In this document: positions 1 through 64,000 of the stretch, in pieces
Layout of the letters: each line of letters opens with the position of its first letter
Numbering within the stretch: the first letter of the stretch is position 1
DNA from: an uncultured Candidatus Saccharibacteria bacterium
GTDB lineage: Bacteria; Patescibacteriota; Minisyncoccia; Portnoybacterales; UBA2143
Assembly (NCBI GenBank): GCA_964413015.1
Contig: CAYPQZ010000006.1
Location: forward strand, 74,415-138,414
DNA length: 64,000 nucleotides
Direction: 5' to 3'
Position numbers and translations under genes: made by a program
The notes under the pieces: generated by a model
What the model was told of the DNA's origin: nothing
Database searches by the model: none
The model's input: the letters and a program-made list of their open reading frames with translations, nothing else

Positions 1-787
1 CAAACTGTTCAGTCCTAGGACTAAAGTTATTTTCACTTTTCATTGCCGGGACTATTTTCATCAAAAATGGAGCGGTTTTGCCCGGTTTTCTTTGAAATTA
101 GGCGAGTTTGTCGGCTGTTATTTAGCCGACGAGGTCATCCCAGTTTCTTCAGAAATCCAGGCGTATGTAGAGCGTAAATATAACCGCCGGGCTAACTTTA
201 TTCCTCATGGGGTCGTTCAGGAAAAATATGTTCCGGCTAAAATTATTAAGCAATGGAGTCTGGCTCAAGGCAATTATCTTTTAGTTGTTAGCCGATTGAT
301 TAAACATAAAGGCATTCATTATTTAATAGACGCTTTTAAAAAAATTAAGACAGATAAAAAGTTGGTAATTGTCGGCCCTTGTTTTTACACTCAGTCCTAT
401 GAACAAAAGCTCAAGGAGATGTCTGAAAAAGATGATCGGATTATCTTCTTGGGCGCTCAACAAGGCAAGGCCCTGAAAGAGCTTTACAGCAATGCATATT
501 TCTTCATTAATCCTTCGGAGCAGGAAGGGCTTCCTTTTACGGTTTTGGAAGCAGCCAGTTTTGGAATAGCGCTTTTGCTTTCAGATATTGCGATTCACCA
601 GAAGATGTTTGGAAAGCTGCCTTTTTTATTTAGGAATAAAAGCATTCGGGACTTAAAAGAAAAAATGGAGTTTCTTTTAGAAAATAGGCAGTTGGTTTCT
701 AAGACTAGCCGGGAATTTAAGAATTATGCTAAAGAAAACTATAACTGGAACAGAGTTGTGGACAGGACAATTTTGAGATACGCTTAG
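1..787 (+). CDS. Glycosyltransferase family 1 (C-terminal part; gene continues upstream of the window)
   Basis: The frame is open from position 2 with no stop codon. The EQEGLPFTVLEAASFG motif is typical of the GT1/GT4 C-terminal domain. Confidence 0.6.
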   Translation, partial: KLFSPRTKVIFTFHCRDYFHQKWSGFARFSLKLGEFVGCYLADEVIPVSSEIQAYVERKYNRRANFIPHGVVQEKYVPAKIIKQWSLAQGNYLLVVSRLIKHKGIHYLIDAFKKIKTDKKLVIVGPCFYTQSYEQKLKEMSEKDDRIIFLGAQQGKALKELYSNAYFFINPSEQEGLPFTVLEAASFGIALLLSDIAIHQKMFGKLPFLFRNKSIRDLKEKMEFLLENRQLVSKTSREFKNYAKENYNWNRVVDRTILRYA

Positions 788-806
788 GTTGTGGTAGAAT
801 TAAAAA

Positions 807-1610
807 ATGCATAGAAATCATATTACCCAGTCAGTCGTCCTGGGGTTGACTACTTTTGTAGCCACTTTGGCTTGGATTGGCCTAAGGAATGTTTTGTTTG
901 AAAAAAGCAATTGGATTCTGCCAAGTATTGGATTTTTAATTCTGCTCACTTTTTTGGGGCTCAGCTGGTTAATTACAAAATCAAGGGCGGTTTTATTAAC
1001 CAACTTGGCAATTGCCTTAATCTGTTTTTTCTTGTCTTTTGGATTTAATTTTGAATATTTAATTATCGTCGTCGTTTCTTTTCTACTTTTCGTTTTCGGG
1101 TCTTGCCAGGCGATTAATGAAAAAAAAGACAGGGTCAAAATTAAAGTTAAGCGGATTTTTAAAAGGGGATTGCCGATGGTTTTAACTGGTTTGTGTTTGT
1201 TAATCGCTGCCGCCTACTATTTTTCGCCCTTAGCTCTGCAAGGAGAAAACGAAATTGAAATTCCCCGTTCTTGGTTTGATAAAATTATTGTCCCGGCGCT
1301 TAATATTTTCGGAGAGCAGACCGACAATTCTTTAATGATGGATAGCCAGCTTAAGAGTCAATTGGAAAACCAGCTTAAGGATGATCTTTATCAGACGGTT
1401 AATCAAGAAATTAACCGGCACAGCCAATCGTATCGGCAGTATTTTTCTCTCGGTTTGGCAATTGGTTTTTTCTTTGCTTTGAGGACCATAGGAATTGTTT
1501 TCGGCTGGCTGGTTATTCTATTAAGCTGGTTAGTCTTCAGGATTTTAGTTTTTTCGGGGGCTGTAAAAATACAAGAAAAAGCGGTTTTAAAAGAGGTTAT
1601 TGAGTTGTAG
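807..1610 (+). CDS. Polytopic membrane protein, hypothetical
   Basis: 267-aa ORF with several hydrophobic helices. No recognisable catalytic motif. Confidence 0.45.
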   Translation: MHRNHITQSVVLGLTTFVATLAWIGLRNVLFEKSNWILPSIGFLILLTFLGLSWLITKSRAVLLTNLAIALICFFLSFGFNFEYLIIVVVSFLLFVFGSCQAINEKKDRVKIKVKRIFKRGLPMVLTGLCLLIAAAYYFSPLALQGENEIEIPRSWFDKIIVPALNIFGEQTDNSLMMDSQLKSQLENQLKDDLYQTVNQEINRHSQSYRQYFSLGLAIGFFFALRTIGIVFGWLVILLSWLVFRILVFSGAVKIQEKAVLKEVIEL

Positions 1611-1616
1611 TTGAAA

Positions 1617-1674
1617 AAGGACAGTCCTTAAAATTACGTCCTTTGCAAAGGACGTAATTTTAAGGACTGTCCTT
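1617..1674. repeat. Family-A hairpin repeat (perfect 58-bp palindrome aaggacagtccttaaaattacgtccttt|gcaaaggacgtaattttaaggactgtcctt)
   Basis: Perfect inverted repeat read directly from the sequence. It is related to more than 10 other copies in the window. Confidence 0.9.
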
Positions 1675-1685
1675 TGATTAATTAT

Positions 1686-2768
1686 ATGAAAGATTACTAC
1701 GAAATTTTAGGCGTTTCTCGGAATGCCACCGAGCAGGAAATAAAGAAGAACTATAGAAAATTAGCCCTTAAATATCATCCTGACCGGGCGCCTCAAGACA
1801 AAAAAAAAGAATACGAAGAGAAATTTAAGGAAGTCAGCCAGGCCTATCGGGCGCTTTCTGACAAAGAAAAAAGAGCTCAGTATGACCAGTTTGGCCAGAC
1901 ATTTGAAAATGGCCAAGGGTCTTCTTTCGGACAGCAGGATTTTCGTTCTTTCCATGAGGCCTTTGGCGGACAGGACATTTTTGAAGATTTAGGTTTTGGC
2001 CGGATTTTTGAAGAAATGTTCGGCTTTGGGCGCGGAACTGAAACTGGTTCAAATGTCCACTATGGCCAGGATATATCTTTGGATATAGAAATTGATTTGG
2101 AAGATTCTTTTCACGGCGCGGAACAGAAGATAGAATTACGCAAGCTAATTATCTGTCCGAAGTGCCAAGGCAAAGGCGGGCAGTCATTGAAAAAATGTCC
2201 GGTCTGTCAGGGGAGCGGTTATGAGCAGATAAACAGCCGGAGTTTGTTCGGTCTTTTTATTCAGCAACGGCCTTGCTCTAATTGCCATGGCCGGGGAGAA
2301 GTTCCGGAAAAGACTTGTCCGGAGTGCCGCGGACAGGGAAGAATTAAACAGGCCCAGAAAATAAAAATAACCGTTCCGTCGGGAATTGACGACGGGCAGG
2401 TTTTAAAACTTTCCGGGTATGGGAATGCCGGTCTTTATGGCGGTCCGGCCGGCGATTTATTCGTTAATATCCATTTGCGGCCGCACAAGCATTTCCAACG
2501 GCAAGGTGATAACTTGCTCCTCAATTTAGAAATTAGCTTTGCTCAAGCAGCTTTAGGTGATAAAATAGAAATACCTTTGTTAGACGGAAAAGCTAATTTG
2601 AAGATTCCGGCTGGCATTCAGCCCGGAGAAATGATAAAATTAAAAGATAAAGGAATGCCTAGTTTGTACGGACGGGGACAGGGCGATTTAATTATTAAGA
2701 TTCAGGTCAAGGTTCCTAAAAAATTATCCCGTAAGCAGAAGAAGATTATTGGGGAATTAAATGGATAG
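1686..2768 (+). CDS. dnaJ: Molecular chaperone DnaJ
   Basis: J-domain YYEILGV...YHPD, a Gly/Phe-rich linker, and four CxxCxGxG zinc-finger repeats. The start is set at MKDYYEIL (ATG at 1686); the track ORF begins at a TTG at 1674. Confidence 0.9.
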
Positions 2769-2836
2769 TCGCAAAAGCTTCGAAAATAAATTTTGACAAG
2801 GGCAACCCAATAAGAACAGTCTTTTAATCTATATAA

Positions 2837-3379
2837 ATGGCGATTCGCGATTTTTTAACTAATTTTCATATTGGCGCGGCTTCGGGATGGGATTTGTTTA
2901 TTGTCCTGATTTTTTTGATTGCCGTTTTAGTTTACGGATTTTTTCTGGGACGCAACCGGATGATAATCCTTCTTTTAAGCAGCTATTTTTCTTTGGCGAT
3001 TGTTGAAGTTCTGCCTTGGGAGAGAATCAGTTCTTTATCCTGGTTGGGAGTCGGTTCCGAACCTTCATCTTCTTTGAAAATTCTTATCTTTGCGGGAATT
3101 ATTCTGTTGTTCTACTTTTTAATCCCTCGCTCTATACTCAGCTCAACCCTGAGAATCAGAAACCGAGGAGAGGCCTCCTGGCTGCAATTATTCATCCTAA
3201 GCATTGTTCAGGTCGGTTTGCTGGCAATGGTTATCTTTTCATTTTTGCCGTCCCAACCATTAGGGAATCTTAGCTATTGGATAAAAAAGGCCTTTGTAGA
3301 TCCGGAAGCCCGTTTCGTCTGGATTGCTCTTCCGATTCTGGTCATGGTTTTGATGCGCCGGAGGAAGAAACCGGAATAG
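2837..3379 (+). CDS. Membrane protein, hypothetical (CvpA-like?)
   Basis: 180 aa with four or more TM helices and a basic C-terminus. Confidence 0.4.
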   Translation: MAIRDFLTNFHIGAASGWDLFIVLIFLIAVLVYGFFLGRNRMIILLLSSYFSLAIVEVLPWERISSLSWLGVGSEPSSSLKILIFAGIILLFYFLIPRSILSSTLRIRNRGEASWLQLFILSIVQVGLLAMVIFSFLPSQPLGNLSYWIKKAFVDPEARFVWIALPILVMVLMRRRKKPE

Positions 3380-3429
3380 TTCGGTCTTTTAGCTTGATTT
3401 TTGCGGTAAATATTGTAGAATAAAAACGC

Positions 3430-3500
3430 GGGGGTATAGCTCAGGGGCAGAGCAGAAGGCTTTTAACCTTTTGACGGGGGTTCGATTCCCTCTACCCCTA
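3430..3500 (+). tRNA. tRNA-Lys (anticodon UUU)
   Basis: Cloverleaf: acceptor GGGGGTA/TACCCCT, D-arm GCTC-AGGGGCA-GAGC, anticodon arm GAAGG-CUUUUAA-CCTTT, T-arm GGGGG-TTCGATT-CCCTC. CCA is not encoded. Confidence 0.75.
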
Positions 3501-3582
3501 CTGGCAAGGCTGGTCTATTAAAGGCCGGTTTTTTTTATTAACAATTGATTGTTTTAGCGGTTTTTGTTAGAATGTTGACAAG

Positions 3583-4998
3583 ATGAAAAGAATTTTATCG
3601 TTTAAAACAATTGAAAAGAAAGGCGAGGAAGTTAAATTAAGCGGCTGGGTTCATTCGCGGCGCGACCACAGCCAGATTATTTTCATTGACTTGCGCGATA
3701 GAGGCGGATTGGTCCAGTTGGTTTTTCTCCCCGATAACCAAGAATGCTATAAATTAGCCGATTCTTTAAGGGGCGAATGGGTAATTGAAGTAATTGGCCA
3801 AGTCAAACAGCGGCCCAGAGGAATGGTTAATGAAAAAATTCCTACCGGAGAAGTAGAGGTGGAAATTAAAACCTTAAAGGTGCTTAATAAGGCCAAAACG
3901 CCGCCTTTTGAAATTGCCGAAGAGCCGGGTAAGGGCAAGAAAGGAGTTAATGAAGAGCTTCGGCTGGAATACCGTTATTTGGATTTAAGGCGGCAGAAAA
4001 TGAGAAGGAATTTATTTGTCCGCCATAAAGTCATTAAGTTAATTAGGGATTTTATGGATAAAAAGGGATTTGTTGAGGTGGAAACGCCTATTTTGACTAA
4101 ATCAACTCCGGAAGGCGCCAGAGACTTCTTAGTCCCCAGCCGTCTGCATTTGGGAGAATTTTACGCTTTGCCGCAAGCCCCCCAGCAATTGAAACAGCTT
4201 TTAATGGTTGCCGGGTTGGAAAAGTATTTTCAGGTTGCCCGCTGTTTCAGGGACGAAGATTTAAGGGGCGACCGCCAGCCGGAATTCACCCAGCTGGATA
4301 TAGAGATGTCTTTTGTCAAACAATCAAATATCTTGAAATTAGTTGAGAAAATGATTATTAAAATCATTAAGGAACTGATTTATGTTGATATAAAATTGTC
4401 AAAAAAGTTTACTTTTAACCCGTTTTTACGACTTGACTACCAGGAAGCCATCAAAAAATATAATACTGATAAGCCGGATTTGCGGAAGAACAAAAAAGAC
4501 CCGAACGAATTAGCATTTGTCTGGGTTTTAAACTGGCCTCTTTTTGAGTGGAACAACGATGAAAAAAGATACGATCCCTGCCACCATGTTTTTACGGCTC
4601 CTCAAGAAAAAGATTTGCCTCTATTGGATAAAAATCCTTTGAAAGTTCGTTCTCGGCAGTATGACTTGGTCCTTAACGGAGGCGAAGTTGGCGGAGGAAG
4701 CATCAGGGTTCACCAGGCGGATATTCAGAAAAAAATATTCAAACTGGTCGGCTTGCAGGAAGAAGAAATCAATGAAAAGTTCGGCCATTTACTGAAGGCC
4801 TTTGCTTATGGAGCGCCGCCTCATGGAGGAATTGCCTTAGGCCTAGATCGTTTTTTAATGACCCTACTTAACGAAAAAAGCATTCGGGAAGTAATTGCTT
4901 TTCCGAAGACAGGCGACGCCCAAGATTTAATCATGAAAGCTCCCAGCAAGGTCAGCCAAGGACAGCTCAAGGAATTAGGCATTAAGTTTGAGTCATAA
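3583..4998 (+). CDS. aspS: Aspartyl-tRNA synthetase, compact bacterial type
   Basis: N-terminal OB-fold, class II motifs FRDEDLRGDRQPEFTQLDIEMSF, the QAPQQLKQLLM (QSPQ-like) motif, and GGGSIRVH / GAPPHGGIALGLDR. Only 471 aa, with a strongly shortened insertion (GAD) domain. Confidence 0.9.
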   Translation: MKRILSFKTIEKKGEEVKLSGWVHSRRDHSQIIFIDLRDRGGLVQLVFLPDNQECYKLADSLRGEWVIEVIGQVKQRPRGMVNEKIPTGEVEVEIKTLKVLNKAKTPPFEIAEEPGKGKKGVNEELRLEYRYLDLRRQKMRRNLFVRHKVIKLIRDFMDKKGFVEVETPILTKSTPEGARDFLVPSRLHLGEFYALPQAPQQLKQLLMVAGLEKYFQVARCFRDEDLRGDRQPEFTQLDIEMSFVKQSNILKLVEKMIIKIIKELIYVDIKLSKKFTFNPFLRLDYQEAIKKYNTDKPDLRKNKKDPNELAFVWVLNWPLFEWNNDEKRYDPCHHVFTAPQEKDLPLLDKNPLKVRSRQYDLVLNGGEVGGGSIRVHQADIQKKIFKLVGLQEEEINEKFGHLLKAFAYGAPPHGGIALGLDRFLMTLLNEKSIREVIAFPKTGDAQDLIMKAPSKVSQGQLKELGIKFES

Positions 4999-5007
4999 GA
5001 GACTAAA

Positions 5008-5934
5008 ATGTTAGTTAAATTTTTAATAACCATTTCGGTCATTTTTAATCCGGTATCTTTTCTTGTCGGGCAATTGTCAGCTCCTAAAATTCCAGTTGAT
5101 TTCTCGGGGGCGTCGTTAATCAATTGCGCTTCTATTACAGCGGCATCTTCTCAAAATAATCCTAATTTTTTGCCCATTCGTAATTGGGATATAGCCGAAC
5201 CGGAAACTGAAACCAAAGCGGCTCTAATTTTCAACAAAAACAAGAATAAGATTCTTTATCAAAAAAACATTCATCAGGTCTTGCCAATTGCCAGCTTGAC
5301 TAAATTAATGACTGCCCTGATAGTTTTGGAGAATTTTGAGATTGACAAGGTGGTTTCTATTTCCAAGGAAGCGGTTGCTGGTTACGGCGACCAGGGAGGC
5401 TTGGAAGTTAAAGAAAAACTTTCTATTGGAGACCTGCTTCATGCTTTGTTGATGGAATCCAGTAATGATGCGGCAATTGCTTTGGCGGAAGCCGTTGAAG
5501 AAAAGAAAAGTGTCAATTTTGTTAGCCTAATGAATCAAAAGACGCAGGAATTAGGCCTGAAAAATACTTATTATGCCGACCCCAGCGGGTACGAGCCAAC
5601 GAACGTTTCAACTGCCGAAGAAATTGTCAAGCTGATTGAATACAGCTTTAATTATCCTTTTATCTGGGAGGTTTTTAAGATACCAAGCATCAGGCTATCA
5701 TCAGTTGACGGTTTAACAAATCATTATTGGGTGAATACCGATAAAATGTTAAACCGTTTGCCGGGAGTTATCGGCGGGAAAACCGGCTATACTGATGAAG
5801 CTCAAGGTTGCCTGTTTTTAGTTATTGAACAGAAAAATTCAGGATATTTAATTAGCGTTGTTCTAGGGGCTCAAGAAAGATTTTTAGAAACAGAAAGATT
5901 AATTAATTGGGTTAAAAAAGCATACATTTGGTAA
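5008..5934 (+). CDS. D-alanyl-D-alanine carboxypeptidase (S11, PBP5/6-like)
   Basis: SxxK (ASLTKLMT), SxN (ESSNDA) and KTG (GGKTGYT) motifs, plus an N-terminal signal/anchor. Confidence 0.8.
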   Translation: MLVKFLITISVIFNPVSFLVGQLSAPKIPVDFSGASLINCASITAASSQNNPNFLPIRNWDIAEPETETKAALIFNKNKNKILYQKNIHQVLPIASLTKLMTALIVLENFEIDKVVSISKEAVAGYGDQGGLEVKEKLSIGDLLHALLMESSNDAAIALAEAVEEKKSVNFVSLMNQKTQELGLKNTYYADPSGYEPTNVSTAEEIVKLIEYSFNYPFIWEVFKIPSIRLSSVDGLTNHYWVNTDKMLNRLPGVIGGKTGYTDEAQGCLFLVIEQKNSGYLISVVLGAQERFLETERLINWVKKAYIW

Positions 5935-5996
5935 AAATCAAAAGTCAAATCGATAAAAGACAGTCTTTTAAAGAAACTAATTTTTTAATTTAAAAC

Positions 5997-7043
5997 ATGC
6001 CTGATATTTTTTACGTCTCTCGGATTTTGGGATTAGGGGCAATTTCATTTATTGTCGCTTTGTTATGGACGCCTGCTCTAACCCATTTTCTTGATAAATA
6101 CCGTTTAGGGAAGCAGATTCGCTCTGAAGGAGCGCCTGTTTTTAATAAATTGCATCATAAAAAAGAAGGCACTCCGACTATGGGAGGCATTTTAATATGG
6201 GTGACCGTGCTTTTCCTGACTTTGCTTTTTTGGTGGCTGGGACAGGCAGGAGAAGGGACTATTTTGGAAAAGCTAAATTTTTTAACTCGTCAAGAAACGC
6301 TTTTGCCTCTGGGTGCCTTAGTGGCTTCTGCCATAGTTGGGCTCGGAGACGACTTGCTCGGCATTTTTAGAAAGGGAGCTAAGGCTGGCGGGTTAAAAGT
6401 AAGACATCGCCTTTTGGTATATACGATTCTTGCCGGATTCGGCGCCTGGTGGTTTTTCTGGAAACTGGAATGGGATTTAATCCATGTTCCTTTTGTCGGA
6501 GATTTTAATATCGGCTGGTGGTACATCGTTATTTTTGTTTTCATCCTGGTAGCTACTGCCCATTCGACTAATTTAACTGACGGATTAGACGGATTGGTTG
6601 GAGGAATCCTTTTAATTGCTTTTGCCGCTTTCGGAACAATCGCTTTTTCCCAAGGCAAAATGGATTTAGCCACTTTTTGCGGAGTGATTATTGGCGCCCT
6701 GCTGGCTTTTCTGTGGTTTAATATTTACCCGGCCCGTTTTTTTATGGGTGATACCGGCGCGATGTCTTTGGGAATCACTTTAGGAATTATTGCTATGCTG
6801 ACCAATACCTTTTTGCTGCTCCCTTTTATTGGCTTTATTCTGGTTATTGAATCAGGTTCAGTAATTATCCAGTTTTTTTCTAAGAGAATTAAAGGAAAGA
6901 AAGTTTTCTTATCTGCTCCGATTCACCATCATTTTGAAGCCAGAGGATGGCCGGAAACAAAAGTAACTATGCGTTTTTGGATTATGGGCGGAGTTATGGC
7001 AGTTATCGGCTTAATTTTAGTTTTTATTGAAAAAATTATCTAA
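5997..7043 (+). CDS. mraY: Phospho-N-acetylmuramoyl-pentapeptide transferase
   Basis: 10-TM protein with the NLTDGLDGL motif and the HHHFE motif. Confidence 0.92.
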   Translation: MPDIFYVSRILGLGAISFIVALLWTPALTHFLDKYRLGKQIRSEGAPVFNKLHHKKEGTPTMGGILIWVTVLFLTLLFWWLGQAGEGTILEKLNFLTRQETLLPLGALVASAIVGLGDDLLGIFRKGAKAGGLKVRHRLLVYTILAGFGAWWFFWKLEWDLIHVPFVGDFNIGWWYIVIFVFILVATAHSTNLTDGLDGLVGGILLIAFAAFGTIAFSQGKMDLATFCGVIIGALLAFLWFNIYPARFFMGDTGAMSLGITLGIIAMLTNTFLLLPFIGFILVIESGSVIIQFFSKRIKGKKVFLSAPIHHHFEARGWPETKVTMRFWIMGGVMAVIGLILVFIEKII

Positions 7044-7045
7044 GT

Positions 7046-8449
7046 ATGAAAATTAAAGATTTTAAAGACAAAAAAGTGACTATTATTGGCTTAGGACTGC
7101 ATGGCGGGGGAGTTGGCGCGGCTAAATTTTTCAGCCGGGCCAAAGCCAAAGTCCTGGTCACTGATTTAAAGACTAAAGATGAACTGGCTGAATCAATAGA
7201 AAAATTAAAGAAAGAACCGATTAAATATGTTTTGGGCCAGCACCGGTCAGAGGACTTTATTAATGCTGATTTAATTATCCAGAATCCGGGAGTTAGAGAT
7301 AAATCTAAATATTTGGAAATAGCCAGAGAAAACAATGTTCCGATTGAAACGGATATCGGTATATTTTTCGAGCTTTGTACGGTTCCGATTATCGGCGTTA
7401 CCGGAAGCCGAGGCAAGTCCACAACGAGCGTTTTAATAGCCAGGTTTCTTAAAAGGAGATATTCAGAAGTAATTTTGGCCGGAAATATACGCAGTTCGGC
7501 GCTGTTAAAGTTAAAGAAAATAGATAAAGACACTAAAGTCGTCTTGGAGCTTTCAAGTTGGCAGTTAGCCGGCTTAAAATCGCACAAAAAAAGTCCGGCT
7601 TACGCCGTGTTGACCAATCTCATGCCTGACCATTTAGACAGGTATAAGGATATGGAACAATATATCAGGGACAAAAGAAAAATTTTCCGGTGGCAGAAAT
7701 CAGATAATTATTTAGTCCTTAACTATGACGATAAACAAGTAAGAGAATTTAGCCAGGAAGCAAAGTCGAAAGTGTTCTATTTCAGCCAGAATAATCAATC
7801 GGCATCTGACTTCCAAGGAAGTTTTGTTAAAGACGATAAAATATATTTCAATTCTGAAGAAATCTGTTCTTTGGAGGAAATCCGGTTAAAAGGCAGGCAT
7901 AATCTTAGTAATGTTCTGGCGGCCGTAACGATGGCCAAAATTCATCGGGTGCCCAACAAATCTATCCAAAAAGTTTTAAGCAAATTTGAAGGCCTGGAAG
8001 GCCGTTTGGAGCTAATAGGCGTTGTTAGAGGAATAGAGTATATCAACGATACTACCTCGACTATTCCCGAGGCTTGTCTGGCCGCTTTAAGGACTTTCCC
8101 AAAGCGCAATATTATCCTGATTGCCGGCGGCAATGATAAAAATCTGGAATTTAAAGAGCTTGCCAGAGGGATTGTAAAAAGAGTTAAGGCCGTTATTTTG
8201 CTCAAAGGGAACGCTACTGACAAAATTAAGAAAGCGCTTGATGAAGAATTAAATTTAAATAACCAGTATCTAGAAATAATCGGACCCTTAGACAGCATGG
8301 AAGAAGCCGTTGCCAAAGCAACTGAACAAGCTGAAGAATTTGAAAGAAGCATTGTTTTACTTTCTCCGGCCAGCTCCAGTTTTAGCATGTTCAGGCATGA
8401 ATTTGAAAGAGGCGAGGCCTTTAATAAAGCAGTGTCTTCGTTAAAATGA
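7046..8449 (+). CDS. murD: UDP-N-acetylmuramoylalanine--D-glutamate ligase
   Basis: Mur ligase P-loop GVTGSRGKSTT and an N-terminal Rossmann GLGLHGGG. It lies between mraY and ftsW. Confidence 0.9.
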   Translation: MKIKDFKDKKVTIIGLGLHGGGVGAAKFFSRAKAKVLVTDLKTKDELAESIEKLKKEPIKYVLGQHRSEDFINADLIIQNPGVRDKSKYLEIARENNVPIETDIGIFFELCTVPIIGVTGSRGKSTTSVLIARFLKRRYSEVILAGNIRSSALLKLKKIDKDTKVVLELSSWQLAGLKSHKKSPAYAVLTNLMPDHLDRYKDMEQYIRDKRKIFRWQKSDNYLVLNYDDKQVREFSQEAKSKVFYFSQNNQSASDFQGSFVKDDKIYFNSEEICSLEEIRLKGRHNLSNVLAAVTMAKIHRVPNKSIQKVLSKFEGLEGRLELIGVVRGIEYINDTTSTIPEACLAALRTFPKRNIILIAGGNDKNLEFKELARGIVKRVKAVILLKGNATDKIKKALDEELNLNNQYLEIIGPLDSMEEAVAKATEQAEEFERSIVLLSPASSSFSMFRHEFERGEAFNKAVSSLK

Positions 8450-9558
8450 AGAACCATCAACCTGATTACATTTTTATCCTTGTTGTTTTTGCTTTAATTG
8501 CTTTCGGGTTGATTATACTTTTCAGCGCCTCGTCAGTTATTTCACATGAAAAGCTTAGCCAAAGCAACTATTTCCTAAAGCATCAGCTGTTTTACAGCCT
8601 GCCTTTGGCGTTGATTTTTTTTATTATCTGCCAGAGAATTAATTACCGATACTGGAAAAAAGTGGCTTTTCCTTTAATGGTCGTCTCGCTGATTTTACTG
8701 GCTTTGGTTTTTGTTCCTGGGATAGGCAGTGAAAGCGGAGCCAAAAGATGGATTTACTTAGGATTTTCAGTTCAGCCCTTTGAAGTTGTCAAACTAACTT
8801 TTATTATTTACTTAGCCGCTTTACTAAGCCGACTCCGGAAGGTTTCTGAAGCGAGTAAAGAAGATAACGCCCAAGCCATTAAAGAAAGTTTAGCCCCTTT
8901 TTTATTGGTTGCCGGGATTATCGGTCTGCTGGTTTCTTTCCAGCCTAATATGAGCGCTTTGGTAATGACCTCTTTAATTGCCGGCCTGCTCTACTTTCTT
9001 GCCGGCGCCAGGTTATCTTACTTAGCAGCTCTTTCAGGCTTGGCTTTAGCCGGATTTTTTGTTTTAATTAAAGTAGCTCCTTACAGGATGAAAAGATTGA
9101 CGGTTTTTCTCCATCCGGAATGGGATCCTCAAGGCATTGGTTATCAGATTAATCAGGCGCTTTTGGCTATTGGTTCAGGAGGACTCTTTGGATTGGGCTT
9201 TGGGCATAGTATCCAAAAATGGAAGTATCTTCCCGAAGTTATCGGCGATTCCATTTTTGCCATTGCCGCAGAAGAATTCGGTTTAATTGGCGCCGGCCTG
9301 ATAGTTTCATTTTTTGTTATTTTAGCTTGGCGAGGATTCAAAGTTGCTAAAAATTCTTCTGATAGATTTGGCTATCTTTTAGCCGGGGGAATTACCGGTT
9401 GGCTTTTTTTCCAGGCCATTATTAATATATCGGCTATTTCCGGATTAATCCCTTTAACTGGAATTCCTTTGCCTTTTATAAGTTATGGTGGAACTGCCCT
9501 GGTAATTTCGTCGGTCGGGGCAGGGATTTTGGTTAACATATCAAAATACACTAAGTAA
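8446..9558 (+). CDS. ftsW: SEDS-family peptidoglycan glycosyltransferase FtsW/RodA
   Basis: 10-TM SEDS architecture. It sits in the dcw cluster between murD and murG. Confidence 0.85.
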   Translation: MKNHQPDYIFILVVFALIAFGLIILFSASSVISHEKLSQSNYFLKHQLFYSLPLALIFFIICQRINYRYWKKVAFPLMVVSLILLALVFVPGIGSESGAKRWIYLGFSVQPFEVVKLTFIIYLAALLSRLRKVSEASKEDNAQAIKESLAPFLLVAGIIGLLVSFQPNMSALVMTSLIAGLLYFLAGARLSYLAALSGLALAGFFVLIKVAPYRMKRLTVFLHPEWDPQGIGYQINQALLAIGSGGLFGLGFGHSIQKWKYLPEVIGDSIFAIAAEEFGLIGAGLIVSFFVILAWRGFKVAKNSSDRFGYLLAGGITGWLFFQAIINISAISGLIPLTGIPLPFISYGGTALVISSVGAGILVNISKYTK

Positions 9559-9625
9559 ATTTTAATTTCTAAGTTTTAATTTTATAAATAAATCTTAAAT
9601 CTTAATTTTTAAACATATTGAAAGT

Positions 9626-10771
9626 ATGCGAATCTTATTCACTGGCGGCGGCACGGGAGGACATATTTTTCCCATAATCGCCGTAGCCAGACAATTGAAA
9701 AAAAATTATCAAGAATCAGTTGAGCCGATTGGACCGGGCAGAGAAACTATCTTAGAAATGTTTTTCTTGGGCTCTAACGGGTTCGCTAAAAATCTTTTGG
9801 AAAAAGAAGGAATTGAAGTCAGGATTATTTTATCCGGAAAATTTAGGCGCTATTTTTCGATTTACAATTTCCTAGACATGTTCAAGATTCCCATAGGCAT
9901 TTTGCAGTGTCTTTGGAGTCTCTATTTCCTAATGCCCGATGTTATTTTCAGCAAGGGTGGATATGGCAGCGTCCCGGTAGTACTAGTTGCCTGGCTTTAC
10001 CGAATTCCCGTTTTAACTCACGAGTCGGACGTTTTGCCAGGATTGGCCAATCGCTTAGCGGCTAGGTTGTCAAAAACAATTGCAGTTTCTTTTGCGGCGG
10101 CTAAAAAACATTTTCCTAATAATAAGACCGTTTTAATAGGTAATCCGATCCGTTCAGAAGTTGTCCAAATTTGCCTTTCTTTGGGCAAAGAAAGTAAAGA
10201 AAAAACCAGAAACATCTTTAAGATAATCAGCCAGAAACCAGTTATTTTGATTCTCGGCGGGAGTCAAGGAGCTGAGAAAATAAATGATTTAGTTATCAGC
10301 AGTTTGTTTAAGCTCCTGGAAAAATATGAGGTTATTCATCAGTGCGGAGAGAAAAATTATGATAGCATCATTAAAAAAATGGATCAATTGCCGGTCAGCT
10401 ATCACGTTTATCCTTTTTTAAGCGAAAAGCAAATATCCTTGGCTTATTACTTGTCAGATTTGATTGTTTCTCGGGCCGGAGCAGGCAGTATTTCCGAAAT
10501 TGCCGCCTGCGGCAAGCCAAGCATTCTAATTCCTTTGCCAAAATCGGCTTCCGGGCATCAAAGGGAGAACGCCTTTAACTATGCTAAGACAGGAGCAACG
10601 GTTATCCTGGAACATCTTAATTTAACCCCTCATCTTTTCATTAATGAAATTAATAAAATTCTGGATAATCCAGAATTGTCTCAGAAAATGTCTAATAACG
10701 CTAAAGAATTTTCCCGTCCGGAAGCGGCCCAGGAAATCGCACGGAAAATAGTGGAGATGGGGAGAATATGA
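9626..10771 (+). CDS. murG: Undecaprenyldiphospho-muramoylpentapeptide beta-N-acetylglucosaminyltransferase
   Basis: ILFTGGGTGGHIFP N-terminal motif and the GT28 fold. Confidence 0.9.
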   Translation: MRILFTGGGTGGHIFPIIAVARQLKKNYQESVEPIGPGRETILEMFFLGSNGFAKNLLEKEGIEVRIILSGKFRRYFSIYNFLDMFKIPIGILQCLWSLYFLMPDVIFSKGGYGSVPVVLVAWLYRIPVLTHESDVLPGLANRLAARLSKTIAVSFAAAKKHFPNNKTVLIGNPIRSEVVQICLSLGKESKEKTRNIFKIISQKPVILILGGSQGAEKINDLVISSLFKLLEKYEVIHQCGEKNYDSIIKKMDQLPVSYHVYPFLSEKQISLAYYLSDLIVSRAGAGSISEIAACGKPSILIPLPKSASGHQRENAFNYAKTGATVILEHLNLTPHLFINEINKILDNPELSQKMSNNAKEFSRPEAAQEIARKIVEMGRI

Positions 10772-12147
10772 ATAATAATAAACCAATCAGAGTTAGAATT
10801 GCGCCCAGTCCGACTGGCTTATTTCATATTGGCACGGCCCGGACTACGCTCTTCAATTATTTATTTGCTAAAAAGAACAATGGCAAATTTATTTTACGCA
10901 TTGAAGACACTGACAAAGAAAGATCAGAGGGAAAATACAAAAAAGACATTCTTGATAATCTAAAATGGCTGGGTCTGGAATGGGATGAAGAATACTGCCA
11001 GAGTGAGCGAATAGCTATTTATGAAAAATATCTTAAAAAACTTTTAGATTCCGGACAAGCATTTTATTGTTACCATACTAAAGAAGAACTGGATAAGGAA
11101 AAAAATAAGCAGATGGCTAATAAGGAAGCCCCGCGTCATATTTGCGATGGCCGGGGAGCTTCTTCAAAAGGGATTATTAGATTTAGATGCCCGGATAAGA
11201 AAATTACTTTTAATGATTTAATCAAAGGAGAATTAACGTTTGACGGAAATTTGCTAGGGGATATAAGCATTGCCAAAGATGAAAAAACGCCGCTTTATAA
11301 TTTTGCCGCTTCGGTGGATGACGCTGAAATGAAAATGAGCCATATCATTAGGGGCGAAGACCATATTTCCAATACGCCTAAACAGATTTTTATTCTTGAG
11401 GCGTTGGGATTAGATTGTCCTGAGTATGCTCATCTCCCTTTAACTCTGGGTCCCGATAAGACGAAATTAAGCAAGCGGCATGGAGTTGTTTCGGTAACCC
11501 GATATAGAAAAGAAGGATATTTGCCGGAGGCGCTGGTTAATTTTATAGCTTTTCTTGGTTGGCATCCGGGCAATGAAAAAGAGATTTTTTCTTTGAAAGA
11601 ATTAGAGCGGGAGTTCTCTATAGAAAGAATAAACAAGTCCAATGCAATCTTTAACATCAATAAGCTTGACTGGTATAATGGCCAATATATTCGGAAAATG
11701 GATTTGGATAAATTGACCGAATTATGCTTGCCTTATCTGTCCCAAGAAACTAATTTTGATTATGCTAAAAAAGTTGTTGCTTTAGAACAAGAAAGGTTAA
11801 AAAAGCTTTCTGAAATAGGGGAGTTAACTAAGTTTTTCTTTTTGGACAAGCTGGACTATCCAAAAGAGCTGCTAATTTGGAAGAAAATGACTTTAAAAGA
11901 GGTTAAAAACAACCTTGACATATTAGGTAAAGCATTGTCTAAAATAGATAAATTTGACCAAAATTCGTTTCAAGGTATTCTGATGCCTCTGGCTGAAAAA
12001 CATGGCTCTGGAGAGCTTCTGTGGCCTCTGAGAGTGGCTTTAACAGGCCAAAAGGCCTCTCCTGGTCCCTTTGAAATAATGGAAGTTTTGGGTAAAAAAA
12101 AGGTTCTTAAAAGAATAGAAGAAGCCATGGAATTAATTGAAATTTAA
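10768..12147 (+). CDS. gltX: Glutamyl-tRNA synthetase
   Basis: HIGH motif (PSPTGLFHIGTART) and KMSKS-like KLSKR. It shares an ATGA overlap with murG. Confidence 0.9.
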   Translation: MNNNKPIRVRIAPSPTGLFHIGTARTTLFNYLFAKKNNGKFILRIEDTDKERSEGKYKKDILDNLKWLGLEWDEEYCQSERIAIYEKYLKKLLDSGQAFYCYHTKEELDKEKNKQMANKEAPRHICDGRGASSKGIIRFRCPDKKITFNDLIKGELTFDGNLLGDISIAKDEKTPLYNFAASVDDAEMKMSHIIRGEDHISNTPKQIFILEALGLDCPEYAHLPLTLGPDKTKLSKRHGVVSVTRYRKEGYLPEALVNFIAFLGWHPGNEKEIFSLKELEREFSIERINKSNAIFNINKLDWYNGQYIRKMDLDKLTELCLPYLSQETNFDYAKKVVALEQERLKKLSEIGELTKFFFLDKLDYPKELLIWKKMTLKEVKNNLDILGKALSKIDKFDQNSFQGILMPLAEKHGSGELLWPLRVALTGQKASPGPFEIMEVLGKKKVLKRIEEAMELIEI

Positions 12148-12276
12148 GGATTTGATAAGAGGAAACAGATAAGGACTGTTTTTAAGGAAATTTAAGGGTT
12201 GTCATTGAGGATCACGTCCCTTTACAGAAGGCAAACTTGACAAGGACTGTCTTTATCATTGGCAATCCTTAACTTT
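12141..12276. repeat. Family-A modular repeat (partial copy)
   Basis: aatttaagga...gggttgtcattgaggatcacgtccc...aacttgacaaggactgtctttatca. The left end overlaps the gltX stop codon. Confidence 0.8.
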
Positions 12277-12278
12277 TT

Positions 12279-13559
12279 ATGAAATTCAGAATATATAAAT
12301 TTTTTTTAGTTATTTTTTTACTTTTCCCCTTAATAACTCAAGGCGGCTTGATTGATGATATTAATAAACAAATTGAAGAGCAAGAAGTCAAAAGAGCTGA
12401 ACTGGAAAGACAAGCTGCTGAATACCAGCAGGTGATTGAACAAAAAAAAGGAGAAATAAAGAGCTTGAGCAACCAAATCGCTATTTTTAACGCTCGGATA
12501 AATAAACTGCAGGTGGAAATAAATATTACTAAAGATGATATTGACCAAACAGAAATGGAAATCATATCTTTAGAATATGGCATAGTTCAGGCAGATAAGG
12601 ATATTCTTGAACAGAAAGATAATTTAGGAACGGTTATCCAGGCAATTGCCGAATTTGACCAGACCAGCCAGATGGAAATGATTTTATTCAGCGATGATTT
12701 TTCTGATTTTTTTAATCAATTGACCTATTTAGACAACCTTCAGAATGGAGTCAAGGAAAAGGTTGAAAGCTTGAGAGCGTTAAAACAATTGTTAAGCAAG
12801 GATAAAGAAAGCAAGGAAGAGAAGAAAGAACATTTACAAGGGCTAAAAGAGCAATTGGACAGCCAGAAATGGTCTTTAGCCAGTCAAAGAAGCTCCAAAG
12901 AAATTCTTTTGAACCAGACCCGAGGAGAGGAAGGCAAATATCAGCAGATGCTGGCTAATATTGAGGCGCAGAAGAAATCATTGTTGGGCGACATTAACCG
13001 GTTGCGCCAACAAAAAGCGGATGAATTGGCCCGTCTGGAGGAGCTTCAGGAGAAGCCGCCTTCAGGTTTCTGGGCCTCTTTGAGTTGGTACTATCGCCAG
13101 GACGATTCTCGGTGGACAGACACAACTATCGGTATCAGCGATTCCCAATTGGGGGATTACGGCTGCGCTATCAGCTCGGTGGCTATGATTTTTACTTATC
13201 ACGGAGAAACGATTACTCCAAAACAATTGGCTAAGGAGTCAATCTATTATTCCAGCCTGATTATTTGGCCAGACCGATGGGGAAGCCTGCGCAAAGTTTT
13301 AGGAACTTACCGAACGGCAGTTGACTGGTTCAGGATTGACCGGGAGCTGGGAGCCGGTTATCCGGTAATCGTCCGGGTTCAGGCGGACGGATACAGCGGA
13401 GCGCATTATGTAGTCGTCCATCATAAAACGGATGATGGCAGATATGTAGTCCATGACCCTTTATTCGGGGCAAATATATATTTATCTTCCAGCCGCGCCT
13501 TTATTGGCGAACTTTACGACACCAGTACCAGCATTAACCAAATGATTGTTTATCATTAA
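12279..13559 (+). CDS. PcsB/EnvC-like coiled-coil protein with C-terminal Peptidase_C39-like/CHAP-like cysteine peptidase domain
   Basis: Signal peptide and a ~230-aa coiled coil. The C-terminal domain has catalytic Cys in GCAISSVAMIF and His in GAHYVVVHH. The N-terminal domain is homologous to that of ORF 45582..46889 (shared FSDFFNQL(T/S)xL(D/E)N(L/V)Q). Confidence 0.6.
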   Translation: MKFRIYKFFLVIFLLFPLITQGGLIDDINKQIEEQEVKRAELERQAAEYQQVIEQKKGEIKSLSNQIAIFNARINKLQVEINITKDDIDQTEMEIISLEYGIVQADKDILEQKDNLGTVIQAIAEFDQTSQMEMILFSDDFSDFFNQLTYLDNLQNGVKEKVESLRALKQLLSKDKESKEEKKEHLQGLKEQLDSQKWSLASQRSSKEILLNQTRGEEGKYQQMLANIEAQKKSLLGDINRLRQQKADELARLEELQEKPPSGFWASLSWYYRQDDSRWTDTTIGISDSQLGDYGCAISSVAMIFTYHGETITPKQLAKESIYYSSLIIWPDRWGSLRKVLGTYRTAVDWFRIDRELGAGYPVIVRVQADGYSGAHYVVVHHKTDDGRYVVHDPLFGANIYLSSSRAFIGELYDTSTSINQMIVYH

Positions 13560-14250
13560 ATCTATGAAAGCGAATCCGGGGAAAAAATTAGTCCTTCAGA
13601 TAAACGGAGAAAAATACGCCCGCTATCCGATTAAGACTGAATTAATTACTCCGAATGACAGAAATTTCCCAAAAGTAATCAAAAAATACCTTGAGGGCAA
13701 ACTTAGAGCGGGGGATATTGTCTTTGTTGGCGAGAAGATTATTGCAATTATGCAGGGGAGAGCTTATCCGGTTAGCGAGATAAAGCCGAGTCCGATGGCT
13801 GCGTGGTTAAGCCGAAAAGTTTACAGGAATCCGGCCGGAATCGGTTTGGCATCTCCGGAAACAATGCAGTTAGCGATTGAGGAAATAGGGCTTTGGCGGA
13901 TTCTTCTGGCAGGTCTGGCCGCTTTAATAACCAAGCCGTTTGGAATTAGGGGAATTTTCTATCTGATTGCCGGCGAAAAAGCGCGCGGTATAGACGGTCC
14001 GGTCTCTTACGCAATTCCTCCTTACAATACTTACGCCAGCAAGATTCCTAAGAAGCCCGGGCAAGCGGCTGAACAAATCAGCCAGAAGATTAATTCGCCG
14101 GTGGCGATTGTTGACGCCAATGATTTAGGCGTCCGGATTCTTGGCGCCAGCCAGGGAATTGACAAAAAACTTTTACTCAAGGCCTTAAAAGACAATCCTT
14201 TGGGGCAGACAGATGAATCAACTCCAATTGGCGTTTTAAGAAAATTATGA
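13546..14250 (+). CDS. CofE-like (F420-0:gamma-glutamyl ligase family) domain protein, function unknown
   Basis: Weak pattern-level resemblance to the F420_ligase/CofE family. Translationally coupled by a 14-bp overlap to the upstream gene. Confidence 0.3.
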   Translation: MFIIKSMKANPGKKLVLQINGEKYARYPIKTELITPNDRNFPKVIKKYLEGKLRAGDIVFVGEKIIAIMQGRAYPVSEIKPSPMAAWLSRKVYRNPAGIGLASPETMQLAIEEIGLWRILLAGLAALITKPFGIRGIFYLIAGEKARGIDGPVSYAIPPYNTYASKIPKKPGQAAEQISQKINSPVAIVDANDLGVRILGASQGIDKKLLLKALKDNPLGQTDESTPIGVLRKL

Positions 14251-14666
14251 CTAAACCGAAAACTTTATTAATCCTGATTTTTATTTTAATAATTGTCGTT
14301 TATGCGTTTTTACAGAACAATGCCGATTTACTTTCTTTTAATAGAACTAGACAAATGATTAATCAGAAATTGATTAATCCGATGAAACAATTCTTAACAG
14401 ACAGAAACATTAAAGAAGAAAGTCAAGAATTTTTAGATAAAGCCGAAGAAACTGTTGAACAGAAACAGGAAGAATTAGTTGATAAAACGCAGGAAAAAGT
14501 TAAGCAAGAGATCAAAGATGGCGCTAAAAATTGGTTAGGCGGCAAATTAGAGCTTGTTAAAAAAGGCTTAACTCCCCTAAAAAACAAGCTTCAAGAGGGG
14601 AGATGCCAGTTAAGAGAACAGGTTAATAAATTAAAAAATTATTTAAGCGGCTGGTGGGAAGAATAA
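14247..14666 (+). CDS. Small membrane-anchored coiled-coil protein, hypothetical
   Basis: N-terminal TM helix followed by a charged coiled-coil region. ATGA overlap with the upstream gene. Confidence 0.4.
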   Translation: MTKPKTLLILIFILIIVVYAFLQNNADLLSFNRTRQMINQKLINPMKQFLTDRNIKEESQEFLDKAEETVEQKQEELVDKTQEKVKQEIKDGAKNWLGGKLELVKKGLTPLKNKLQEGRCQLREQVNKLKNYLSGWWEE

Positions 14667-14797
14667 AATAGACATACTTCTCTTTATAGGGGACAGGGAA
14701 TTATCCACAGGATAAGTTGACGGCTTTTAAGCCGTACCTTAAAATAGATATATAGTCGCATAATATACCTTAATACACATTTAATACATTAAAAAAT

Positions 14798-15739
14798 ATG
14801 GAAAAGAACCAAAAACCACTTCCTCAGCATTTAACTGATTTTCTGGACTGGTTGGACATTGAAAAAGGTTTATCTAATAAATCCCAGGAAAACTATTCCC
14901 GCTTCCTTAAGAAATTCATTGACTGGTTGGCAAAAAATAATCTAAGCGATTTAAAGCCTCACGAACTCTCCCCTGCCCATATTTGGGAATACCGAGTGTA
15001 TCTATCACGGCATTCCGAAAAACCTTTGAAAAAGACAACCCAGAACTATTACTTGATTGCTTTGAGGTCTTTTTTGAATTATTTTGCCAATCGAGATATA
15101 ATTTCCTTGCCTTCGGAGAAAGTCAAACTGGCCAAAAGCAAAGATGAGAAAAAGGTTCATTTCTTAAACCTAGAGCAAATAGAAAAACTTTTAGCGGCGC
15201 CGGATGTAAAGAGAATAAATGGATTAAGGGATCGGGTTATTCTAGAAGTTTTGTTTTCAACCGGATTGAGAATTGCCGAACTGGTTTCCCTTAACCGGGA
15301 CCAAATCAGGATTACTCCTTTGACCAAAGATTTAGAAATTGGTATTATCGGCAAAGGCAATCATAACCGAACAGTCTATTTCTCCGAAAGGACAGTTTAT
15401 TGGTTGAAAAAATATCTTGACCAAAGGGAAGACAAGGATAAAGCTCTGTTCGTTAATTATCAGGGCAGGAAAAACGCTACTCGGCGGCTGACTGACCGTT
15501 CCATTGAAAGGAATATAAAAAAATATTCTTTGCTAGCCGGGTTATCAGGCAACACCACCCCGCATACTCTTAGACATTCTTTTGCCACCGATTTGCTTTC
15601 TCAAGGTGTTGACTTGCGTTTAATTCAGGAATTCTTAGGACATCGGAATATTGCCACTACTCAGATTTACACCCACGTGACTAACAAACGTTTGAAGGAT
15701 ATCCATCGTAAATTTCACGGAGGTAAGAAATTAGAATAA
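14798..15739 (+). CDS. xerC: Tyrosine recombinase XerC/XerD family
   Basis: C-terminal catalytic motif HTLRHSFATDLLSQGVDLRLIQEFLGHRNIATTQIYTHV and an N-terminal core-binding domain. About 310 aa. Confidence 0.8.
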   Translation: MEKNQKPLPQHLTDFLDWLDIEKGLSNKSQENYSRFLKKFIDWLAKNNLSDLKPHELSPAHIWEYRVYLSRHSEKPLKKTTQNYYLIALRSFLNYFANRDIISLPSEKVKLAKSKDEKKVHFLNLEQIEKLLAAPDVKRINGLRDRVILEVLFSTGLRIAELVSLNRDQIRITPLTKDLEIGIIGKGNHNRTVYFSERTVYWLKKYLDQREDKDKALFVNYQGRKNATRRLTDRSIERNIKKYSLLAGLSGNTTPHTLRHSFATDLLSQGVDLRLIQEFLGHRNIATTQIYTHVTNKRLKDIHRKFHGGKKLE

Positions 15740-15743
15740 AAAT

Positions 15744-16883
15744 ATGCGCGTCTCTTATTCCGGGCTGGAAACCTTTGTTAACTGTCCGGCTAAATATAAG
15801 TTTCAATATGTAGAACGGATAAAAGTTCCCAAGTTAAAGGAAGCGATTTTCGGCACTTTAATTCATGAGTGTTTAAAGATGTTCCACGAACCGAGCCAGA
15901 CAGATTATGTCTCTGAGGAGAAATTGCTCAAATATTTTACGGAAAGATGGAACAGCGAGATTTACCAAGATAAACAGGAAGAGGCCTTTGCCTTCCATCA
16001 GGGAATTAAAATTCTTAAGGATTACTACTTACAAAATCAAAGCTCTGAATTTAATATTATTAATTTAGAGACACCTTTTGAAGCTCCTGTTTTGGATGGG
16101 GCGGAACTTCACCAAATTACCGGACGCATAGACCGGATTGACAAATTAGAAGACGGAACCTTTGAAATAATTGACTACAAAACGAGCAAGAAAATGCCTT
16201 CTCAAGAAGACGTTAATCAGAATTTCCAGTTAGCAATTTATTATCTGGGAGTTATTAATCGCTGGCCTTCTTTAAAAAAACAGAATCGTCCGGTTAAACT
16301 GTCTTTGTATTATTTAAGGCATGGGGAAAAGCTTTCCGCTTTTCAGAATGCTGAAAAAGTTAAGGAAACCAGGCAGAAAATTTTATCTATAATCGACCAA
16401 ATTAAAAAAAGCTCTTTTGAGCCAAGAATGAATTCGTTATGCGACTGGTGCTCCTATCAGCCCTACTGCCCTCTTTTTAAGCATAAGCATTTAATCCATC
16501 AGCCAACAGCCAATGATGAACAAATTAAGGACGTAATTAAGGAATATTTTGAAATCAAGGATAAACAAATGACAAATAACCGGCGTTCGGCTGAATTAAA
16601 AGAAATTATTAACCGGTACTGCGATGAGAATGAAATAGACAGAATTTTCGGAGAGATTGGCTATCTGACTCGTCTGCCCCAGCAAAGATTTTCCTATAAC
16701 TTTAACCAAGTTAAAGAAATCTTAGAGCCGCTTGGCAAATGGAATCAGGTTTTAACCATTGATAAAGTAAAATTCAAAAAAGTCATTGATTCGTTGCCGT
16801 ATGATATTAAAAGGCAGATTGACCAGACCAAAACTCTGGAAAAAGAATTCAAGGTTATAACGGTTAAGAAAATTAAGAAATAG
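15744..16883 (+). CDS. PD-(D/E)XK nuclease, Cas4/RecB-like with Fe-S Cys cluster
   Basis: N-terminal LETFVNCPAKYKF, GRIDRID...EIIDYKTSKK, QLAIYYL and C-terminal CDWCSYQPYC. No CRISPR is present in the window. Confidence 0.6.
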   Translation: MRVSYSGLETFVNCPAKYKFQYVERIKVPKLKEAIFGTLIHECLKMFHEPSQTDYVSEEKLLKYFTERWNSEIYQDKQEEAFAFHQGIKILKDYYLQNQSSEFNIINLETPFEAPVLDGAELHQITGRIDRIDKLEDGTFEIIDYKTSKKMPSQEDVNQNFQLAIYYLGVINRWPSLKKQNRPVKLSLYYLRHGEKLSAFQNAEKVKETRQKILSIIDQIKKSSFEPRMNSLCDWCSYQPYCPLFKHKHLIHQPTANDEQIKDVIKEYFEIKDKQMTNNRRSAELKEIINRYCDENEIDRIFGEIGYLTRLPQQRFSYNFNQVKEILEPLGKWNQVLTIDKVKFKKVIDSLPYDIKRQIDQTKTLEKEFKVITVKKIKK

Positions 16884-16912
16884 ATTTGAGACGTCCAACG
16901 TCTCAAATCCCA
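16884..16912. terminator. Bidirectional rho-independent terminator hairpin
   Basis: gatttgagacg-tccaa-cgtctcaaatc is a perfect 11-bp stem followed by a T/A run. It lies between convergent genes. Confidence 0.6.
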
Positions 16913-16915
16913 ATT

Positions 16916-17338
16916 TTAGTTGTTCGGTCTGTATTTTTCAAAATTGCCGCATGGGGCATAGCCGGCCGTCTGGGCTTCAGCTTCCGAATCAAACCAGATT
17001 TGGTTTTGAGGAGCAATTTTCTTAGCCCAAGGGCATTCGGGCCAATGGTATTTACTGCTGTTAACACTGCCAACAAGTTTCCCCTGCTCTTTCGTTGTGT
17101 CTTCAGTCGCATTTTCTCCAGAGTCAAATTTTGAGGCTTGAATAACTGAGGCCGAAGGATTTTGAATAACAATTGGCTTAATGTCTGCTTGAAGCGCGGT
17201 TAACCGGCCGGCGCCGAAACTGATTAAGGCGATTAAAATAATGCCGATGGTCAGAATAATATCCGACTCGTTATCCCCCGCCCATCGTTGAAGTTTTTTG
17301 GCATTTGGGTTGACGATCCTTTTTAAATCGGCTATCAT
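16916..17338 (-). CDS. Membrane-anchored protein with Ada-N-terminal-like Cys-rich (zinc-binding-like) domain
   Basis: One TM helix. The C-terminal [11 protein letters not shown]...[16 protein letters not shown] resembles the Ada Zn-binding fold (FCRPSC...SEALAAGFRPCKRC) but lacks the fourth Cys. Confidence 0.4.
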
Positions 17339-17344
17339 ATCTTT

Positions 17345-17617
17345 ATGAGTAAAACAAAATCGGCCGGATCAACTTCGCTCGGCCGTGATTCTCAACCAAA
17401 ATATCTTGGAGTCAAGTTATTTGGCGGTCAGCTGACCCAACCAGGCAGCATTATTGTTCGCCAACGAGGCACCAGGTTTTTGCCAGGCAAGAACGTCCGC
17501 CGGGGCAAAGACGACACCCTTTACGCTATAACTAAAGGAGTTGTTAAGTTTATTACCAAAAAAATTAAGCGCTTTGACGGTTCTCACAGAACCGCCAAAA
17601 TAGTTAATGTGGAATAA
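17345..17617 (+). CDS. rpmA: 50S ribosomal protein L27
   Basis: [19 protein letters not shown]...GKDDTLYA is the L27 signature. Confidence 0.9.
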
Positions 17618-17645
17618 ATAATTAAAAAGAATCTGAAGTAAGAAA

Positions 17646-17675
17646 AAAAGACCCCAAACGGGTCTTTTTTTTTAT
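17646..17675. terminator. Bidirectional rho-independent terminator
   Basis: aaagaccccaaacgggtcttttttttt lies between convergent rpmA and rplI. Confidence 0.7.
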
Positions 17676-17678
17676 TCC

Positions 17679-18182
17679 CTACTCTTCTTTTATTTCTTTT
17701 CTAGCGGGTTCTGCTTCTTCGATGACAATAATCTTGATTTTGGCTTCTAAATTATGAGGAAATTCCACCGTGGTTTCGTACTCTCCCAACTCTTTAATCG
17801 GCGCGTCTATTTTAATCTGTTCTTTTTTTATCTCAAAATTTTCCGGCAGGCCTTCAATAAAAGATATATTTTCTTTTAATTTTCCGGCAATTTGACCGGC
17901 GCCAACCGTTCCGAAAAGACCACCTTCTTTATTTGTCTTAACTGGTATTTCTATCTCCAGGCCATCTATCTGGCTGGCTATTTTCTGGAAAAGCCCCAGT
18001 TCTTTTTCGGCTTTTCCGGCGTCAATTCTTTCCTGCTCTTTTATTTTACTGATTTCCGATTTAGTTGCCAAAACAGCTATCTGTTTGGGAATCAAAAAGT
18101 TGCGGCCGTACCCGTCAGCCACTTTTTTAACTTCTCCTTTTTTCCCTAAATTTTCCAAGTCTTTAAGTAAAACTACTTGCAT
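17679..18182 (-). CDS. rplI: 50S ribosomal protein L9
   Basis: MQVVLLKDLENLGKKGEVKKVADGYGRNFLIPK. The start is taken at the internal Met of the track ORF. Confidence 0.85.
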   Translation of the reverse strand: MQVVLLKDLENLGKKGEVKKVADGYGRNFLIPKQIAVLATKSEISKIKEQERIDAGKAEKELGLFQKIASQIDGLEIEIPVKTNKEGGLFGTVGAGQIAGKLKENISFIEGLPENFEIKKEQIKIDAPIKELGEYETTVEFPHNLEAKIKIIVIEEAEPARKEIKEE

Positions 18183-18192
18183 ATTGGTAATC

Positions 18193-18468
18193 TTAATATT
18201 TAATAATAAAATTTTCAAATCGGCCGGTTGCTTTTTGCCATTTAATATCTATTTTATCAACCTTAGCTAGGATAGGTCCATTATAACACCATTCAATGAA
18301 TTGATTCAAGTCCTCTTCTTTGCCTTCGGCAACTATCTTAACCGTTCCGTCGTCCTGATTGCTGACCCAGCCGGTTAAACCTATTTTTTTAGCTTGTCTT
18401 CTGGTTGAGTCTCGAAAAAGCACACCCTGAACCCGTCCGTAAGCTTTAAGAGTTAATCTTTTATCCAT
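18193..18468 (-). CDS. acyP: Acylphosphatase
   Basis: VQGVLFR...GWV.N..DGTV motifs in a 91-aa protein. Confidence 0.8.
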   Translation of the reverse strand: MDKRLTLKAYGRVQGVLFRDSTRRQAKKIGLTGWVSNQDDGTVKIVAEGKEEDLNQFIEWCYNGPILAKVDKIDIKWQKATGRFENFIIKY

Positions 18469-19694
18469 TATTTTAACAATTCTACCGCTCTATCTAATTG
18501 GGGGTCGCGCATCTCATCAATGTCTTCTAAAGTCAGTTCCACTTCTTCATCTGGGACTATCCCCTCTTCGTTAATATCGGTTCCAGCCGGAGTCAGCCAT
18601 TTAGCCACTGTGATTTTAGCGCTAGAACCATTCCTTAATTTTTCAAGTTGCTGAACAGAGCCCTTACCAAAGCTGGTTTGCCCTACAATCTTTATCCCTT
18701 TAACATCCCTTAGGGCGCCGGCTAAAATTTCTGAAGCTGAAGCCGAACCTTCATTAATTAAAACAACTGTTGGCATATCTTCTAAGTAGCCATATCCCCG
18801 ACTGCGATGTTCGTTTTTATGGCTGTTGCCGTAATCTTCGGTGACCACCAGTTCTCCTTTATGAAGGAACCAACTGGATATGTCAACCGCTGCTTCCAAA
18901 TATCCTCCAGGGTTGTTACGAACATCTAAAATAATCCCTTTAGGGCTTTCTTGTAAGGCTTGCTGAATAGTTTCAGCAAATTGTTCAGTTGAGTTTTCAG
19001 TGAAATGATAGAATTGAATATAGGCAAGCCATTCATTATTTTTACCCAGCTCAATTTTTTCCATTTTAATAATGGGAATCTGGACAACGTCTCTGATAAT
19101 GGTAATTTCTTTAGCTTCAGCCCATTCGTCTCTGGCAACCAGCAGAGAGACTTCGGTTCCTCCCTCTCCTCTGATGAGCTCAACAGCCTGATCAAGTGTT
19201 AAATCAGCTGTCAAAGTGTCATTCACTTTTAATATTTTGTCTCCTGCTTTGATTCCGGCCTTCTTAGCCGGATTTCCTTCCAAGGGAGAAATGACTGTTA
19301 AAACTCCTTTGCGGATGCCGATTTCAGCGCCAATTCCTTCAAAACTTCCGCTCATGTCATCAAGAAAACGTTTGCTTGTATCCGGTTCCATGAAAATCGT
19401 ATAGGGATCGTCCAATGATTCAAATAATCCTTTAATTGCTCCATAAATCATTTCTTGATAATTAAGCGAAAGCCGATCGACATGTTTTTTCTCAAGAATG
19501 CGCCAGGCGTCCCAGAATAAACTGAAATCAGCTTCAGTCGGCTGTCCAACCTCTTTGTTGCTTAGTCTTTCAATTTTATCAATAGACGGCTGGTTAATCT
19601 GTCCAACAAAAAAACCAAAGCCGAAGACAATCAAAATAAGGATGGCCCAAGTTGGAATAAAAATATACTTTTTTATGTTCATGCTTTTCGCCAT
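18468..19694 (-). CDS. ctpA: Carboxyl-terminal processing protease (S41, CtpA-like)
   Basis: PDZ domain, RNNPGGYL and GSASASE motifs. The start is ATG 19694 or 19682 (an ATGA overlap with the upstream GT2); the track ORF starts at TTG 19700. Confidence 0.85.
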   Translation of the reverse strand: MAKSMNIKKYIFIPTWAILILIVFGFGFFVGQINQPSIDKIERLSNKEVGQPTEADFSLFWDAWRILEKKHVDRLSLNYQEMIYGAIKGLFESLDDPYTIFMEPDTSKRFLDDMSGSFEGIGAEIGIRKGVLTVISPLEGNPAKKAGIKAGDKILKVNDTLTADLTLDQAVELIRGEGGTEVSLLVARDEWAEAKEITIIRDVVQIPIIKMEKIELGKNNEWLAYIQFYHFTENSTEQFAETIQQALQESPKGIILDVRNNPGGYLEAAVDISSWFLHKGELVVTEDYGNSHKNEHRSRGYGYLEDMPTVVLINEGSASASEILAGALRDVKGIKIVGQTSFGKGSVQQLEKLRNGSSAKITVAKWLTPAGTDINEEGIVPDEEVELTLEDIDEMRDPQLDRAVELLK

Positions 19695-20467
19695 TTCCAA
19701 AAATACTTTATAGCGCTAATAATATGTATTCGGGTATATTTATTAAATAAAACATCTAAAGAACCTCCGAATTTCTTACTGATTCTGTAATAATAATGGA
19801 ACATTTTTGCTTTAGGCAGGCAAAAAATCTGATATCCTTTTTCCCAAAAGCGCCGGCACCAATCAGTATCTTCCAAGTACATAAAAAACCTTTCATCTAA
19901 CAGTCCGACTTTTTCCAGGGCTTGCCGGCGGATAAGCATAGACGATCCTTGCATCCAATCAACCGATTTTGGCTCCATTGAATCGCCGTTTTCCATTAAA
20001 AAATCGTTGAGTTTTCTTTTTCCCCAAGTTAATCTTTTTAAAAAAGTACGCCGGGCCAAGATTGCTCCAATGCTGGGAAAACGGAAACAAGAATGCTGGG
20101 GCTGATTGGCAAAAGTCATTAATTGCGGTCCGACAATTCCAGCCTGATTATTTTTCTCCATGAATTCAATTAACTGCTGGACAGAATTTTCAGTAATTAG
20201 GACATCGGCGTTAAGGATTAAAATATATTCTCCTTGCGAATTCTTAATCCCCGCATTAACAATTTTAGCATAGCCGACGTTTTTTGGGAAAGGAATAAGT
20301 TTGGCGCTGGGAAATTCTTCGTTAATCAGATTACTTATTAAGGGCTCTGACTGGCTATCAGCAATAATTACTTCATATTCAACAAGGCCAAGATTATCTC
20401 TAATTGATCTGAGGCAAAGCTTTAGCAGAATTGGGGTTCGGTGGTGAGTTATGATTATAGAAAGCAT
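19679..20467 (-). CDS. Glycosyltransferase family 2
   Basis: GT2 N-terminal fold with DxD-type motifs. About 260 aa. Confidence 0.7.
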   Translation of the reverse strand: MLSIIITHHRTPILLKLCLRSIRDNLGLVEYEVIIADSQSEPLISNLINEEFPSAKLIPFPKNVGYAKIVNAGIKNSQGEYILILNADVLITENSVQQLIEFMEKNNQAGIVGPQLMTFANQPQHSCFRFPSIGAILARRTFLKRLTWGKRKLNDFLMENGDSMEPKSVDWMQGSSMLIRRQALEKVGLLDERFFMYLEDTDWCRRFWEKGYQIFCLPKAKMFHYYYRISKKFGGSLDVLFNKYTRIHIISAIKYFWKWRKA

Positions 20468-20470
20468 TAT

Positions 20471-21502
20471 TTACAAGTCAAATATATTTTTACACGCATC
20501 TTGGATTTTTTCAAAATTGTCTTCTATTGGCAATAAAACGTATTCTTTGTTAATAAAAGTGTAATAAAGTAGTCCTCCGGGGGAAATATCAAAAATTCTC
20601 GTTTGGATGTTATCAATATCTAATTTCAAAGTTAGGCTAACAAGATTTTTAATCTCTCCCAGAGAAGCATCTGTCCTGAAGTGCTTGCCTAAAATATCCA
20701 GAAAATTATATATCTTAACCGGATTAGTCAACATCCCTAAAGAAAGGGCTTTTTCCTTAAGAGCTATTAAAACTTGCTGTTGACGGGACATCCGGTCAAA
20801 ATCATCGGTTGAATATCGGGAACGGACGTAATATAATGCAGTTTGCCCGTCTAGATAATTTTCTCCCTGTGATAAATGGAAAACCCATCTTTCTTCTCCG
20901 TCAATTTCTTTGATAAACCAATTCTCACTCTCTTCCCATCCCTCTTTGGACCATTGGAAGTTTTCCTCAAAAGGTGTGTTCAGATAGATAGAAATTCCGC
21001 CTAAAACGTCAACGGTTTTCTTAAGCGCTTCAAAATCAACTGCTACCGCGTAATCAATGTATAAATCAGTTATATAGGAAATTGTTTTTTTGGCGCATTC
21101 CAATCCTCCTTGGGCATAGGCAAAGTTAATTTTCTTTTTTTCTTCTAAGCACCAAAGACGGGCATAAAGGTCGCGAGGCAACGAAATCAAGGCGACCCGG
21201 CTGTCGCTTTTTCTGACGCTGAATAGGATTATTGCGTCGGAAAGAAGCTTCCCTTCTCCTGGATCATCAGGGCCCCTGATGCCTAAAAGAAGGATATTCA
21301 AGCGGTTATTATCTTTTTCCGGGAGGTCGGGCAGGTCTTCAGCAAGAGGCAAATTTTGGTTCGGGATATCTCTTTGGCCAATAACTTTACTAATCGTAAA
21401 ACCGGTCTTGAGGAAGAAAAGCGAAAATAGCCCGATTAAAAAAAGAGCTGTAATAAATATCCATAATTTTCTTTTCTTTTTCGGTTGAAATTCCTCTTCC
21501 AT
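20471..21502 (-). CDS. LytR-CpsA-Psr (LCP) family cell-wall polymer transferase
   Basis: N-terminal TM. LLLGIRGPDD...SDAIILFSV...LISLPRDLY is the LCP signature. Confidence 0.8.
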   Translation of the reverse strand: MEEEFQPKKKRKLWIFITALFLIGLFSLFFLKTGFTISKVIGQRDIPNQNLPLAEDLPDLPEKDNNRLNILLLGIRGPDDPGEGKLLSDAIILFSVRKSDSRVALISLPRDLYARLWCLEEKKKINFAYAQGGLECAKKTISYITDLYIDYAVAVDFEALKKTVDVLGGISIYLNTPFEENFQWSKEGWEESENWFIKEIDGEERWVFHLSQGENYLDGQTALYYVRSRYSTDDFDRMSRQQQVLIALKEKALSLGMLTNPVKIYNFLDILGKHFRTDASLGEIKNLVSLTLKLDIDNIQTRIFDISPGGLLYYTFINKEYVLLPIEDNFEKIQDACKNIFDL

Positions 21503-21506
21503 ATTT

Positions 21507-21742
21507 TTATTTAAGGATTGTCATTGAGGATTACGTCTCTTCGCCTTTGGCGAAGGGCGTGTCCGCCTGCCCGCCTCTGGAGGGAAAGGACGACTCCTTA
21601 AATTTTGACAAGGATAAACTGATAAGAACAGTCTTTAAAATGACGCCCTTGTGCTCAAGGGACATCATTTTAAGGACTGGCCTTATCATCATCTGTTCTT
21701 ATCGTATGACAATTCTTAAATTTTTAAAAGTCGACTGTTCTT
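21507..21742. repeat. Family-A modular repeat, full-length copy (L-module ... R hairpin)
   Basis: tttaaggattgtcattgaggattacgtc ... ccgcctctggagggaaaggacgactccttaaattttgacaagg ... ataagaacagtctttaaaatgacgcccttgtgctcaagggacatcattttaaggactggcctt. Confidence 0.85.
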
Positions 21743-22785
21743 TGCCCTTGCTTAAACCACCTTGACATTTCCTGAACACTTGCTTTCTTGTTAGCCATAA
21801 TTATTTTTCTCTTTTGCCAGGCCTTAGGCGTTTGTTTAAATAAATCTTTTATGGCTTTCCAAGTGAATCTCTCAAAAAGCAGAACGTAAAACCAAGAAGC
21901 TGTCTCTTTAATTAAAAACCAGGGCAAATGCTTTATTAAAATCCAAGCCTGCTCATTTTTAATCTGCATTAGACGTTGATTTTTAAATGCCAAATATTTG
22001 GCAAATTTGCCTATTTTTATCCTTTCTCGGATTATGGCTAAGTAATTTATAGAAGCGTTTTCTCCGGAACTTCTGTCATGCCAGGCAATTGATTTTGGCT
22101 GATAAATAATTTTCCATCCGTAAAGACGCATTCGCCAAGACAAATCAACATCTTCCTTGTACATAAAAAAATCTTCATCAAAATATTCTCCATTTATTTT
22201 AACATTCTCCAGAGCGGTTTTTCGGTAAAGCGGCGCTGCTCCGTCTGCCCCAAAGACTTTTGTTTTTTCTTCAAATTGACCTTCATCAATTTCTCCCTGC
22301 CCTCGGTTGATAATCCGCCTGTTTTTTAAAATGGCTAATCCGGCGCTATCAATAATATAAAAAATTTCCTGGTTTTTAACGTATCCCAAAGACGAATTAC
22401 CTAAGTTCCAACGAAGCAATTTTCCTTGAACCGCGCCTATCCGATTATCCTTTTCAAGAGCTTCTACCGCTTTTTTAACGAAATGCCTGTCTAAAAAAAC
22501 ATCTTGAGTGAGGCATAAAACATATTTCCCTCGACTAATTCTTATTCCCTGATTCTGGCCTCCGGCATATCCTAAATTCTTCTTGTTAAAAACTATTTTC
22601 AAGTCCGGTCGGTTTTCCTTGGCTAATTTCTCCAGATAGTTTTTTGATTCTCCAATAGAATTATTGTCAATAATAAGGATTTCTAAATCAGGGTATTCTT
22701 GGCTGAAAACCGAATTCAAACATTTATCAAGATATTTTTCTCCATTATGAGTCAGGAGATTTATTGAAACTAATGGGCGAAGCAT
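21724..22785 (-). CDS. Glycosyltransferase family 2
   Basis: INLLTHNGEKYLDKCLNSV...IIDNNS is a GT2 signature. The stop codon lies inside the repeat end. Confidence 0.7.
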   Translation of the reverse strand: MLRPLVSINLLTHNGEKYLDKCLNSVFSQEYPDLEILIIDNNSIGESKNYLEKLAKENRPDLKIVFNKKNLGYAGGQNQGIRISRGKYVLCLTQDVFLDRHFVKKAVEALEKDNRIGAVQGKLLRWNLGNSSLGYVKNQEIFYIIDSAGLAILKNRRIINRGQGEIDEGQFEEKTKVFGADGAAPLYRKTALENVKINGEYFDEDFFMYKEDVDLSWRMRLYGWKIIYQPKSIAWHDRSSGENASINYLAIIRERIKIGKFAKYLAFKNQRLMQIKNEQAWILIKHLPWFLIKETASWFYVLLFERFTWKAIKDLFKQTPKAWQKRKIIMANKKASVQEMSRWFKQGQRTVDF

Positions 22786-24334
22786 AGAGGAGGCCTATAA
22801 TAGCTACAAAAAATAAAAAAACCTTGTCATTAAAAAGCACTACATCAAATAAACTATAGCTAAAAATCCAGACTAAAGCAAGGACTAAAAACCCTGTCCA
22901 GCAGGATGACTTTTGTTTCCAGGCCTCTTTTAAAATCTGCCAGAAAATAACGGTTAGAACAATTAGCGCAAAAATGCCCATTTCAGCGGCAATATCTAGA
23001 TATAAGCTGTGGGCCGAGGAGCCTTTTTTAGCAAAAGATACATCTTCGTTAAGAACTAAAGAGTAGTTGCCGATGCCGACTCCCAATAAAGGTTTCATAA
23101 TTATTGAATCAGCTGTCCTCTGCCAAATTTCCAATCGGCTTTTAACCGATATTTCCAAAAAATCAATCATGCTTCGGGCTCTTTCAAAAAAGGACATATC
23201 AGCCATAGCATCTCTGCCCAGCTCAAGATACTGCGGCGCGAAAAGAATTGCCGAAGCGATTGGCATTAAAAGAAAGAAAATTACCAAAGAGCCAATAATC
23301 AGCTGGGTTTGGCGCCGGCGTTCTTGATTAAATCCGGCAGTAAAAAACGTTGTTCGGGAACGAATAGACGGAGACCAGTAAAAGAAAATGATGAATAAAT
23401 AGGCCGAGAGCGAAATTAAAGCGCTGGCCCAGGCTCCTCTTGAGCCAGAAAAGATTATTGCTGACAAACAGCTAATTAACAAAAGGTAGAAAATGATTGC
23501 TTTCTTCTTGTTCCCCCTAGGCCGCTTGAAAACAGCTGTTAGGATAAAGGGCAAACTTAAAATGCAGAAGAAAGCGAAGGAATGCGAATCAGGAAAAACA
23601 GAAAACATTCTTAAGGTGGGCAGTTGATATGAATAATAGGAAAACCAAGTGTTGGTGTATGATAAAAGATTGCTTAACTCTTGTCCGTAAAATACGTTAA
23701 TTACGTTTCTGTCCCAGAGGTACCAAAATTGGTGGAGGTTGATAAAAAATACCATAGCCAACTGCAAAAAACCGACTCCCAAGGTTATCCCTATAGCTGT
23801 CTTCAAAGCGCTAATAATTTTAGAAATAACTTTTTTGTTTCGGTAGGCCAGATTTCTAATAATAATGAACAAGAAAAGAATATTTACGATAAAGAGGATT
23901 TTCTTGATTCCAATGAATAAATTATCCGCGGCAATAAGAGATATAACTCCAATTAGAAAAAAAATTCCCGTTAAATATTCCATTTGGGAATGCCTGAATT
24001 TTTCTTTAATTTTCCATTTACCGAAACGGCCTTTAGTCAATTTGATTGATAAACCATGCTTAAAAAAAATGACCAAAAGAAGGACAGTTAACAAAATCCG
24101 CCAATTGGCCATTGAGTCAAAACTTTCCGTGATTGGTAAAGCGACAAATAAGGGAATTGAAGCAATAAAAACCCATAGGGAATCTTCCACCTTGCTGAAA
24201 ATAAAGTAAAAAACCATCAGGCCGGTTAAAAACAAACTGGCTTCCAAGGGCGCAACCTTAAAGACCATTAAAAAAATAACCGCTATCTCGGTTAGCAGAA
24301 TGATAAGATTTTTGCTATTTTCTTTTAGGCTCAT
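22745..24334 (-). CDS. O-antigen ligase/polymerase (Wzy/WaaL-like) polytopic membrane protein
   Basis: More than 10 TM helices and the GSRGAWASALISL motif of O-antigen-ligase-type proteins. Confidence 0.55.
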   Translation of the reverse strand: MSLKENSKNLIILLTEIAVIFLMVFKVAPLEASLFLTGLMVFYFIFSKVEDSLWVFIASIPLFVALPITESFDSMANWRILLTVLLLVIFFKHGLSIKLTKGRFGKWKIKEKFRHSQMEYLTGIFFLIGVISLIAADNLFIGIKKILFIVNILFLFIIIRNLAYRNKKVISKIISALKTAIGITLGVGFLQLAMVFFINLHQFWYLWDRNVINVFYGQELSNLLSYTNTWFSYYSYQLPTLRMFSVFPDSHSFAFFCILSLPFILTAVFKRPRGNKKKAIIFYLLLISCLSAIIFSGSRGAWASALISLSAYLFIIFFYWSPSIRSRTTFFTAGFNQERRRQTQLIIGSLVIFFLLMPIASAILFAPQYLELGRDAMADMSFFERARSMIDFLEISVKSRLEIWQRTADSIIMKPLLGVGIGNYSLVLNEDVSFAKKGSSAHSLYLDIAAEMGIFALIVLTVIFWQILKEAWKQKSSCWTGFLVLALVWIFSYSLFDVVLFNDKVFLFFVAIIGLLYASPISFNKSPDS

Positions 24335-24401
24335 TAATTTCTACTTACCCGTCTGAGGCGGGTTAAGCATTTATTAGCCGAATCAAAATTTAGATAAATG
24401 C

Positions 24402-25646
24402 TTAATACCCTTTTAATTTCTTTGACTTTTTATGCTGACGCATCCTTTCTAAGGCCTTGGCCTCAATCTGACGAATGCGTTCTCTTGTAACGCCAAATTC
24501 CTGTCCGACCTCTTCTAAAGTATGGGTTACTCCGTCTTTCAAGCCGAAACGCATTTCTAAAATCTTTTGTTCCCGGGGAGACAGATCAATCAAAATTTCT
24601 TTAAGGCGTTTTCTTAAAAGTTTTCTGGCCGCTATCTGGCTAGGAGAAATACTTTTTTTGTCTTCAACGAATTCTCCTAAAGTACTTTCTTCGTCTTTAT
24701 CGCTTATTGGAGATTCTAAAGAAACCGTGTCTTGGGAAATCTTAATAATTTGCCTTACTTTTTCAACACTTTCTTTCATTTCAACGGCAATTTCCTCAGG
24801 CAAAGGTTCCCGACCCAGATTCTGCGTAAGCAAACGCTTAAACTGGGTGTATTTACTAATAGTTTCTACCATATGAACCGGAATTCGGATAGTCCTGGCT
24901 TGATCAGCCAATGCCCGAGTAATTGCTTGCCTTATCCACCAAGTAGCGTAAGTAGAAAACTTGTATCCTCGATGATAATCAAATTTTTCTACTGCCTTAA
25001 AAAGACCGATATTCCCCTCTTGAATAAGGTCAAGCAAACTGAAGTTCCGGCTGCGGCCAATGTACCTTTTGGCAATGCTGACGACTAATCTTAAATTTGA
25101 TTGAGTCAGTTGCTGTCGGGCTTCCTCGTCGCCCTGCTCTATTTTCTTTGCTAATCTGACTTCGTCCTGAGCGTTTAATAAAGGGATTCGTCCAATTTCC
25201 CGTAAATACATTTGGACATTGTCAAATGATTCCATAGCAAGATTCAATTTCTTATCTTTTTTTCGGCTTCCGTCTTTAGTTAAAGCTTCGTCCAAAAATT
25301 CAGCAGACTCAACTATTTCAATATTGTTTTCTTTTAATTTTTCATAGGCTTCTTCCAATCCATTGATATCATCCTCTATCCGGGGAGCTATTTGGAGAAG
25401 TTCTACTTCAGTAATAAATCCCCTTTCTCTGCCCCGGCTGATTAATTCTTGAATCTTTTTTTTGTCTATTAATTTTCTTTTTCTTCTGGGCGCCTGCTTT
25501 TTTACGGGAGCTTCTTTCTTTCTAGAAACGGGTTTTTTTCGAGAGACCGGTTTTCTTGCTGAAACAGCTCTCTTTCTAGGAGCGGTTTTCCCCTTAGGCG
25601 CAGGTTTTTTTACCGCTTTCTTGGTTGTTATTTTTGATTTAGTCAT
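24402..25646 (-). CDS. rpoD: RNA polymerase sigma factor RpoD (sigma-70)
   Basis: Regions 2-4 are present ([45 protein letters not shown]), with a basic N-terminal extension. Confidence 0.92.
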
Positions 25647-27418
25647 ATTAAACTTATTTGTTTAGTCAATTTATTAAATTCTTTAGTCAGTTTTTTAAGA
25701 GCAGGATTATCCCTTTTCCCTTCGGCTTCTTGAATATCCATGTTCAATTTATTTAATTTTTCCTGGAAGTAGCGTTTTTTAAGTTCCTTGAAACAGAATG
25801 TAATTTCTTTTTTAGGATTAAACTCTTCAATTATTTCTTTCTGGGCTTCAGCGCCAAAAACAAGGGAATCTATTTTATCCGCTAAATCTAAAGGTAAATC
25901 TTTTTTAAAACTGTTTAGATTAATCTTTTTATTCCGGTTTTTTTTCAAGCAGTCGAATATTTTTTCTAAATTCGGATCAGCGAATAAAGAATAAGTTTGT
26001 TTTCGGCATTCTCTCAAAGCTTCCGGACAAGACAGAGCCAGTCCTAATGTATATTCTTCAAGATTTGTTTTTTGTTTCGGCGGTTCACGGTCATTTACTT
26101 GCGAGAAATCATTAAATGCAACCTTTATTTTATCAATATCTTCTATTAGAGCCGCTTCATTAACTCTCAATTTAGCGGCTATTTTTTGCAGCCAGTGAAA
26201 TTGTTCTACTTTGTTAGGGATTTTTTTAATAATTGGTAAAAGAGTTTGAGATATTATTTTCTTTCCTTCAACAGTTGAGGCGTCATTTTTAGAAAATGCG
26301 CTGGTTATATGAAATTCGATTAAATTTTGCGCTTTTTGAATAGCTTTAGGCCAGACAGAAGCATTTTTTTGGAAGCAGTCAGCTGGGTCCTGATTATCGG
26401 CTAAGCTGATAATTTTGAGATTAAAGCCGAATTGAAGGGCTAAACCGGCTCCTCGTTTGGTCGCTATTTCTCCGGCAGCATCCATATCAAAAGCCATAGC
26501 TAAATTGTCTGTATAACGTTTGATTGTTTTAAGCTGTTCTTCAGTTAAGGCGGTGCCTGAAGAAGCGATTAAATTTTTAAAACCGGTCTGGTGTCCCATA
26601 ATAACATCGGTTTGGCCTTCAACTAAAACACAGAGATTGTCTTGCCTGATATTCAACTTGGCCTTTTCCAGACCATACAAGACGCGGCTTTTATCATAAA
26701 TTAAGGTGTTCGGAATATTGACATACTTCCCCATTCGTTCGTCAGGATTCTCGGGATTTTCTCTTCCGGTGAATCCAATAATCATTCCATTAACATCTTT
26801 TATGGGGAAAATAATTCGGTCTCTAAATCTGTCATAGTATTTGTTTTGGCTAGTGTTTTTTTCACTCTTAACAGCTAAGCCGGTTTTAACAATTTCGCTT
26901 TCCGGATAACCCCGCTTGGTTAAGAAATCAATTAAGGAACTCCATTGATTAGGAGCGTAACCAATTTGCCATTCTTCAATTGTTTTTACTTTTAGTCCCC
27001 GCTTGGATAAATACTTCTTTATCCCCCGGCCAGCTTGGCTTTCTAATTGCCTGGCAAAAAAAAGAGCTGCTAAATGACAGATTTCATACAATTCGGCCCG
27101 TTCGGTTTTCAACTTGGCGGAAACAGCCGGGTCAAGTTTTTTTAATTCTACGCCGGCCCGTTGGGCCAAAATACGTAAAGCATCGCCAAATTCCACATTC
27201 TCAATCTCCATAATAAAGTCAAAAATACTGCCGCCTTTGCCACAGCCAAAACAGCGCCACAATTGCCTTTCCGGAGAGACCATAAAAGAGGGTGTCTTTT
27301 CCGAATGAAAAGGACATCTGGCCCGGTAATTCCGGCCGGCTTTTTGAAGCTTAAGGTAGCCCCCAATTAACTCAACAATATCTAATTTAGATTTTATCTC
27401 GTCTACCGGCGATGTCAT
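25643..27418 (-). CDS. dnaG: DNA primase
   Basis: Zinc ribbon [11 protein letters not shown]...CFGCGKGG and a TOPRIM domain. 4-bp overlap with rpoD. Confidence 0.92.
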
Positions 27419-27536
27419 TCTTCTTTTTTATTAAACCTAACCCTATTTTTATTCTGCCCCTTTAATATTTTATCAACCATATCAATTGGCAGAGAGGACA
27501 CTTGCCGTACTGGCAAACGAACCCGCAATAATAATG

Positions 27537-27622
27537 CGGAGAGTGCGAGATTCGAACTCGCGTGGGCTTTTAAACCCGCTTGCTTTCCAAGCAAGTGCCA
27601 TAGGCCTCTAGGCGAACTCTCC
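27537..27622 (-). tRNA. tRNA-Ser (anticodon GGA), long variable arm
   Basis: rc: GGAGAGT...CTTGC-TTGGAAA-GCAAG, variable arm CGGGTTTAAAAGCCCAC, T-arm GCGAG-TTCGAAT-CTCGC, ACTCTCC-G. Confidence 0.85.
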
Positions 27623-27658
27623 ATTATATTTTTTTATTGCTTGAAAATAACCCCATAG

Positions 27659-28591
27659 CTATACCTCCATTCCCCGGAGGGCCTTAACTCGTTCCTCAAC
27701 CGGCGGATGGGTGCTGAATAATTTAGAAACTTTTTTGCCTTTAAACGGACTGTTAATATACAGGTGCGCGGTGGCTTTGTTGGCGATTTTCAAAGGAGTT
27801 TGGTCGGCTGATATTTTTTCCAAAGCCCGGGCTAATCCTTCCGGATAGCGGGTCAACAAGGCGCCGCTGGCGTCAGCCAGAAATTCCCGCTTGCGGGAAA
27901 TGGATAATTGAATTAAAGAAGCGATGAAAGGAGACAAAATTGCCAGAGCAAAGCTGATTAAAATCATAATGCCGGCAAATTGCCCGCCTCCTCGATTATC
28001 GCTTTTGCTTCTCCCAAAAACGCTCCATCGCACAAACCAGTCAGAAAGCAGAACCACCATACCTACTAAAACTACTACCACGGTTTGCAAAAGAATATCT
28101 CGGTTTCCAATATGGCTTAATTCATGAGCTAGGACGCCTTCTAATTCCGAACGGTCCAGTTTTCCCAAAAGTCCGCGAGTTACCGCAATAACCGCGTGTT
28201 CCGGATTCCGGCCGGTGGCAAAAGCATTTGGCGCCATTTCGTCAATAATGTATATTTTGGGCAAAGGCAGGCCGGCAGTAATGCATAAATTTTCTACCAA
28301 ACGGTACAGCTCAGGATTATCTTTTTTTTCAACCTTCTTGGCCTTGCTCATTTTAAGAACAATTTTGTCTGAATACCAATAAGAAATAAAACTCATTAAA
28401 GAGCTGAAAGCCACGGCTATTATTAGAATAAGCGGACTTTCAAATTGATAAGAAAAAACCCAGCCCAGTCCGATAATGAAAATAAGAAAAATAGAAATTA
28501 ACAGCCACGTCTTACGGATATTTGAATCTTTGTGAGTGTATAAAGTAGGCATGCGAGTAAAGGAAGCCCTCAAAAATTTAAGGATTGTCAT
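27659..28591 (-). CDS. htpX: Zinc metalloprotease HtpX (M48)
   Basis: HELSHIGNRD HExxH motif and TM helices. The first 7 codons (MTILKFL) are encoded by the family-A repeat end. An alternative start is M14. Confidence 0.85.
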   Translation of the reverse strand: MTILKFLRASFTRMPTLYTHKDSNIRKTWLLISIFLIFIIGLGWVFSYQFESPLILIIAVAFSSLMSFISYWYSDKIVLKMSKAKKVEKKDNPELYRLVENLCITAGLPLPKIYIIDEMAPNAFATGRNPEHAVIAVTRGLLGKLDRSELEGVLAHELSHIGNRDILLQTVVVVLVGMVVLLSDWFVRWSVFGRSKSDNRGGGQFAGIMILISFALAILSPFIASLIQLSISRKREFLADASGALLTRYPEGLARALEKISADQTPLKIANKATAHLYINSPFKGKKVSKLFSTHPPVEERVKALRGMEV

Positions 28592-28800
28592 TGAGAGCAG
28601 TGAACTTCCGCCGAAGGCGGAAAGTTACGCTCGCCTGTCCGCCTCTGGAGGGAAAGGACGATTCTTAAATTTTGACAAGCTTCCATGATAAGAACAGTCT
28701 TTAAAATGACGCTCTTGTTCAAGGGACATCATTTTAAGAATTGTCCTTATCATCAGCGTATTCCAAGGGACATTATTTTGAGAACTATCCTTATCGTCAA
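28573..28800. repeat. Family-A modular repeat, full-length copy
   Basis: aatttaaggattgtcattgag...ccgcctctggagggaaaggacgattcttaaattttgacaag...ataagaacagtctttaaaatgacgctcttgttcaagggacatcattttaagaattgtcctt. Confidence 0.85.
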
Positions 28801-28832
28801 GGCACATTCTCCTGTAACGAGACCGATTAGAT

Positions 28833-29408
28833 CTAAAACTCCACTTTGATCGGTTCTCGGGCCGCCTCTTCTTCAACCTCAAAGAAATCTTTTTTGTTAA
28901 AACCAAACATTCCAGCGATTAAATTGTTAGGAAAGGTTTCAGTCTTAATATTGAAATCTCTGACATTGCCGTTGTAAAACCGACGGGCCGCTTGAATTTT
29001 GTTTTCCGTATCGCTCAATTCTCTCTGCAATTCCAGAAAATTCTGGTTGGCCTTTAGATCAGGATAATTCTCTGCTACCGCGAAAAGAGACTTTAAGGCG
29101 CCGGACAACATATTTTCGGCTTTGCCATGTTCTTCTACTGTTTGAGCTCCCATAGCCGCAGTTCTGGCTTGAGTAACTTTTTCAAAAAGCTCTCGTTCGT
29201 GCTTAGCATAACCCTTAACTGTTTCAACTAAATTAGGAATCAAATTATAGCGCCTTTTGAGCTGGATATCTATATCTGACCAGGCTTCATCAGTCCGATT
29301 TCTTAATTTAATTAAGCTATTATAAACAGCAATTAGCCAAAAGATTAAAATAGCGGTTACGCCGATTAAAATCCATAAAAAACGCCCCATATTTTTGTCC
29401 TGAAACAA
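28833..29408 (-). CDS. lemA: LemA family protein
   Basis: N-terminal TM and the LemA-like [40 protein letters not shown]. Confidence 0.8.
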
Positions 29409-29518
29409 ATTTTTTAGTTTTTAAATTAAAAACCCAAATAAATTTATTTCAAGTATTATAAAGTTGATTTTCCTTTATTATATCATTCCCGAAACGATTT
29501 TGCAAATACGAAAACAAA

Positions 29519-29580
29519 AAAGGACAGTCCTTAAAATTGTACTCCTTGGAATAAGGATGTAATTTTAAAGACTGTCCTTT
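29519..29580. repeat. Family-A hairpin repeat (imperfect variant)
   Basis: aaggacagtccttaaaattgtactccttggaataaggatgtaattttaaagactgtcctt. Confidence 0.8.
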
Positions 29581-29600
29581 AATTATTTAATTTATTCCAA

Positions 29601-31285
<1,685 letters not shown>

Positions 31286-31317
31286 GTATATTAGCAATTC
31301 ATTTGCATTTTGTAGCC

Positions 31318-31593
31318 TTATTCTAATATTGCCAAGATATCCTCTTCTCGGGCAATTAAATATTCTTTATTGTCTATTTTAATCTCATTGGGCCCGTATT
31401 TGGTAAAAAGCACTTTATCGCCTTTTTTAACGCCCATTGGTTTATTCGGCCGTCCAGGGCCGACTTCAATAACCCGTCCCTGTTCAGGCTTTTCTTTATC
31501 GGCCGTATCAGGCAGAATAATTCCTGATTCGGTCTTGTCTTCAATTGAAATTGGTTCAATAAGAACCCGGTCGGCTAATGGTTTTATATTCAT
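31318..31593 (-). CDS. groS: Co-chaperonin GroES
   Basis: [14 protein letters not shown]...GIILPD. The start is at the internal Met of the track ORF. Confidence 0.9.
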
Positions 31594-31698
31594 AGAATAG
31601 TCAACAAAAAAAGCAATAAAAGCAAACAAGAAATCTGTTTATCATCTATTACTTTCTGTTTCTCTTTTATTTTATCTTAATAAAAATTATTTAAACCG

Positions 31699-31873
31699 TC
31701 AACCCAGTAGAAGAATTTTGAAACAAATTTTAACAAAGTTAAAATTTAAATTAAAAATATTCAAAATTTCTCTACTGGGTCAACCCAGAAGAAGAATTTT
31801 GAAATAAATTTTAACAAAGTTAAAATTTAAATTAAAAATATTCAAAATTTCTCTACTGGGTCAACCCAGAATC
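31699..31873. repeat. Family-B element, tandem 81-bp direct repeat x2.15 (cccagtag variant); each unit is a ~20-bp inverted-repeat hairpin
   Basis: Units 31699..31779 and 31780..31860 plus a partial third, of the form tcaacccagtagaagaattttgaaa...ttcaaaatttctctactggg. Confidence 0.85.
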
Positions 31874-32803
31874 TTTTTCATGGGCCAATTCATCTAATCC
31901 TAACATCTCCATCTTCTGATTATATCTTTCTAAAGTTTCTTTTTCCGGCGAATCTGGATGGAACTCCAATTGCTGGTCATTAAAAATTACCCGTCCGCCA
32001 GCCCGATAAGTCAGCGGATCTTTCCTTATCCGTTGTGCCTGAAACTTCCTTAAAAGAAATTCTACTCCATCTCCTATTTTATTGTCAAGTATAAACTCTC
32101 TGGATTTTCTAAAAAAGGAAAAAAGAAAATGACTTTTGATTGTTTTTAAAAATCCTTTTTGGCCAATTGGATAAAAAGCCAAATAATCTTTAATCCATTG
32201 ATTAGCCCGTTGAAATTTTTTATCTAAATCTGGCTCGGCCTGCCAAACCGGAATTAAATGAGCATAAGTTTGAGCATTATACAGGCTGAAAAGAGGAATC
32301 CCTAAGGATTGGGTGGTGATATAGTGATTTAGGCAGAATCGATTTTCGGTCAGTTGGCCGTGCCTCCGCCGGCCGAGCAAATGGATAAACAAAGTTGTCA
32401 AAGCCCGGCAGGTCCAAATGCGACCGGCGCGGGTAACGATTAACAAATCTATGTCCGATTCTTTCCTTGGATTATTCATAGCCAAAGAGCCGCTTAACAT
32501 GACCAAACGGATAAAAGGAATATTTTGAATCAGCTTTATTGTCCAGCGCGCTTTTTTCCAGCGCTGGTCAGCCAGTTTCTGTCTTTCAATTCTTTGATCA
32601 GCTAAGCGGCTCTGGCCTTTTAAAAAATAGAAGCCGTTTTTTTGCTCTATTCCAGGATGATTTTCTAAAGCATCCAAGATTCTCTTTAATTTTATCGGCT
32701 GACATCTGGTTAGATATCTAAAAACCTCCCAGCCAGTCAAAGGCCGTTCCAAAACATCATAATAAGCCAAAGTAGCTAAAATTGATTTTTCCAAGTCAGC
32801 CAT
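31853..32803 (-). CDS. Nucleotidyltransferase-fold protein, hypothetical
   Basis: GS-x10-DIDLLIV is a minimal nucleotidyltransferase motif. The last 6 codons and the stop are supplied by the tandem repeat. Confidence 0.45.
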   Translation of the reverse strand: MADLEKSILATLAYYDVLERPLTGWEVFRYLTRCQPIKLKRILDALENHPGIEQKNGFYFLKGQSRLADQRIERQKLADQRWKKARWTIKLIQNIPFIRLVMLSGSLAMNNPRKESDIDLLIVTRAGRIWTCRALTTLFIHLLGRRRHGQLTENRFCLNHYITTQSLGIPLFSLYNAQTYAHLIPVWQAEPDLDKKFQRANQWIKDYLAFYPIGQKGFLKTIKSHFLFSFFRKSREFILDNKIGDGVEFLLRKFQAQRIRKDPLTYRAGGRVIFNDQQLEFHPDSPEKETLERYNQKMEMLGLDELAHEKDSGLTQ

Positions 32804-32839
32804 ATTATAAAAATTTAAGAATTGTTATTAAAGCCATTA

Positions 32840-32900
32840 AAGGACAGTCCTTAAAATGATGTTCCTTAAGCACAAAGACGTCATTTTAAAGACTGTTCTT
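32840..32900. repeat. Family-A hairpin repeat
   Basis: aaaggacagtccttaaaatgatgttccttaagcacaaagacgtcattttaaagactgttctt. Confidence 0.8.
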
Positions 32901-32980
32901 CAATCAATTATACTCCATTCCCTCCAAATAAAAAAGGACGCTGGTCCTTTTGATTCAGAACTAACGCCCTATTACTTTTT

Positions 32981-33223
32981 TTAATCAGTTTTAACGATAT
33001 TTTCGATATTGTCTACTGTCCAAATTTCAAGCCTTTCTCGATTTTTCCCTCCAGAATATTCTCCAGGTAAAATTACGATCAATTCTACAGTATCGCTTGC
33101 TGCAGAAACCCGGCCGATTACTGCCAAAAATCCATCCTGCGTTTTATCTTTAGGATGGACAAACTTCGTTTCGCCTAATGACTTTTCAAGTTTCTTTCTA
33201 ATATCCATGCGTACCCTCCTCAT
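32981..33223 (-). CDS. Hypothetical small protein
   Basis: 80-aa ORF in an operon position. No recognisable motif. Confidence 0.3.
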   Translation of the reverse strand: MRRVRMDIRKKLEKSLGETKFVHPKDKTQDGFLAVIGRVSAASDTVELIVILPGEYSGGKNRERLEIWTVDNIENIVKTD

Positions 33224-33239
33224 CCTTAATATTTAAAAT

Positions 33240-33497
33240 TTAAAGTTCTGTTCTTAACCCCAGAGCAATGGCTTTGGCGATTCGGGTGCTGACCATTGAT
33301 TCTTTGCTGGGAATTACTTTTATGCCTTTCAAGTCAGTCAATTTAATTTTACCCTTTTTAAAGAATTTGTCAATCTCTGGAATCAAAGTTTCGCTTAATT
33401 GATAAAGGCCGGACCATTGGTGGCTGGCTATCTTTTTATTGCCCTGTTTTAGAATCAAACAAGGCTGTCTTTTTGATAAGTTAATAGTTAGGATCAT
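33240..33497 (-). CDS. TsaB/YeaZ-like N-terminal fragment-sized protein (85 aa)
   Basis: MILTIN...IKVIPSKESMVSTRIAKAIALGL resembles the TsaB N-terminal half. Confidence 0.35.
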   Translation of the reverse strand: MILTINLSKRQPCLILKQGNKKIASHQWSGLYQLSETLIPEIDKFFKKGKIKLTDLKGIKVIPSKESMVSTRIAKAIALGLRTEL

Positions 33498-33504
33498 TTT
33501 AACA

Positions 33505-33605
33505 AATACGGTTCTTAAATTTTGATAAGGATAAGCAGATAAGGACAGTCTTTAAAATGATATCCCTTGAGCACAAGGGCGTCATTTTAAAGACTGTCCT
33601 TTAAC
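33505..33605. repeat. Family-A repeat (R-hairpin with partial spacer)
   Basis: cttaaattttgataagg...ataaggacagtctttaaaatgatatcccttgagcacaagggcgtcattttaaagactgtcctt. Confidence 0.85.
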
Positions 33606-33884
33606 CATTGCCTCAAAAACTTTATTTCTCTGTTTGAATCCTTTTACTAACTTAATATTTCCAACAGGGATTTTGAAATATTCAGCCAAAACCTTTGCAA
33701 CCGCCCGGTTGGCCTGTCCTTGGATCGGCCTTTCCTTGACCCAAACCTCAAAACTGTTTTCGCCTTTTTTTATTATTTGCTCCTGACCTGCTTGAGGGAA
33801 AACTTTTACTTTTATCAGCATAGTGTTTTCGTGCCTTAAAATTAGACGGCGTTCGGTAACTAGGCCGTCCCTTGCGTCCGCCAA
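33582..33884 (-). CDS. DUF167/YggU family protein
   Basis: The KVKV.P.A....I...G...EVWV...P..G.AN.A........F family pattern is present. The last 8 codons and the stop are encoded inside the family-A hairpin. Confidence 0.55.
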   Translation of the reverse strand: MADARDGLVTERRLILRHENTMLIKVKVFPQAGQEQIIKKGENSFEVWVKERPIQGQANRAVAKVLAEYFKIPVGNIKLVKGFKQRNKVFEAMVKGQSLK

Positions 33885-33886
33885 TT

Positions 33887-35077
33887 TTAGCGTAATTCTT
33901 CATTTGCCTTCTCTAAGAAATAGCTCCTTTTTTTGAAAAAATATTTAGCCCGTTTTATAATCGTTTGTTCAACTTCAGGATGAGTCAAATGCCCATTATC
34001 AATAAAAAACTGGGAAACTCGGCCGAAATAAAGGCATCCTAAAGCATCAATCAAAAGAGATTTCTTATTAAATTCTGGATAAGCGTAAATAAAATCATAG
34101 ACGATTTCAGTCCAGAGCTTTAAGCCAATTTCATTTTTTTTGACCCGACGGATTTTTCTTAATCTTTTAATCACTGGCTGGCTGGCGACCTGTTTAATTA
34201 TCGGCCAGAAACGGTCCAAATTGCTCCAGAAGATTTTTCTGTATGATTCGTTATTAAGTGAAGCGCTGGACAGAACTGGCAACTGAGCATCTCCTTTTAT
34301 CTCAACATTATTAATTTTAGCGCCTTCTTTAATTCGGTCAACATTTTTAGAAAGCATCTTAAAAAGAGTTCCGGCCACTTGAGAAAACATTGGTCCTAAT
34401 TTAGGATTGGACAAATTATGGATTTTAGAGCCCAAATTAACCTGGCAAACCTTGGAATTACTGAAAAAAGCCGTTAAGCTCATAAAAATATCTATACCGA
34501 ATTGATAAGTAGTTCGGCTCCATTTTTTCTTAAGCCAGATTTCAGACATTTTGGAGGAAAAAGCAAAATCGCCGCCGATGGGCTGACGAATATCCCATCC
34601 TAAAAGTCCATAGATTAAAGGATAAACCAAGTGATTAGTTATGGTTGCGTCAGTTTTATGACGTGAATAATAAGGAGCAATGAAATCATATCCTTCAAAA
34701 ACCGGCTTAGCCATTTTATTAACCCAGTCCGGCCGAATGCTTTTTAAGTCAGCGTCCAATACCAAACCTGTCTTGGCGCCAAGTTTCTCCATCATAAAAA
34801 AAAGGTTATGAAAATTATAACCTTTTCCTTTAATGTTTTTATCGGTACTGATATAAATTCTGGGCGTATTCACTTTAGCTTCAAAAAATGCCTGCTTAGT
34901 CCCATCAGGAGAATTGTTGTCTACATTGATAATAACTCTTTTTTTATCAGGGAAATATTTTTCTAATCCTTGGCTCGCCTGCTCCGCTACAAAACCGATA
35001 GTTTCTGCTTCGTTATATGAGGGGATCCCAACTATTATTTCCGCTTGTTTAATTTTTTTTGGATTGTCGATTATCAT
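33887..35077 (-). CDS. Glycosyltransferase family 2-like protein
   Basis: N-terminal IVGIPSYNEAETI and a DxD-type region. About 390 aa. Confidence 0.55.
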   Translation of the reverse strand: MIIDNPKKIKQAEIIVGIPSYNEAETIGFVAEQASQGLEKYFPDKKRVIINVDNNSPDGTKQAFFEAKVNTPRIYISTDKNIKGKGYNFHNLFFMMEKLGAKTGLVLDADLKSIRPDWVNKMAKPVFEGYDFIAPYYSRHKTDATITNHLVYPLIYGLLGWDIRQPIGGDFAFSSKMSEIWLKKKWSRTTYQFGIDIFMSLTAFFSNSKVCQVNLGSKIHNLSNPKLGPMFSQVAGTLFKMLSKNVDRIKEGAKINNVEIKGDAQLPVLSSASLNNESYRKIFWSNLDRFWPIIKQVASQPVIKRLRKIRRVKKNEIGLKLWTEIVYDFIYAYPEFNKKSLLIDALGCLYFGRVSQFFIDNGHLTHPEVEQTIIKRAKYFFKKRSYFLEKANEELR

Positions 35078-35279
35078 TTAGGTTATTCTGAGGTTCTTTG
35101 GGAATAATGATTGCAGCCGTAAGATACGCAATCACTCCAGGGAAAAATCCCGTAAAAACAGTAAGTAAAACTAAAAGCAAACGCAAGATGACTGGATCAA
35201 CGCCAGTGTAATCACCTAATCCGCCCATCACACCTGCTAAAATTTTGTTTTGCTCACTGCGATAAAGTTTTTTATCCAT
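35049..35279 (-). CDS. PspC-domain membrane protein
   Basis: KILAGVMGGLGDYTGVDPVILRLLLVLLTVF is a PspC domain. Confidence 0.6.
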   Translation of the reverse strand: MDKKLYRSEQNKILAGVMGGLGDYTGVDPVILRLLLVLLTVFTGFFPGVIAYLTAAIIIPKEPQNNLNDNRQSKKN

Positions 35280-35385
35280 AATGGTTAATTAAGTAATCAT
35301 CCTTAAACCGATATAGAACAGTCCTTAAATTTCCTTAAGGACTATTCTTATTTGTTTATGGCAATCCTTAAATTTTTCAAAGATT

Positions 35386-35715
35386 TTATTTATGAAATCC
35401 TTCTGTATTTATTTCTGCCCAACTGTCTTCGGCTTCGCTCCATTTATAGGCGTTGAGTTTGTAACTTTTTTCATCCTGGCTGTAAATGTATTCTACTTTT
35501 GTTTCAGAACCAATTCTTCCCGAATAAATGGTTTTTTTGTCTAAGACAACTGGCCGGGTAATAAATTCAAGTTTGGTCTTGCCTAAGGGCCCTTTAAATA
35601 CAATGGTTTCCGTGTCCGTTCCACCCTGCTCGTCAGAATGTTCTTTTTGATGTTCTCTCACTTCAAAATTATCCTTAATATCGCCTACTAAATTTTCCCA
35701 TTTTTCCGGTAGCAT
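35386..35715 (-). CDS. Hypothetical protein
   Basis: 109-aa ORF with no recognisable motif. Confidence 0.3.
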   Translation of the reverse strand: MLPEKWENLVGDIKDNFEVREHQKEHSDEQGGTDTETIVFKGPLGKTKLEFITRPVVLDKKTIYSGRIGSETKVEYIYSQDEKSYKLNAYKWSEAEDSWAEINTEGFHK

Positions 35716-35725
35716 AAATCTATAA

Positions 35726-36493
35726 TTAATATTTGGAATCCGAATTTAAGACTGAACTACGTTCTTTAGAATAATTACAATAATCGCAATCCGGATTAGG
35801 AGCAGGAATTTTACTGCTCATTAAACACTCGTGCGCCTTAATAATCGTATCTTCTACCCAGGAATCATTTCCCTGATAAGGTAATATTTCAACATCAAAT
35901 TCTAGTTTTCCATCAAAGGCCCCTTTGTCTGTTTTGCCATTCGCGTAGACAAAATAGCCAGTATTGGAAACTTTAAAGTTGTTTTTACGAAAAAGCCATT
36001 GATAAATTTCCATCTGCCTTTTATACCCTTTTTGCCAGTCGGCGTCAATGCTTATCTGGGCGTTTTTAGCCGTTGATTTGTAATCAACGATGATTAACTC
36101 CTTGTTCGGATTAATCCAAATATCATCAATCGCTCCAAAAATAAGCAGATTGGTTGGTTCATGTAAAAATTGAATACCGACAAAAGTATTCCGCCAATCA
36201 TTTATTTTTTCGTGTTGAAAAGGAATAGCGTCAATTTTATAATGTTTCATCATCGGATGGGTTTCGCCTTTAGCGCGATGGATATCAAATTCTTTTTTAA
36301 ACAGAGTGTCAACCGCTGAATTAAGCGTATAAGGAAACATTGGCGGTCGGTCAATTCCCAGCCGGCGGTCTAAATAAAAACAGCGCGGACAATTCAAAAA
36401 CAAGTCAATTCTAGAACGGCTTAATTTAAAAATCTCTTTGGAGTTTGGATTAAAAATACCGTAGGCGCGTCTTGGTTTGTAATAGTCAGACAT
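35726..36493 (-). CDS. PD-(D/E)XK nuclease, Cas4-like with 4-Cys cluster
   Basis: CPRCFYL at the N-terminus, IIVDYKST, QMEIYQWL and C-terminal CDYCNY. Confidence 0.55.
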   Translation of the reverse strand: MSDYYKPRRAYGIFNPNSKEIFKLSRSRIDLFLNCPRCFYLDRRLGIDRPPMFPYTLNSAVDTLFKKEFDIHRAKGETHPMMKHYKIDAIPFQHEKINDWRNTFVGIQFLHEPTNLLIFGAIDDIWINPNKELIIVDYKSTAKNAQISIDADWQKGYKRQMEIYQWLFRKNNFKVSNTGYFVYANGKTDKGAFDGKLEFDVEILPYQGNDSWVEDTIIKAHECLMSSKIPAPNPDCDYCNYSKERSSVLNSDSKY

Positions 36494-36495
36494 AA

Positions 36496-37089
36496 TTAAT
36501 TTTCAAAGATTTTATTTAAAAGTTTGTTCCGGCCCTGCTTTGTCTTGGCAGAGTAAGGAAGAACATCTTTACTGTCTGTTTTGTCTTGAATCATCTTCAA
36601 CTGCTTGCTTAATTCTCTGTTTTTAAGCTTGTCAAATTTATTTGCTATTATTATAACCGGATGCTGATTTTTTTTCAATAAATCCAGCATTTCCATATCA
36701 AACTCGGTCGGTCCGACTTTAGCATCAATAATTAGGATTACTTTTTTAAACTTAACTCCTGAACGGAATAAATACCAGATTATCAGTTTTCTGATTTTTT
36801 CTTTTCTTTTAAAATCAACTTTAACAAATCCGTAACCGGGCAAATCAACAAAATACAACTTCTTATTTATTAAAAAGAAGTTTATCTGTTTTGTTTTCCC
36901 CGGCACGGAACCGGTCTTGACTAATTTTTCCCTTTTGACCAGTGAATTTATCACACTTGACTTGCCGACATTAGAACGGCCGACAAAAACAATCTGTGCT
37001 TTAGTATCTTCCAATATTTTATCAGTTCCAATGATTCCTTTAACAAACTCTGCCGATTTAATTTCAGTCTCAGTTTCTCTTTTTCCCAT
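36496..37089 (-). CDS. engB: Ribosome biogenesis GTP-binding protein YihA/EngB
   Basis: GRSNVGKSS P-loop with G2-G4 motifs. The start is taken at MGKRETE, with ATG at 37089. Confidence 0.85.
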   Translation of the reverse strand: MGKRETETEIKSAEFVKGIIGTDKILEDTKAQIVFVGRSNVGKSSVINSLVKREKLVKTGSVPGKTKQINFFLINKKLYFVDLPGYGFVKVDFKRKEKIRKLIIWYLFRSGVKFKKVILIIDAKVGPTEFDMEMLDLLKKNQHPVIIIANKFDKLKNRELSKQLKMIQDKTDSKDVLPYSAKTKQGRNKLLNKIFEN

Positions 37090-37149
37090 GCTTCTATTAT
37101 AACGACAAGCTCTTATCTTGGCAATCATTTAAAAATATCAATCTGGAAA

Positions 37150-37208
37150 TAAAAAACCCCTGCGGTATGCGATTAACAGTCACATTTATATAATTAAATC
37201 CGCAGGGG
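37150..37208 (-). terminator. Putative terminator for the small minus-strand gene
   Basis: A 9-bp stem cccctgcgg/ccgcagggg is followed on the minus strand by UUUUUUAUUU. The loop is large. Confidence 0.4.
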
Positions 37209-37316
37209 TTAAGTTATGATGGAGGAGGTTTCGTTAGCGCTAAAATAAGCTCGGAGAAAAGGGTTTGCCTATTTATGGCGGCTAGACGAATCTCCCCCAT
37301 CAGTTAAGTTGTGTCT

Positions 37317-37487
37317 TTATTTTATAACAAGGCCTTGGGTCTTGTCAAGGATTTTATCACGGCGGCCTGAATTTGAAAATAGACCGCTTCTTGCCAAGGA
37401 TTTCATTAATCTTCCTTTTTTTTGCCTCCTTGCAAGCATTAAAGTGTATCCCCTAAGTTTTCCCTTCGGATGCCCTTTCGATCTCAT
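37317..37487 (-). CDS. Unannotated small basic protein (56 aa), possibly ribosomal-like
   Basis: A perfect SD GGAGG lies 5 nt upstream of the ATG (minus: tagggaggatatcATG). Translation: MRSKGHPKGKLRGYTLMLARRQKKGRLMKSLARSGLFSNSGRRDKILDKTQGLVIK. It is below the 60-aa ORF cutoff. Confidence 0.45.
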   Translation of the reverse strand: MRSKGHPKGKLRGYTLMLARRQKKGRLMKSLARSGLFSNSGRRDKILDKTQGLVIK

Positions 37488-37575
37488 GATATCCTCCCTA
37501 TCTTAAATTAAAAGAATAAAATAAAAATAACATTTATATTTAAGAATGTCAAGGTTCTGCGTTTTGTTTATTAAA

Positions 37576-38400
37576 TTATCTATTCAATCCGATAAAAGGG
37601 CTGGCTTGTCCCCAGTATTCCGGAACCTGTCCGTTCCATTTCTCTATCCAGCGCAATTCAACCACCTGCGCGTTAGCCCGCAAGGCTTGCGCTTCAATCT
37701 GAATGGCCTGCGCTTTGCCCCGGGCTTCGGCAATTCTCTGCTCTGCTTCAATTTTTATTCTTTGCAAGTCTCTATCTGCTTTAAGCTTTAACTGTTCCGC
37801 CTTAACTTTTGCTTCAATAGCTTCATTAAAAGTTGCTGAAAAATCAAAATCAATAATGTTGAATTCGTCAACTACAATAAAATTTTCTAATAATCTTTTT
37901 GCAAGATTTGATTTAATCTGATCTTTAACGGTTTCTCTTTTGGTAATTAACTCTTCAGCAGTAAATTTGGCTGTTTCCGCTTTAACTGATTCCTGAATAG
38001 CAGGAGCAATAATTCTGGCATTATAATTCTTTCCTACTTCCTGCCAAACCTTATTAACTGACTCGGGATCTAAATGATAATTCAGGGCAATTTTTGAAGT
38101 AACTATCTGTAAATCCTTGGAAGAAGCGCTAGCCGGAATTTCGTCTTTTTGAATTTTAACATCCATTTTAACAACTTTTTGGACAAAAGGAATTTTCATA
38201 TAGAGGCCTTCACTAAAAACTTTGTCTTTAACTGCTCCGAATTGAAGCAAAACTCCGCGTTCTCCTGCACCAACAGTTCCAAAAGCGCCTAAAAGAAGTA
38301 TTAAAACGAAAAAACCAATAATTATGCGAGAAAAAAGCTTTTTTCCTTCAACCCCTTTTATATTTTTTATTTTCTCATTTATTTCAACAATTCTGTTCAT
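37576..38400 (-). CDS. SPFH/band-7 (prohibitin/HflC-like) protein
   Basis: N-terminal TM, an SPFH domain and a C-terminal coiled coil. Confidence 0.8.
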   Translation of the reverse strand: MNRIVEINEKIKNIKGVEGKKLFSRIIIGFFVLILLLGAFGTVGAGERGVLLQFGAVKDKVFSEGLYMKIPFVQKVVKMDVKIQKDEIPASASSKDLQIVTSKIALNYHLDPESVNKVWQEVGKNYNARIIAPAIQESVKAETAKFTAEELITKRETVKDQIKSNLAKRLLENFIVVDEFNIIDFDFSATFNEAIEAKVKAEQLKLKADRDLQRIKIEAEQRIAEARGKAQAIQIEAQALRANAQVVELRWIEKWNGQVPEYWGQASPFIGLNR

Positions 38401-38414
38401 ATTTATTTCTCTTT

Positions 38415-38987
38415 TTAACTTTTACTTTTATCGACCTTTTGTTTTATTCTACCAATAAAAGCTTTCTTTGGGAACCTCTTTTTAATAAAAAACCTCCAGG
38501 GTAAATTAGCCGACTGGCCGGCATAGTCCACGCCAATTCTTTTGCCTGAAAGTATTTTCGGTTTAAATCCCTTGTCCTCCACCCATAAAGTATCTCTGGT
38601 TAAATCAATCCCGTTGTGTTTTTGCTTAGCAATCTTGAATTCCCGACAAAGTTTTCCTGGCCCGTCGGCCAGCGGATAATCCAGCGCTCTGATAAGAACT
38701 GCCGACGGATAACCTTTATAACCGGTCACTATATTCAAGCAATGGTAAATTCCGTAAATAAGGTAAACGTAAGCGTGGCCGCCCAGTTCAAACATAACCC
38801 TGTTTCTTTCGGTCATGCCCTTAGCCGCATGGCAGGCCAAATCGTCAAATCCTTCATAGGCCTCAGTTTCAATAATCGAAGCCCGGTAAATTTTGCCTTG
38901 ATAGCGATGAACTAAATCCTTGCCAATTAAGTCACGAGCCACCTTTAGGGTTGGCCTTAAATAAAAATCGCGTTTAACTTTCATCAC
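38415..38987 (-). CDS. mpg: DNA-3-methyladenine glycosylase (AAG/Mpg family)
   Basis: RPTLKVARDLIGKDLV...IIETEAYEG...HA..G.T.RN..MF..GGHAYVYL.YG is the Mpg signature. Confidence 0.85.
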   Translation of the reverse strand: MMKVKRDFYLRPTLKVARDLIGKDLVHRYQGKIYRASIIETEAYEGFDDLACHAAKGMTERNRVMFELGGHAYVYLIYGIYHCLNIVTGYKGYPSAVLIRALDYPLADGPGKLCREFKIAKQKHNGIDLTRDTLWVEDKGFKPKILSGKRIGVDYAGQSANLPWRFFIKKRFPKKAFIGRIKQKVDKSKS

Positions 38988-39050
38988 ATTATTATAACAG
39001 ATATCAAAAAAATTACTAAAAATTCCTTCTGGTTTTTATCCCCGAAGATA

Positions 39051-39060
39051 TGCTATAATT
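39051..39060 (+). promoter_or_regulatory. Extended -10 promoter element TGcTATAAT
   Basis: tgctataat lies 5 nt upstream of the ATG at 39066, which implies a leaderless transcript. Confidence 0.4.
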
Positions 39061-39065
39061 AAAAC

Positions 39066-39209
39066 ATGAAGGATAATTTGGAACAAATCGAAGAGAAAAT
39101 AAACAAAAAGTCAAAAAAACGGGAAAAAAAGAAAAAGCCCAAAATGAAAGTTTCAGGCAAGAGTGTTTTTAAATTAAGAGATGCGATGAGGAAACCAAAA
39201 AGGAGATAG
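39066..39209 (+). CDS. Small lysine-rich protein (47 aa), hypothetical, likely leaderless
   Basis: MKDNLEQIEEKINKKSKKREKKKKPKMKVSGKSVFKLRDAMRKPKRR. It follows the extended -10 directly and is the first gene of the plus-strand block. Confidence 0.35.
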   Translation: MKDNLEQIEEKINKKSKKREKKKKPKMKVSGKSVFKLRDAMRKPKRR

Positions 39210-39318
39210 TTGAAGAACGGCCTTCAAAAATTTAAGGACTGTCCTTTAACGGCTTTAATAGCAATCCTTAAATTTTTAATGCTTGACTGGGTTTTAGTTA
39301 TGTGATAACCTTTAAGCA

Positions 39319-39672
39319 ATGATGAAATTTATCGTCCAGATTTTTGTAAATGCCGTGGCTATTTTTTTAGCTAATTATTTAGTCCCCGGCTTTGTTTTTA
39401 AAGGCGATATTTTAACTCTATTTGTCGCCGGACTAATTTTAGGTCTGATTAACGTTATTCTAAGGCCTGTCCTGCGCTTTATTTCAACTCCTTTTATTAT
39501 TTTCAGCTTAGGTCTTTTCTTAATTATCATCAATATAGGACTTCTGTGGTTGCTGGAATATTTAGTTGATGAATTGACTATTACCGGAGCTTGGTCATAT
39601 TTTTGGGGAGTTATGATAATTAGCGTTGTTAATCTGGTCTTCGGCACCGGCCGGAAAAAGAGGAAGGACTAA
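39319..39672 (+). CDS. Phage-holin-4_2/DUF360 family membrane protein
   Basis: Four TM helices with a pattern typical of PF04020. Confidence 0.5.
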   Translation: MMKFIVQIFVNAVAIFLANYLVPGFVFKGDILTLFVAGLILGLINVILRPVLRFISTPFIIFSLGLFLIIINIGLLWLLEYLVDELTITGAWSYFWGVMIISVVNLVFGTGRKKRKD

Positions 39673-39890
39673 TGCAGTATTTTCTAACTATCTTTCAAAT
39701 TTTTATTTCTATAGGCCTGATTGTCGTCATCTTGCTTCAACGACGTGGAGCCGGCGGCTCAGGCATTTTTGGCGCTGGCGGAGAAAGCAGTTATTACACC
39801 AAGAGAGGCTTTGAAAAAATTCTTTTTATTAGCAGCATCGTGCTGGCCGGTTTATTTATTGTAACCGCCTTTTTAAATCTTTTAATTTAA
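39672..39890 (+). CDS. secG: Preprotein translocase subunit SecG
   Basis: Two TM helices, with LLQ..GAGG..FGAG in the first helix region. Confidence 0.8.
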   Translation: MQYFLTIFQIFISIGLIVVILLQRRGAGGSGIFGAGGESSYYTKRGFEKILFISSIVLAGLFIVTAFLNLLI

Positions 39891-39935
39891 TCTTCTATTC
39901 GTACTCAAATAGACAAATTAATATCCTTTTTTAAG

Positions 39936-41642
39936 GTGGGAAAATGGCCGACTGGCAAACAATGGACACGTTTTTTTAAAATTCTCACTTTTCGGGAACG
40001 CTGGATAGTCAGAAGCTTGATTTTTATCATTCTTGGCTCCTGTTTAACGTTGCTGATTCTCTTTTATCTTGAGAACACAATTATTGAACCTAGGATAGGC
40101 GGCGAATATCGGGAAGGCATTTTTGGTCAGCCAAGATATATTAACCCAGTCTTATCCCAGACGAACGATACTGACCGCGATCTGGTCCAGCTGATTTACT
40201 CAAGTTTGTTCAAATACGACAACCAAGGCAACCTTATCACCGACTTGGCCGAAAGATATGAAATCGGAGAAGAAGGTCTAGTTTACACTGTTTTTTTGAA
40301 AGAAAACGTTTATTGGCATAACGGAGAAAAATTTTCAGCTGATGATGTCATTTTTACCATTAAAACCATTCAGGACCCCGAATACAACAGTCCGCTAAGA
40401 AATATTTGGTTAGGAGTGGAAATTGAAAAAATTGATGAATTTACTGTTTCTTTTAAATTAAGCAGTATTTACGCTAATTTTCTCCACAATTTAACTGTTG
40501 GAATTTTGCCTAAGCATCTTTGGGCCGGTATTTCCGGACAGAATTTTCCTTTAGCGGTCTACAACCTCAAACCCATCGGTTCTGGTCCCTACAAATTCGA
40601 GGAATTTGCTAAAAATGAAGAAGGGCAAATTGAATCAATGGAATTAACTTACAACGAAAACTTTTATCTGTTATTTAAAGACAGGATCCAAGGCCCGTTT
40701 ATTAAAAAAATTATCTTTAAATTTTACAACAGTCAAGAATCGTTAACTAAAGCTTATCAACAAAGACAAATTGATGGATTGAGTTCTTTATCAACGTCCA
40801 ATCAGTCAAAAATCAGAAATAACCTTACCATTTACGAAATTAAGATGCCCATCTACTATGCTGTTTTCTTCAATCAGAATAAAAGCAAAGCTCTGGCTGA
40901 CAAGACTGTTCGAATGGCTTTAGCTTATGCAATTAATAAGGAAAAAATAATTGACGAAGTTCTTAACGGCAAAGGAACTCGGGTTGATTCACCTTTGCTG
41001 CCAAACTGGCCTAATTGCGCTTTGGAAACAAATATTTACGAGTTTGCCTTAGAGCACGCCCAGAATATTTTAGAAGCTGAGGGCTGGGTGGATTCGGACA
41101 ACGATAATATCAGAGAAAAGGAAGAAACCAAGCTTGAAATAGAAATGTTGGTTACTGATTGGTCTGAAATAAGAAGGACCGCTGAATTAATCAGAGAACA
41201 ATGGGAGAAAATCGGGGTTAAAATCAATTTAAAAATAGTTGAAGCGTCCGTTATTCAAAAGGATTATATCCGGCCTCGGGAATACCAAGCTCTTCTTTTC
41301 GGAGAAATTCTCGGCGCTGACCCGGACCCGTTCGCCTTTTGGCATTCCTCGCAAAAAAAAGACCCGGGCCTAAATCTATCCCTCTATCAAAACAAAGAAG
41401 TTGACAAACTGCTCCAAGATGCCCGGCAAACACTTGACCAGACCGTCCGCCAGGAAAAATACGCCGAATTTCAGAAGCTGTTGATTGAAGATATTCCCTG
41501 CATTTTTCTCTACAGCCCTAGCTACATTTACCCGGTTAATAAAAAAGTAAAAGGGATTTCCATAGAAAAAATGACTGAACCATCCCAAAGATTTTCTCAA
41601 GTAGAAAATTGGTACATCAAAACAAAAAGAATCTGGAAATAA
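39936..41642 (+). CDS. ABC transporter substrate-binding protein, family 5 (peptide/nickel)
   Basis: N-terminal anchor and an SBP_bac_5 fold with OppA/DppA-like patterns. Confidence 0.8.
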   Translation: MGKWPTGKQWTRFFKILTFRERWIVRSLIFIILGSCLTLLILFYLENTIIEPRIGGEYREGIFGQPRYINPVLSQTNDTDRDLVQLIYSSLFKYDNQGNLITDLAERYEIGEEGLVYTVFLKENVYWHNGEKFSADDVIFTIKTIQDPEYNSPLRNIWLGVEIEKIDEFTVSFKLSSIYANFLHNLTVGILPKHLWAGISGQNFPLAVYNLKPIGSGPYKFEEFAKNEEGQIESMELTYNENFYLLFKDRIQGPFIKKIIFKFYNSQESLTKAYQQRQIDGLSSLSTSNQSKIRNNLTIYEIKMPIYYAVFFNQNKSKALADKTVRMALAYAINKEKIIDEVLNGKGTRVDSPLLPNWPNCALETNIYEFALEHAQNILEAEGWVDSDNDNIREKEETKLEIEMLVTDWSEIRRTAELIREQWEKIGVKINLKIVEASVIQKDYIRPREYQALLFGEILGADPDPFAFWHSSQKKDPGLNLSLYQNKEVDKLLQDARQTLDQTVRQEKYAEFQKLLIEDIPCIFLYSPSYIYPVNKKVKGISIEKMTEPSQRFSQVENWYIKTKRIWK

Positions 41643-41644
41643 TT

Positions 41645-42361
41645 ATGAATCTAGAAAAAATTAAGCCGAATATCCGTTATCTGCTGGATATGAAAAAACT
41701 TCTTTTTGACCAGCCTTGGGCTGAAACAGCCCCCGATTTAGAGCTTTACTATATGTACCGTGACTTAGCAGAGAACGAGAAAGACAGAGAAGTCATAGCT
41801 AAAAATGGATTAAGATATGACATTACAGTAATGCCCTTTATTATGTTGGGCCGGGAATACAACAAAACAGCCGGTCATGATCATCCGTTGGTTCCTAAAA
41901 CCAATTTAACCTATCCAGAAATTTATGAAATTTTAGAAGGAGAAGCTGTTTTCCTTTTTCAGGATTCTCATGGAGACGAAATCAAGGATGTTTACGCGAT
42001 TCAGGCTAAAAAAAACGACAAAGTCATTGTTCCGCCTAATTACGAACATTTGATGATAAACATTTCCGTAGAAAAGCTAAAAACCGCCAATTGGGTTTGT
42101 CGGGAATTTGAATTCAATATTTACAAACCCTTCAGACAAAAACACGGATTTTGTTATTTTGCCCTTAAGAATGGCTCGCAGGAAATAGAATGGGTTAAAA
42201 ACAAAAATTATAGCTCAATTCCTGATTTAAGATTTTTAGAGCCGAATCAATGGTTGGAAAGGTTCAATATAGATGCCAAGAAAGACCTCTACTCCCTAAT
42301 TGAGAACTTAAAAAAACTGGATTTTCTTAAGAATCCGGAAATGCTCAAGGATTTAAAATAA
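41645..42361 (+). CDS. Cupin-type glucose-6-phosphate isomerase (cPGI-like)
   Basis: Cupin with TAGHDHP...PEIYEILEGEA..L.Q as in archaeal cPGI. The start is taken at MNLEKIKP, right after the upstream stop. Confidence 0.5.
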   Translation: MNLEKIKPNIRYLLDMKKLLFDQPWAETAPDLELYYMYRDLAENEKDREVIAKNGLRYDITVMPFIMLGREYNKTAGHDHPLVPKTNLTYPEIYEILEGEAVFLFQDSHGDEIKDVYAIQAKKNDKVIVPPNYEHLMINISVEKLKTANWVCREFEFNIYKPFRQKHGFCYFALKNGSQEIEWVKNKNYSSIPDLRFLEPNQWLERFNIDAKKDLYSLIENLKKLDFLKNPEMLKDLK

Positions 42362-42402
42362 AAAAGCCCTTAGATTTACTCCAAATAGGGCTTTAATGAA
42401 AA

Positions 42403-42651
42403 TTATTCTTTAGCATCGCCGCCTATATTTATAGGCTCATAGGCGACTATTTTATATGCTCCTTTATCCTTGTCGGTAACTGCAAATATCTTTGGTATTG
42501 TTTTTCGGTTGGCTCCCTTAATATTATACAACCTTATTTCTGCAGTCGGGCTATCTTTGCGAAGAAGCATAAAAGAAGAATCAAGCTCTTCAATTTCTCC
42601 TTCCTGGAAATAAATATTATTGATCTTAAGTTCAGTAATTGGATTTTTCAT
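42403..42651 (-). CDS. Hypothetical small protein
   Basis: 82-aa ORF with no recognisable motif. Confidence 0.3.
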   Translation of the reverse strand: MKNPITELKINNIYFQEGEIEELDSSFMLLRKDSPTAEIRLYNIKGANRKTIPKIFAVTDKDKGAYKIVAYEPINIGGDAKE

Positions 42652-42728
42652 TTTTCTTCTCCTCTAAGATTTAAATTTAAAGAACTAAATATAATCTACT
42701 CTATAATTTTTAATTAATCAAGGGCGAG

Positions 42729-42856
42729 CCCCGTAGAGAAATTTTGAAACATTCGCCTAGGCGAATAATAAACGGGGTAAAAAATAAGTACACGAATAAA
42801 AAGAGTTCCGAATAATTAAAAATTAGTGAATTTAAATTCAAAATTCTTCTACGGGG
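42729..42856. repeat. Family-B element (TIR ccccgtagagaaattttgaa ... ttcaaaattcttctacgggg)
   Basis: About 128 bp. The right TIR overlaps the first 3 nt of tRNA-Leu. gggcgag is found on both flanks. Confidence 0.8.
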
Positions 42857-42936
42857 CGAGTGGTGAAATGGCAAACACGCTAGCTTCAGGAGCTAGTGGA
42901 GGCAACTCCTTGCGGGTTCAAATCCCGCCTCGCCCA
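42854..42936 (+). tRNA. tRNA-Leu (anticodon CAG), long variable arm
   Basis: Acceptor GGGCGAG/CTCGCCC, anticodon arm CTAGC-TTCAGGA-GCTAG, variable arm TGGAGGCAACTCCTT, T-arm GCGGG-TTCAAAT-CCCGC. Confidence 0.85.
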
Positions 42937-43011
42937 CGCGTTTTTTATCCAAAACTTGTTTTGGGTATAAAAAACAGTGTCCGCCTCTGTCGGACTATAA
43001 ACAGCAACTTT

Positions 43012-44685
43012 ATGACAACAACACAAAATCTAAAAATTATCCCCTTGGGAGGTTTGGAAGAAGTCGGCCGGAATATGACAGTTTTTGAATATGGCCAGGA
43101 CATCATCATTGTTGATATGGGCCTACAGTTTCCCGGAGAAGCTATGCCCGGCATTGACTACATTATTCCCAATACCGCCTATCTTAAGGATAAGAAAGAT
43201 AAAATCCGCGGGGTAATTATTACCCACGGGCACTATGACCACATCGGAGCGATCCCCCATTCTATAGGACGTTTAGGCAATCCGCCTATTTACGCAACTG
43301 CCTTAACCAAAGGGATAATTCTCAAAAGACAGGACGATTTCCCTGACGCGCCGAAATTAGATATCCACCAAATTGAAAAGACTGACAAAATAAAGCTGGG
43401 TTGTTTTAACATTGAATTTTTTCATGTTAATCATAATATCCCCGGCGGAGTTGGCTTGGTTATTGGAACTCCAATCGGGAAAATTGTCCATACTGGAGAT
43501 TTTAAATTTGACCACAGTCCGATTGGCGATGAACCGGCTGACATTTCGCGCATTAGCGAAATATCTAATAGCGGTATCTTGGCTTTAATGTCTGACAGCT
43601 GTAATGCTGAAAAACCAGGCCATTCTATTTCCGAGAAAGATATTCAGGATAATCTGGAAAAAATATTCAAAGAATCATCCGGCCGAATTATTATCGCTAC
43701 CTTTGCTTCTTTAATAAGCCGAATTCAGGAAGTAATCAATCTGGCTGAGAAATACGGCCGGAAAGTAGCCATTGATGGATACAGTATGAAAATGAACACC
43801 CAGATCGCCAAAAAATTGGGATATATTAAAACTGAAAAAGGAACTTTGATAAAAATAAGCCAAGTAGACAATTACCCTAACAAGGAAATAGTCATTCTGT
43901 GCACCGGCGCTCAAGGCGAAGGAAACGCCGTACTAATGAGAATCGTTAATAAAGAGCACCGTCATGTTCAAATTAAGAAAGGCGATGTAGCAGTTTTCTC
44001 ATCATCAGTTGTTCCAGGCAACGAAAGGACGGTCCAAAATCTTAAAGATATTATCTGGAGGCAGGGCGCCCGGGTTTATCATTATCAAATGATGGACATT
44101 CATGCCGGTGGACATGCCCAGGCGGAAGACCTTAAAATGATGATTAACCTAGTCAGGCCTAAATTCTTCATTCCGGTCCACGGCAGCTACTATATGCTTA
44201 AACTGCACGGAGAAATAGCTGAAAGCGTAGGTATTAGCGAAAAGAATATTATTATTGCCGGCAATGGCAACGTTATTTCCGCCAATAAGGATACGCTTAA
44301 GTTGACTGACGAAAAAGTTCCGGCTAACTATGTTATGGTTGACGGATTAGGAGTCGGCGACGTCGGCCAAGTTGTTTTGCGCGACCGGCAGACAATGGCC
44401 GAAGAAGGCATGTTTGTGATTATTGCCACTATTGACAGCAAAACCGGCAAAGTCCAAGGAGAACCCGATATTATTTCCCGCGGCTTTGTCTATTTAAGAG
44501 AATCGAAAGAGCTTCTTTATCAAACAAGAGAAAAAGTCAAAAAGATTGTTGAACAGGCGTCTTCAGACGAGCATACGGTAAACTGGAGTTATGTTAAGGA
44601 TAATATACGTGACAAAATTGGACAATTCCTTTATACTAAAACACAGAGAAGGCCTATGGTCTTACCGGTAGTAATTGAAATTTAG
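43012..44685 (+). CDS. rnj: Ribonuclease J
   Basis: Metallo-beta-lactamase HGHYDH, beta-CASP and C-terminal domains. The start is taken at MTTTQNLKIIPLGG. The track ORF N-terminal extension overlaps the tRNA and is rejected. Confidence 0.9.
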   Translation: MTTTQNLKIIPLGGLEEVGRNMTVFEYGQDIIIVDMGLQFPGEAMPGIDYIIPNTAYLKDKKDKIRGVIITHGHYDHIGAIPHSIGRLGNPPIYATALTKGIILKRQDDFPDAPKLDIHQIEKTDKIKLGCFNIEFFHVNHNIPGGVGLVIGTPIGKIVHTGDFKFDHSPIGDEPADISRISEISNSGILALMSDSCNAEKPGHSISEKDIQDNLEKIFKESSGRIIIATFASLISRIQEVINLAEKYGRKVAIDGYSMKMNTQIAKKLGYIKTEKGTLIKISQVDNYPNKEIVILCTGAQGEGNAVLMRIVNKEHRHVQIKKGDVAVFSSSVVPGNERTVQNLKDIIWRQGARVYHYQMMDIHAGGHAQAEDLKMMINLVRPKFFIPVHGSYYMLKLHGEIAESVGISEKNIIIAGNGNVISANKDTLKLTDEKVPANYVMVDGLGVGDVGQVVLRDRQTMAEEGMFVIIATIDSKTGKVQGEPDIISRGFVYLRESKELLYQTREKVKKIVEQASSDEHTVNWSYVKDNIRDKIGQFLYTKTQRRPMVLPVVIEI

Positions 44686-44706
44686 TTCTTTATTAAAACT
44701 GAATAT

Positions 44707-45387
44707 ATGGAGGGAAAGGTCGAAAATAATCCACAAAGAAAGGAAATATCTATGTTAGACAAAAAAGAAAAAGGTGGAGAATCCCCATTAGACAGCGGCC
44801 CCCAATTTAGCTTTGAGGATAAAAATAGCAAAGGATGGATTAAGCGATACGGCAGTTCAGTTATTCTACCAGTAATCGCCCTTTTAATTTTAGCCGGCGG
44901 CATATATTTGTACGCTAATCAGAAAAGCCGGGACGAGTCGTTTTTACCGTCATCAGAACAAGAGCTTACGGCTGACCTGCAGGGGGAAATAGACGCTTTG
45001 AATCAAGAGATGGAACAGAATGGGCAAATTACCCAATTAGAATCAGAAGAAGAGTTAGATAACCAAGTTATTGAAATTATTCCGGCCGGACGTAAAGAAA
45101 ACGATTCAATTGTGGAAAAAGCGGTTGCCGGAAACGGGGTAACTCATTTAGCCCGTCGAGCACTTAAAGATTACCTTAATGATAAACCTCAAGAGATGAC
45201 CAATGAGCATAAGATCTATATTGAGGATTATCTTAAAGACGAGATTGGTTCTCATCCGCTGAATATTGGAGATGAAATCGCCTTTTCCGAAGATTTGATA
45301 AAAGAAGCCATTGACGCTTCTATGCAATTAACTCCGGAACAACTAAAGAATCTTGAAAAATACAGCGCTTTAGTTGTCTCTTGGTAA
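44707..45387 (+). CDS. Hypothetical membrane-anchored protein
   Basis: Single TM helix followed by an acidic region. A rho-independent terminator lies at 45424..45452. Confidence 0.35.
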   Translation: MEGKVENNPQRKEISMLDKKEKGGESPLDSGPQFSFEDKNSKGWIKRYGSSVILPVIALLILAGGIYLYANQKSRDESFLPSSEQELTADLQGEIDALNQEMEQNGQITQLESEEELDNQVIEIIPAGRKENDSIVEKAVAGNGVTHLARRALKDYLNDKPQEMTNEHKIYIEDYLKDEIGSHPLNIGDEIAFSEDLIKEAIDASMQLTPEQLKNLEKYSALVVSW

Positions 45388-45462
45388 AATCTCAGTTCTT
45401 TATTTTAATTAATCTAAAAATCATAAAAGTCCCGGACGAACGGGGCTTTTATGATTAAAAAA

Positions 45463-45580
45463 AAGACAGTCCTTAAAATGATGTCCCTTGAGCACAAAGG
45501 CGTCATTTTAAAGACTGTCCTTATCAGTTTCCCCTTGTCAAAATTTAAATCCTTAAATTTTTAAACTGTCCTTTAACTAA
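45463..45580. repeat. Family-A repeat (R-hairpin plus spacer and short end module)
   Basis: gacagtccttaaaatgatgtcccttgagcacaaaggcgtcattttaaagactgtcctt...ccccttgtcaaaatttaaatccttaaatttttaaactgtccttt. Confidence 0.85.
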
Positions 45581-45581
45581 C

Positions 45582-46889
45582 TTAATCGAAGTACTGCTCT
45601 TGGAAATTGGCGGTTAATTGGATTACGTAATCAGTCACCTTGCTGTATACCCAGCGGCTGTAATATCCGCCGCCTAAGTATTTAGCATAAGCAGTTCTTT
45701 CTCCTATTTCATTCTTCTGGGTAGCTCCGCCATTAGCTAATTTAATAGCCGCCGCCATAAAAGCATCCTGATGATTCCAAGGGCTAGGAGGATTATGCCC
45801 GGTTAAAGAAGCTACTTGGTCTCGATAGGCTAACCAGGTAGTCGGCATAAATTGGGCTATTCCCATGGCTCCGCCGCAACCATACCAAGGTTCAGCCGAA
45901 ACTGGCTGTGAGTCAGGATTAATCCCCAATTCATGGCAAATCTGCAAAAAAGCGGTTTTTTCCTTCTCGGCCCTAGTAAGATAGCCTAGGCTCTGGTAAC
46001 ACTGGTACATATCTTTCTTCCAATTGCCAGTCCCAACATTAAGGCCTAAACGCGATTCAGCCTCTAAAACTCCCAATAGAAAAGCCGGCCTAATGCCGGT
46101 TTTAGATGCAGCCAAAACAGCATACTGGATGGCTTCATCTTTATCAGCTAAAAATGAAATCTGTTCGGCGATATTCAGAATTGCGCTTTCAGCATTTTTA
46201 ATTAATTGCTGGAATCGATACTCTTCACCTTTGGTCTGTTCTAATAAATCTTCTTTTTGCCATTGTTTGTTTTCGACGGTTCTTTTTTGAATTAATTGAA
46301 GCGATTTTAGACGATTTTGCTCTTCTCTTTCGCTTTCCAGTTCGTCTCTTTTATCTTTAAATTCACTTTTTAACTCATGGACATAAACTAAAATGCCCTG
46401 GGTTTGCTCTTGGACGTTTTCCAAAGCGCTGAGCTGGTTAAAAAAATCAGAAAATTTATCGTTTCTTAAAGCCATTTCTAAAAGAGTATACTGGTCGTAC
46501 AAAGCGACCATCCGGATATATTCAGCTAAAAGATCTTTTTTTTGGTCTATCTGCTTGTTTAATTCATTAATCTCAACATCTATTTCTTGAATATTAAAAG
46601 TGCTTTGCTGAATAACCAAATCTAGCTGCCTGGCCTCAATCTGAATTTGGCTAATTTGGTCCTCCAAAATCTCAATTTCATTTGAAAGAGTCCTTTCTTT
46701 ATGTTTGTTTTCCTGAATTTTCTGCTGGTACTGATTAATTTCCTGTTGTTTTTGCTTAATTTGATTTTCTAAATCCTCCTTAATTTCATCAAAATTAGCA
46801 GCTTGGGTGATAAAAGGAGCTGAGAGAAGAATTAATAGTAAAATAGTTATTGAACAAAGATTATAGCCAGTTTTTATCTTCTGGTTCAT
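45582..46889 (-). CDS. PcsB/EnvC-like coiled-coil protein with C-terminal lytic transglycosylase (SLT) domain
   Basis: Signal peptide and a coiled coil homologous to that of 12279..13559. The SLT motifs are LEAESRLG and MGIAQFMPTTW. Confidence 0.65.
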   Translation of the reverse strand: MNQKIKTGYNLCSITILLLILLSAPFITQAANFDEIKEDLENQIKQKQQEINQYQQKIQENKHKERTLSNEIEILEDQISQIQIEARQLDLVIQQSTFNIQEIDVEINELNKQIDQKKDLLAEYIRMVALYDQYTLLEMALRNDKFSDFFNQLSALENVQEQTQGILVYVHELKSEFKDKRDELESEREEQNRLKSLQLIQKRTVENKQWQKEDLLEQTKGEEYRFQQLIKNAESAILNIAEQISFLADKDEAIQYAVLAASKTGIRPAFLLGVLEAESRLGLNVGTGNWKKDMYQCYQSLGYLTRAEKEKTAFLQICHELGINPDSQPVSAEPWYGCGGAMGIAQFMPTTWLAYRDQVASLTGHNPPSPWNHQDAFMAAAIKLANGGATQKNEIGERTAYAKYLGGGYYSRWVYSKVTDYVIQLTANFQEQYFD

Positions 46890-46894
46890 TTTTT

Positions 46895-47608
46895 TTATTC
46901 TTCTTTCCCGATGCCTTCAGGTTGGGGCCTCGATTTTAGATCGGGGCTTTCTTCGTCTCTGGCCTCTTCCCTCTTTTCCTCCTCAACCTGTTCAATTTCT
47001 TCAACCGGCGCCTCTTCAAGTTCTTCCAATTCAGCCTTGGTTCTAGGCGGAACAACCGAAGCAACTACTTCTTTATCTTCGGCTGTTATTTCTGCTCTTG
47101 CCGGAATCTTTAAATCTTTAACATAGATGTTGTCGTCAAAGGTTTTTAAACAAGAAATATCCACTTCAATTTCTCGAGGCAAATCCAGCGGCAAGGCTTT
47201 TACTTCAATTGAGTTAAAGTTCTTAATCAACACGCCGCCTTCACGGTCAACTGCCAACGATTTACCATTAAAAACTAGAGGAACTTCCGTAGTAATCGGT
47301 TCATCCATTTTAACCTGGTAAAAATCAACGTGGATAATTTTGTCGCTAACCGGATCTTTATCAAGGCTGTGAATTAAAACTATCCTTTCTTTTTTGCCTG
47401 CTGTAGATTCTCCTCTCTCCAGATCAAGCTTGATTAAAGCGCTTTCCCCGGCTTTTTGATAAACTTTTTTAAAATCTTTTTGTTTTATCGATAAAAGCAA
47501 GTTTTTCACTTTATGCCCATACAAAATAGCCGGAATTATGCCTTGCTTCCGAATTTGCTTATTCTGACGGCCGGTCGCTGACCGCAACTGAGCTAATAGT
47601 TCTAACAT
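46895..47608 (-). CDS. rplY: 50S ribosomal protein L25 / general stress protein Ctc
   Basis: LRSATGRQNKQIRKQGIIPAILYG, with an acidic C-terminal extension. Confidence 0.85.
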   Translation of the reverse strand: MLELLAQLRSATGRQNKQIRKQGIIPAILYGHKVKNLLLSIKQKDFKKVYQKAGESALIKLDLERGESTAGKKERIVLIHSLDKDPVSDKIIHVDFYQVKMDEPITTEVPLVFNGKSLAVDREGGVLIKNFNSIEVKALPLDLPREIEVDISCLKTFDDNIYVKDLKIPARAEITAEDKEVVASVVPPRTKAELEELEEAPVEEIEQVEEEKREEARDEESPDLKSRPQPEGIGKEE

Positions 47609-47659
47609 ATTGACTATTCTAACTAAAAAACCACCTCGGGTCAAGGATTCAGCATAATT

Positions 47660-47826
47660 AAAGGACAGTCCTTAAAATGATGTCCCTTGAGCACAAGGGC
47701 GTCATTTTAAAGACTGTCCTTATCTGCTCCCCTTTGTCAAAATTTAAGGAGTCGTCCTTTCAAACACGCCCTTCGCAATTCTGCAAAGGGACGTGACTCT
47801 CAATGACAATCCTTAAATTTTTTAAT
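47660..47826. repeat. Family-A modular repeat, full copy in inverted orientation (R hairpin ... L-module)
   Basis: aaggacagtccttaaaatgatgtcccttgagcacaagggcgtcattttaaagactgtcctt...tcaaaatttaaggagtcgtcctttc...gacgtgactctcaatgacaatccttaaatttt. Confidence 0.85.
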
Positions 47827-47831
47827 GAACC

Positions 47832-48020
47832 TTACTCTTCCTTCTCAATCGCCTGAACTGGACAGATGTCTATAGCTTCTTGGACGCATTGGTCGTCTGC
47901 ATCTTCTTTCCCCTCTTTAATATGCGCTTTATTTTCGTTATCCATTTCAAAAACATCCGGGCAAACAGCTGTACAGCTGCCACAACCAAGACATTTTTCT
48001 TTGTCTATTTTTATACTCAT
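47832..48020 (-). CDS. 4Fe-4S ferredoxin (single-cluster type)
   Basis: CLGCGSCTAVCP...C pattern in a 62-aa protein. Confidence 0.7.
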   Translation of the reverse strand: MSIKIDKEKCLGCGSCTAVCPDVFEMDNENKAHIKEGKEDADDQCVQEAIDICPVQAIEKEE

Positions 48021-48022
48021 AC

Positions 48023-48158
48023 ACCGTAGAAGAATTTTGAATTTTAATCAATAACATTGATTAATAATCTAAGATTCTTCCTTATTTAATTATTCCTATA
48101 TACCCCGTTTTATTAAATTAAATATTTAATTTAATTATTTCAAAATTTCTCTACGGGG
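48023..48158. repeat. Family-B element (TIR caccgtagaagaattttgaa ... ttcaaaatttctctacgggg) with TCATA direct repeats on both flanks
   Basis: It fills the entire fdx-fba intergenic region. The left TCATA (48017..48021) carries the fdx start codon and the right TCATA (48159..48163) carries the fba stop codon. Confidence 0.85.
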
Positions 48159-49025
48159 TCATAATCTGTTATTGCTTTTAAATAATTTAATTTTTTCTTC
48201 AACGACCTTTTGGACCGTTTCGACTACCGACGGCATTATTTTATAAGGAGTAGTCTGTTTGGGATTCTCCTTTAGAAATTTCCTGAGCGCCTTGGCATAA
48301 GCAAGACGCAATTCCGTATTTACATTAATTTTAACGATTCCCGATTCAACAGCTTTCTGAATATCGTCTTCCGGAGTACCAGAGCCTCCATGAAGAACTA
48401 AAAAGACTTCTTTGCCTAAAACGCTATTGATTTCTTTTAGACGGTCTATGAAAAGATGAGGGTTGCCGGAAATATCATTCTTCTTAATAATTCCATGGAT
48501 ATTGCCAATAGCTATTGCTAAGCTTGTCACTCCTGTATTTTTAATAAATTCCTTGGCCTGCTTCGGCTTTGTCAAATCCTCTTCTTTGATTTCCATTGAT
48601 TCTTGCAAAGACGAACTGCCCCTTAAATAACCAATTTCACCTTCAACGTTTTGAATCCCTTTCCCCTTAGCTAAATTAACCACTTTCTTGGTCATCTTTA
48701 TGTTTTCCTCAAAGCTTAATTCTGAGCCGTCAAACTGGACAGAATCGTATCCGCTTTCAACCGCTTTTTGAATAATCTCCCATGACTTGCCGTGATCCAG
48801 ATGTAAAAAGATTGGCAAGCCGGTTTCTTTTTTGTAAACATTAATTAAAGCTCTAATCTGTCTTACTCCAATAAAATTACTTTCCCCTTGGGAAGTAGCG
48901 ACAATAACCGGACTTTCTAATTTTTGAGCAGCCTGAACAATCGCTTTCACTTGCTCTAAATTAGAGACATTAAAAGCCCCGATGGCATAATGATTAGTTT
49001 GCGCTTTTTTGAATACGTCTAACAT
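48159..49025 (-). CDS. fba: Fructose-bisphosphate aldolase class II
   Basis: Class II FBA pattern with HLDHG and VLHGGSG. Confidence 0.9.
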   Translation of the reverse strand: MLDVFKKAQTNHYAIGAFNVSNLEQVKAIVQAAQKLESPVIVATSQGESNFIGVRQIRALINVYKKETGLPIFLHLDHGKSWEIIQKAVESGYDSVQFDGSELSFEENIKMTKKVVNLAKGKGIQNVEGEIGYLRGSSSLQESMEIKEEDLTKPKQAKEFIKNTGVTSLAIAIGNIHGIIKKNDISGNPHLFIDRLKEINSVLGKEVFLVLHGGSGTPEDDIQKAVESGIVKINVNTELRLAYAKALRKFLKENPKQTTPYKIMPSVVETVQKVVEEKIKLFKSNNRL

Positions 49026-49033
49026 ATTTTTGA

Positions 49034-50299
49034 CTATTTGGGGACTGTTCCCAAAGTAACATAACCTTTATCTAAATTTTCCATCAGAGTTTTATCCAAC
49101 ATTTTTTCTCCCGCATATTCAATAAAAATTTTATTCCAAAGCGCTTCCGGCTGATGGTAAAGATACCTGTAATTAAAGTCCTTTTGATGAAGAAGTGAAA
49201 TCCCGTTATCAAATAAATCGAAACTGATTAAAGACTCTTGCCCGGAAGCATCAGAAAAATATTCGGCCAGAACATCTGAACCACGCCAAAAATCAAATCC
49301 CGAGTCAGGAAACTTTTGACTGAATTTATCAATACAGACAGCCGCTCTAGTATAATGCCAGGCCTCCGGACTGATATGGGGTTCGGCCAGCCTGGGATCG
49401 TCAGGATTCTTTTTGTCTAAATAGGCCGGCATCATCCGCCAACTCATTTTATTGCTATTAGGCAAGGGCATGTCGCTAACTTGGACTTTCAAAGCTTCGG
49501 TCATTTTATGAACAAAATCCCTTTCCTGGCTGTATTTTTCAAAAAGACGAGCGTGCCAGTCAACTTCGTAAGTATAGTGAAGTGTCATAAAAAAGTAATA
49601 TAGAGATTCATTAGGACGATCTTTAATCACCGGAATAATAAAAACAACGCCGACTTCCTTCAAATGGCTCATGTGATGGAATTTCTTTTCTAAAAATTCT
49701 TGCCCTTTGCCTGACCATCTTTTTGGCAAAACCATTATTCTAATCGGCCTTTTTTCAAAATCATCCTTTGTTAAATAAGTGTAGGCCTTAAAAAAAACCT
49801 TGTTCAGCCAATCGCCGTCTTCAACAAAACGCAAGGCGCAAAAAAGTTCAAAAACATCTTCTTTGTCTAGCATTTCATCAATCTTGTCTTCGTATCCCAG
49901 AATTCCCATAATTTTTTTAGGCGGGTTCAATCTGAACAATTCTTTAAGTTTCTCTTCTTTAATAAAAAAATCCGATAGATTACCAGTTAAATCTTTTATG
50001 GCGCTGATAAAATCCCGACAATCATCCGGATCGGAAAGATTAAACTGATTAAAATGGTTAAAAAGAAACTGGTTATTTTGCTTAGCTTTCTCAATTAAAG
50101 ATTGATAAATATCTTCAGCTTTTGAATTCCTGTCTAATCCTAAAATGGCCAATTTCTGGTCAATTTTAGAGTCATTCTCCTGAACAATTTTTTCAATTAT
50201 ATCCCTTTTGCCGAAAATTTCAGACATTTTATTTTCCAGATTCAAAATAACTTCTTCAGGAGCCCCCAATATTTTAGCTAATTTAGTAACTGGATTCAT
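49034..50299 (-). CDS. Hypothetical protein (421 aa) embedded in the glycolysis/PPP operon
   Basis: No motif I can assign. It is conserved-looking and sits between the pfkB kinase and fba. The start is taken at MNPVTK, directly after the pfkB stop. Confidence 0.4.
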   Translation of the reverse strand: MNPVTKLAKILGAPEEVILNLENKMSEIFGKRDIIEKIVQENDSKIDQKLAILGLDRNSKAEDIYQSLIEKAKQNNQFLFNHFNQFNLSDPDDCRDFISAIKDLTGNLSDFFIKEEKLKELFRLNPPKKIMGILGYEDKIDEMLDKEDVFELFCALRFVEDGDWLNKVFFKAYTYLTKDDFEKRPIRIMVLPKRWSGKGQEFLEKKFHHMSHLKEVGVVFIIPVIKDRPNESLYYFFMTLHYTYEVDWHARLFEKYSQERDFVHKMTEALKVQVSDMPLPNSNKMSWRMMPAYLDKKNPDDPRLAEPHISPEAWHYTRAAVCIDKFSQKFPDSGFDFWRGSDVLAEYFSDASGQESLISFDLFDNGISLLHQKDFNYRYLYHQPEALWNKIFIEYAGEKMLDKTLMENLDKGYVTLGTVPK

Positions 50300-51279
50300 A
50301 ATATTTCCACTTCCACCTTCTCCCATTCTCCCCATTCGCCTTTTTTAAGCAATCCGTTAGTCGCTCCCATTTTTTGTAAACAGGCAGTGGCATTAGCGGT
50401 GCCTAATTGGATAGCATGAGTAATATCGCCTTTGTCAATATATCCGGAGACAAAAGCGGCGCCGAAAGAATCACCGGCGCCAGTCCGATCGACCAGACCG
50501 GATTCCGGAATCCCGGCCGAATATAAGTTTTTACCGTCCGAAACGGTCACTCCGAGAGGGCCTTTATTCATAACCACAATTCCCTCAACCCATTCATCTA
50601 ATTTCTGAAAAATTTCTTTTTCTTTTTTAAAATCAATTCCAGTTAATTTAGACGATTCTTCCTGGTTAAGGATTAAAATATCAAGCTTATTAAGCACCGA
50701 CTTAAGGATTTCAGTATGCTCCGGCGTTTTAACGCTTCCTGCTGGATTAGAGGCTATTTTAATCCCGTTTTTCTTGCCAAAATCAACTAAAGGAACTAAC
50801 ATTTGATGGCTTTTATTAGATAAGGAAGAAACATAAAACCAGTCAGCTTTAAGTTCATCAAAAGGGATATCTTTCTCGGTTAATTCATGGCAAGCTCCAT
50901 ATTTTTCCAAGATGCTCCGGCCTTGGTCAGGCGCTGAGAGAATTACTGAAAAAGCGGTCGGAAACTTGTCTGATTCGACTAACAAATCAAGGCAAACTTG
51001 GTGTTGTCCCAATTCTTTTTTTACTTCCTGACCAAAAACATCCCGGCCAATCATGCCGTAATAGGCAGTTTTTAATCCCTGCTCGGCAAAACTGACCGCG
51101 CTGTTGGTCCCGCAGCCTCCCATAGTAAAAAGCACATCATCCATGTGCATTTTTGAGCCTAAAGGGATACAAAGTCCTTTCTTAGTGAAAAATTTTTCAT
51201 CCTCAACTATTTCTAACTTCCGGCTGCTCATGAAAATATCCAGAGTTGCCGAACCGAAAGTGATGATGTCGTAATTCAT
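50296..51279 (-). CDS. PfkB-family carbohydrate kinase (ribokinase/minor PFK-like)
   Basis: N-terminal GG di-glycine region and C-terminal GAGDSFGAAF. Confidence 0.75.
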   Translation of the reverse strand: MNYDIITFGSATLDIFMSSRKLEIVEDEKFFTKKGLCIPLGSKMHMDDVLFTMGGCGTNSAVSFAEQGLKTAYYGMIGRDVFGQEVKKELGQHQVCLDLLVESDKFPTAFSVILSAPDQGRSILEKYGACHELTEKDIPFDELKADWFYVSSLSNKSHQMLVPLVDFGKKNGIKIASNPAGSVKTPEHTEILKSVLNKLDILILNQEESSKLTGIDFKKEKEIFQKLDEWVEGIVVMNKGPLGVTVSDGKNLYSAGIPESGLVDRTGAGDSFGAAFVSGYIDKGDITHAIQLGTANATACLQKMGATNGLLKKGEWGEWEKVEVEIL

Positions 51280-51342
51280 AGCTTACACGAATCTTAAAAA
51301 TTTAAGGATTGTTATTAAAAACCATTAAGGGACTGTCCTTTA

Positions 51343-52311
51343 TCATTTCCTCTTGATGACTTTTAGAACTGCTTCTTTAATATCTTTTGCCACTAAACCG
51401 AATTCTTTCATTAGCTCATCCGGCTCGCCGGATTCGCCAAAGCGGTTCTGAATGCCAATCATTTCAATAGGCACCGGTTCATTTTTAGCTAAAACTTCCG
51501 CTACTGCGCTGCCTAAGCCACCCATTACCTGATGGTCTTCGCCAGTGACAATTGCTCCGGTCTGTTCAGCCGCTTTAATAATTTCCTCTTCGTCAATCGG
51601 CTTAATCGTATGATTGTTAATCACCCGCACATCAATTCCTTGTTTAGACAAACTCTCAGCGGCTAACAAAGCTTCATAGACAATCGGTCCACAGGCAATT
51701 ATGCTGACATCTCGCCCTTTTCGTAAAACTTCTGCCTGCCCGATTTTAAAAGGTGTCTTAGAAGTAGTAAAAATAGGCGTGGCTTCCCTAGCAAATCTTA
51801 AATAAACCGGTCCCTCTATTTTGCCTGCGGCCACAGTTGCTTTCTGCGTTTCAACAGCATCACAGGGAGCCAATACAGTCATATTCGGCAAACAGCGAGT
51901 AATCGCTATATCCTCTAATCCCTGATGAGTGGCTCCATCTGCGCCAACTGAAACCCCGGCATGGGCGCCGGTCATTTTCACATTGACGTTGTTATAGGCA
52001 ACAGATATTCTGATTTGGTCCCAGTTGCGTCCGGGGCAAAAAACGGAATAAGTTGAAACAAAAGGAATTTTGCCGGTGAGCGCTAATCCGGCCGCTACGC
52101 CAATCATATTTTGCTCGGCAATCCCACATTGAACAAATCTTTCCGGGAATTCATCACGGAACCAGTTACAGCGGGTTGAACCAGTTAAATCAGCTCCTAA
52201 AACAATTATGTTTTTATTCTCTTTAGCCAGTTCAACCAACCCTAAACCATAGCCGTCACGAGTCGGCTTTTTTTCTAACTTGCTTTTATTGTATAAATTT
52301 TTTGCTAGCAT
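51343..52311 (-). CDS. tktB: Transketolase, C-terminal subunit (pyrimidine-binding plus C-terminal domains)
   Basis: Pyrimidine-binding and C-terminal domain patterns. Split-gene arrangement. Confidence 0.85.
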   Translation of the reverse strand: MLAKNLYNKSKLEKKPTRDGYGLGLVELAKENKNIIVLGADLTGSTRCNWFRDEFPERFVQCGIAEQNMIGVAAGLALTGKIPFVSTYSVFCPGRNWDQIRISVAYNNVNVKMTGAHAGVSVGADGATHQGLEDIAITRCLPNMTVLAPCDAVETQKATVAAGKIEGPVYLRFAREATPIFTTSKTPFKIGQAEVLRKGRDVSIIACGPIVYEALLAAESLSKQGIDVRVINNHTIKPIDEEEIIKAAEQTGAIVTGEDHQVMGGLGSAVAEVLAKNEPVPIEMIGIQNRFGESGEPDELMKEFGLVAKDIKEAVLKVIKRK

Positions 52312-52335
52312 GTTTTAAAATGATATCTTTTAACG

Positions 52336-52505
52336 ATAAGGACATTCCTTAAAATGATGTCCCTTGAGCACAAGGGCGTCATTTTAAAGACTGTTCTTAT
52401 CAGTTTGTCTTATCTGTTTCCCCTTGTCAAAATTTAAGGAGTCGTCCTTTCCCTCCGGAGGCAGACATATGACAATCCTTAAATTTTTCAAAACTGTCCT
52501 TTAAC
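52336..52505. repeat. Family-A modular repeat, full copy (inverted orientation) between the two tkt halves
   Basis: aaggacattccttaaaatgatgtcccttgagcacaagggcgtcattttaaagactgttctt...ccccttgtcaaaatttaaggagtcgtcctttccctccggagg...atgacaatccttaaatttttcaaaactgtccttt. Confidence 0.85.
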
Positions 52506-52518
52506 TCAAAAAGCAAAA

Positions 52519-53367
52519 TCACTCGCTTTCGCTTTCAATCCGTCCACCCAATGTTCTTAATTCACTTAAGGCCTCCTGGGCCTGCTTTTTGTCAGGCACC
52601 TTGCCATGCCAGGAATACTGCCATTTAATGAAATCAACTCCCTTGCCGGGTATAGTATGGGCAATAATTAAACTTGGTTTTTCAAAAATCGCTTTTGACT
52701 TATGACAGGCATCAATAATCTCTTCTATATTGTGTCCGTCCACATCCATAACGTGCCAGCCAAAAGCTTCGTATTTTTCCTTTAATGGCTCCAAAGGCAT
52801 AACATCTTCGGTATAACCGTCAATCTGAATATTGTTTCGGTCCATAATCTGAGTGATGTTAAAAAGTTTGTATTTACCGGCAAACATAGCTGCCTCCCAC
52901 ATTGAACCCTCGTCATGCTCTCCATCTGAAGTCAAGGCCCAAACCCAATTATCTTTCTTATCAAGTTTAGCAAAGTTATAGGCCATACCGCAGGCAATTT
53001 GCAATCCCTGGGCCAAGGAGCCTCCGGAAGTTTCTATACCGGGCACGCCCTGCCGACAAGGATGGCCCTGCAGAATGCTGCCCAGTTTGCGCAGGGTTTT
53101 AAGCTCTTTTTTATCAAAATAACCAGCATGTGCCAGAACAGCATACCAAACTGGACAAATATGGGCATTAGAAATCACCACGTAATCACGCTCCGACCAA
53201 TTCGGTTTTTTAGAATTGTATTTAATTACTCCTCCGAAATACAAGGCAGTCAGAACATCAGCCATGCCTAAAGAGCCGGCTGAATGACCCGACTTGGCTT
53301 CAGTCAGCATATCAATCAAATCTTTTCTAATATCGTTGGCTTTTTTTTCTAATTCTTTAGTATCCAT
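52519..53367 (-). CDS. tktA: Transketolase, N-terminal subunit (TPP-binding)
   Basis: GH.G..LG and the TPP-binding GDG...EG motifs. Confidence 0.85.
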   Translation of the reverse strand: MDTKELEKKANDIRKDLIDMLTEAKSGHSAGSLGMADVLTALYFGGVIKYNSKKPNWSERDYVVISNAHICPVWYAVLAHAGYFDKKELKTLRKLGSILQGHPCRQGVPGIETSGGSLAQGLQIACGMAYNFAKLDKKDNWVWALTSDGEHDEGSMWEAAMFAGKYKLFNITQIMDRNNIQIDGYTEDVMPLEPLKEKYEAFGWHVMDVDGHNIEEIIDACHKSKAIFEKPSLIIAHTIPGKGVDFIKWQYSWHGKVPDKKQAQEALSELRTLGGRIESESE

Positions 53368-53417
53368 ATATTAAAATGGCTAAATCGTCAAAAGTTGTTT
53401 TCTTGATATTTTTTTGT

Positions 53418-54050
53418 TTAATGACATATTTTTAAATCTTCAATTGCTTTTCTAGGATTGTCGCTTTTAAAAATTGCGCTGCCGCTAGCTAAAAGATTGG
53501 CCCCGGCCCGGATAACCAACGGAGCGGTTTTTGGGTTTATGCCCCCATCCACTTCTATATTAACATCTTTATACTTCTTTCGCAATTGCTTAATTTTCCC
53601 CAGAGTTTCTTCTATCAAATCTTGGCCTCCCTGGCCGGGATTGACTGTCATAACTAAAACCAAATCAAGGTCTTGGATAAAGTTATCCACTGTTTCTATC
53701 GGCGTTTCTGGACTAATCGCCAAGCCGAATTCCAGGCCGGCTTGTTTAATCTTTTTTATTATTTCTTTGTGCTGGTTCGTTGATTCATAATGGATAATAA
53801 TTCGCTCAACTCCAGAATCAATCCACTGGTCAACTTCTTCTTCAGGATTCCGGACCATTAAATGAACCTCTATATTCAAATCGGTTTCCAAATCTTTTAA
53901 CTCAATCGGATCGCCCCAAGTTTGATTATTTACAAAATGACCGTCCATTACGTCTAACTGTACCCAATCAACATATGGCTCTACTTTCTTTATTCTGGAC
54001 TTCAACTCCTCAAAGCTTTCAACCATGATAACAGGGATAATCTGAATCAT
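53418..54050 (-). CDS. rpe: Ribulose-phosphate 3-epimerase
   Basis: LDVMDGHFV, MTVNPGQGGQ and VDGGIN. Confidence 0.9.
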   Translation of the reverse strand: MIQIIPVIMVESFEELKSRIKKVEPYVDWVQLDVMDGHFVNNQTWGDPIELKDLETDLNIEVHLMVRNPEEEVDQWIDSGVERIIIHYESTNQHKEIIKKIKQAGLEFGLAISPETPIETVDNFIQDLDLVLVMTVNPGQGGQDLIEETLGKIKQLRKKYKDVNIEVDGGINPKTAPLVIRAGANLLASGSAIFKSDNPRKAIEDLKICH

Positions 54051-54484
54051 TGTTCCATTTCCTCTATTTTATTTAATCTTCTAACATGTCTTTCATCGCC
54101 GCTAAATTCTGTTTTTATCCAGATCCGGACAATTTTCTTGGCAGTCTCTGAATCCACTATTTTACTCCCCAGACAAAGTACATTGGCATTATTATGTTCC
54201 CTTGACTGTAAAGCGGTAAAATCATCCCAGCAAACGGCTGCCCGGACTCCTTTCATTTTATTAGCCGCCATGGCCATGCCAAATCCAGTAGCGCAAATTA
54301 AAATCCCTTGCCCGTTATTTTCAACTGTTTTTTCAGCTACTGCTGAAGCAAAATCAGGATAGTCATCCTCCAATTCCAACTTTTTATTCCCTAAATCTTC
54401 ATATTCATGCCCTAATTCCTCAAGATATTTCTTGAGTTCTTCCTTTAGATTAAAACCGGCATGGTCAGCGCCTAAATAAATCAT
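54047..54484 (-). CDS. rpiB: Ribose-5-phosphate isomerase B
   Basis: MIYLGADHAGF..K and CATGFGMAMAANK. Confidence 0.9.
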   Translation of the reverse strand: MIYLGADHAGFNLKEELKKYLEELGHEYEDLGNKKLELEDDYPDFASAVAEKTVENNGQGILICATGFGMAMAANKMKGVRAAVCWDDFTALQSREHNNANVLCLGSKIVDSETAKKIVRIWIKTEFSGDERHVRRLNKIEEMEQ

Positions 54485-54485
54485 A

Positions 54486-54621
54486 CCCCGTAGAAGAATT
54501 TTGAATTCTAATCAATTTTATCGATTAGCAATCTAAAAAATTTTCACTTAATTATTTATAGAACGCCCCGTTTTATTAAATTAAATCAAAGATTTAATTG
54601 TTTCAAAATTTCTCTACGGGG
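54486..54621. repeat. Family-B element (TIR ccccgtagaagaattttgaa ... ttcaaaatttctctacgggg) with TCATA direct repeats on both flanks
   Basis: It fills the rpiB-gap intergenic region. The left TCATA (54481..54485) contains the rpiB start and the right TCATA (54622..54626) contains the gap stop. Confidence 0.85.
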
Positions 54622-55602
54622 TCATAGTTTTTTCCCAATAAACTCTGCAAATTCAGCCAAGCGGCAGGCGTATCCATATTCATTATCATACCAGGCCAAA
54701 ACCTTAACCAATTTTTTCTCTTGAACCATGGTTGAAGCCGCATCAACAATTGCGGAGAAAGAACTCCCTTTGTAATCAACCGAAACTAATGGACTTTCTT
54801 CAACTCTTAAAATCCCTTTTAAATTATCCTGTTCTGAGGCCTTTTTAAAAGCAATGTTAATTCCTTCAACATCCGTTTCTTTTTTAACTTTAGCTACAAA
54901 ATCAACCAACGAAACAACCGGGGTAGGAACCCTTATGGCCAAACCGTGAATTTTGCCTTTTAGTTCAGGGATTGTTTTTATTACAGCAATTGCTGCTCCA
55001 GTAGTCGTCGGGACCATTGACAGGGCCGCTGAACGAGCCCGGCGCAAATCCTTTCGATGAGGAGAATCCAAAAGCTTCTGGTCATTGGTATAACTATGGA
55101 TCGCAGTCATTAAACCGGACTCTATCTCGAATTCCTGATGAAGAATATTGGCTATAGGAGCCAGACAATTAGTCGTACATGACGCCATAGAGACAATATT
55201 ATCTTTTTCAGGGTTATAATTTTCTTGGTTAACGCCTAAAACAAAATGAGGCATAGCCTCACTTTTAGAAGGAGCTGAAATAATAACTTTTTTAGCTCCA
55301 GCTGATAAATGTTTTTGGGCATCTTCTATTTTGGTAAACAGGCCGGTGCATTCCAGGACCACATCCACTTCCATTTTCCCCCACGGCAGCTTAGCCGGAT
55401 CTTTTTCAGCTAAAACTTTATCTTCCGGTAAAGGATTCTCATATTTTCCGTAAACCGAATCATATTTTAATAGATGAGCCAAAGTTTTGGCGTCGGTTAA
55501 ATCATTAATCGCGACTATCTCTAAATTCGGATGTTTGTCCAGAATCCTACGAAAAACTGGCCGGCCAATTCGGCCAAACCCATTAATTGCGATTTTAATC
55601 AT
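54622..55602 (-). CDS. gap: Glyceraldehyde-3-phosphate dehydrogenase
   Basis: INGFGRIGR and ASCTTNCLAP. Confidence 0.95.
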   Translation of the reverse strand: MIKIAINGFGRIGRPVFRRILDKHPNLEIVAINDLTDAKTLAHLLKYDSVYGKYENPLPEDKVLAEKDPAKLPWGKMEVDVVLECTGLFTKIEDAQKHLSAGAKKVIISAPSKSEAMPHFVLGVNQENYNPEKDNIVSMASCTTNCLAPIANILHQEFEIESGLMTAIHSYTNDQKLLDSPHRKDLRRARSAALSMVPTTTGAAIAVIKTIPELKGKIHGLAIRVPTPVVSLVDFVAKVKKETDVEGINIAFKKASEQDNLKGILRVEESPLVSVDYKGSSFSAIVDAASTMVQEKKLVKVLAWYDNEYGYACRLAEFAEFIGKKL

Positions 55603-55606
55603 AAAT

Positions 55607-55645
55607 TTCTACGAATTACGAATTTATTACGAATATACGAATTTT
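55607..55645 (-). promoter_or_regulatory. 39-bp ATTCGTA-heptad array immediately 5' of gap (identical to the groEL copy)
   Basis: Identical 39-mer to 31247..31285. More degenerate tacgaat/gcgaata motifs lie further upstream (55646..55720). Confidence 0.6.
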
Positions 55646-55721
55646 ATTTTAATATATTCGCAACCCATTTATATTTCATAGCCATTTTGGTATATCCGCA
55701 AGTCATTCGTATTCCCTAGTT

Positions 55722-55982
55722 TTATTCTTTAATATTTAAAAGTTGACAGATTCTTGCCCGGTCAAAACCAACAATAATTTCTCCGTTTATTTCAATAACC
55801 GGAACGCCCATCTGGCCGGACCGCTGGACCATTTCTTCACCCGCCCTGATGTCCTCGGCTACATTAATATCCTCATACTGTAAACCGTGTTCATCTAGGA
55901 AGGCCTTTAAAGTATAGCAATAAGCGCAGGAGGGCGCTGAAAAGACACGGATATAGTGATTTGTTTTTCCTTCTTGAGCCAT
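55722..55982 (-). CDS. Glutaredoxin-like (NrdH/Grx) thioredoxin-fold protein
   Basis: CAYC active site in an 86-aa protein. Confidence 0.6.
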   Translation of the reverse strand: MAQEGKTNHYIRVFSAPSCAYCYTLKAFLDEHGLQYEDINVAEDIRAGEEMVQRSGQMGVPVIEINGEIIVGFDRARICQLLNIKE

Positions 55983-55988
55983 TCTTAA

Positions 55989-56897
55989 TTAAGATAAATA
56001 TTCAGAAGCGCTTATAGCCGCTTTAGCTCCTTCGCCGGCTGCAATAATAATTTGTTTATGGAAAACATCGGTGACATCACCGGCTGCGAAAATTCCCGGA
56101 CAGGAAGTCATGTTTCTAAAATCTGTTTTAATTTCTCCTTCTTTATTTAATTCTACCACACTTTTAACAAAATTAGAAATAGGGACTGAGCCGATTTCTA
56201 TATAAACTCCTTCAACGGACATTTTTTTCTCTTCTTGAGAAATCTTATCACGATAGACTAAGCCGGTTACAAACTTATTCCCCTGAATTTTTTCAACCTG
56301 AACATTAAATAATATTTTAATATTTGAAGCGGCTTTAATTTTTTCCTGTTCAACTTTATCAATCCTTAGTTTTGGATTCAAAGCCAAAAGATAAATTTCC
56401 GAAGCGTATTCAGAAGTTTCCAAAGCTGCTTCAGCTGCGGCGTTGCCGCCGCCAATTACAGCTACTTTTTTATTAGCAAAAAGAGGCGCGTCGCAGGTAG
56501 CACAAAAGCTGACCCCTTTGCCAATAAACTCTTCTTCACCCGGCACACCCAATTTTTTGGGGCCCTTGCCGCTGGCAATAATTAAAGATTTTCCCTGATG
56601 CTTGTCCCCGTTAACAGATATAACCTCAAATTCTAAGCCTGCCTTTTTAACTTCCTTGATTTCTTGGTTCTCTTTAATCTCTAAATCAAATTTTTTCAGG
56701 TGGGTAATAAATTTATGGACTAATTCCGCGCCCGAGATAGAATTAAAACCCAAATAATTTTCTATTCGGGCCGCTTCGTTCATCTGGCCTCCCCATTCCT
56801 TGACCAGTAAAAGGAGATTTAATTTTTTTCGGGCTGCGTAGATGCCGGCGCTTAAAGCCGCCGGTCCGCCGCCGATAATGATAATATCGTAAATCAC
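55989..56897 (-). CDS. trxB: Thioredoxin-disulfide reductase
   Basis: GGGPA FAD motif, CATC redox-active disulfide, and NAD(P)-binding GGGNAA. Confidence 0.9.
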   Translation of the reverse strand: MIYDIIIIGGGPAALSAGIYAARKKLNLLLLVKEWGGQMNEAARIENYLGFNSISGAELVHKFITHLKKFDLEIKENQEIKEVKKAGLEFEVISVNGDKHQGKSLIIASGKGPKKLGVPGEEEFIGKGVSFCATCDAPLFANKKVAVIGGGNAAAEAALETSEYASEIYLLALNPKLRIDKVEQEKIKAASNIKILFNVQVEKIQGNKFVTGLVYRDKISQEEKKMSVEGVYIEIGSVPISNFVKSVVELNKEGEIKTDFRNMTSCPGIFAAGDVTDVFHKQIIIAAGEGAKAAISASEYLS

Positions 56898-58264
56898 TTT
56901 TCTAATTTTAACAGGGCGTCTTGGGCCGCCGCGATTAAGGGATAAACCGTCGGGGCTGAAGTCAGCAACGGATGACTGGCTATCTGCCAGGTATTAAAAT
57001 CATAAAGTGTCGCCTGGTGCTGAATTGCCATGGCTACTGCATTAATCATTTCACCAACGCTAACTGGCCCCATAATTTCTCCTCCAAGCAGCAATCCTTC
57101 TGAAGATTTGGAAAAAATTAATTTAACCCCTATTAACTCAGCGCCGGGCAATTTTCCAGGATGACGATTGAGCGCTTTGGCTTCGCCAATCACATATTCA
57201 AACTTCTCTTCTTTAGCTCTAGTTTCAGTTAAGCCGGCAGCCGCCAAAGTTAAGCCGTTAAGATAGGTTGAAAAAACTCCCAAAGTTCCTTTGTTTTCCC
57301 GAATTAATTTTATATGGTACAAGTTGCTGGCGGCAATTCTGGCTTCACTGGCCGCCACCGAAGCCAGCATGACTGGAATATTCTTGCCAGTTATGAAATC
57401 CCTGGTTTGAGCGCAATCGCCGATAGCCAGAATATCCGGCTGACTGGTTTTCATATATTCATCAACCCAAATGCCTCCTTTTTCTTCAACTTTTATTCCG
57501 GCTTCTTGGGCTAGCTTAATATTCGGCCGGGCGCCAATTGATAAAATTACTAAATCAGCCGGGATTTTCTTGCCGTCAGCCAATTCTAAATATTCTACTT
57601 TGTCCTGTCCGCTAACTTCTTTTATTTTTACGCCGGCATATATATCAATGCTTTTGTCTTTTAGCCTTTCTTCGGCTGCCTTTGCGAATTCCTCGTCAAA
57701 ATTAGTCAGCAGACAATGTTCCATCATTTCAAAAATACTAACTTTCAAGTTTTTTAGGCTGCTCAATTCTTCGGCCAATTCCACCCCGATAAAACCGCCA
57801 CCGATAATAGCAATGTTTTTTGCATTTTTAGCCGCTTCTCTTAATTTCTCTAAATACTCGTGATCCTTTTTTACCTGCCAAACGCCCGACTTATCTAATC
57901 CGGGGATAGGGACTAAATGCGATTCAGAGCCCAAGGCCAAAACCAGTTTATCATATTGGTAAACATTTTTATCTTTCAGAATGACCGTTTTCTTTTCCGA
58001 ATCAAGCTTAATCGCTTCGCCCGTAATTAAATCAACCTGATTGTCAATCAAGGACTGGCTGGACATTATATTATCCTCAACTGAATTTAACCGGTCAAAA
58101 ATATATGGGATGCCGCAGGGAATTACCTCTTTCTCTTCTTTCCTAACTAAACTGACCTTTTTGTCAGGATAATTTTTTCTGGTTGTCACAGCAGCCACTA
58201 TACCGGCTGGCCCGCCGCCAATAATTAAAATATCTGTTTTATTCATATAGCTATATATTATCAC
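56894..58264 (-). CDS. FAD-dependent pyridine nucleotide-disulfide oxidoreductase, NADH oxidase/CoA-disulfide reductase family
   Basis: A single redox Cys in VIPCGIPYIF (Nox/CoADR-type), two Rossmann motifs and a dimerisation domain. ATGA overlap with trxB. Confidence 0.7.
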   Translation of the reverse strand: MIIYSYMNKTDILIIGGGPAGIVAAVTTRKNYPDKKVSLVRKEEKEVIPCGIPYIFDRLNSVEDNIMSSQSLIDNQVDLITGEAIKLDSEKKTVILKDKNVYQYDKLVLALGSESHLVPIPGLDKSGVWQVKKDHEYLEKLREAAKNAKNIAIIGGGFIGVELAEELSSLKNLKVSIFEMMEHCLLTNFDEEFAKAAEERLKDKSIDIYAGVKIKEVSGQDKVEYLELADGKKIPADLVILSIGARPNIKLAQEAGIKVEEKGGIWVDEYMKTSQPDILAIGDCAQTRDFITGKNIPVMLASVAASEARIAASNLYHIKLIRENKGTLGVFSTYLNGLTLAAAGLTETRAKEEKFEYVIGEAKALNRHPGKLPGAELIGVKLIFSKSSEGLLLGGEIMGPVSVGEMINAVAMAIQHQATLYDFNTWQIASHPLLTSAPTVYPLIAAAQDALLKLEK

Positions 58265-58319
58265 AAAAATTTAAAAAAACAAAAAATCCTGACTGTTATT
58301 ATTTTTTTAAATCTTACAA

Positions 58320-58628
58320 TCAGGATTCTTTTAACCGCTGGGTTAATTCTTCTTCGGTTTTGTTGTTTATTTTCGCTAATTTGACATCGCGCTTATCTTT
58401 CCCTTTTTCTATTTCTATATACAAGAGACCATGCAGTTTTTTATAACTGGCTTCTGGCAAAAAGCCTATTATTTTGCCTTTGTTTTCAAGCTTTCGGAGA
58501 AGACGCTTAATTTTCTCTTCCGTAATTATTTTTTTTACAGGAAGAAATTCTGTTTCTGACCCAAAAAATTCTTCTATTGCTTTCACAATTATTTTTTTAT
58601 CCTGATCTTTCAGCAAACCGTTGCCCAC
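58320..58628 (-). CDS. Hypothetical protein
   Basis: 102-aa ORF with no recognisable motif. Confidence 0.3.
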   Translation of the reverse strand: MGNGLLKDQDKKIIVKAIEEFFGSETEFLPVKKIITEEKIKRLLRKLENKGKIIGFLPEASYKKLHGLLYIEIEKGKDKRDVKLAKINNKTEEELTQRLKES

Positions 58629-58662
58629 AATGCATCACCCCCTTTATTGTTATATAAAAGGA

Positions 58663-59343
58663 CTAATTGTTAAGCTTTTCTTCGATGATTTTTTCAAAGC
58701 TGTCATACGTCAGAGCGCCAACAACTTTCTGTCCGTTAATTAAGAAAGTTGGCGTTCCCTCAACACCATCTTCATTGGATTTCAAAAACCATCCTCTGAC
58801 AACTTCTTCGTGCTCGCCTGAATCAAAACACTGATTAAATTTATCCTGATTTAGCTCCAAATCCCCAGCTGCTTTTTTTAACGAATCAACTACCATAGTT
58901 TCCGCTTCTTCAGCAGAGCTTGCTTGGTTTATTTGCTCAAGAATTTCGTTAATATGCTCAAAAAGATATTCATCAAATTCCCAAAAACCCTTTTGATCTC
59001 CGGCGCAAAGAACCGCTATGCCCAGAATTGAAGGAGAAACGATCCGATGAACAAACTTAACTTGCCCTTCTTTAACGTACTTATCAATAATCAAAGGTAG
59101 AGTTTCTGAATGGAATTTAGCGCAGTATCCACACAAATGACTGGAGTATTCAATAATATCTACTGGCGCGTCTTTGTCGCCTAAAATAAATTCGTCGGTT
59201 AATTCAACCGGAGAATCGCTGGTAGCGTCAGTAATTGAAGCTGTCTGGTTATCAACTGGTTGTTTTCCCCAATTGGCATACCAAACAATACCCGCTAAAA
59301 CTAAAATTGCTCCAAAACCTAAAATGTATGTTTTTTTATTCAT
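58663..59343 (-). CDS. DsbA-like thiol:disulfide oxidoreductase, membrane-anchored
   Basis: CGYC active site in a thioredoxin fold with an N-terminal anchor. The start is taken at MNKKTYI. Confidence 0.65.
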   Translation of the reverse strand: MNKKTYILGFGAILVLAGIVWYANWGKQPVDNQTASITDATSDSPVELTDEFILGDKDAPVDIIEYSSHLCGYCAKFHSETLPLIIDKYVKEGQVKFVHRIVSPSILGIAVLCAGDQKGFWEFDEYLFEHINEILEQINQASSAEEAETMVVDSLKKAAGDLELNQDKFNQCFDSGEHEEVVRGWFLKSNEDGVEGTPTFLINGQKVVGALTYDSFEKIIEEKLNN

Positions 59344-59478
59344 GCCCCGTAGAAGAACTTTGACATTCACCTTAAATATCAAAATCTTAATTAATGTTTT
59401 TAATTTATTCTGTGTTTATACACCCCGTATGTCTATTTATTCGCCTTGGGCGAATGAGTCAAAGTTTCTCTACGGGGC
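59344..59478. repeat. Family-B element (TIR gccccgtagaagaactttga ... tcaaagtttctctacggggc)
   Basis: Lies between the dsbA-like start and the mtaD-like stop. The internal palindrome ttcgccttgggcgaa is shared with the 42729 copy. Confidence 0.8.
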
Positions 59479-59502
59479 AGGCACTTTAACCTAACATCTT
59501 TT

Positions 59503-60795
59503 TTAAAAAATAGCAAACTTTTTAGCTTGGTCTAAAACTTTATCCTGATTGACTCTTTCTATTTCCCTGTTTTCCATAAACACTCGGCCGTTAATAATCG
59601 CTGTTTCTACATCACTGCCTTTAGCTGAATAAACTAAATGAGAAATGACATTATGGCAAGGTGCCAAATGCGGATTTTTAAAATCAAGAACAATTAAATC
59701 AGCCTGTTTGCCCTTTTCTAAAGAGCCGATTTCTTTTTCTAAATTCAAGGCTCTGGCTCCATTAATGGTCGCCATATCTAAAACTGTTTGTGCATCAGCT
59801 ACTGTCGGATTTAACTGATTAACTTTGTGCAATAAGGCGGCGGTTTTCATTTCTTCAAACATATCCAAGCTATTATTGGAACAGGCGCTATCGGTGCCTA
59901 AGCTGATATTGATTCCGGCCTTAAGCATTTCCGTCAAAGGCATAGTTCCGGAAGCCAGCTTCATATTGGAAATCGGACAATGAGCCACCGAGGCGCCGGA
60001 CTGGGCTAAAATTTTAATTTCCTTTTTATTCAGCCAGCAGCAATGGACTAATAAGGTTTTATCATCCAGAATTCCTGCCTTAAATAAAACTTCAATTGGC
60101 CGCTTTTTGTATTTTTTCAGACAATAATCCACTTCCCCTTTAGTTTCAGACAAATGAGTCATTAAAAGCAAATTGTTTCCTTTAGAGATTTCTTTGCACT
60201 GTTGATAAGTTTTTAAAGAGGTTGTCTGAAACATATGCGGCGCTAAAGCAACACTAAGAATATCCCCTTTAGTGGACCGGATCATTTTTTTAGCCTGTTC
60301 CAGCGCTTCCAAAGGGCTTTTGAAAGCAAAAGTCGGCAAATCAAGTGCCGCGCATCCCAAAATTCCCCGCATGCCAATTTCGCGAACTGCTTTAGCTACT
60401 TGATCCTCATAGTAATAAAAATCAGTGAAGCAAGTCGTTCCTGATTTAATCATTTCCAGTATAGCCAGTAAAGAACCTACATAAACATGATGGGGCGTAA
60501 ATTGTGATTCAGCCGGATAAATATGCTTAAGCCACCATTTTTCCAAAGATAAGTCGTCAGCATATCCCCTCAATAAAGTCATTGCCAGATGGCCATGGGT
60601 ATTAATCAGACCAGGCATAACTATTTTCCCTTGACCATCAATTACTTTTTTGGCCTGTCTGGCATATTTTTTTTCTATGGTTTTACTCTGGCCAATATCT
60701 TTAATTTTATCGCGCTCAATAAAAAGCCCAGCATTTTCAACAATCCGCCGTTTATTATCTTGAGTAACTAAAGTGGCATTTTTAATCAAAATCAT
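59503..60795 (-). CDS. Amidohydrolase, MTA/SAH deaminase (MtaD)-like
   Basis: PGLINTHGHLAMTLLRG metal-binding HxH and the fold pattern of the SsnA/MtaD/guanine deaminase family. Confidence 0.7.
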   Translation of the reverse strand: MILIKNATLVTQDNKRRIVENAGLFIERDKIKDIGQSKTIEKKYARQAKKVIDGQGKIVMPGLINTHGHLAMTLLRGYADDLSLEKWWLKHIYPAESQFTPHHVYVGSLLAILEMIKSGTTCFTDFYYYEDQVAKAVREIGMRGILGCAALDLPTFAFKSPLEALEQAKKMIRSTKGDILSVALAPHMFQTTSLKTYQQCKEISKGNNLLLMTHLSETKGEVDYCLKKYKKRPIEVLFKAGILDDKTLLVHCCWLNKKEIKILAQSGASVAHCPISNMKLASGTMPLTEMLKAGINISLGTDSACSNNSLDMFEEMKTAALLHKVNQLNPTVADAQTVLDMATINGARALNLEKEIGSLEKGKQADLIVLDFKNPHLAPCHNVISHLVYSAKGSDVETAIINGRVFMENREIERVNQDKVLDQAKKFAIF

Positions 60796-61409
60796 ATTTT
60801 ACAAATTGGTCTAAAACTTTTGCGATGGATTTCTGAAGGACCGAATTTTTTTAATTTTTCAAAATGAAGCTTGGTCCCATATCCTTTATGTTCCATAAAT
60901 CCATACTGGGGATATTTCTTATTCAGCCGGCACATTAACTTGTCTCGGCTTACTTTAGCAATTATAGAAGCCAGAGAAACAGTCATAATTTTTTCATCGC
61001 CTTTAACTATTGACTGCTGTTCAATATTTAGATTACTTAAAGTTCTGTTGCCATCTAAAAAAAGAAAATCCGGAGAGCAATTTAGCTTTTTAATACAGCG
61101 CCGCCAGGTTAATTCGGTCGCTTTCAAAATATTAATCCGGTCAATTGTTTTTGGCCAAACAAAGCTGACTTTCCATTTAATACCCGATTCCTGTTTAATT
61201 GCCTCAAATATTTCTTCTCTCTGTTTTTCAGAAAGCTGTTTGGAATCTTTAATTTTTAATCCCCTAAAACTAGGCAAATCATCTTTATCAATTAAAACAG
61301 CCGCCCCGGCTACCGGACCGGCTAAAGGCCCCCTCCCGGCTTCGTCAACTCCGGCAATTAACCGGTAGCCCTGCTTGAAAAGAGATTTTTCTTGAAATGA
61401 AAAAGCCAC
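60792..61409 (-). CDS. rnhB: Ribonuclease HII
   Basis: IAGVDEAGRGPLAGPV. Confidence 0.9.
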   Translation of the reverse strand: MAFSFQEKSLFKQGYRLIAGVDEAGRGPLAGPVAGAAVLIDKDDLPSFRGLKIKDSKQLSEKQREEIFEAIKQESGIKWKVSFVWPKTIDRINILKATELTWRRCIKKLNCSPDFLFLDGNRTLSNLNIEQQSIVKGDEKIMTVSLASIIAKVSRDKLMCRLNKKYPQYGFMEHKGYGTKLHFEKLKKFGPSEIHRKSFRPICKI

Positions 61410-61439
61410 AAAATTAAGATGATTAAAGGATAGCCAATT

Positions 61440-61665
61440 AAAGGACAGTCCTTAAAATGATGTCCCTTGGGATAAGGACTATGATAAGGACAGTCCTTAA
61501 AATGATGTCCCTTGAGCACAAGGGCGTCATTTTAAAGACTGTTCTTATCAGTTTCCCTTTATCAAAATTTAAGGAGTCGTCCTTTCCCTCCAGAGACGGG
61601 CAGGCGGACACGCCCTTTGCCTTCTGTAAAGGGCGTGATCCTCAATGACAATCCTTAAATTTTTC
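61440..61665. repeat. Family-A modular repeat, full copy with duplicated half-hairpin (inverted orientation)
   Basis: aaggacagtccttaaaatgatgtcccttgg... then a full hairpin, then ...tcaaaatttaaggagtcgtcctttccctccagagacggg...gggcgtgatcctcaatgacaatccttaaattttt. Confidence 0.85.
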
Positions 61666-61692
61666 GTCTTCAAGCAAAAGGCCTATACATTT

Positions 61693-62652
61693 CTACTTAA
61701 CTAAATTAGGCGGGGTTTGGCTTTCTAAAGCTGCAATAACATTATTGGCAGCCATTTCAGCCATTTTGTCTCTAGTCCCTAAAGTTGCTGAAGCTATATG
61801 AGGCGTTAAAACAACATTTTCTAAATCGGTTAAACCAGGCGCCAATTCCGGCTCATTCTCAAAAACATCTAAAGCCGCTCCGGCAATTTTCTTTTCTTTT
61901 AATACTTCTACCAAAGCCACTTCATCAATAATTGGACCACGGGAAGTATTGATTAAATAGGCGCTCGGTTTCATTAGAGCTAACTTTTCCGCGCTGATTA
62001 AATGGCGAGTTTCGTCTGTCAAAGCGGTATGCAAACTCACAAAATCTGATTCTTTTAATAAATCGTCTAATTCCCGGTATTTCATGCCAAATTTTTCTTC
62101 TAATTCCTGATTGCGTTTAAGGTCGTAATAAATAATTTTAACATTGAAACCATTCTGCATCCGTTGAGCCACCGCTGAACCAATTCTCCCTAATCCAATA
62201 ATTCCCAGCGTTTTCCCTTGAATATCAGCTCCTAAAAGCATTTTAGGACCCCAAGCTTTATATTTGCCAGCCCTGACAAACTGATCTGCTTCAACGATTC
62301 TTTCGGCAATAGAAAAAAGAAAAGCAATTGTATGTTCAGCCACCGCTTCAGTTAAAACGCCCGGCGTATTAGTTACCAGAATCTCTCTCTTTTTAGCTTC
62401 AGCCACATCAATATTGTTATAACCAACCGCGTAATTGGCAATAATTTTTAACTGTTCCCCAGCCGCTTCCATAACTTCTCCATCTATCTTTTCAGTTAAA
62501 ACCGACAAAATCGCCTCAACTCCTTTAACTTTTTCCAATAATTCTTCTCTGGAGATTTCCCCTTCCGGGCCAACTTCAACTTCCCAGTTTTTATCTTTTA
62601 ACATTTTGATTCCTTTTTCAGGAATTTGACGAGTAATAAATACTTTTGGCAT
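61693..62652 (-). CDS. D-isomer-specific 2-hydroxyacid dehydrogenase (glyoxylate/hydroxypyruvate reductase-like)
   Basis: GIIGLGRIGSAVAQRM Rossmann motif and a catalytic R..E..H pattern. Confidence 0.8.
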   Translation of the reverse strand: MPKVFITRQIPEKGIKMLKDKNWEVEVGPEGEISREELLEKVKGVEAILSVLTEKIDGEVMEAAGEQLKIIANYAVGYNNIDVAEAKKREILVTNTPGVLTEAVAEHTIAFLFSIAERIVEADQFVRAGKYKAWGPKMLLGADIQGKTLGIIGLGRIGSAVAQRMQNGFNVKIIYYDLKRNQELEEKFGMKYRELDDLLKESDFVSLHTALTDETRHLISAEKLALMKPSAYLINTSRGPIIDEVALVEVLKEKKIAGAALDVFENEPELAPGLTDLENVVLTPHIASATLGTRDKMAEMAANNVIAALESQTPPNLVK

Positions 62653-62677
62653 AAATCTCCTTTCTTTTAATTATTAA

Positions 62678-64000
62678 TTATTTTTTGCTTCTTATAGGCA
62701 GTTTAAAATAGAAAGCACTGCCTTTGTTTTTACCTTCGGACTCAACCCAAATTTTCCCTTTATGCGCGTCAATTAGTTTGGCGGCTAAATACAGACCCAA
62801 GCCAACGCCTTCAGTATTCATCTTGCCGACTTCTTTGCCACGGGAAAACCTTTCAAAAAGAGTAACTTTTTCTTCTTCAGAAACGCCAATTCCCGTATCT
62901 TGAACACTGAAAACAAGTTTGCCTTTTTTCTCCTTAACTCTGACAGTTATTCCTCCTTTTTTAGTATAATGAATCGCGTTATCAATCAAATTCTGGATTA
63001 TCTGCCTGATTTTCAATGAATCAACCTTAACTTTAGGCAACGACTTTTTAGGTTTTAAATATTTTAGATAGAGTCCTTTCTTGTCGGCCAGTTGACTGAA
63101 TTCCTTAACCACGCTTTCGGCTAAATCGCCTAAATCCAACTTTTTCAAATCAAATTCCAAACGGCCTGATTCAATTCGGGAAACAGTCAGCAAATCCTCA
63201 ACTAATTTAATCAGCCGTTCATTACTTAGATATATTTTTTCTAATTGCTTTTCCTGTTCCTGATTAACTTTTCCCCAATCGCCTTCGAGCATCATGGAAA
63301 CATATCCCTTAATAATGCTTAAGGGAGTCCTTAATTGGTGAGAAGCTAGGGAAATAAATTCTGATTTGGCTTTGTCTAACTGTTCTAAGCGAATATTTGC
63401 TTCTCTTAAGTTTTTGGTCTGGCGATCAACTTCTTTTTGAAGCGTTTTGGAAAAATCCTTCATTTCTTCATAAAGCCGGGCGTTTTCCACCGCAATCGCC
63501 GCCTGAGCAGCGATTGTTTCCAAAACTTTGATATCTTCATTGGTAAACATGTCCCCTGATTTCTTGGGCTGCAAAAGAAACAAACCAACCAATCTTTCTT
63601 TAAGCAATAAAGGAATGGCTAAAGCTGTTTCCAGCTTTTCCATTTCTTTGATTAAAGAAACGCCTTGGACAATTCTATTTTCTTCGGCTTTTCTTCTTTT
63701 CAATTCTTCTAAGACCAAGGATTCCTTATTAATTCTGAAATATCCGATTAACTTTGATAAGGGGTTTTTCTCTGACTCTATTTTCAAATCGCCTTTATTT
63801 AAAGAAACTCCTTTAATCGCTTTCTGGGCTTTTTGCAAGGTTTTAACCTGCCGCAAGGGCTCGTCTAAAACGATGACTTCCATTTTACTGACTCTTAAGG
63901 ACTGGACAATTCGCTTTTTCAAGAAATCAATAACCTTGTTTAAATCAAGGGTCTGCGACAGGAAATCAGAAACATCGGCTACTAATTCCTGGGGACGGTA
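62678..64000 (-). CDS. Sensor histidine kinase with GAF domain (N-terminus beyond window end)
   Basis: H-box LASHQLRTPL, HATPase_c N/G1/G2 motifs. The reading frame stays open upstream to position 64000 (..LVADVSDFLSQTLDLNKVIDFLKK..). Confidence 0.8.
   Translation of the reverse strand, partial: YRPQELVADVSDFLSQTLDLNKVIDFLKKRIVQSLRVSKMEVIVLDEPLRQVKTLQKAQKAIKGVSLNKGDLKIESEKNPLSKLIGYFRINKESLVLEELKRRKAEENRIVQGVSLIKEMEKLETALAIPLLLKERLVGLFLLQPKKSGDMFTNEDIKVLETIAAQAAIAVENARLYEEMKDFSKTLQKEVDRQTKNLREANIRLEQLDKAKSEFISLASHQLRTPLSIIKGYVSMMLEGDWGKVNQEQEKQLEKIYLSNERLIKLVEDLLTVSRIESGRLEFDLKKLDLGDLAESVVKEFSQLADKKGLYLKYLKPKKSLPKVKVDSLKIRQIIQNLIDNAIHYTKKGGITVRVKEKKGKLVFSVQDTGIGVSEEEKVTLFERFSRGKEVGKMNTEGVGLGLYLAAKLIDAHKGKIWVESEGKNKGSAFYFKLPIRSKK

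Follow-up and report, generated by a model that had tools for sequence, protein, structure and literature searches.

Known miniature palindromic repeats of bacteria include the REP, BIME, and REPIN sequences of Proteobacteria, which are mobilised by RAYT and of which a GTAG-like head is a defining feature. They also include the Correia elements of Neisseria (CREE/NEMIS), approximately 100–150 bp long, with a TA target duplication and an IHF site; the pneumococcal repeats BOX (boxA-boxB-boxC), RUP, and SPRITE, of which RUP has a known IS630-type partner; and the Rickettsia palindromic elements (RPE), which often lie in frame inside genes. CPR/Patescibacteria genomes are usually portrayed as streamlined and repeat-poor. 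Here, we describe a palindromic, modular repeat family (family A) in a 64-kb stretch of DNA (the window) on a contig from Mahoney Lake, the host of which is a member of the Parcubacteria (Portnoybacteria-like, CPR). We consider it likely that family A consists of non-autonomous mobile DNA elements (MITE/REPIN-like).

Copy number, placement, and anatomy of family A

Family A occupied 15 intergenic sites in the window as full, partial, and minimal copies of 40–240 nt without any conserved ORF. The sites made up approximately 3% of the window and approximately 30% of its non-coding DNA; chance alone would yield none. A sequence-only reading had reported dense, recurring intergenic modules, and the three modules that it quoted did recur far above chance: the 61-nt hairpin had six matches at ≤3 mismatches, and the L-module and the GC mini-hairpin had four each, whereas shuffles gave 0. 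Every site that it had listed was recovered by repeat search and by sensitive blastn of the window with five full copies as queries, which together located 14 sites (1616, 2787, 12151, 21505, 28571, 29497, 32808, 33508, 35357, 39227, 45453, 47625, 52330, and 61392); the 15th, a mini copy at 51295–51343, came from the repeat search. Pairwise identity among copies was 80–95%. All copies lay between genes or clipped gene ends only, and the AAGGAC/GTCCTT hexamer had 42 occurrences in the non-coding part (6.2 kb) vs. 24 in the coding part (57.8 kb). Copies occurred in both orientations relative to transcription, as had been proposed (21505 and 28571, L..R on the + strand; 47625, 52330, and 61392, R..L; flanking genes all on the − strand). 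The flanking sequence (9.2 kb on the upstream side and 8.65 kb on the downstream side) contained no further copies. Four independent assemblies were 100% identical, so family A cannot be put down to assembly errors. The region also contained two other small insertion families (B and C).

The basic unit was a 58–63-bp palindrome with inverted arms of 27 nt each. Its outer arms (18 nt; AAGGACAGTCCTTAAAAT and its complement) each started with the 13-nt palindrome AAGGACNGTCCTT. The hairpin had been called perfect and GC-clamped, but only the copy at 1617 was perfect (28 bp), the others having 1–3 mismatches or a bulge, and the ends actually read AAGGAC.../...GTCCTT. Among 23 hairpins (those of the window plus 12 loci on other contigs), the outer arms were nearly invariant, whereas the centre was variable or carried 20–45-nt inserts; this is the pattern of TIRs and not that of a purely structural RNA. 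Larger copies ended in TIRs of 16–20 nt. Related "TTAAGGAYNGTC" ends also delimited a second small unit, AAAAATTTAAGGATTGTCAT...ATGACAATCCTTAAATTTTT, and the inner hairpins H1 and H2 were optional. Judging from this anatomy, nesting or fusion of the two small units, together with the two optional GC-rich hairpins, would have produced the composites of 170–240 bp.

Binding by a conserved host protein is also a conceivable cause of the near-invariant arms. A stronger version of this idea, in which AAGGACNGTCCTT is a DNA site bound by a conserved host protein (global regulator, nucleoid protein, or DNA-uptake receptor) and the repeats are arrays of such sites, appears very improbable. The word was present 11 times vs. 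2.3 expected, was invariant between genomes, and had relatives (AAGGAACGTCCTT and AAGGCACGGCCTT) that capped other hairpins in related genomes; however, it was not enriched in coding DNA, was not consistently placed with respect to promoters or start codons, and was absent from 65 kb of close relatives, and site arrays leave the long composites and the insertion between overlapping genes unexplained.

Individual copies ranged from single hairpins to full composites (strand given where assigned). The complete composite at 21505..21726 (+) comprised TIR-L (21509–21524), H1 (21533–21560), an H2 region (21563–21585), a linker (21585–21623), the main hairpin (21624–21684), and TIR-R (21706–21721). 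Its 16-nt TIR pair, ATTTAAGGATTGTCAT / ATGACAATTCTTAAAT, was missing from the earlier description. The whole element folded into a closed rod in which the TIRs paired (RNA fold z −9.7). A second full composite, at 61430..61666 (−), contained TIR-L, H1, H2, linker, and main hairpin (61486–61546), with an additional half-hairpin at 61441–61478 (RNA fold z −8.8). That at 28571..28800 (+) contained TIR-L, a type-b H1, H2, linker, and main hairpin (28690–28748), also with an additional half-hairpin (28760–28799); by comparison with relatives, the whole insert spanned 28553–28832. The composite at 47651..47825 (−) lacked H2 (TIR-L, H1, linker, main hairpin 47661–47721), and the one at 52331..52500 (−), between two transketolase half-genes, lacked H1 (TIR-L, H2, duplicated linker, main hairpin 52338–52398).

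Simpler copies included the stand-alone hairpin at 1616..1680, whose 28-bp stem was perfect; it filled the entire 63-nt spacer upstream of dnaJ, differed by 1 nt from the hairpin of L023, and had a DNA fold of −31.1 kcal/mol (z −13.7). Another stand-alone hairpin, followed by TTTTTTGTTTT, lay directly 3′ of groEL (29519..29590). At 32808..32909 (−), a mini TIR unit (32808–32855) was fused to a main hairpin (32840–32900); at 33508..33605 (+), a linker module and main hairpin (33541–33601) lay at the end of a DUF167-like gene; and at 45453..45576 (−), a main hairpin (45462–45522), linker, and TIR-like end separated convergent genes. Repeat search and blastn also identified a fragment at 2787..2827 (+), consisting of the linker module (TAAATTTTGACAAGG...) and the start of a left hairpin arm (85% identical to the 21505 copy over 41 nt), and a mini element of approximately 50 nt at 39227..39277 (AAAAATTTAAGGACTGTCC...GCAATCCTTAAATTTTT). 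The other mini element (51295..51343) lay between pfkB and the gene for the transketolase C-terminal half. A rearranged partial copy at 12151..12278 (+), recognised by blastn and module matches, contained a linker fragment, TIR-L, half of H1, and a TIR-R-like end adjoining the ATG of the next gene, and a degenerate cluster of TIR-like and 13-mer units occupied 35289..35381, upstream of pspC.

Occupied and empty junctions in related genomes

Five junctions that carried a 110–283-nt element in the window were overlapping genes or had 0–29-nt spacers in syntenic relatives. The lemA/htpX gap was 280 nt in the window vs. 0–10 nt in L012, L014, L016, L031, and L032, and the HtpX N-terminus (MPTLYTHKDSN) was intact beside the insert. 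The GT2/LytR junction measured 221 nt vs. 4 nt in L016; the junction between the DUF167-like gene and the next gene measured approximately 110 nt vs. an ATGA overlap in three relatives; the 2-hydroxyacid dehydrogenase gene and rnhB were 283 nt apart vs. overlapping in L022; and the fdx/rplY spacer was approximately 195 nt vs. 29 nt in L022, with alignable flanks. The reverse was observed at pfkB/x and x/fba, which were filled in L022 and only 0–8 nt long in the window. At tktN/tktC, both the window and L022 carried a composite, in opposite orientations. These five filled, two reverse, and one inverted junctions support mobility, and with them the earlier suggestion of MITE-like movement over a fixed cassette, for which empty orthologous sites had been named as the test. 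The comparisons show insertion of copies into the minimal spacers of compact operons, even at overlapping stop/start codons.

Some junctions were occupied in several genomes, and there a target hotspot and ancient retention are indistinguishable; upstream of pspC, for example, L024 and L031 carried a 101-nt hairpin variant at the position of the degenerate cluster in the window. All contigs from the same population were identical, with no presence/absence polymorphism at strain level. At three sites, candidate 4-nt repeats (AAAA, AATG, and TTAA) were seen, but with AT-rich flanks and ambiguous element ends, and no unambiguous target-site duplication was found at the junctions compared with relatives.

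The 58–63-nt hairpin was also present on related low-GC CPR contigs; L022 and L026, which belong to the same contig, together carried six hairpins. No AAGGN5CCTT word was found in approximately 65 kb of L012, L014, and L016 (GroEL 91–93% identical). The suggestion that the element may be lineage-specific needs qualifying: several related Parcubacteria-type contigs share the hairpin, and its distribution is patchy. The suggestion that it may be undescribed is consistent with the collections searched. In Rfam, no family A sequence reached the gathering threshold (in the window, only three tRNAs passed), and the matches to the hairpins were at chance level (miRNA or sRNA, E 0.1–0.7); phage, plasmid, and viral contig collections gave no match, and full-text literature searches returned no paper describing the family. 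The contig is mis-binned and does not come from a Firmicute; we flag the public bin "Firmicutes bacterium ML8_F2" as contaminated, with a CPR contig inside.

Proposed mobilisation and effects on the host

Under the preferred reading of family A as non-autonomous mobile elements, an enzyme encoded outside the 82 kb formed by the window and its 18 kb of flanks would act in trans, and the 18-nt arms would be the presumed recognition sites of this transposase or recombinase. No transposase of any family, and no autonomous insertion sequence with family A TIRs, was found in those 82 kb, in which the sole recombinase was an XerC/D-like gene; nor was a transposase found between the hairpins of L011 or L026. 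An IS1595 element in L016 was considered as autonomous partner and rejected, its ends being unrelated to family A.

A sub-variant of the mobile-element reading holds that the hairpins are REPIN-type doublets, kept by a domesticated RAYT (HUH/Y1 transposase) whose gene occurs once, elsewhere in the genome, and not MITEs of a DDE-type IS. The unit consists of two inverted 27-nt arms, each with its own short palindrome and with a short loop between them; the isolated half-units at 28760–28799 and 61441–61478 look like remnants; hairpin formation as single-stranded DNA is very strong; and no clear target duplication was found. Nevertheless, we think this variant unlikely: the 82 kb and the stretches between hairpins in L011 and L026 contained no Y1_Tnp/PF01797-type gene, no GTAG-like tetranucleotide was found 5′ beside the palindrome (the arms begin AAGGAC, preceded by A, T, or C), and composite copies carry conventional TIRs. 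With similarly low probability, the invariant arms might be sites of a recombinase specific to a Parcubacteria clade (e.g., a domesticated single-copy RAYT-like or other enzyme), with a REPIN-like, vertically maintained population whose RNA stems double as operon punctuation. If so, the 27–28-bp RNA stems would serve either for partial termination or as RNase III sites, and would do so in a genome without Shine-Dalgarno-led initiation.

After insertion, copies would be part of the operon transcript, in which they would form very stable stem-loops. The genome's very limited use of Shine-Dalgarno sequences, together with the self-folding of the inserts, may explain why copies persist. A few copies have acquired host roles, two sitting as terminators and one forming a gene end. 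The latter is the copy at 33508..33605, the hairpin arm of which encodes the last codons and stop of the DUF167-like gene (C-terminus ...FEAMVKGQSLK* in the window vs. ...FEVK* in relatives).

The terminator-like copies raise the question of whether all hairpins are host signals for transcription or RNA processing (bidirectional terminators, 3′-end stabilisers, or RNase III sites) fixed by selection and not mobile. A T-run follows the groEL copy (29519), which stands exactly where four relatives have a canonical terminator, and a T8 follows the 45462 copy on the − strand; the inner core (AAAA-stem-loop-stem-TTTT) scored as terminator-like on both strands; stems of 27–28 bp are also expected to be RNase III substrates. 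Yet only these 2 of approximately 11 hairpins had a T-run in the direction of transcription, so most did not qualify as intrinsic (Rho-independent) terminators, the others being intra-operon and followed by mixed sequence. Many copies lay between genes that overlap in relatives, hairpins were missing from close relatives, compensatory variation was weak with arms conserved at the sequence level, and termination needs no TIR, H1, or H2 modules. An origin as host signals is therefore improbable, although less so than the site arrays.

As mobile elements, family A copies would be active intragenomic parasites of an ultra-small genome, wedged among core housekeeping genes that overlap in relatives. 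They probably cause breaks between contigs in CPR assemblies and could serve as markers for typing strains and lineages, and their insertions offer natural test cases for the effect of hairpins on operon expression, terminators, and protein ends.

Comparison with known repeat systems

The likeness to REP/BIME elements noted in the sequence-only reading holds as an analogy. Like them and REPINs, family A is extragenic, forms imperfect palindromes in both orientations and mosaic modules, has inverted doublets that yield long hairpins, would be transcribed inside operons, and shows no obvious target duplication. Its sequence is unrelated, its arms are longer (27 nt), its host belongs to the CPR, and its composites have ordinary TIRs; membership is not shown, because neither a RAYT gene in the 82 kb nor a GTAG-type head was found.

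With Correia elements, family A shares a small size (60–240 bp in family A), TIRs of 16–27 nt, intergenic density, presumed co-transcription, long dsRNA stems, a possible supply of terminators or altered gene ends, and the lack of a known autonomous partner. The sequences are unrelated, the target duplication and IHF site are features of Correia, and the nested, modular build is a feature of family A. BOX, RUP, and SPRITE are likewise strongly folding, intergenic, modular composites with optional inner modules in a low-GC host, but they are unrelated in sequence, no single recurring palindromic word underlies the BOX modules, and RUP differs in its known partner. RPEs, like family A, are palindromic, have multiplied within a reduced genome, and can alter protein ends (here, the DUF167-like C-terminus), whereas family A is intergenic and only clips gene ends. 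Family A is a new family within the well-known class of miniature mobile repeats.

Abundance and architecture of family A

Family A is a genuine repeat family, as the sequence-only reading had claimed. The 61-nt hairpin consensus gave 6 matches at ≤3 mismatches, and the L-module and the GC mini-hairpin gave 4 each; none of the three modules had a match in 100 dinucleotide shuffles. The sites that had been noted were recovered by an unbiased repeat search and by a sensitive blastn run in which five full copies served as queries (1616, 2787, 12151, 21505, 28571, 29497, 32808, 33508, 35357, 39227, 45453, 47625, 52330, and 61392), and the mini copy at 51295 was found by the unbiased search. Together, the copies span approximately 1.9 kb, which is approximately 3% of the window; its non-coding DNA amounts to 6.2 kb, of which they make up approximately 30%. 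The core hexamer AAGGAC/GTCCTT occurred 42 times in non-coding DNA; in coding DNA, a fraction nine times as large, it occurred 24 times, close to the chance level. A DNA-uptake sequence was rejected because the repeat word was not enriched in coding DNA, and an assembly artefact was ruled out by the identity of four independent assemblies.

Complete copies carry 16-nt terminal inverted repeats (ATTTAAGGATTGTCAT / ATGACAATTCTTAAAT). Alignment of nine copies gave the module order TIR-L (AAAAATTTAAGGATTGTCAT), H1, H2, linker (GAAAGGACGACTCCTTAAATTTTGACAAGG...GATAAG), and main hairpin, with or without an extra half-hairpin and with or without TIR-R. H1 is an optional hairpin of two sequence types, each able to fold, and is missing from the copy at 52330; H2 is an optional GC-rich segment, absent from the 47625 copy and from the copy of the relative L022. 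A variant of TTAAGGAYNGTC lies at every module boundary, and the mini elements of approximately 50 nt (39227, 51295, and 32808) consist of little beyond two ends of this type. A 13-nt palindrome, AAGGACNGTCCTT, caps each side of the main hairpin (11 observed vs. 2.3 expected). These 13-mers could also be read as an array of binding sites for a host protein; this is improbable, and such an array leaves the composite build and the insertions unexplained.

Ten hairpin copies folded as DNA were extremely stable (z-scores from −4.6 to −13.7), and whole composites folded as closed rods with their terminal repeats paired (z = −8.8 and −9.7). The hairpin had been described as perfect, which is true of the 1617 copy only, and as GC-clamped at both ends; the stem ends are A/T-rich instead (AAGGAC...). 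Pairing in the main hairpin was 94%, with sparse compensatory change, and structural covariation was weak (4 double-change pairs, marginally above shuffles). When 23 hairpins were compared, the outermost 18 nt of both arms were almost invariant, and the inner stem and loop were variable or carried inserts of 20–45 nt. Conserved ends around a free center are the signature of protein-recognised terminal repeats and not of selection acting solely on RNA shape. Rfam, at gathering and permissive thresholds, returned only tRNAs and chance matches. A promoter at the linker TTGACA was also rejected: by eye, its spacing to any −10-like hexamer was wrong, and nothing consistent was found.

A hairpin variant with a conserved loop insert of approximately 45 nt (GCCGAAYGAT...CTAAGATGGAAAGGA) was observed at four loci of relatives (L026, 5929–6031; L022, 12027–12128; L024, 1880–1980; L031, 793–893); possibly it derives from the parent element by deletion and is a longer form of such a derivative. 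Relatives also contain other long-hairpin families, capped by the related 13-nt palindromes AAGGCACGGCCTT, AAGGAACGTCCTT, and AAGGACCGTCC (L016, 11660–11730; L008, 6037–6200; L010, 780–985; L011, 5640–5840; L022, 9926–9938; L030, 16–28) and sometimes nested beside family A hairpins, which suggests a superfamily with common AAGG-N5-CCTT ends.

Filled and empty sites in relatives

Mobility had been proposed over a fixed regulatory cassette, and the comparison with relatives revealed filled and empty sites. Orthologous regions came from relatives with 91–96% identical GroEL (L012, L014, L016, L030, L031, and L032) and from the more distant L022 (a syntenic stretch of 14.5 kb; protein identity, 61–89%). 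Between lemA and htpX, the window has a 280-nt composite spacer with both protein ends intact, vs. 0–10 nt in five relatives. The GT2/LytR spacer is 221 nt vs. 4 nt in L016, the element being placed precisely after the TAA stop codon and before AAAAAT-ATG. At 2-hydroxyacid dehydrogenase/rnhB, the window has 283 nt, and the L022 genes overlap; at ferredoxin/rplY, it has approximately 195 nt vs. 29 nt in L022, with alignable flanks. At pfkB/x and x/fba, it is L022 that has family A hairpins, and the window genes abut or overlap. Between tktN and tktC, both carry a composite, the one in the window running L..R relative to transcription and that of L022 in the opposite orientation. Between a 109-aa gene and pspC, the window retains degenerate fragments, and a 101-nt variant is present in L024 and L031. 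Within the window, copies occur in both orientations, as had been noted.

The DUF167-like gene (33582–33821, − strand) was altered by its insert. In three relatives, this gene and the next share an ATGA stop/start overlap, the ancestral state, which in the window is split by approximately 110 nt. The rewritten C-terminus reads ...FEAMVKGQSLK* vs. ...FEVK* in relatives, the hairpin arm supplying the new end with its stop codon and seven residues not present before.

Family A elements are inserted DNA. The filled and empty junctions fit a mobile element and would be unexpected for an ancient fixed signal. Could the hairpins serve purely as terminators or RNA signals? At the position downstream of groEL where ordinary GC-stem/T-run terminators lie in four relatives, and another kind of long hairpin in a fifth, the window has a family A hairpin followed by TTTTTTGTTTT, just before the conserved lemA promoter. 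The hairpin-plus-T-run form is, however, limited to two copies (29519 and 45462) of approximately 11 hairpins, many hairpins sit between genes that overlap in relatives, and the hairpins are absent from close relatives, all of which contradicts a purely terminator or RNA-signal role. Family A elements also occupy spacers within operons. Just upstream of a family A hairpin lies a small terminator of canonical form (AAAAGGAC-cagc-GTCCTTTTTTATTT; 32932–32951, − strand), which shares with the family the stem word AAGGAC/GTCCTT.

Two further small families were observed. Family B elements are approximately 150 nt long with inverted ends CCCCGTAGAGAAATTTTGAA...TTCAAAATTCTTCTACGGGG (31682–31872, 48017–48170, 54481–54633, and 59400–59480); the copy upstream of groES consists of two tandem 81-nt units. 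The copies at gapdh/rpiB, amidohydrolase/dsbA, and fba/ferredoxin are insertions too, because the L022 genes overlap or adjoin at these three junctions. The third motif, four ATTCGTA heptads (AAATTCGTATATTCGTAATAAATTCGTAATTCGTAGAAA), immediately precedes the start codons of groEL and gapdh (31242–31285 and 55603–55645); the grx/gapdh spacer is 119 nt in the window vs. 6 nt in L022.

Host and distribution

GenBank LQBG01000056.1 ("Firmicutes bacterium ML8_F2") was identical to the window, as were several JGI and Logan contigs. The published description of the ML8_F2 bin gives a size of 3.0 Mb, 46.6% GC, a relationship to Dethiobacter, and an origin in Mahoney Lake (PMC4846661). GC content of the window is 39%, its GroEL shares 79–96% identity with proteins from Patescibacteria, Parcubacteria, and Portnoybacteria MAGs, and its genes are typical for CPR bacteria (dnaJ, mur genes, ftsW, split transketolase, pentose-phosphate enzymes, lemA-htpX, and groESL). 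By its GC content, GroEL identity, and gene content, the contig filed under ML8_F2 is a mis-binned CPR contig. Cumulative GC skew peaks at approximately 16900–17700 (with 14798–15739), where genes converge (+ on the left, − on the right) and which a XerC/D-type recombinase gene adjoins; this region looks like a replication terminus.

By exact-pattern scanning, the hairpin was detected in no more than three MAGs from a set of species-representative genomes and ten metagenome contigs; GC content was 28–35% in every case. Several of these sequences are relatives syntenic with the window even though they bear names such as "Saccharibacteria" (L007, L022, L024, and L027; protein identity, 61–89%), and six hairpins lie on one 41-kb contig (L022 and L026). 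The word AAGGN5CCTT was absent from approximately 65 kb of three close relatives. Cross-phylum horizontal spread, which the MAG names "Saccharibacteria" and "Firmicutes" had brought to mind, was rejected as unsupported, these four loci being from syntenic relatives and the names being unreliable.

Proposed mobilisation and relation to known repeats

The elements are presumably mobilised in trans by an enzyme binding the arms that contain AAGGACNGTCCTT. Composites would have arisen by nesting or fusion of units with common ends, and orientation flips possibly by recombination between inverted ends. A Shine-Dalgarno-like word was found within 25 nt upstream of only 7 of the 65 window genes, and A/T-rich sequence precedes most start codons; insertion beside start codons would be tolerated because initiation here appears independent of a Shine-Dalgarno site. 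Pfam annotation gave no transposase in the window, its 18 kb of flanks, or the genes between hairpins in the contigs L011 and L026; the only recombinase in the 82 kb is XerC/D-like. IS1595 ends in L016 were unrelated to family A. Candidate target duplications were limited to ambiguous 4-nt A/T repeats. No strain-level polymorphism was found: all same-population assemblies (L001–L004, L028, L029, L033, and L034) were 100% identical to the window, a comparison that gave no sign of current activity.

Apart from a clearly demonstrated duplication of the target and an autonomous partner element, family A has the features of MITEs, and the RAYT that defines REPINs was not found in the DNA examined. 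The family showed no sequence similarity in Rfam, in phage or plasmid collections (blastn), or in viral contigs (three patterns), and a phage or plasmid origin was rejected. Pneumococcal and enterococcal repeats (BOX, RUP, and others), raised by the 39% GC, were rejected, given a CPR host and unrelated sequences. Full-text literature searching turned up no description of comparable repeats in CPR bacteria. Family A is a genuine and dense family of palindromic miniature elements that are evidently mobile, new as a family and known in kind. Its host, with an ultra-small CPR genome, is unusual. The closest analogues are REP/BIME-REPIN, the Correia elements of Neisseria, pneumococcal BOX, and the RPEs of Rickettsia, which have in common with family A their lifestyle and several formal features.

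Follow-up and report, generated by a model that had tools for sequence, protein, structure and literature searches.

The window (the whole 64-kb stretch of DNA that was analysed) encodes two exported proteins, here called A and B, whose sequences support their being paralogues in an N-terminal coiled-coil domain that is followed by different catalytic modules with intact catalytic residues. ORF A (12279..13559, + strand; 426 a.a.) has a signal or anchor segment, a coiled-coil hairpin and a C39_2 papain-like cysteine peptidase domain; ORF B (45582..46889, - strand; 435 a.a.) has a signal peptide, a coiled-coil hairpin and an SLT_2 (MltB/Slt35-type) lytic transglycosylase domain (both from the ORF listing and Pfam). 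We consider it fairly probable that A and B are exported division-site hydrolases built on the PcsB/CwlO/EnvC plan, docked to FtsX at the hairpin tip and activated by FtsEX. Identical proteins (100%) are present at NCBI (AVO34_02125 for A, with 189 homologues that come from Patescibacteria wherever the source is named; AVO34_02325 for B, with 1095 homologues). The source is an uncultivated, ultra-small Patescibacterium from the Parcubacteria group and not a Firmicute, the NCBI record label being "Firmicutes".

Homology of the coiled-coil domains

The initial annotation had proposed that the two ORFs share a homologous coiled-coil N-terminus, and the comparison bears this out. BLASTP gives a single collinear alignment (A 17-238, B 25-249; 33% identity over 228 a.a., E 2e-28), and the local alignment score is 283 compared with 85 +/- 11 in 500 shuffled sequences with the heptad register preserved (z = 17; still 11.5 when the tip motif is left out), so the similarity is not an artefact of coiled-coil composition. 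False homology between coiled coils is a well-known problem (Mistry et al. 2013) and both proteins have weak matches to many generic coiled-coil Pfam families, but a merely convergent, compositional resemblance without homology is contradicted by these z-scores, by the one collinear alignment and by shared motifs (FSDFF and TKGEE) that are not heptad-like, and we give it next to no credence.

AlphaFold2 models, together with the N-terminal hydrophobic segments, fit an exported antiparallel two-helix hairpin with a short linker in both proteins. The coiled-coil domain of A (12345..13052, + strand; a.a. 23-258) has helices at 23-128 and 141-255 joined by a short linker helix (131-137), with a mean pLDDT of 85.5 for the model; that of B (46122..46799, - strand; a.a. 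31-256) has helices at 33-132 and 146-264 and a linker helix at 136-142 (mean pLDDT 81.7). The pTM of the two models is 0.47-0.49, and therefore the domain arrangement, and hence any autoinhibition, is not reliably predicted.

There are two conservation peaks between the A and B families. One is the hairpin tip, with a consensus of YDQxSxLExIL....FSDFF: in A it lies at 12654..12728 (+ strand; a.a. 126-150, FDQTSQMEMILFSDDFSDFFNQLTY; a putative FtsX-binding site) and in B at 46425..46499 (- strand; a.a. 131-155, YDQYTLLEMALRNDKFSDFFNQLSA). The near-identical segment around FSDFFNQL noticed at the outset was located in both proteins (FSDFFNQLTYLDNLQ at a.a. 141-155 of A and FSDFFNQLSALENVQ at a.a. 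146-160 of B), as were the other strings quoted then (DYGCAISSV and GAHYVVV in A, LEAESRLG and QFMPTTW in B). The other peak is a motif (TKGEE..YQ) where the smoothed identity between the two families is greatest (0.64; mean 0.27), found at 12897..12950 in A (+ strand; a.a. 207-224, KEILLNQTRGEEGKYQQM) and at 46203..46256 in B (- strand; a.a. 212-229, KEDLLEQTKGEEYRFQQL); the consensus sequences of M23 and CHAP relatives contain it too. Both motifs are targets for mutagenesis.

Different catalytic domains

The two C-terminal modules differ in the way first proposed, a papain-like Cys/His peptidase in A and a lytic transglycosylase in B. The domain of A (13137..13556, + strand; a.a. 287-426) is assigned to Peptidase_C39_2 (PF13529; E 1.3e-11, 45.7 bits against a cut-off of 24), with a papain-like fold and the Cys/His catalytic pair of C39-like peptidases. 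C296 (13164-13166), H376 (13404-13406) and D393 (13455-13457; all + strand) are invariant in about 59 A-family homologues. Of the original label "C39_2/CHAP-like", only the first half stands: Pfam CHAP (PF05257) has no match in A at E <= 1, and genuine coiled-coil-CHAP relatives, which match CHAP at E 1e-17, are separate from A. Fold searches with the catalytic domain of A return C39 peptidases and also papain-like toxin domains (CdiA-CT, 9l5u). The PeiR/PeiW pseudomurein endoisopeptidases and the C39 bacteriocin-processing peptidases share only 14-23% identity with A; they act on archaeal pseudomurein or double-glycine leader peptides and, unlike A, have no coiled-coil N-terminus.

Most likely A cuts peptide stems or cross-links by means of its C39-like Cys/His/Asp peptidase, the bond specificity being presumed, and its C39_2 domain is thus a candidate peptidoglycan-hydrolase domain. 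To our knowledge no C39_2-type enzyme has been recognized as a peptidoglycan hydrolase, which counts against this assignment; if the assignment is true, C39_2 would be a new class of such hydrolases, and a wall-cleaving role is suggested for a poorly understood family.

The domain of B (45585..46121, - strand; a.a. 257-435) is assigned to SLT_2 (PF13406; E 8.6e-9, 35.5 bits against a curated cut-off of 24.3), the match covering only part of the profile (positions 67-210 of 292). E278 (46056-46058, - strand) is invariant in 57 B-family homologues and aligns with the catalytic Glu in the ETRWG motif of E. coli Slt35, a residue that we take to be Glu162. Foldseek matches the model to SltB1 (4anr, E 4.3e-4), Slt35 (1d0k, E 9.8e-4) and SltB3 (E 5.6e-3). 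Thus B has the marks of a family-3 lytic transglycosylase (an SLT_2 score above the cut-off, the fold and the catalytic Glu) and shares the AMGxxQFMP motif with MltB/Slt35 and SltB1; most likely it cuts glycan strands as an enzyme of this family. The members of the MltB/Slt35/SltB1 group that we know of are Gram-negative lipoproteins or soluble periplasmic enzymes lacking a coiled coil of the FtsEX-associated type. A division-associated regulatory module also influences lytic transglycosylases in Caulobacter (DipM/LdpF and SdpA/SdpB; PMC10336132), which ties FtsEX-related regulators indirectly to such enzymes; regulator and transglycosylase are separate proteins there, whereas B has both in one polypeptide.

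Relation of the coiled coil to PcsB, CwlO and EnvC

The coiled coil had been called PcsB/EnvC-like, and profile comparisons support a PcsB/CwlO/EnvC type for both A and B. The best PDB match of the A-family profile is EnvC (8hd0_E, E 3.4e-5), collinear over 34-248 versus 33-246, and the B-family profile matches V. cholerae EnvC (8tzk_E, E 0.002); these EnvC matches are weak (E 3e-5 to 0.1, with an hhalign probability of 49%). Pfam CC_PcsB (PF24568) is matched by 43 of 57 B-family and 25 of 59 A-family members (24-28 bits, close to the cut-off of 27), always at the hairpin tip (a.a. ∼104-179) and over the full 75-position profile; a Pfam search with the two window proteins themselves gives no CC_PcsB match even at E <= 1. 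Single-sequence PDB searches with A and B return weak matches only. Full-length fold searches, tried as a means of typing the coiled coil, are dominated by SMC, Tc toxins and dynein, and in searches with the coiled coil EnvC and PcsB score no higher than SMC and other generic hairpins; since generic coiled coils dominate, fold searches do not discriminate the coiled-coil family.

By hhalign the tip of A falls on residues 112-202 of EnvC, a region that contains the FtsX-binding sites 114-128 and 141-160; the EnvC linker holds a six-residue helix, and the FtsX sites lie on both sides of it (PMC7668044). The conserved FSDFF tip is therefore likely to be a docking site, still a putative one, for the extracellular domains of FtsX.

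PcsB (S. pneumoniae), CwlO (B. subtilis) and RipC (M. tuberculosis) are coiled-coil hydrolases directly activated by FtsEX. A and B share with them the order of signal peptide, antiparallel coiled coil and C-terminal hydrolase, members of both families match the CC_PcsB model at the tip, and relatives (A-like, CHAP and M23) are encoded directly after ftsE-ftsX. The catalytic domain, however, is CHAP or NlpC/P60 in the known proteins, C39_2-like in A and SLT_2 in B, so that the target of B would be the glycan strand and not a peptide; the binding of A and B to FtsX is putative. EnvC (E. coli, V. cholerae and P. aeruginosa) is an FtsX-bound coiled-coil LytM activator and resembles A and B in the collinear coiled coil (A-family profile), the short linker helix and the tip on the FtsX-site region, but its LytM domain has no catalytic activity and switches on separate amidases, whereas A and B, with their catalytic residues intact, would themselves be the enzymes. 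Among the M23 relatives in the coiled-coil subfamily, the consensus shows both the HxxxD and the HxH motif.

Relatives and gene neighbourhoods

A profile of the coiled coil only found 6754 cluster representatives. The 115 nearest full-length ones carry mostly M23 (77), followed by SLT_2 (22), C39_2 (8) and CHAP (3), and across Patescibacteria the same coiled-coil subfamily is fused to all four domains. B-type proteins are present in 79 GTDB species representatives, which by record title are CPR/Patescibacteria or unclassified bacteria except for one labelled Gammaproteobacteria (L076). The coiled-coil-SLT fusion had been thought an architecture not yet described. This holds for the literature searched, in which we found no description of it, but not for the databases, where it is common: more than 1000 coiled-coil-SLT_2 proteins are present, with precomputed CC_PcsB and SLT_2 domains, under names such as "lytic murein transglycosylase" or "CwlO-like protein".

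Upstream of A is a cell-wall synthesis block (5008..12147, + strand) with genes for an S11 D-Ala-D-Ala carboxypeptidase, mraY, murD, ftsW, murG and gltX (Pfam assignments). The slot after gltX is occupied by A in the window and in locus L085, and by a coiled-coil-M23 gene in loci L088 and L089. The coiled coil of A is also nearer to M23-type than to SLT_2-type coiled coils, and A appears to be an in-place replacement of an ancestral M23 domain by a C39-like domain. Further downstream (17345..19700) are the genes for L27 (+ strand) and then L9, an acylphosphatase and a CtpA-type S41 protease (- strand; Pfam for CtpA). This region is a remnant of the ftsEX/coiled-coil hydrolase/ctpA/L9/L27 neighbourhood known from other lineages (e.g. 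locus L090, with the gene order prfB, ftsE, ftsX, coiled-coil-CHAP, ctpA, L9 and L27).

B is an older paralogue with a separate locus. Directly upstream of it is the gene for ribosomal protein L25 (46895..47644, - strand), a conserved partner of B-type genes: 38 of 79 loci have an L25 homologue no more than 10 kb from B, and in the divergent loci L092, L093 and L094 the L25 gene lies immediately before B. The 420-a.a. ORFs that follow B in L046 and L063 were considered as A-like neighbours and are not A-like; the ABC pairs upstream of B homologues in the same two loci are of the MacB type (MacB_PCD plus FtsX permease) and not FtsEX.

Linkage to ftsEX

Neither ftsE nor ftsX was found in the window (inspection by eye, a Walker-A scan, phmmer searches with the E. 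coli proteins, and an HMM built from 120 Patescibacteria FtsX sequences) or within 10 kb on either side of it (these flanks were covered via proteins near the window ends). A protein search with the FtsX of L090 returned WWE3-like relatives only, the FtsX of the source genome not being among them. A Parcubacteria-group FtsX exists (KKS37540.1, with FtsX_ECD and FtsX domains, in an ftsE-ftsX-pyrG arrangement), and FtsEX is presumably encoded in the source genome as well.

In relatives, the gene directly after ftsE-ftsX matches the coiled-coil HMM in 21 of 48 ftsX loci, and also in L090. In the 21 loci this gene carries M23 in nine, CHAP in seven (eight with L090) and an A-like C39 domain in three (L102, L107 and L108), and is cut by the contig end in two. 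The alignment between A and the ftsX-adjacent ORF of L107 is full-length (31% over 410 a.a., E 9e-43). Tandem sets of two or three coiled-coil hydrolases with differing domains (M23, CHAP and C39-like) are also found after ftsE-ftsX, with A-like C39 included in L095 and L104, and ctpA follows the coiled-coil genes in 12 ftsX loci. No B-type gene was observed next to ftsEX, either in the 79 genome loci that carry one or in the 22 where a coiled-coil gene follows ftsX. The original suggestion that both hydrolases answer to one activator thus gains from the tandem sets in relatives and, for B, stays a conjecture, as B-type genes were never adjacent to ftsEX in these loci and neither ftsE nor ftsX was found in the window or its flanks. 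For the same reasons, and with A-like genes adjacent to ftsX in relatives, FtsEX control is well supported by inference for A and plausible for B. We know of no linkage of pcsB, cwlO or envC to ftsEX in the model species, so that linkage speaks for coupling to FtsEX but is not required for it.

Proposed mechanism and alternatives

A and B would each consist of a signal peptide, an antiparallel coiled-coil hairpin of ∼230 residues and a catalytic domain. Both presumably bind FtsEX: the extracellular domains of FtsX would dock on the conserved hairpin tip, and movements of FtsEX powered by ATP would free the catalytic domain or switch it on where the cell divides; A or B may be autoinhibited until then. 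It is possible, though somewhat less likely than not, that in Parcubacteria a single FtsEX drives interchangeable coiled-coil enzymes, including a fused lytic transglycosylase and a C39-like peptidase that replaced an ancestral M23 domain in place.

The known direct partners of FtsEX are concerned with peptide bonds, which they either cleave or help to have cleaved (CHAP, NlpC/P60 and the LytM amidase activators), and a FEBS Letters review that covers the direct coiled-coil partners names no glycan-cleaving enzyme among them (PMC11627006). Were B controlled by FtsEX, glycan cleavage would come under the same switch, the first instance in which ABC-type mechanotransmission gates the cutting of glycan strands, and Patescibacteria would show one coiled-coil "plug" with an exchangeable catalytic "tool" (M23, CHAP, C39-like or SLT_2). 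A and B are concrete division-protein candidates for a huge, largely uncultivated lineage with reduced genomes.

The coiled coil could instead be independent of FtsEX, perhaps in B alone, and serve as an autoinhibitory, spacer or oligomerisation module, with control by another partner or by proteolysis (e.g. by the nearby CtpA-type protease), as for RipA/SteAB in Corynebacteriales; control of a coiled-coil hydrolase without FtsEX is documented (PMC9897464). The conserved L25-B locus of B with no ftsEX linkage in the loci examined, the Parcubacteria-type loci in which ftsE-ftsX is followed by pyrG and not by a hydrolase gene, and the conservation of a CtpA-type S41 protease near coiled-coil hydrolase genes all speak for it. 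However, the hairpin tip is the coiled-coil segment most strongly conserved across A, B and the M23, CHAP and C39 proteins encoded next to ftsEX; it is the FtsX-binding part in EnvC and not the part near the catalytic domain. A-like genes, moreover, immediately follow ftsX in three lineages. We regard independence from FtsEX as rather unlikely.

Activation by FtsEX at the division site can also be set against an epibiotic role, in which A and B would breach the wall of a host or make openings in that of the cell itself for pili or secretion systems. An epibiotic, host-dependent life is inferred for Patescibacteria, lytic transglycosylases often serve secretion systems, and in fold the catalytic domain of A is similar to papain-like toxin domains as well as to C39 peptidases. 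Such a role is improbable nevertheless: no immunity-like gene was noticed beside A or B, the surroundings are housekeeping genes (gltX and, in the window, the mraY-murD-ftsW-murG block before A; L25 before B) and not pilus or secretion genes, at least the L25-B arrangement is kept among divergent relatives, and ftsEX operons include close coiled-coil relatives.

Homology of the two coiled coils, and their differing catalytic domains

The open reading frames (ORFs) A (12279..13559, + strand, 426 aa) and B (45582..46889, - strand, 435 aa) are both genuine, and residues 17-238 of A align with residues 25-249 of B in a single collinear block (BLASTP, 33% identity, E-value 2e-28). Because coiled coils can mimic homology, we compared the alignment score with those of 500 shuffles of B in which each residue was kept in its heptad position: A and B score 283, against 85 ± 11 for the shuffles (z = 17), and z = 11.5 remains after excision of the tip motif (the stretch with FSDFF at the hairpin tip). 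On this sequence comparison the N-terminal coiled-coil domains of A and B are homologous, as the initial annotation had proposed, since the scores lie far above the heptad-preserving shuffles even without the tip.

The two proteins do end in different catalytic domains. The C-terminal domain of A matches Peptidase_C39_2 (E-value 1.3e-11) and also Peptidase_C39, with no match to the CHAP model in the Pfam search, so that only the first half of its earlier label, C39_2/CHAP-like, holds; that of B matches SLT_2 (E-value 8.6e-9) and gives weak hits to the NCBIfam MltB models, and its Foldseek neighbours are SltB1, Slt35 and SltB3. The catalytic residues are intact on proper alignment: C296, H376 and D393 of A are invariant across 59 A-family sequences, and E278 of B is invariant across 57 B-family sequences and aligned with the catalytic Glu of Escherichia coli Slt35 (ETRWG in Slt35 vs ESRLG in B), relative to which B also retains the AMGxxQFMP motif.

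In two protein searches all named sources of A and B homologues are Patescibacteria (the Parcubacteria group and Portnoybacteria among them) or an unclassified bacterium; genome records with homologues include Yanofskybacteria, Azambacteria and Paceibacterota. A and B are 100% identical to AVO34_02125 and AVO34_02325, respectively, which NCBI lists under "Firmicutes bacterium ML8_F2"; given the named sources, this public record appears to be taxonomically mislabelled.

One coiled coil with four catalytic domains

A profile of the coiled coil only, searched against 1.84 billion cluster representatives, collected 6754 proteins at E-value ≤ 1e-3 (349 at ≤ 1e-30), the nearest of which come from Patescibacteria or unclassified bacteria where an organism is named. 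The nearest 115 full-length relatives carry Peptidase_M23 (77 proteins), SLT_2 (22), C39_2 (8) or CHAP (3). Their consensus retains both conserved motifs of the coiled coil, and its M23 part keeps the metal-binding motifs HxxxD and HxH. The proposed swap of catalytic domains is real, and the A/B pair exemplifies an exchange among four catalytic domains on the same coiled coil.

The coiled coil-transglycosylase fusion had been thought an undescribed architecture. Full-text literature searches found no description of it, and in a 2024 review of the FtsEX lytic apparatus (FEBS Letters, PMC11627006) the only partners named are EnvC, PcsB, CwlO, RipC (and RipA), lytic transglycosylases appearing just as indirect DipM clients. 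It is not new to databases, which hold more than 1000 coiled coil-SLT_2 proteins under automatic names. The architecture is worth specialist attention.

Type and conserved motifs of the coiled coil

AlphaFold2 models of A and B (pLDDT 85.5 and 81.7) both show two long helices joined by a linker helix of 7 residues. This is the layout described for EnvC, in which two FtsX-binding sites (residues 114-128 and 141-160) flank the linker (PMC7668044). Fold searches with the models did not separate this coiled coil from SMC-like hairpins, and we therefore argue its class from sequence profiles. The top PDB match of the A-family profile is EnvC (34-248 vs 33-246, collinear, E-value 3.4e-5); the B-family profile matches Vibrio cholerae EnvC (E-value 0.002); and in a joint coiled-coil alignment the tip matches E. 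coli EnvC 112-202 (hhalign, E-value 1.7e-4, probability 49%). The Pfam model CC_PcsB (75 positions) is matched by 43 out of 57 B-family and 25 out of 59 A-family members, always across residues ~104-179, the hairpin tip. The family profiles thus favour the PcsB/EnvC assignment, with weak matches to EnvC; A and B themselves fall below detection by CC_PcsB.

Conservation between the families (mean 0.27) peaks at two places. The first is the tip, YDQxSxLExIL....FSDFF (A 126-145, B 131-150); since it is such a peak, the FSDFFNQL segment singled out in the initial annotation is the part of the coiled coil most likely to touch a shared partner. The other, LLxxTKGEExxYQQ (A 210-223, B 215-228), exceeds the tip in conservation. 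This motif, ~80 residues away from the tip, includes a mid-helix Gly and may act as a hinge or as another contact site (motif regions: A 207-224, 12897..12950; B 212-229, 46203..46256).

Genomic contexts and possible control by FtsEX

A follows a block of genes for an S11 carboxypeptidase, mraY, murD, ftsW, murG and gltX, and lies 3.8 kb from an L27/L9/acylphosphatase/CtpA group. The gltX-A adjacency recurs in a relative with 43% identity (L085; L numbers denote genome or metagenome loci of relatives), and in L088 and L089 gltX is followed by a coiled coil-M23 gene in place of A. The coiled coil of A is equally close to M23-type (35-39% identity) and distant C39-type coiled coils, and closer to the M23 type than to the SLT_2 type. 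Because the gltX-adjacent slot holds an M23 type elsewhere and the coiled coil of A is M23-like, the locus is best read as an existing gene whose M23 domain was replaced by a C39-like one. An F420-0:gamma-glutamyl ligase-like gene (PF01996, E-value 1.1e-9; 13546..14250, + strand) shares 14 bases with the 3' end of A. Its counterpart comes after A in the distant relative L085 as well (11300-12007), which makes it an odd gene to be conserved beside a cell-wall hydrolase. A series of envelope genes (18468..24334, - strand) encodes a CtpA-type S41 protease with PDZ, a GT2 glycosyltransferase, a LytR-CpsA-Psr ligase, a second GT2 and a Wzy_C O-antigen-ligase-like protein.

B-type genes have their own stable locus, distinct from that of A: an L25 gene precedes B, 38 out of 79 genome loci have an L25 homologue no more than 10 kb from B, and L25 is directly before B in the divergent members L092-L094.

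No ftsE or ftsX gene, for which the initial annotation suggested looking, was found in the window or in 10 kb on either side. Linkage is seen in relatives. For example, L090 has the order prfB, ftsE, ftsX (FtsX_ECD and FtsX domains), coiled coil-CHAP, ctpA, L9, L27. Among 48 FtsX loci, from metagenome contigs scanned with a Patescibacteria FtsX alignment, the A/B coiled-coil HMM hits the ORF directly downstream of ftsX in 21; the first coiled-coil gene is of M23 type in nine, CHAP in seven (eight with L090), A-like C39 in three (L102, L107 and L108) and cut short where the contig stops in two. Tandem sets also occur: M23 then C39 (L095), CHAP, C39, M23 (L104) and M23, M23 (L096, L100 and L111), usually with a gene for a CtpA-type protease behind them. 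The ftsX-adjacent ORF of L107 aligns with the whole length of A (31% identity over 410 aa, E-value 9e-43); no SLT_2 version was found in the ftsEX operons examined among these loci. In L119, L120, L122, L123, L124, L126, L127 and L135, the gene directly after ftsE-ftsX is the CTP synthase gene pyrG in place of a hydrolase gene. At least one of these (L126; FtsX KKS37540.1, FtsX_ECD and FtsX domains) is from a "Parcubacteria group bacterium", so FtsX is present in that group; published genome analyses report ftsEX in other Patescibacteria. In the pyrG-type lineage the hydrolase genes seem to have moved elsewhere in the genome.

We infer that A and B are FtsEX-driven hydrolases: for A the full-length homologues inside ftsEX operons point to such control, and for B the shared coiled coil and its conserved tip make it plausible. 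Both would be exported; the hairpin tip would dock between two FtsX extracellular domains, and ATP binding and hydrolysis by FtsE would change the coiled coil and free the catalytic domain, a scheme also proposed for EnvC, PcsB and RipC (PMC11627006; PMC7668044). A would then cut peptides and B glycan strands. The main rival, above all for B, is control without FtsEX, either RipA/SteAB-like, for which PMC9897464 gives an FtsEX-independent precedent, or by CtpA-type proteolysis, hinted at because most of the ftsEX operons examined have a CtpA-type gene following their coiled-coil hydrolase genes.

In many loci (L049, L053, L057, L058, L071, L072 and L092-L094) B-type genes face a convergent release-factor-like gene (PCRF/RF-1 domains); its product is only 242-245 aa in the gene calls of L092-L094, well short of the 365 aa of prfB in L090. 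In L046, the gene directly after the B homologue (11290-12549, + strand) codes for a protein of 420 aa that carries an SLT domain of its own (PF01464, E-value 6e-5) and no detectable A/B-type coiled coil, and that may be a further transglycosylase paralogue. In another Patescibacteria contig (L091), a Cas12a (Cpf1)-Cas4-Cas1-Cas2 locus (18103-21254, - strand) lies ~7 kb downstream of a coiled coil-M23 gene.

Follow-up and report, generated by a model that had tools for sequence, protein, structure and literature searches.

Two families of small hairpin repeats at gene junctions of a Patescibacteria genome, with altered gene 3' ends

Repeats and genes in the window

This study focused on a window of DNA (the whole stretch analysed, 64,000 nucleotides) from a Parcubacteria/Patescibacteria genome, in which two families of non-coding, hairpin-forming repeats lie at the junctions between genes (Table 1). 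The genome is compact, roughly 90% coding, with many ATGA overlaps and with 29 of the 72 gene gaps at 10 nt or less; repeat sequence was present in 17 of the 35 gaps longer than 40 nt. An 18-mer, ATGACAATCCTTAAATTT, gave 12 matches at two or fewer mismatches, compared with 0.02 expected, and is one end of a mosaic, hairpin-rich repeat of about 230 bp, designated family A. Self-BLAST coverage and alignment among copies placed family A at about 15 intergenic sites. It is built on a palindromic core, TTAAAGGACAGTCCTTAAA (AAGGAC-N-GTCCTT), and its modules are an H hairpin, consisting of two inverted core copies that form a 25-pair stem, an M module, and an L-end. At 12141-12278, 21503-21728, and 39226-39278 the copy has L-ends in inverted orientation at its two borders; other copies pair an L-end at one border with an H core at the opposite one. 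In clusters, copies alternate in orientation. The order 'L-end + TTTTT + ACTGTYCTTT' of the GT2/LytR copy recurs at 52469-52503 and 45555-45578. Folding energies of the hairpins range from -33 to -48 kcal/mol (z -8 to -12), being -40.7 kcal/mol (z = -9.6) for that at 33538-33604, and three pairs show compensatory changes.

Family 2 is a classical MITE with terminal inverted repeats of about 20 bp (CCCCGTAGAGAAATTTTGAA … TTCAAAATTCTTCTACGGGG), found at 48022-48158, 54486-54621, and 59345-59477, with a variant at 31704-31859. Its elements bear CCCCGTAGAG ends, and GTAG occurs in the inverted repeat. No more copies of the repeats were present in the 10 kb beyond each window end.

Searches of the window with Rfam 15 brought only three tRNAs to the gathering threshold and matched no family to the repeats; at 61380-61720 there were only sub-threshold, miRNA-like hairpin matches (17-27 bits, against thresholds of 55-440). 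TIGR and CRISPR-like arrays were rejected, the copies being dispersed and not in tandem. No element-borne promoter stood out: consensus-like matches occurred at 28800..28772 and 32831..32804, in a region that is as a whole only slightly enriched (49 versus 36.5 ± 6.7).

Table 1. Repeat copies and associated coding sequences in the window
Feature	Position	Strand	Remarks
Family-A H hairpin at dnaJ	1614..1686	.	-48.3 kcal/mol
Family-A M-type fragment	2787..2827	.	
Family-A composite, inverted L-ends, gltX side	12141..12278	.	right end adjoins ATG at 12279
Family-A composite filling GT2/LytR gap	21503..21750	-	L-end 21507-21524; H hairpin 21621-21687; inverted L-end 21706-21723; half-core 21727-21750
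htpX CDS, supported start (M14 of longest ORF)	27659..28552	-	297 aa
Family-A composite, LemA/htpX gap	28553..28799	-	self-BLAST coverage, alignment with other copies
Parts of LemA/htpX copy			L-end ATGACAATCCTTAAATTTTT 28572-28591; M module with GC-rich stem; H-type half and full hairpins 28687-28799
Degenerate core-B-like unit, LemA/htpX copy	28553-28571		
Family-A H hairpin then TTTTTTG, 3' of groEL	29512..29589	-	terminator-like
Family-2 MITE at NTase-like gene end	31704..31859	-	two tandem 75-nt units, GTTGAC flanking and separating
Family-A copy between -10 box and ATG of NTase-like gene	32808..32912	-	
Family-A copy between DUF167 and next gene	33508..33607	-	H hairpin 33538-33604 and M fragment
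DUF167 CDS	33582..33821	-	79 aa from MLIKV..; last ~7-8 residues, MVKGQSLK, repeat-derived
Family-A core cluster and L-end, 109-aa gene/pspC gap	35284..35378	.	1-26 nt in relatives
Mini family-A element, inverted L-type ends	39226..39278	.	53 nt
Family-A copy 3' of SLT-domain gene	45450..45578	.	hairpin then T-run
Family-A copy, ferredoxin/L25 gap	47655..47822	+	
Family-2 MITE, FBA/ferredoxin ATGA overlap	48022..48158	-	TATGA flanks, 48017-48163
Relic core A (GGAACAGTCCCCAAATAG) ending 433-aa protein gene	49034..49051	-	
Small family-A copy, core and L-end, at TktC 3' end	51295..51349	-	
Family-A copy between two transketolase subunit genes	52335..52506	+	L190 empty site 5 nt; L191 copy in opposite orientation
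Family-2 MITE, GAPDH/RpiB ATGA overlap	54486..54621	-	TATGA duplications 54481-54485, 54622-54626
Family-2 MITE upstream of DsbA-like gene	59345..59477	-	longest ORF (TTG 59382) begins inside
Longest family-A copy, 2-hydroxyacid dehydrogenase/RNase HII gap	61436..61664	+	relatives: 3 nt or ATGA overlap

Empty sites in relatives

Syntenic relatives (L007-L013) were found without the window's copies, and further empty sites occur in two others, L190 and L191. One case is family 2 at the GAPDH/RpiB junction, where both L190 and L191 carry the empty site AAAAAACTATGATTTATT and the window reads …AAAC TATGA (element) TATGA TTTATT…, giving a 5-bp target duplication. Family 2 inserts into ATGA stop/start overlaps and, because it duplicates the TATGA target there, neither the stop of the preceding gene nor the start of the following one is lost. 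An earlier note on this DNA had the repeat ends encoding the start or stop codons of flanking genes; for family 2 this is partly reversed, since the ATGA at the element ends is duplicated host target and not element sequence.

For family A, the 280 bp that separate the LemA stop from the htpX ATG are absent in L007 and L008, in which the stop directly adjoins the ATG (0-nt spacer), and in L011 (8 nt). No consistent target-site duplication was seen for this family in four empty-site comparisons (LemA/htpX, GT2/LytR, DUF167/next gene, and TktN/TktC in L191), and possible TTAAA or TATAAT duplications are inseparable from the element's own palindrome. Pfam annotation of 50 window ORFs and of the 10-kb flanks revealed no transposase, and no RAYT gene was present in the 84 kb examined; mobility would presumably be provided in trans by a transposase.

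By BLAST, real H hairpins were found only in Parcubacteria bin.79 (JABMPX01), three MAGs labelled Saccharibacteria, and one Patescibacteria MAG. Proteins of one 'Saccharibacteria' MAG (L084) share 72-89% identity with those of the window, and because they are so close, spread across classes is not claimed. A 16-mer scan of a genome collection (596 Gb) was set aside, as the pattern was too short and its 96 loci were mostly chance matches.

A rival history has no independent insertions: elements that the clade inherited from its common ancestor would have undergone replacement, homogenisation, or deletion separately in each lineage, in a REP-like concerted evolution that would make the tails described below old. 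Such a history would account for the end of the DUF167 gene, where AAAGGACAGTCTTTAAAATGAC aligns position by position with AAAGGCACGGCCTTTACGGAAATGAC in L192, and for the TktC 3' end, the TktN/TktC gap, and the 433-aa/FBA junction, each of which has different variants in three or four relatives. It sits poorly with the clean empty sites (L008, for example, has an ATGA overlap, and L190 only 5 nt between TktN and TktC) and with the opposite orientations of the TktN/TktC copies here and in L191. We regard it as possible for the repeats in general, if short of probable, and since variants differ between relatives at several junctions, some copies could indeed be old and replaced instead of newly inserted. 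A broader and more doubtful proposal is that a clade of Parcubacteria carries palindromic elements of one superfamily that seek out gene junctions. Their flanks (TTAAAG…CTTAAAAT) would be shared and their cores particular to each genome (GGACAGTCC here, GGCCGTGCC/GGCACGGCC in the closest relatives), and they would be placed repeatedly at the same stop/start junctions. If true, it would mean a site-selective mobilisation system not yet described, or a function in operon punctuation, co-evolving with the host in otherwise streamlined CPR genomes.

Altered gene 3' ends

Remodelling of gene termini by the repeats, as proposed in the earlier note, was evident at several 3' ends. The H hairpin at the DUF167 gene holds the stop codon (33582-33584), as had been claimed, together with the 6.7 codons before it, not eight. 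Here both ..(V)KGQSLK and the TGA stop are encoded by the family-A copy, making the tail about 7 aa longer than in relatives without the repeat; in L008 the protein terminates in ..KIFEVK*, and its gene has an ATGA overlap with the following start. In the ORF, the Pfam DUF167 domain extends to E91. Of the 81 homologues, most have 71-77 aa (range 71-100, each with 86-99% query cover), and none of those read has a tail like MVKGQSLK.

The GT2 stop (21724-21726) sits, as noted before, in a repeat end, where the T-run of an L-end meets a half-core. This half-core (21727-21750) encodes the tail QGQRTVDF, so that the protein (…QGQRTVDF*) is 8 aa longer than in relatives without the repeat, which end ..KWFN* or ..KWFR* 1-4 nt before the LytR ATG. 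Local alignment of the tail with the repeat copies was by itself not significant (score 23 versus a null of 17.6 ± 2.4, z about 2.2); a repeat origin is concluded because the tail is absent in relatives and the L-end/half-core arrangement recurs, sequence similarity alone being weak.

The stop of the NTase-like gene (31853-31855) is again within a repeat end, which here belongs to the inverted repeat of family 2 (CCAGTAGAG) and not to family A. The left inverted repeat of the inserted element provides the final codon (Q) along with the TAG stop. In relatives this gene ends GGC TTG ACA GTT TGA, and in the window an ancestral-like CTGGGTTGACGGTTTAA and the groES -10 box are kept 162 nt downstream, beyond the two tandem family-2 units.

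Two further 3' ends are affected. The TktC stops, TGA TAA, lie in ATGATAAAGGACAG of the copy at 51295..51349, and the protein ends ..IKRK* compared with ..IKRKG* or ..IKRKN* in relatives, a loss of one residue. The relic core A at 49034..49051 encodes a GTVPK* tail, by which the 433-aa protein gains five residues; this protein ends ..GYVSL* in L190 and ..GYVVLSKDSP* in L191, reading there into a family-A hairpin. Relatives in which the corresponding junctions hold a different core variant or a family-A hairpin have tails of their own (RKARPLRK*, SKDSP*). At gltX, the stop TAA (12145-12147) does sit in a repeat L-end, AAATTTAAGGAT, but no remodelling was measurable, as the C-terminal length is within the range of 18 relatives with a readable C-terminus; identity to even the closest relatives found is no more than 65-71%, which restricts this comparison to length.

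Gene starts

The 18-mer at 28574-28591 (-) reads ATG ACA ATC CTT AAA TTT TTG in frame with htpX, and MTILKFL had been taken as the N-terminus of the protein. Alignment with homologues indicates that this is simply the beginning of the longest ORF. All 120 of the best HtpX homologues align from M14, at 86-96% query cover except P0076, the call of which bears an unrelated N-terminal extension of 22 aa; 117 of them are 295-298 aa long, the other three being 281, 299, and 319 aa. The sequences read begin M[PA]TLYT[HQY]KD (in P0076, after the extension), and the identical public protein (NCBI/JGI, P0001) has 297 aa and starts at M14, as does the Logan gene call. The alternative start suggested in the earlier note, M14, is therefore the one supported, every close orthologue beginning there.

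Exact copies of the 18-mer were confirmed at 47803 and 52469, with the third at 61645 rather than 61643. As previously stated, their ATGs open only tiny ORFs (17, 11, and 19 aa); among the other copies as a whole, the L-end ATG opens ORFs of 5-19 aa. We estimate that about 15% of suitably placed copies would have this ATG in frame and open by chance, as is probably the case upstream of htpX.

Were htpX to initiate at the repeat-borne M1, the protein would carry a 13-residue, repeat-derived N-terminal extension, the insertion having broken the coupling to LemA. The M1 ATG is in frame with no stop between, M14 is preceded only by a GAGGG as far as 14 nt away, and the ancestral tight LemA-htpX coupling (0-8 nt) is gone. 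Initiation at M1 is nonetheless highly improbable: its residues occur in no HtpX homologue, the three sets of gene calls agree on M14, M1 likewise has no Shine-Dalgarno sequence, the L-end ATG elsewhere opens only the short ORFs given above, and longest-ORF extensions into repeats have parallels at dnaJ, the DsbA-like gene, and TktC of a relative (L194). Judged from these alignments and calls, the repeat-borne ATG only lengthens the longest htpX ORF, and translation most likely starts at M14.

The parallel cases are similar. The longest dnaJ ORF starts at TTG 1674 inside a family-A H hairpin, and the JGI call is this 364-aa TTG ORF, while the true start is likely ATG 1686. For the DsbA-like gene, called by JGI at 226 aa, the true ATG is likely 59343. 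The TktC of the relative has a public gene call of 360 aa with a false N-terminal extension of 37 aa. Gene 5' ends, then, are not remodelled by the repeats, and longest-ORF or automated calls in repeat-rich CPR genomes gain false N-terminal extensions, as in the longest ORFs of htpX and the DsbA-like gene and the dnaJ and TktC calls above. A spurious 63-aa gene was also called inside a repeat.

Mobile elements or host punctuation

A stable stem-loop followed at once by a U-run, as in a terminator, was seen at 29512-29589 (…CCTTTTTTG) and 45450-45578 (…GTCTTTTTTTT). The hairpin and T-run 3' of groEL lie exactly at the position of the relatives' terminator hairpin, the second site is similar, and the groEL site holds a canonical terminator in L008 and a different long hairpin in L011. 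Several relatives have some palindromic element at the same junctions, and the hairpin sequence is well conserved in the more distant Parcubacteria MAG JABMPX01. All this would be expected if the repeats were host punctuation under selection (terminators, RNA-processing sites, or protein-binding sites) and not mobile DNA, their overlap with gene ends reflecting function. As an account of the families this is unlikely. The orthologous junctions of close relatives are without copies, their genes abutting or overlapping; copies occur in both orientations and also inside operons (TktN/TktC, LemA/htpX), where a terminator would be harmful; most family-A copies have no T-run and lie inside operons; mosaic copies of up to 230 bp are typical of repeats and not of regulatory sites; and Rfam holds no matching family. 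Some of the hairpins with T-runs may, however, have been co-opted as terminators.

The comparisons show that the copies are insertions relative to syntenic relatives, that C-termini differ, that the M14 start of HtpX is conserved, and that family 2 duplicates its target. The preferred reading is that the two families very probably act as non-autonomous mobile elements that survive only at gene junctions and clip gene 3' ends. In so compact a genome, only insertions at junctions would survive, and for this reason element ends would touch stop and start codons. Insertion would clip the 3' end of a gene and translation would enter the element. The element ends are rich in TAA and TGA, with a stop reached within 1-7 codons in all three frames from the H-end, and because they are so stop-rich the clipped genes end after a few extra codons (here 5-8). 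The outcome would be the short new tails of DUF167, GT2, the 433-aa protein, and TktC, and the single residue of the NTase-like protein. The tails, up to eight residues long, are real features of the DNA, and they are probably translated. A supposedly streamlined genome appears to tolerate active-looking small repeats by keeping them at gene junctions.

Comparison with known repeats

Repeats that trim gene ends are already well known in other bacteria, Coxiella QMITEs, Rickettsia palindromic elements (RPEs), and Correia elements doing likewise, and established knowledge on bacterial MITEs and REPs is unchanged by the junction confinement or the ATGA-overlap duplication described here. A search of the literature on CPR repeats found nothing relevant. 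Tn3-derived inverted-repeat miniature elements (TIMEs) have terminal inverted repeats and a 5-bp target duplication; family 2 resembles them in these two respects, which is a lead. In the REPIN concept, REP-type elements are associated with RAYT transposases (Y1 HUH). The GTAG/GTGG head was not found at the family-A core flanks, the consensus of which is TTAAAGGAC. Family A is otherwise like REP, BIME, and REPIN sequences in its short imperfect palindrome, inverted doublets forming long hairpins, alternating mosaic clusters, and extragenic location, and, as with REP and BIME, species-specific consensus sequences occur at similar genomic positions (PMC2817692). It differs in that its copies reach 230 bp and contain GC-rich internal stems.

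RPEs, Correia/NEMIS, ERIC, and YPAL are palindromic repeats that are fused to ORFs or co-transcribed with their neighbours, and some such repeats have stops in all frames, restricting them to intergenic DNA (PMC2229807). Unlike RPEs, which lie in-frame inside genes and are read through, the elements here bring the ORF to a stop after a few codons; the only one lying in frame within a gene is a 21-nt solo core in the DUF167 gene of L192. QMITE1 and QMITE2 of Coxiella burnetii overlap functional gene 3' ends by 1-50 bp and supply the C-terminal residues and stop of EnhC (PMC5896051). The repeats described here differ from QMITEs in sequence and host phylum, and QMITEs have defined inverted and direct repeats, whereas family A is a core mosaic with no consistent target duplication; both are small, hairpin-forming, non-autonomous repeats at gene 3' ends (PMC5896051).

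Results

The 18-mer at the start of the longest htpX open reading frame proved to be a recurrent repeat end. It had 12 matches at ≤2 mismatches in the window against 0.02 expected, and its exact copies opened only tiny ORFs, as the earlier note had said, so the pattern is genuine and not due to chance. It belongs to family A, a mosaic repeat that repeat finding, alignment, and self-BLAST of the window placed at ~15 intergenic sites. Copies reach ~230 bp and are built from three modules, the H hairpin, M module, and L-end, each of them based on the palindrome TTAAAGGAC-N-GTCCTTAAA, arranged as direct and inverted copies of this core. Folding energies of the H hairpins were -33 to -48 kcal/mol (z-scores -8 to -12), and a 25-pair stem was common to 15 hairpins from several genomes, with compensatory changes at three pairs. 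Rfam held no matching family for this repeat, and no transposase was found among the window's genes, which are ordinary Parcubacteria housekeeping genes. Coding sequence makes up ~90% of the window. Of 72 gene gaps, 29 measure ≤10 nt, and roughly half of those >40 nt (17/35) contain repeat sequence. A 63-aa gene called by JGI within the longest family-A copy is probably spurious.

Repeat-related and other features (window positions unless a contig is named; L195 and L196, contig sequence extending 10 kb beyond the window ends)
Feature	Coordinates	Sequence or remark
H hairpin module, family A		AAGGACAGTCCTTAAAATGATGTCCCTTGAGCACAAGGGCGTCATTTTAAAGACTGTCCTT
M module, family A		GC-rich stem
L-end module, family A		CTCAATGACAATCCTTAAATTTTT
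18-mer running in frame into htpX	28574-28591 (-)	ATGACAATCCTTAAATTT
Longest htpX ORF	27659-28591	310 aa
Exact 18-mer copies	47803, 52469, 61645	ORFs of 17, 11, 19 aa
Other L-end, T-run, half-core sites	52469-52503, 45555-45578	
JGI-called 63-aa gene	61457-61648 (L195:11005-11196)	opposite strand
dnaJ starts	TTG 1674, ATG 1686	TTG within hairpin
DsbA-like gene starts	TTG 59382, ATG 59343	TTG inside repeat
TktC call beginning inside repeat, L194	L194:1998-2108	
Promoter-like hexamer pairs	28772-28800 (-), 32804-32831 (-)	
RNase J ORF start; tRNA gene	GTG 42826; 42854-42936	same strand
Family-2 sites	31704-31859, 48022-48158, 54486-54621, 59345-59477	
TktN and TktC genes	51343-53367	
Variant cores in relatives	L192:6262-6303, L011:820-890, L194:1969-2110, L194:3075-3112, L190:14248-14473	AAGGCCGTGCCTT / AAGGCACGGCCTT vs our GGACAGTCC
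Hairpins 3' of groEL	29512-29589, L008:7290-7330, L011:9240-9310	
Flanks searched	L195:1-10000, L196:1-10000	

The earlier note took the repeat-encoded ATG as the start of htpX and offered an internal methionine, M14, as the alternative; the orthologue alignment it proposed favoured M14. All 120 best HtpX homologues aligned from this residue, downstream of the repeat-encoded MTILKFLRASFTR, and 117 of them were 295-298 aa long (exceptions P0066, 281; P0099, 299; P0076, 319). NCBI, JGI, and Logan each list the identical protein at 297 aa. The motif M[PA]TLYT[HQY]KD, equivalent to M14, was N-terminal in the homologues read, following an unrelated 22-aa extension in P0076. In relative L007/L008, the LemA stop TAA is directly followed by the ATG CCT ACA of htpX (8-nt gap in L011), and the window has 280 bp, nearly all family-A sequence, before the same ATG. 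Since homologues start at M14 and this junction is tight in relatives, the MTILKFLRASFTR extension is most likely a by-product of an in-frame L-end ATG; from base composition, the chance that such an ATG is in frame, with no stop for 12 codons, is estimated at ~15%. The same artefact affects dnaJ (ATG taken as true start; JGI calls a 364-aa version), the DsbA-like gene, whose longest ORF begins at TTG rather than ATG, and TktC of L194, called by Logan at 360 aa from inside that genome's repeat, with 37 repeat-derived residues.

Promoter-like hexamer pairs lie inside, or are formed by, repeats upstream of htpX and the NTase-like gene; in the latter, TATAAT directly adjoins the ATG, and in relatives it lies 6 nt before it. 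The longest RNase J ORF overlaps a tRNA gene, so the true start must be further downstream.

At 3' ends, in contrast, protein termini were altered. The left arm of the H hairpin supplies the last DUF167 codons and stop (AAA GGA CAG TCT TTA AAA TGA), as had been claimed, and the protein ends in KVFEAMVKGQSLK, 9 residues beyond the Pfam domain, where L008 and L011 end in KIFEVK and KIFEIKV; in L008 the stop overlaps the next gene's start as ATGA. Homologues (n = 81) are mostly 71-77 aa (range 71-100), and tail length varies naturally in the family; in the proposed orthologue alignment, none of those read from this set shared the repeat-derived tail. At this position the nearest relative (L192) has a lone palindrome of 21 nt, in frame and with a variant core (AAAGGCACGGCCTTT), giving FEVRKARPLRK. 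The GT2 claim likewise held: relatives end in KWFN or KWFR, with the LytR ATG 1-4 nt further, and the window protein continues to RWFKQGQRTVDF, with 221 bp of family-A sequence beyond it. Taken alone, similarity of this tail to the repeat is weak; it lies within a recurring arrangement of L-end, T-run, and ACTGTYCTTT half-core. Two cases additional to those noted earlier were TktC, ending in IKRK at TGA TAA within ATGATAAAGGACAG (relatives, IKRKG or IKRKN), and a 433-aa protein ending in GYVTLGTVPK via relic core GGAACAGTCCCCAAATAG (L190, GYVSL; L191, GYVVLSKDSP, reading into a family-A hairpin).

For gltX, the stop TAA does lie within an L-end, AAATTTAAGGAT, and the following 131-bp gap consists of repeat throughout, with inverted L-ends at its two boundaries, but the C-terminus (RIEEAMELIEI) is of usual length compared with 18 relatives with a readable C-terminus, which speaks against remodelling. 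No more than one residue and the stop could be element-derived; with the best relative at just 71% identity, there is no close empty site (the same junction without a copy) for comparison.

The stop of the NTase-like gene also lies in a repeat end, but not of the family found at htpX. Family 2 is a true MITE, with units of 75-137 nt and ~20-bp inverted ends, CCCCGTAGAGAAATTTTGAA / TTCAAAATTCTTCTACGGGG. In relatives the gene ends GGC TTG ACA GTT TGA, a sequence that includes the groES promoter's -35 box, TTGACA; the window has two tandem 75-nt units flanked by GTTGAC, with an ancestral-like CTGGGTTGACGGTTTAA kept 162 nt downstream, and the protein change is limited to GLTV becoming GLTQ. At GAPDH/RpiB, L190 and L191 each show the precise empty site, AAAAAACTATGATTTATT, and the window has TATGA-element-TATGA, a 5-bp target duplication of the ATGA stop/start overlap that disrupts neither gene. 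The FBA/ferredoxin junction is arranged alike, and at these two sites the start and stop beside the element ends are host target sequence.

The relatives' contigs, used as empty-site comparators, are syntenic with the window, with HtpX or transketolase 88-94% identical to ours. A public protein identical to our HtpX comes from a Mono Lake MAG; homologues with a taxon name were Patescibacteria/Parcubacteria or unclassified 'bacterium', except for the identical 'Firmicutes bacterium ML8_F2' record. That label and the Saccharibacteria label of MAG CAZQLH01 look wrong. With proteins 72-89% identical to ours, CAZQLH01 is in fact a relative, and a spread of family A across classes is therefore not claimed. 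Family-A hairpins also occur in the genome of L191, in JABMPX01 (a Parcubacteria MAG more distant from ours), and in a small number of further Patescibacteria MAGs; none were found in ~40 kb of syntenic DNA from two close relatives or in 80/80 gltX loci. Neither family had a copy within 10 kb of either window end (20 kb in all), and the spread of the repeats along the contig is therefore uneven.

In the nearest relatives, the gene junctions occupied in the window hold a variant core, GGCCGTGCC, a pattern consistent both with repeated targeting of these sites and with inherited copies that were later replaced. The N and C subunits of transketolase have separate genes; these are 5 nt apart in L190 and are separated by a 207-bp family-A copy in the window, by a family-A copy of opposite orientation in L191, and by a core-B composite in L194.

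Discussion

The proposal that repeats remodelled gene termini thus stands for 3' ends (DUF167 and GT2 lengthened, one residue changed in the NTase-like protein) and is not supported for the htpX 5' end and gltX length. Reading frames that enter the H-end (consensus TTAAAGGACAGTCCTTAAAATGA) all reach a stop within 1-7 codons; of the three frames into the L-end, two do so, within 3 or 7 codons. Because this genome has hardly any intergenic DNA, the insertions that survive must be those at gene junctions, and together these two features explain the short new tails.

Family-A copies occur in both orientations relative to transcription, and some hairpins with a T-run occupy the places of other terminators in relatives. 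Downstream of groEL, three related genomes differ in the hairpin that immediately precedes the conserved lemA promoter (TTGCAA…TATAAT) at the corresponding position; in the window it is of family A, with a T-run after it. This suggests that such hairpins may have been co-opted as candidate terminators.

The repeat/gene-end observation is correct and its explanation ordinary, of a kind already known from other bacteria; its practical use lies in the annotation of CPR genomes. Family A resembles REP/BIME/REPIN elements but lacks their GTAG head, and the 84 kb examined contained no RAYT gene; no consistent target duplication was seen for family A. The 3'-end overlaps and tails resemble those of Coxiella QMITEs, for which MITE ends overlapping gene 3' ends and MITE-supplied C-terminal extensions have been described (PMC5896051), and the joining of repeat to coding sequence resembles the ORF fusions described for RPE, Correia, ERIC, and YPAL (PMC2229807).

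Follow-up and report, generated by a model that had tools for sequence, protein, structure and literature searches.

A lineage-restricted small transcription unit with its own promoter and terminator in the band-7/engB gap of a Parcubacteria (CPR) genome

Type I 3'-UTR-derived sRNAs with an internal promoter are exemplified by DapZ and MicL of enterobacteria. Small proteins and regulatory RNAs have hardly been studied in CPR bacteria, and to our knowledge neither an Hfq or ProQ context nor a target has been described there. As for translation initiation, the rpsU gene (bS21) of the Flavobacteriia carries a lone strong Shine-Dalgarno sequence (SD) in an SD-blind genome (PMC9976891, PMC7797042, PMC13000453), and in the Bacteroidia bS21/rpsU is under the control of an SD-based autoregulatory loop. 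Here we analysed a locus that invites comparison with both systems, the gap between a band-7 gene and engB on the minus strand of a 64,000-nucleotide stretch of DNA, which as a whole is referred to as the window.

Pfam analysis of the neighbouring genes identified Band_7, MMR_HSR1 GTPase (EngB/YihA), PD-(D/E)XK nuclease and methylpurine glycosylase. From the band-7 stop, the gap extends over 447 nt if engB is taken as its longest ORF, and over 486 nt if engB is taken to begin where the relatives indicate (37089). Among the gaps between ORFs of at least 90 aa, this one is the fourth longest in the window, in agreement with its earlier description as unusually long, and at least one longer gap in the window is occupied by small genes. 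The features of the gap and its borders are as follows.

37576-38400, bordering the gap: band-7/SPFH gene (Pfam Band_7)
37524-37552, minus strand: P1, a sigma-70-type promoter with TTGACA at 37552-37547, a 17-nt spacer and a TG-extended -10 element TATTTT at 37529-37524
37488-37517, minus strand: 5' leader of ~30 nt with the SD GGGAGG (37498-37493), read from the sequence
37317-37487, minus strand: ORF56, a 56-codon ORF (stop included) from the ORF list, for the very basic peptide MRSKGHPKGKLRGYTLMLARRQKKGRLMKSLARSGLFSNSGRRDKILDKTQGLVIK
37325-37347, minus strand: H0, a hairpin (UGACAAG/CUUGUUA) at the 3' end of the ORF, from fold z-scores and the promoter scan
37303-37310, minus strand: copy 1 of the direct repeat AACTTAAC, abutting the 5' end of H1, read from the sequence
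37217-37302, minus strand: H1, a hairpin of 86 nt, from fold z-scores and RNAalifold
37208-37215, minus strand: copy 2 of the direct repeat AACTTAAC, 1 nt past the 3' end of H1, read from the sequence
37147-37208, minus strand: H2, an intrinsic terminator composed of a stem, an internal loop and a U6 run at 37156-37151
37089-37124, minus strand: the own promoter of engB (TTGCCA-17-TATAAT) and its ATG at 37089, a boundary outside the cassette

In the promoter scan P1 scored 10/12 plus TG, with a predicted transcription start at ~37517. The SD is separated by 5 nt from the ATG at 37487, and the frame closes with TAA at 37319-37317, to give a peptide with 17 K/R, 2 D and no E, and thus a net charge of ~+15. 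Between the stop codon and the terminator stem lie 108 nt, which corresponds to the ~110-nt 3' UTR of the first-pass annotation; the SD, the N5-ATG, the 56-codon ORF, the quoted peptide, the 3' region and the terminator that it described were likewise all present where it had placed them. The terminator H2 is built on a 9-bp stem of CCCCTGCGG (37208-37200) and CCGCAGGGG (37165-37157), with 8 G-C pairs, and ends in U6. Since its conserved loop (an internal loop or a sub-hairpin) is atypically long, at 34 nt, H2 was missed by the automatic terminator scan; its G+C-rich stem and U6 are conserved in the second allele described below, and the unit indeed has a terminator of its own, as had been claimed. 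Downstream, the engB promoter scored 11/12, its TATAAT ends 6 nt upstream of the ATG, and this ATG is the equivalent of the start in the EngB proteins of the relatives. The promoter scan detected no promoter-like site on the opposite strand within the gap. The gap feature is real, and is a lineage-restricted small transcription unit with its own promoter and terminator.

NCBI lists a protein with 100% identity to the EngB of the window under the name 'Firmicutes bacterium ML8_F2', and on EngB comparison all of the near relatives are Patescibacteria/Parcubacteria MAGs. One other lineage carries the cassette, with an EngB that is 87-88% identical; there, the cassette directly follows band-7, and three other genes lie between it and engB. 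This lineage is represented by two identical Logan contigs, L019 and L020, and two further contigs, L001 and L002, are identical to the window, so that there are exactly two alleles and all of the comparative statistics derive from one pairwise comparison, window versus L019. The neutral baseline was taken from the 4-fold degenerate sites of four neighbouring genes (n=259), which are 56% identical, while the proteins of these genes are 84-91% identical. The identities between the two alleles were as follows.

P1 block, 37556-37518: 37/39 identical to L019 (95%)
17-nt SD block AATTTAAGATAGGGAGG, ending in GGGAGG: 17/17 identical to L019
ORF body: 47-52% identical to L019, with several indels
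H0/P2 block: 79% identical to L019
H1 core, 5' strand and 3' strand: 10/12 and 12/12 identical to L019 (83-100%)
H1 outer stem and apical part: 21-56% identical to L019
H2 terminator hairpin, including the 34-nt loop: 45/52 columns identical to L019 (87%)
H2 U-run: 9/10 identical to L019

The spacing from SD to ATG is 4 nt in L019 versus 5 nt in the window, and the spacer is rearranged. The conservation of the P1 spacer and the terminator loop goes beyond the needs of a promoter or a terminator. As judged from the two alleles, selection is visibly exerted on transcription initiation, the ribosome-binding site and the 3' RNA structures, and not on the amino-acid sequence as such.

The unit is restricted to one narrow Parcubacteria (CPR) lineage, with two sampled lineages. 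In the relatives with an EngB that is at most 76% identical (L008, L021, L006, L004, L026, L030 and L031), the cassette is absent, and an nhmmer search with the gap against their loci gave no match; in these genomes other genes start 0-90 nt after band-7, and the gene content from band-7 to engB varies by lineage. Furthermore, tblastn found no trace in the gap of the genes present in the relatives (DUF763, a 174-aa membrane protein and a 108-aa DUF), so a gene remnant was rejected, as was a DGR-like template/variable repeat or any other internal repeat, since the gap sequence occurs only once in the window. Among the JGI metagenome contigs, the H1 core pattern had only 2 hits, both in G+C-rich contigs and ascribed to chance, and no match was obtained in viral contigs (three pattern scans) or in phage and plasmid records (blastn). 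When a covariance model of H0-H1-H2 was run over 188 kb of the relatives' DNA, only the two training copies were found.

The presence of an SD is itself unusual in this genome. An SD-like word lies upstream of ~5 of the 62 long ORFs in the window, consistent with the earlier remark that most of the genes are without one, and a scan for a GGAGG-type word with a start codon revealed a strong SD at only three real gene starts, 62652, 37487 and 33208. The last of these belongs to a second SD-led small gene (33208-32981, 75 aa), with a gene-like codon-usage log-odds of 19.4. Its SD is kept in both genomes (GGGAGG/AGGAGG), and its protein is only 30% identical between the window and L019. Since this gene is as divergent as ORF56, fast divergence is typical of the SD-led small genes here, and is therefore not disqualifying for ORF56. 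Some genes of this SD-poor genome, namely operon-first genes, look leaderless.

Several lines of evidence suggest that ORF56 is probably translated. L019 has a 56-codon ORF at the same place, with a peptide that is 40% identical, versus 84-91% for the neighbour proteins. In dinucleotide shuffles, an open frame of this length arose by chance with a frequency of 0.044 for the window and 0.038 for L019; the other two sense frames contain 3-5 stops each, and L019 has not retained the 65-aa ORF that the window has in antisense. When the interiors were translated and compared, the ORF frame scored 40 and the other 8 frame pairs at most 25, a frame-specific similarity with p=0.011 in composition-preserving shuffles. 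Indeed, 8 residues are identical in the first 13 codons, 5 of the 8 through different synonymous codons, and both the N-terminal block and an NSxxRxKxLDK block stay in-frame in the two alleles despite nucleotide indels. The ORF body (the 5' 170 nt) folds no better than shuffles, with z-scores of -0.8 and +0.6, behaviour that would be expected from coding sequence but not from a structured ncRNA. On the other side, the ORF body diverges at an approximately neutral rate at all three codon positions, the differences (0.53/0.43/0.57) show no clear third-position excess, and a 1-nt indel puts the C-terminal tails of the two alleles in different reading frames. The codon-usage log-odds of -1.4 and -1.3 are intermediate between those of real genes (13 +/- 5) and off-frame segments (-31 +/- 14), and place ORF56 below 99.6% of the real gene segments and above 99.5% of the off-frame segments. 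The original proposal of a real SD-led small ORF is thus probably right: although the divergence is close to neutral, the one relative with this region has retained the SD-ATG and the 56-codon frame.

The peptide could not be assigned to any known family, and the homology check suggested by the first-pass annotation revealed no homolog beyond the two alleles. No homolog was found in ~15 billion proteins, there were no matches in Pfam (E<=1) or NCBIfam (E<=10), and PHROGs, PADLOC and the PDB gave none. A word-indexed search of 5.8 billion clusters, with the peptide and with a two-allele profile, detected only the two alleles, and an exhaustive HMMER search of 1.84 billion representatives yielded the peptide itself and two long unrelated proteins over ~20-25 residues. 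AlphaFold modelled the peptide as two helices with low confidence (pLDDT 68, pTM 0.30). A type I toxin-antitoxin system was rejected, as the peptide has no hydrophobic stretch of at least 15 residues, the opposite strand has no promoter-like site within the gap, and PADLOC gave no match.

We also analysed the folding of the 3' part of the unit. H0 folds with z-scores of -3.3 (window) and -4.0 (L019), and its stem in L019 comprises 8 perfect pairs. The same block contains P2, a promoter-like site that scored 11/12 in the promoter scan (TTGACA at 37348-37343, 18 nt, TAAAAT at 37324-37319), and the P2 hexamer regions coincide with the arms of H0. Matches of 11/12 also occur inside the genes of this A+T-rich genome, and because of these equal-quality matches a P2 promoter and an H0 hairpin are inseparable with two sequences. 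P2 could start a ~165-nt RNA near 37312 that shares the terminator H2. H1, in turn, has a minimum free energy of -35.3 kcal/mol and z-scores of -6.1 in the window and -2.2 in L019, and in RNAalifold all of its pairs were intact, 3 of them with changes in both partners. Its core (TCGTCTAGCCGCC ... TAGCGCTAACGA) is a 10-bp helix with two single-C bulges, the same in both alleles, in which the inner helix UCGU-C-UAGC-C-GC (37289-37277) pairs with GC-GCUA-ACGA (37242-37231). The apical part is variable, and so is the outer stem, which is nevertheless paired: with the register read by eye, GAUGGGGGAG.../...CUCCUCCAUC and CAGGGAAAGG.../...CCUUUUCUG differ at most positions, and both pair. The invariant bulged core has the look of a specific binding site. 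H2 folds with z-scores of -4.6 in the window and -3.0 in L019.

These results modify an alternative that the first-pass annotation had offered, a structured ncRNA of ~400 nt. The 3' ~190 nt are indeed structured and conserved, with compensatory changes in H1, whereas the 5' 170 nt are unstructured, with the z-scores of the ORF body given above, and an ncRNA of the proposed length is not supported. The Rfam check of the gap that it had recommended matched no family: a gathering-threshold scan of the window returned only 3 tRNAs, and in permissive scans of the gap, its 3' part and L019 the best scores were at most 23 bits against thresholds of 39-127 bits, with a short match in the SD block as the only one common to both alleles. 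ARAGORN found no tmRNA.

On balance, and with moderate confidence, we read the unit as a leadered gene for a small basic protein, which depends on its SD, is confined to this lineage and carries a conserved structured 3' UTR, and infer translation, peptide function and a role for the hairpins along the following lines. P1, as a strong sigma-70-type promoter, would produce a leadered mRNA, on which the perfect SD would recruit ribosomes, unlike in nearly all of the genes here. The ribosomes would then make a 56-residue peptide with a charge of ~+15 that is predicted to be helical. Selection would act on the open frame, its length and the positive charge, rather than on the exact peptide sequence, and the activity of the peptide, to go by its composition, would most likely be non-specific nucleic-acid binding. 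The last ~190 nt would fold into three hairpins, H0 at the stop codon, H1 and the terminator H2, which would end transcription before engB, itself equipped with its own promoter, and would probably also stabilise or process the transcript. The 3' part may be released, or made from the promoter-like P2, as a ~165-nt sRNA of the 3'-UTR type.

The main rival to this coding reading, which we regard as possible though not likely, is that the functional product is RNA only, either as the ~165-nt sRNA (P2-H1-H2) or as a whole ~370-nt non-coding transcript, so that the open frame would be incidental or tolerated, and GGGAGG would serve at the RNA level, in ribosome or protein binding or in intramolecular pairing. 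What is conserved (P1, the SD block, H0/P2, the H1 core and H2) consists entirely of RNA or DNA signals, the identity of the ORF body is that of neutral sequence and its codon usage is atypical, all of which this alternative accommodates readily, as it does the invariant bulged helix of H1 flanked by a covarying stem, and a conserved P2 that matches the promoter consensus at 11/12. However, it leaves the frame open in both alleles at a joint chance of ~0.002, if the two are independent, and fits less well with an SD-ATG kept with a changed spacer and with the frame-specific similarity. The unstructured 5' half and the lack of any Rfam match also speak against it, and the P2 evidence is weakened by the identity of its hexamers with the H0 arms and by the 11/12 matches inside genes.

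More speculatively, the unit might be a tiny RNP or autoregulatory module, in which the peptide would bind the double-bulged helix of H1 in its own transcript, and the SD-led small genes (ORF56, the 75-aa gene at 33208 and a 41-aa ORF of L019) would form a specially translated set that reports anti-SD availability. The latter idea is modelled on rpsU in the Bacteroidia, and we consider the proposal as a whole improbable.

We likewise see only a slim chance that H1 is the relic of a MITE-like inverted-repeat element, inserted between the ORF and the terminator with duplication of 8 bp of target sequence, AACTTAAC; the remainder of the gap would then be accessory DNA at a variable position after band-7. 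In the window the 86-nt inverted repeat is indeed bordered on either side by a perfect 8-nt direct repeat, the cassette is missing at 76% EngB identity, and the gene content downstream of band-7 differs in all of the lineages examined. However, H1 is single-copy in the 64 kb and absent from 188 kb of the relatives' DNA, the flanking repeat in L019 amounts to GAAC only, and the searches of metagenomes, viruses, phages and plasmids found no H1 copies beyond chance. Furthermore, H1 varies, with compensation, at its outer ends and is invariant in its inner core, which is the reverse of the pattern in terminal repeats that a transposase recognises.

We give next to no credence to ORF56 as a divergent ribosomal protein, either bL34-like, or bS21-like with an SD autoregulatory loop. 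The protein is small and very basic, by eye its LARRQKKGR recalls the C-terminus of bL34, a resemblance already pointed out in the first-pass annotation, and its strong SD in an SD-poor genome parallels Flavobacterium rpsU (PMC9976891, PMC13000453). However, profile, BLASTP and hhalign searches gave no support: Pfam Ribosomal_L34 (PF00468) did not match at E<=1, BLASTP to E. coli bL34 produced no alignment with either allele, and for bS21 there was no Pfam match and a probability of 0.4% in hhalign of the two-allele profile versus the E. coli protein. Nor is the motif conserved, as the L019 ortholog reads TMEIRRREMRSRG where the window has LARRxKKGR, and in terms of the LARRRAKGRKRL-type motif of the bL34 C-terminus, LARRQKKGR of the window stands against MEIRRREMRSRG at the aligned place in L019. 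The identity of 40%, against 84-91% for the neighbours, is unlike that of a ribosomal protein, and the gene is missing from relatives at 76% EngB identity. To judge from the aligned sequences, the likeness to bL34 is coincidental and due to the basic composition, and ribosomal-protein homology is effectively refuted. Finally, a cis-regulatory leader of engB (riboswitch or attenuator), suggested by a position upstream of engB on the same strand and by the terminator at its end, is excluded because in L019 the cassette stays with band-7, three genes away from engB, and it also conflicts with the consensus engB promoter after the terminator and with the lack of a match to any riboswitch or leader family.

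Should the favoured small basic-protein gene with its structured 3' UTR prove real, a CPR genome gains a further small gene of the unannotated or hypothetical kind, together with an uncharacterised structured RNA. The unit occurs in two sampled lineages only, which limits its immediate importance. More generally, the few strong SDs of this genome sit on small, fast-evolving orphan genes, a pattern of relevance to the partitioning of translation initiation in SD-poor bacteria.

Compared with known systems, the ORF56 product is like bL34 in being small and basic with, in the window allele, a local LARRxxKGR-like string, and unlike it in that all homology tests failed and the motif is lost in the ortholog. 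It also resembles the bacterial orphan small proteins (<60 aa) that are encoded by a short ORF, equipped with promoter, SD and terminator, in an 'intergenic' gap, are restricted to a narrow lineage and are overlooked or called hypothetical in annotation. In being extremely basic and not hydrophobic it differs from the majority of characterised small proteins of bacteria, and it is furthermore near-neutral in divergence and without a family. The 3' part resembles the sRNAs of the DapZ/MicL type, with a promoter-like site in the 3' end of the upstream ORF and a shared intrinsic terminator, and, as in 3'-UTR-derived sRNAs, is better conserved than the ORF. It differs from the DapZ/MicL type in having no sequence or Rfam relationship to it, and in candidate promoter hexamers that double as hairpin arms. 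With regard to rpsU, ORF56 has no bS21 homology and is restricted to two lineages, and its SD is not a lone one, as at least 2 other genes of the window have a strong SD. Like rpsU of the Flavobacteriia, however, it places a conserved extended SD before the gene of a small, very basic protein in an SD-poor genome, so that the comparison suggests a functional parallel, rather than membership, that would be worth testing.

Across L006, L008, L021, L026, L030 and L031, relatives without the ORF56 cassette (the unit with the 56-codon basic ORF), the interval between the band-7 gene and engB was found to be a variable spot: according to the lineage, it is empty or is occupied either by a 108-aa DUF or by DUF763, the latter with or without a membrane protein of 174 aa. 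The order of the flanking genes MPG, band-7, engB, PD-(D/E)XK, PspC and glycosyltransferase is kept. In L019, the only other lineage with the cassette, further elements follow the cassette:

L019 2504-2718: strong promoter (TTGACA-16-TATGCT with TG), directly 3' of the cassette terminator
L019 2504-2718, after the promoter: 41-aa basic ORF with AAGGAGG-N7-ATG

Searches of Pfam, PHROGs and PADLOC gave no homolog of the 41-aa ORF, which is followed by an aldose-epimerase-like gene, preceded by the Shine-Dalgarno (SD)-like word AAGGAG, and then by an ICMT-like gene. The extra promoter and all three of these genes are absent from the window. Within the cassette, the 86-nt hairpin H1 lies between two short repeats:

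37303-37310 and 37208-37215, minus strand: perfect 8-nt direct repeat AACTTAAC, one copy on each side of H1

This repeat, of which L019 has only GAAC in two copies, may be a target-site duplication or a coincidence.

A second small gene with a perfect SD was also detected:

32981-33208, minus strand: AGGAGG-N6-ATG; 75 aa (80 aa if translation begins at an ATG further upstream)
L019 7693-7935: its homolog, SD kept as GGGAGG-N4-ATG
33240-33497, minus strand: 85-aa gene just upstream

The codon usage of the 32981-33208 ORF is gene-like, and its product gave no match in Pfam, PHROG or PADLOC. It shares only 30% identity with the L019 homolog, whereas the flanking genes are 84-91% identical. Since the 85-aa gene adjoins it upstream, the apparent 778-nt gap there is filled. 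At 42826-42937 (plus strand), the longest ORF of that locus, 42826-44685, overlaps tRNA-Leu (42854-42937), so that its true start must sit further downstream and the intergenic gap exceeds that on the ORF map.

Two genes look leaderless:

37089-37124, minus strand: engB promoter and start; consensus TATAAT ending exactly 6 nt before ATG 37089
38982-38998, minus strand: methylpurine-glycosylase gene; TG-extended consensus TATAAT ending exactly 6 nt before ATG 38984

For engB (minus strand), JGI places the start at 37128 (210 aa) and NCBI at 37089 (197 aa); 37089 is the start favoured both by the EngB proteins of relatives, which are 190-193 aa long, and by where the promoter lies. A -10-like hexamer lies 5-8 nt ahead of a candidate start in about 12 of the 62 window ORFs, and this leaderless layout may account for SD sequences being almost absent.

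NCBI lists the source record under the name 'Firmicutes bacterium ML8_F2'. As a taxonomic label this looks wrong, because the close relatives of the window EngB are, without exception, Patescibacteria/Parcubacteria MAGs and the gene content of the window is CPR-like.
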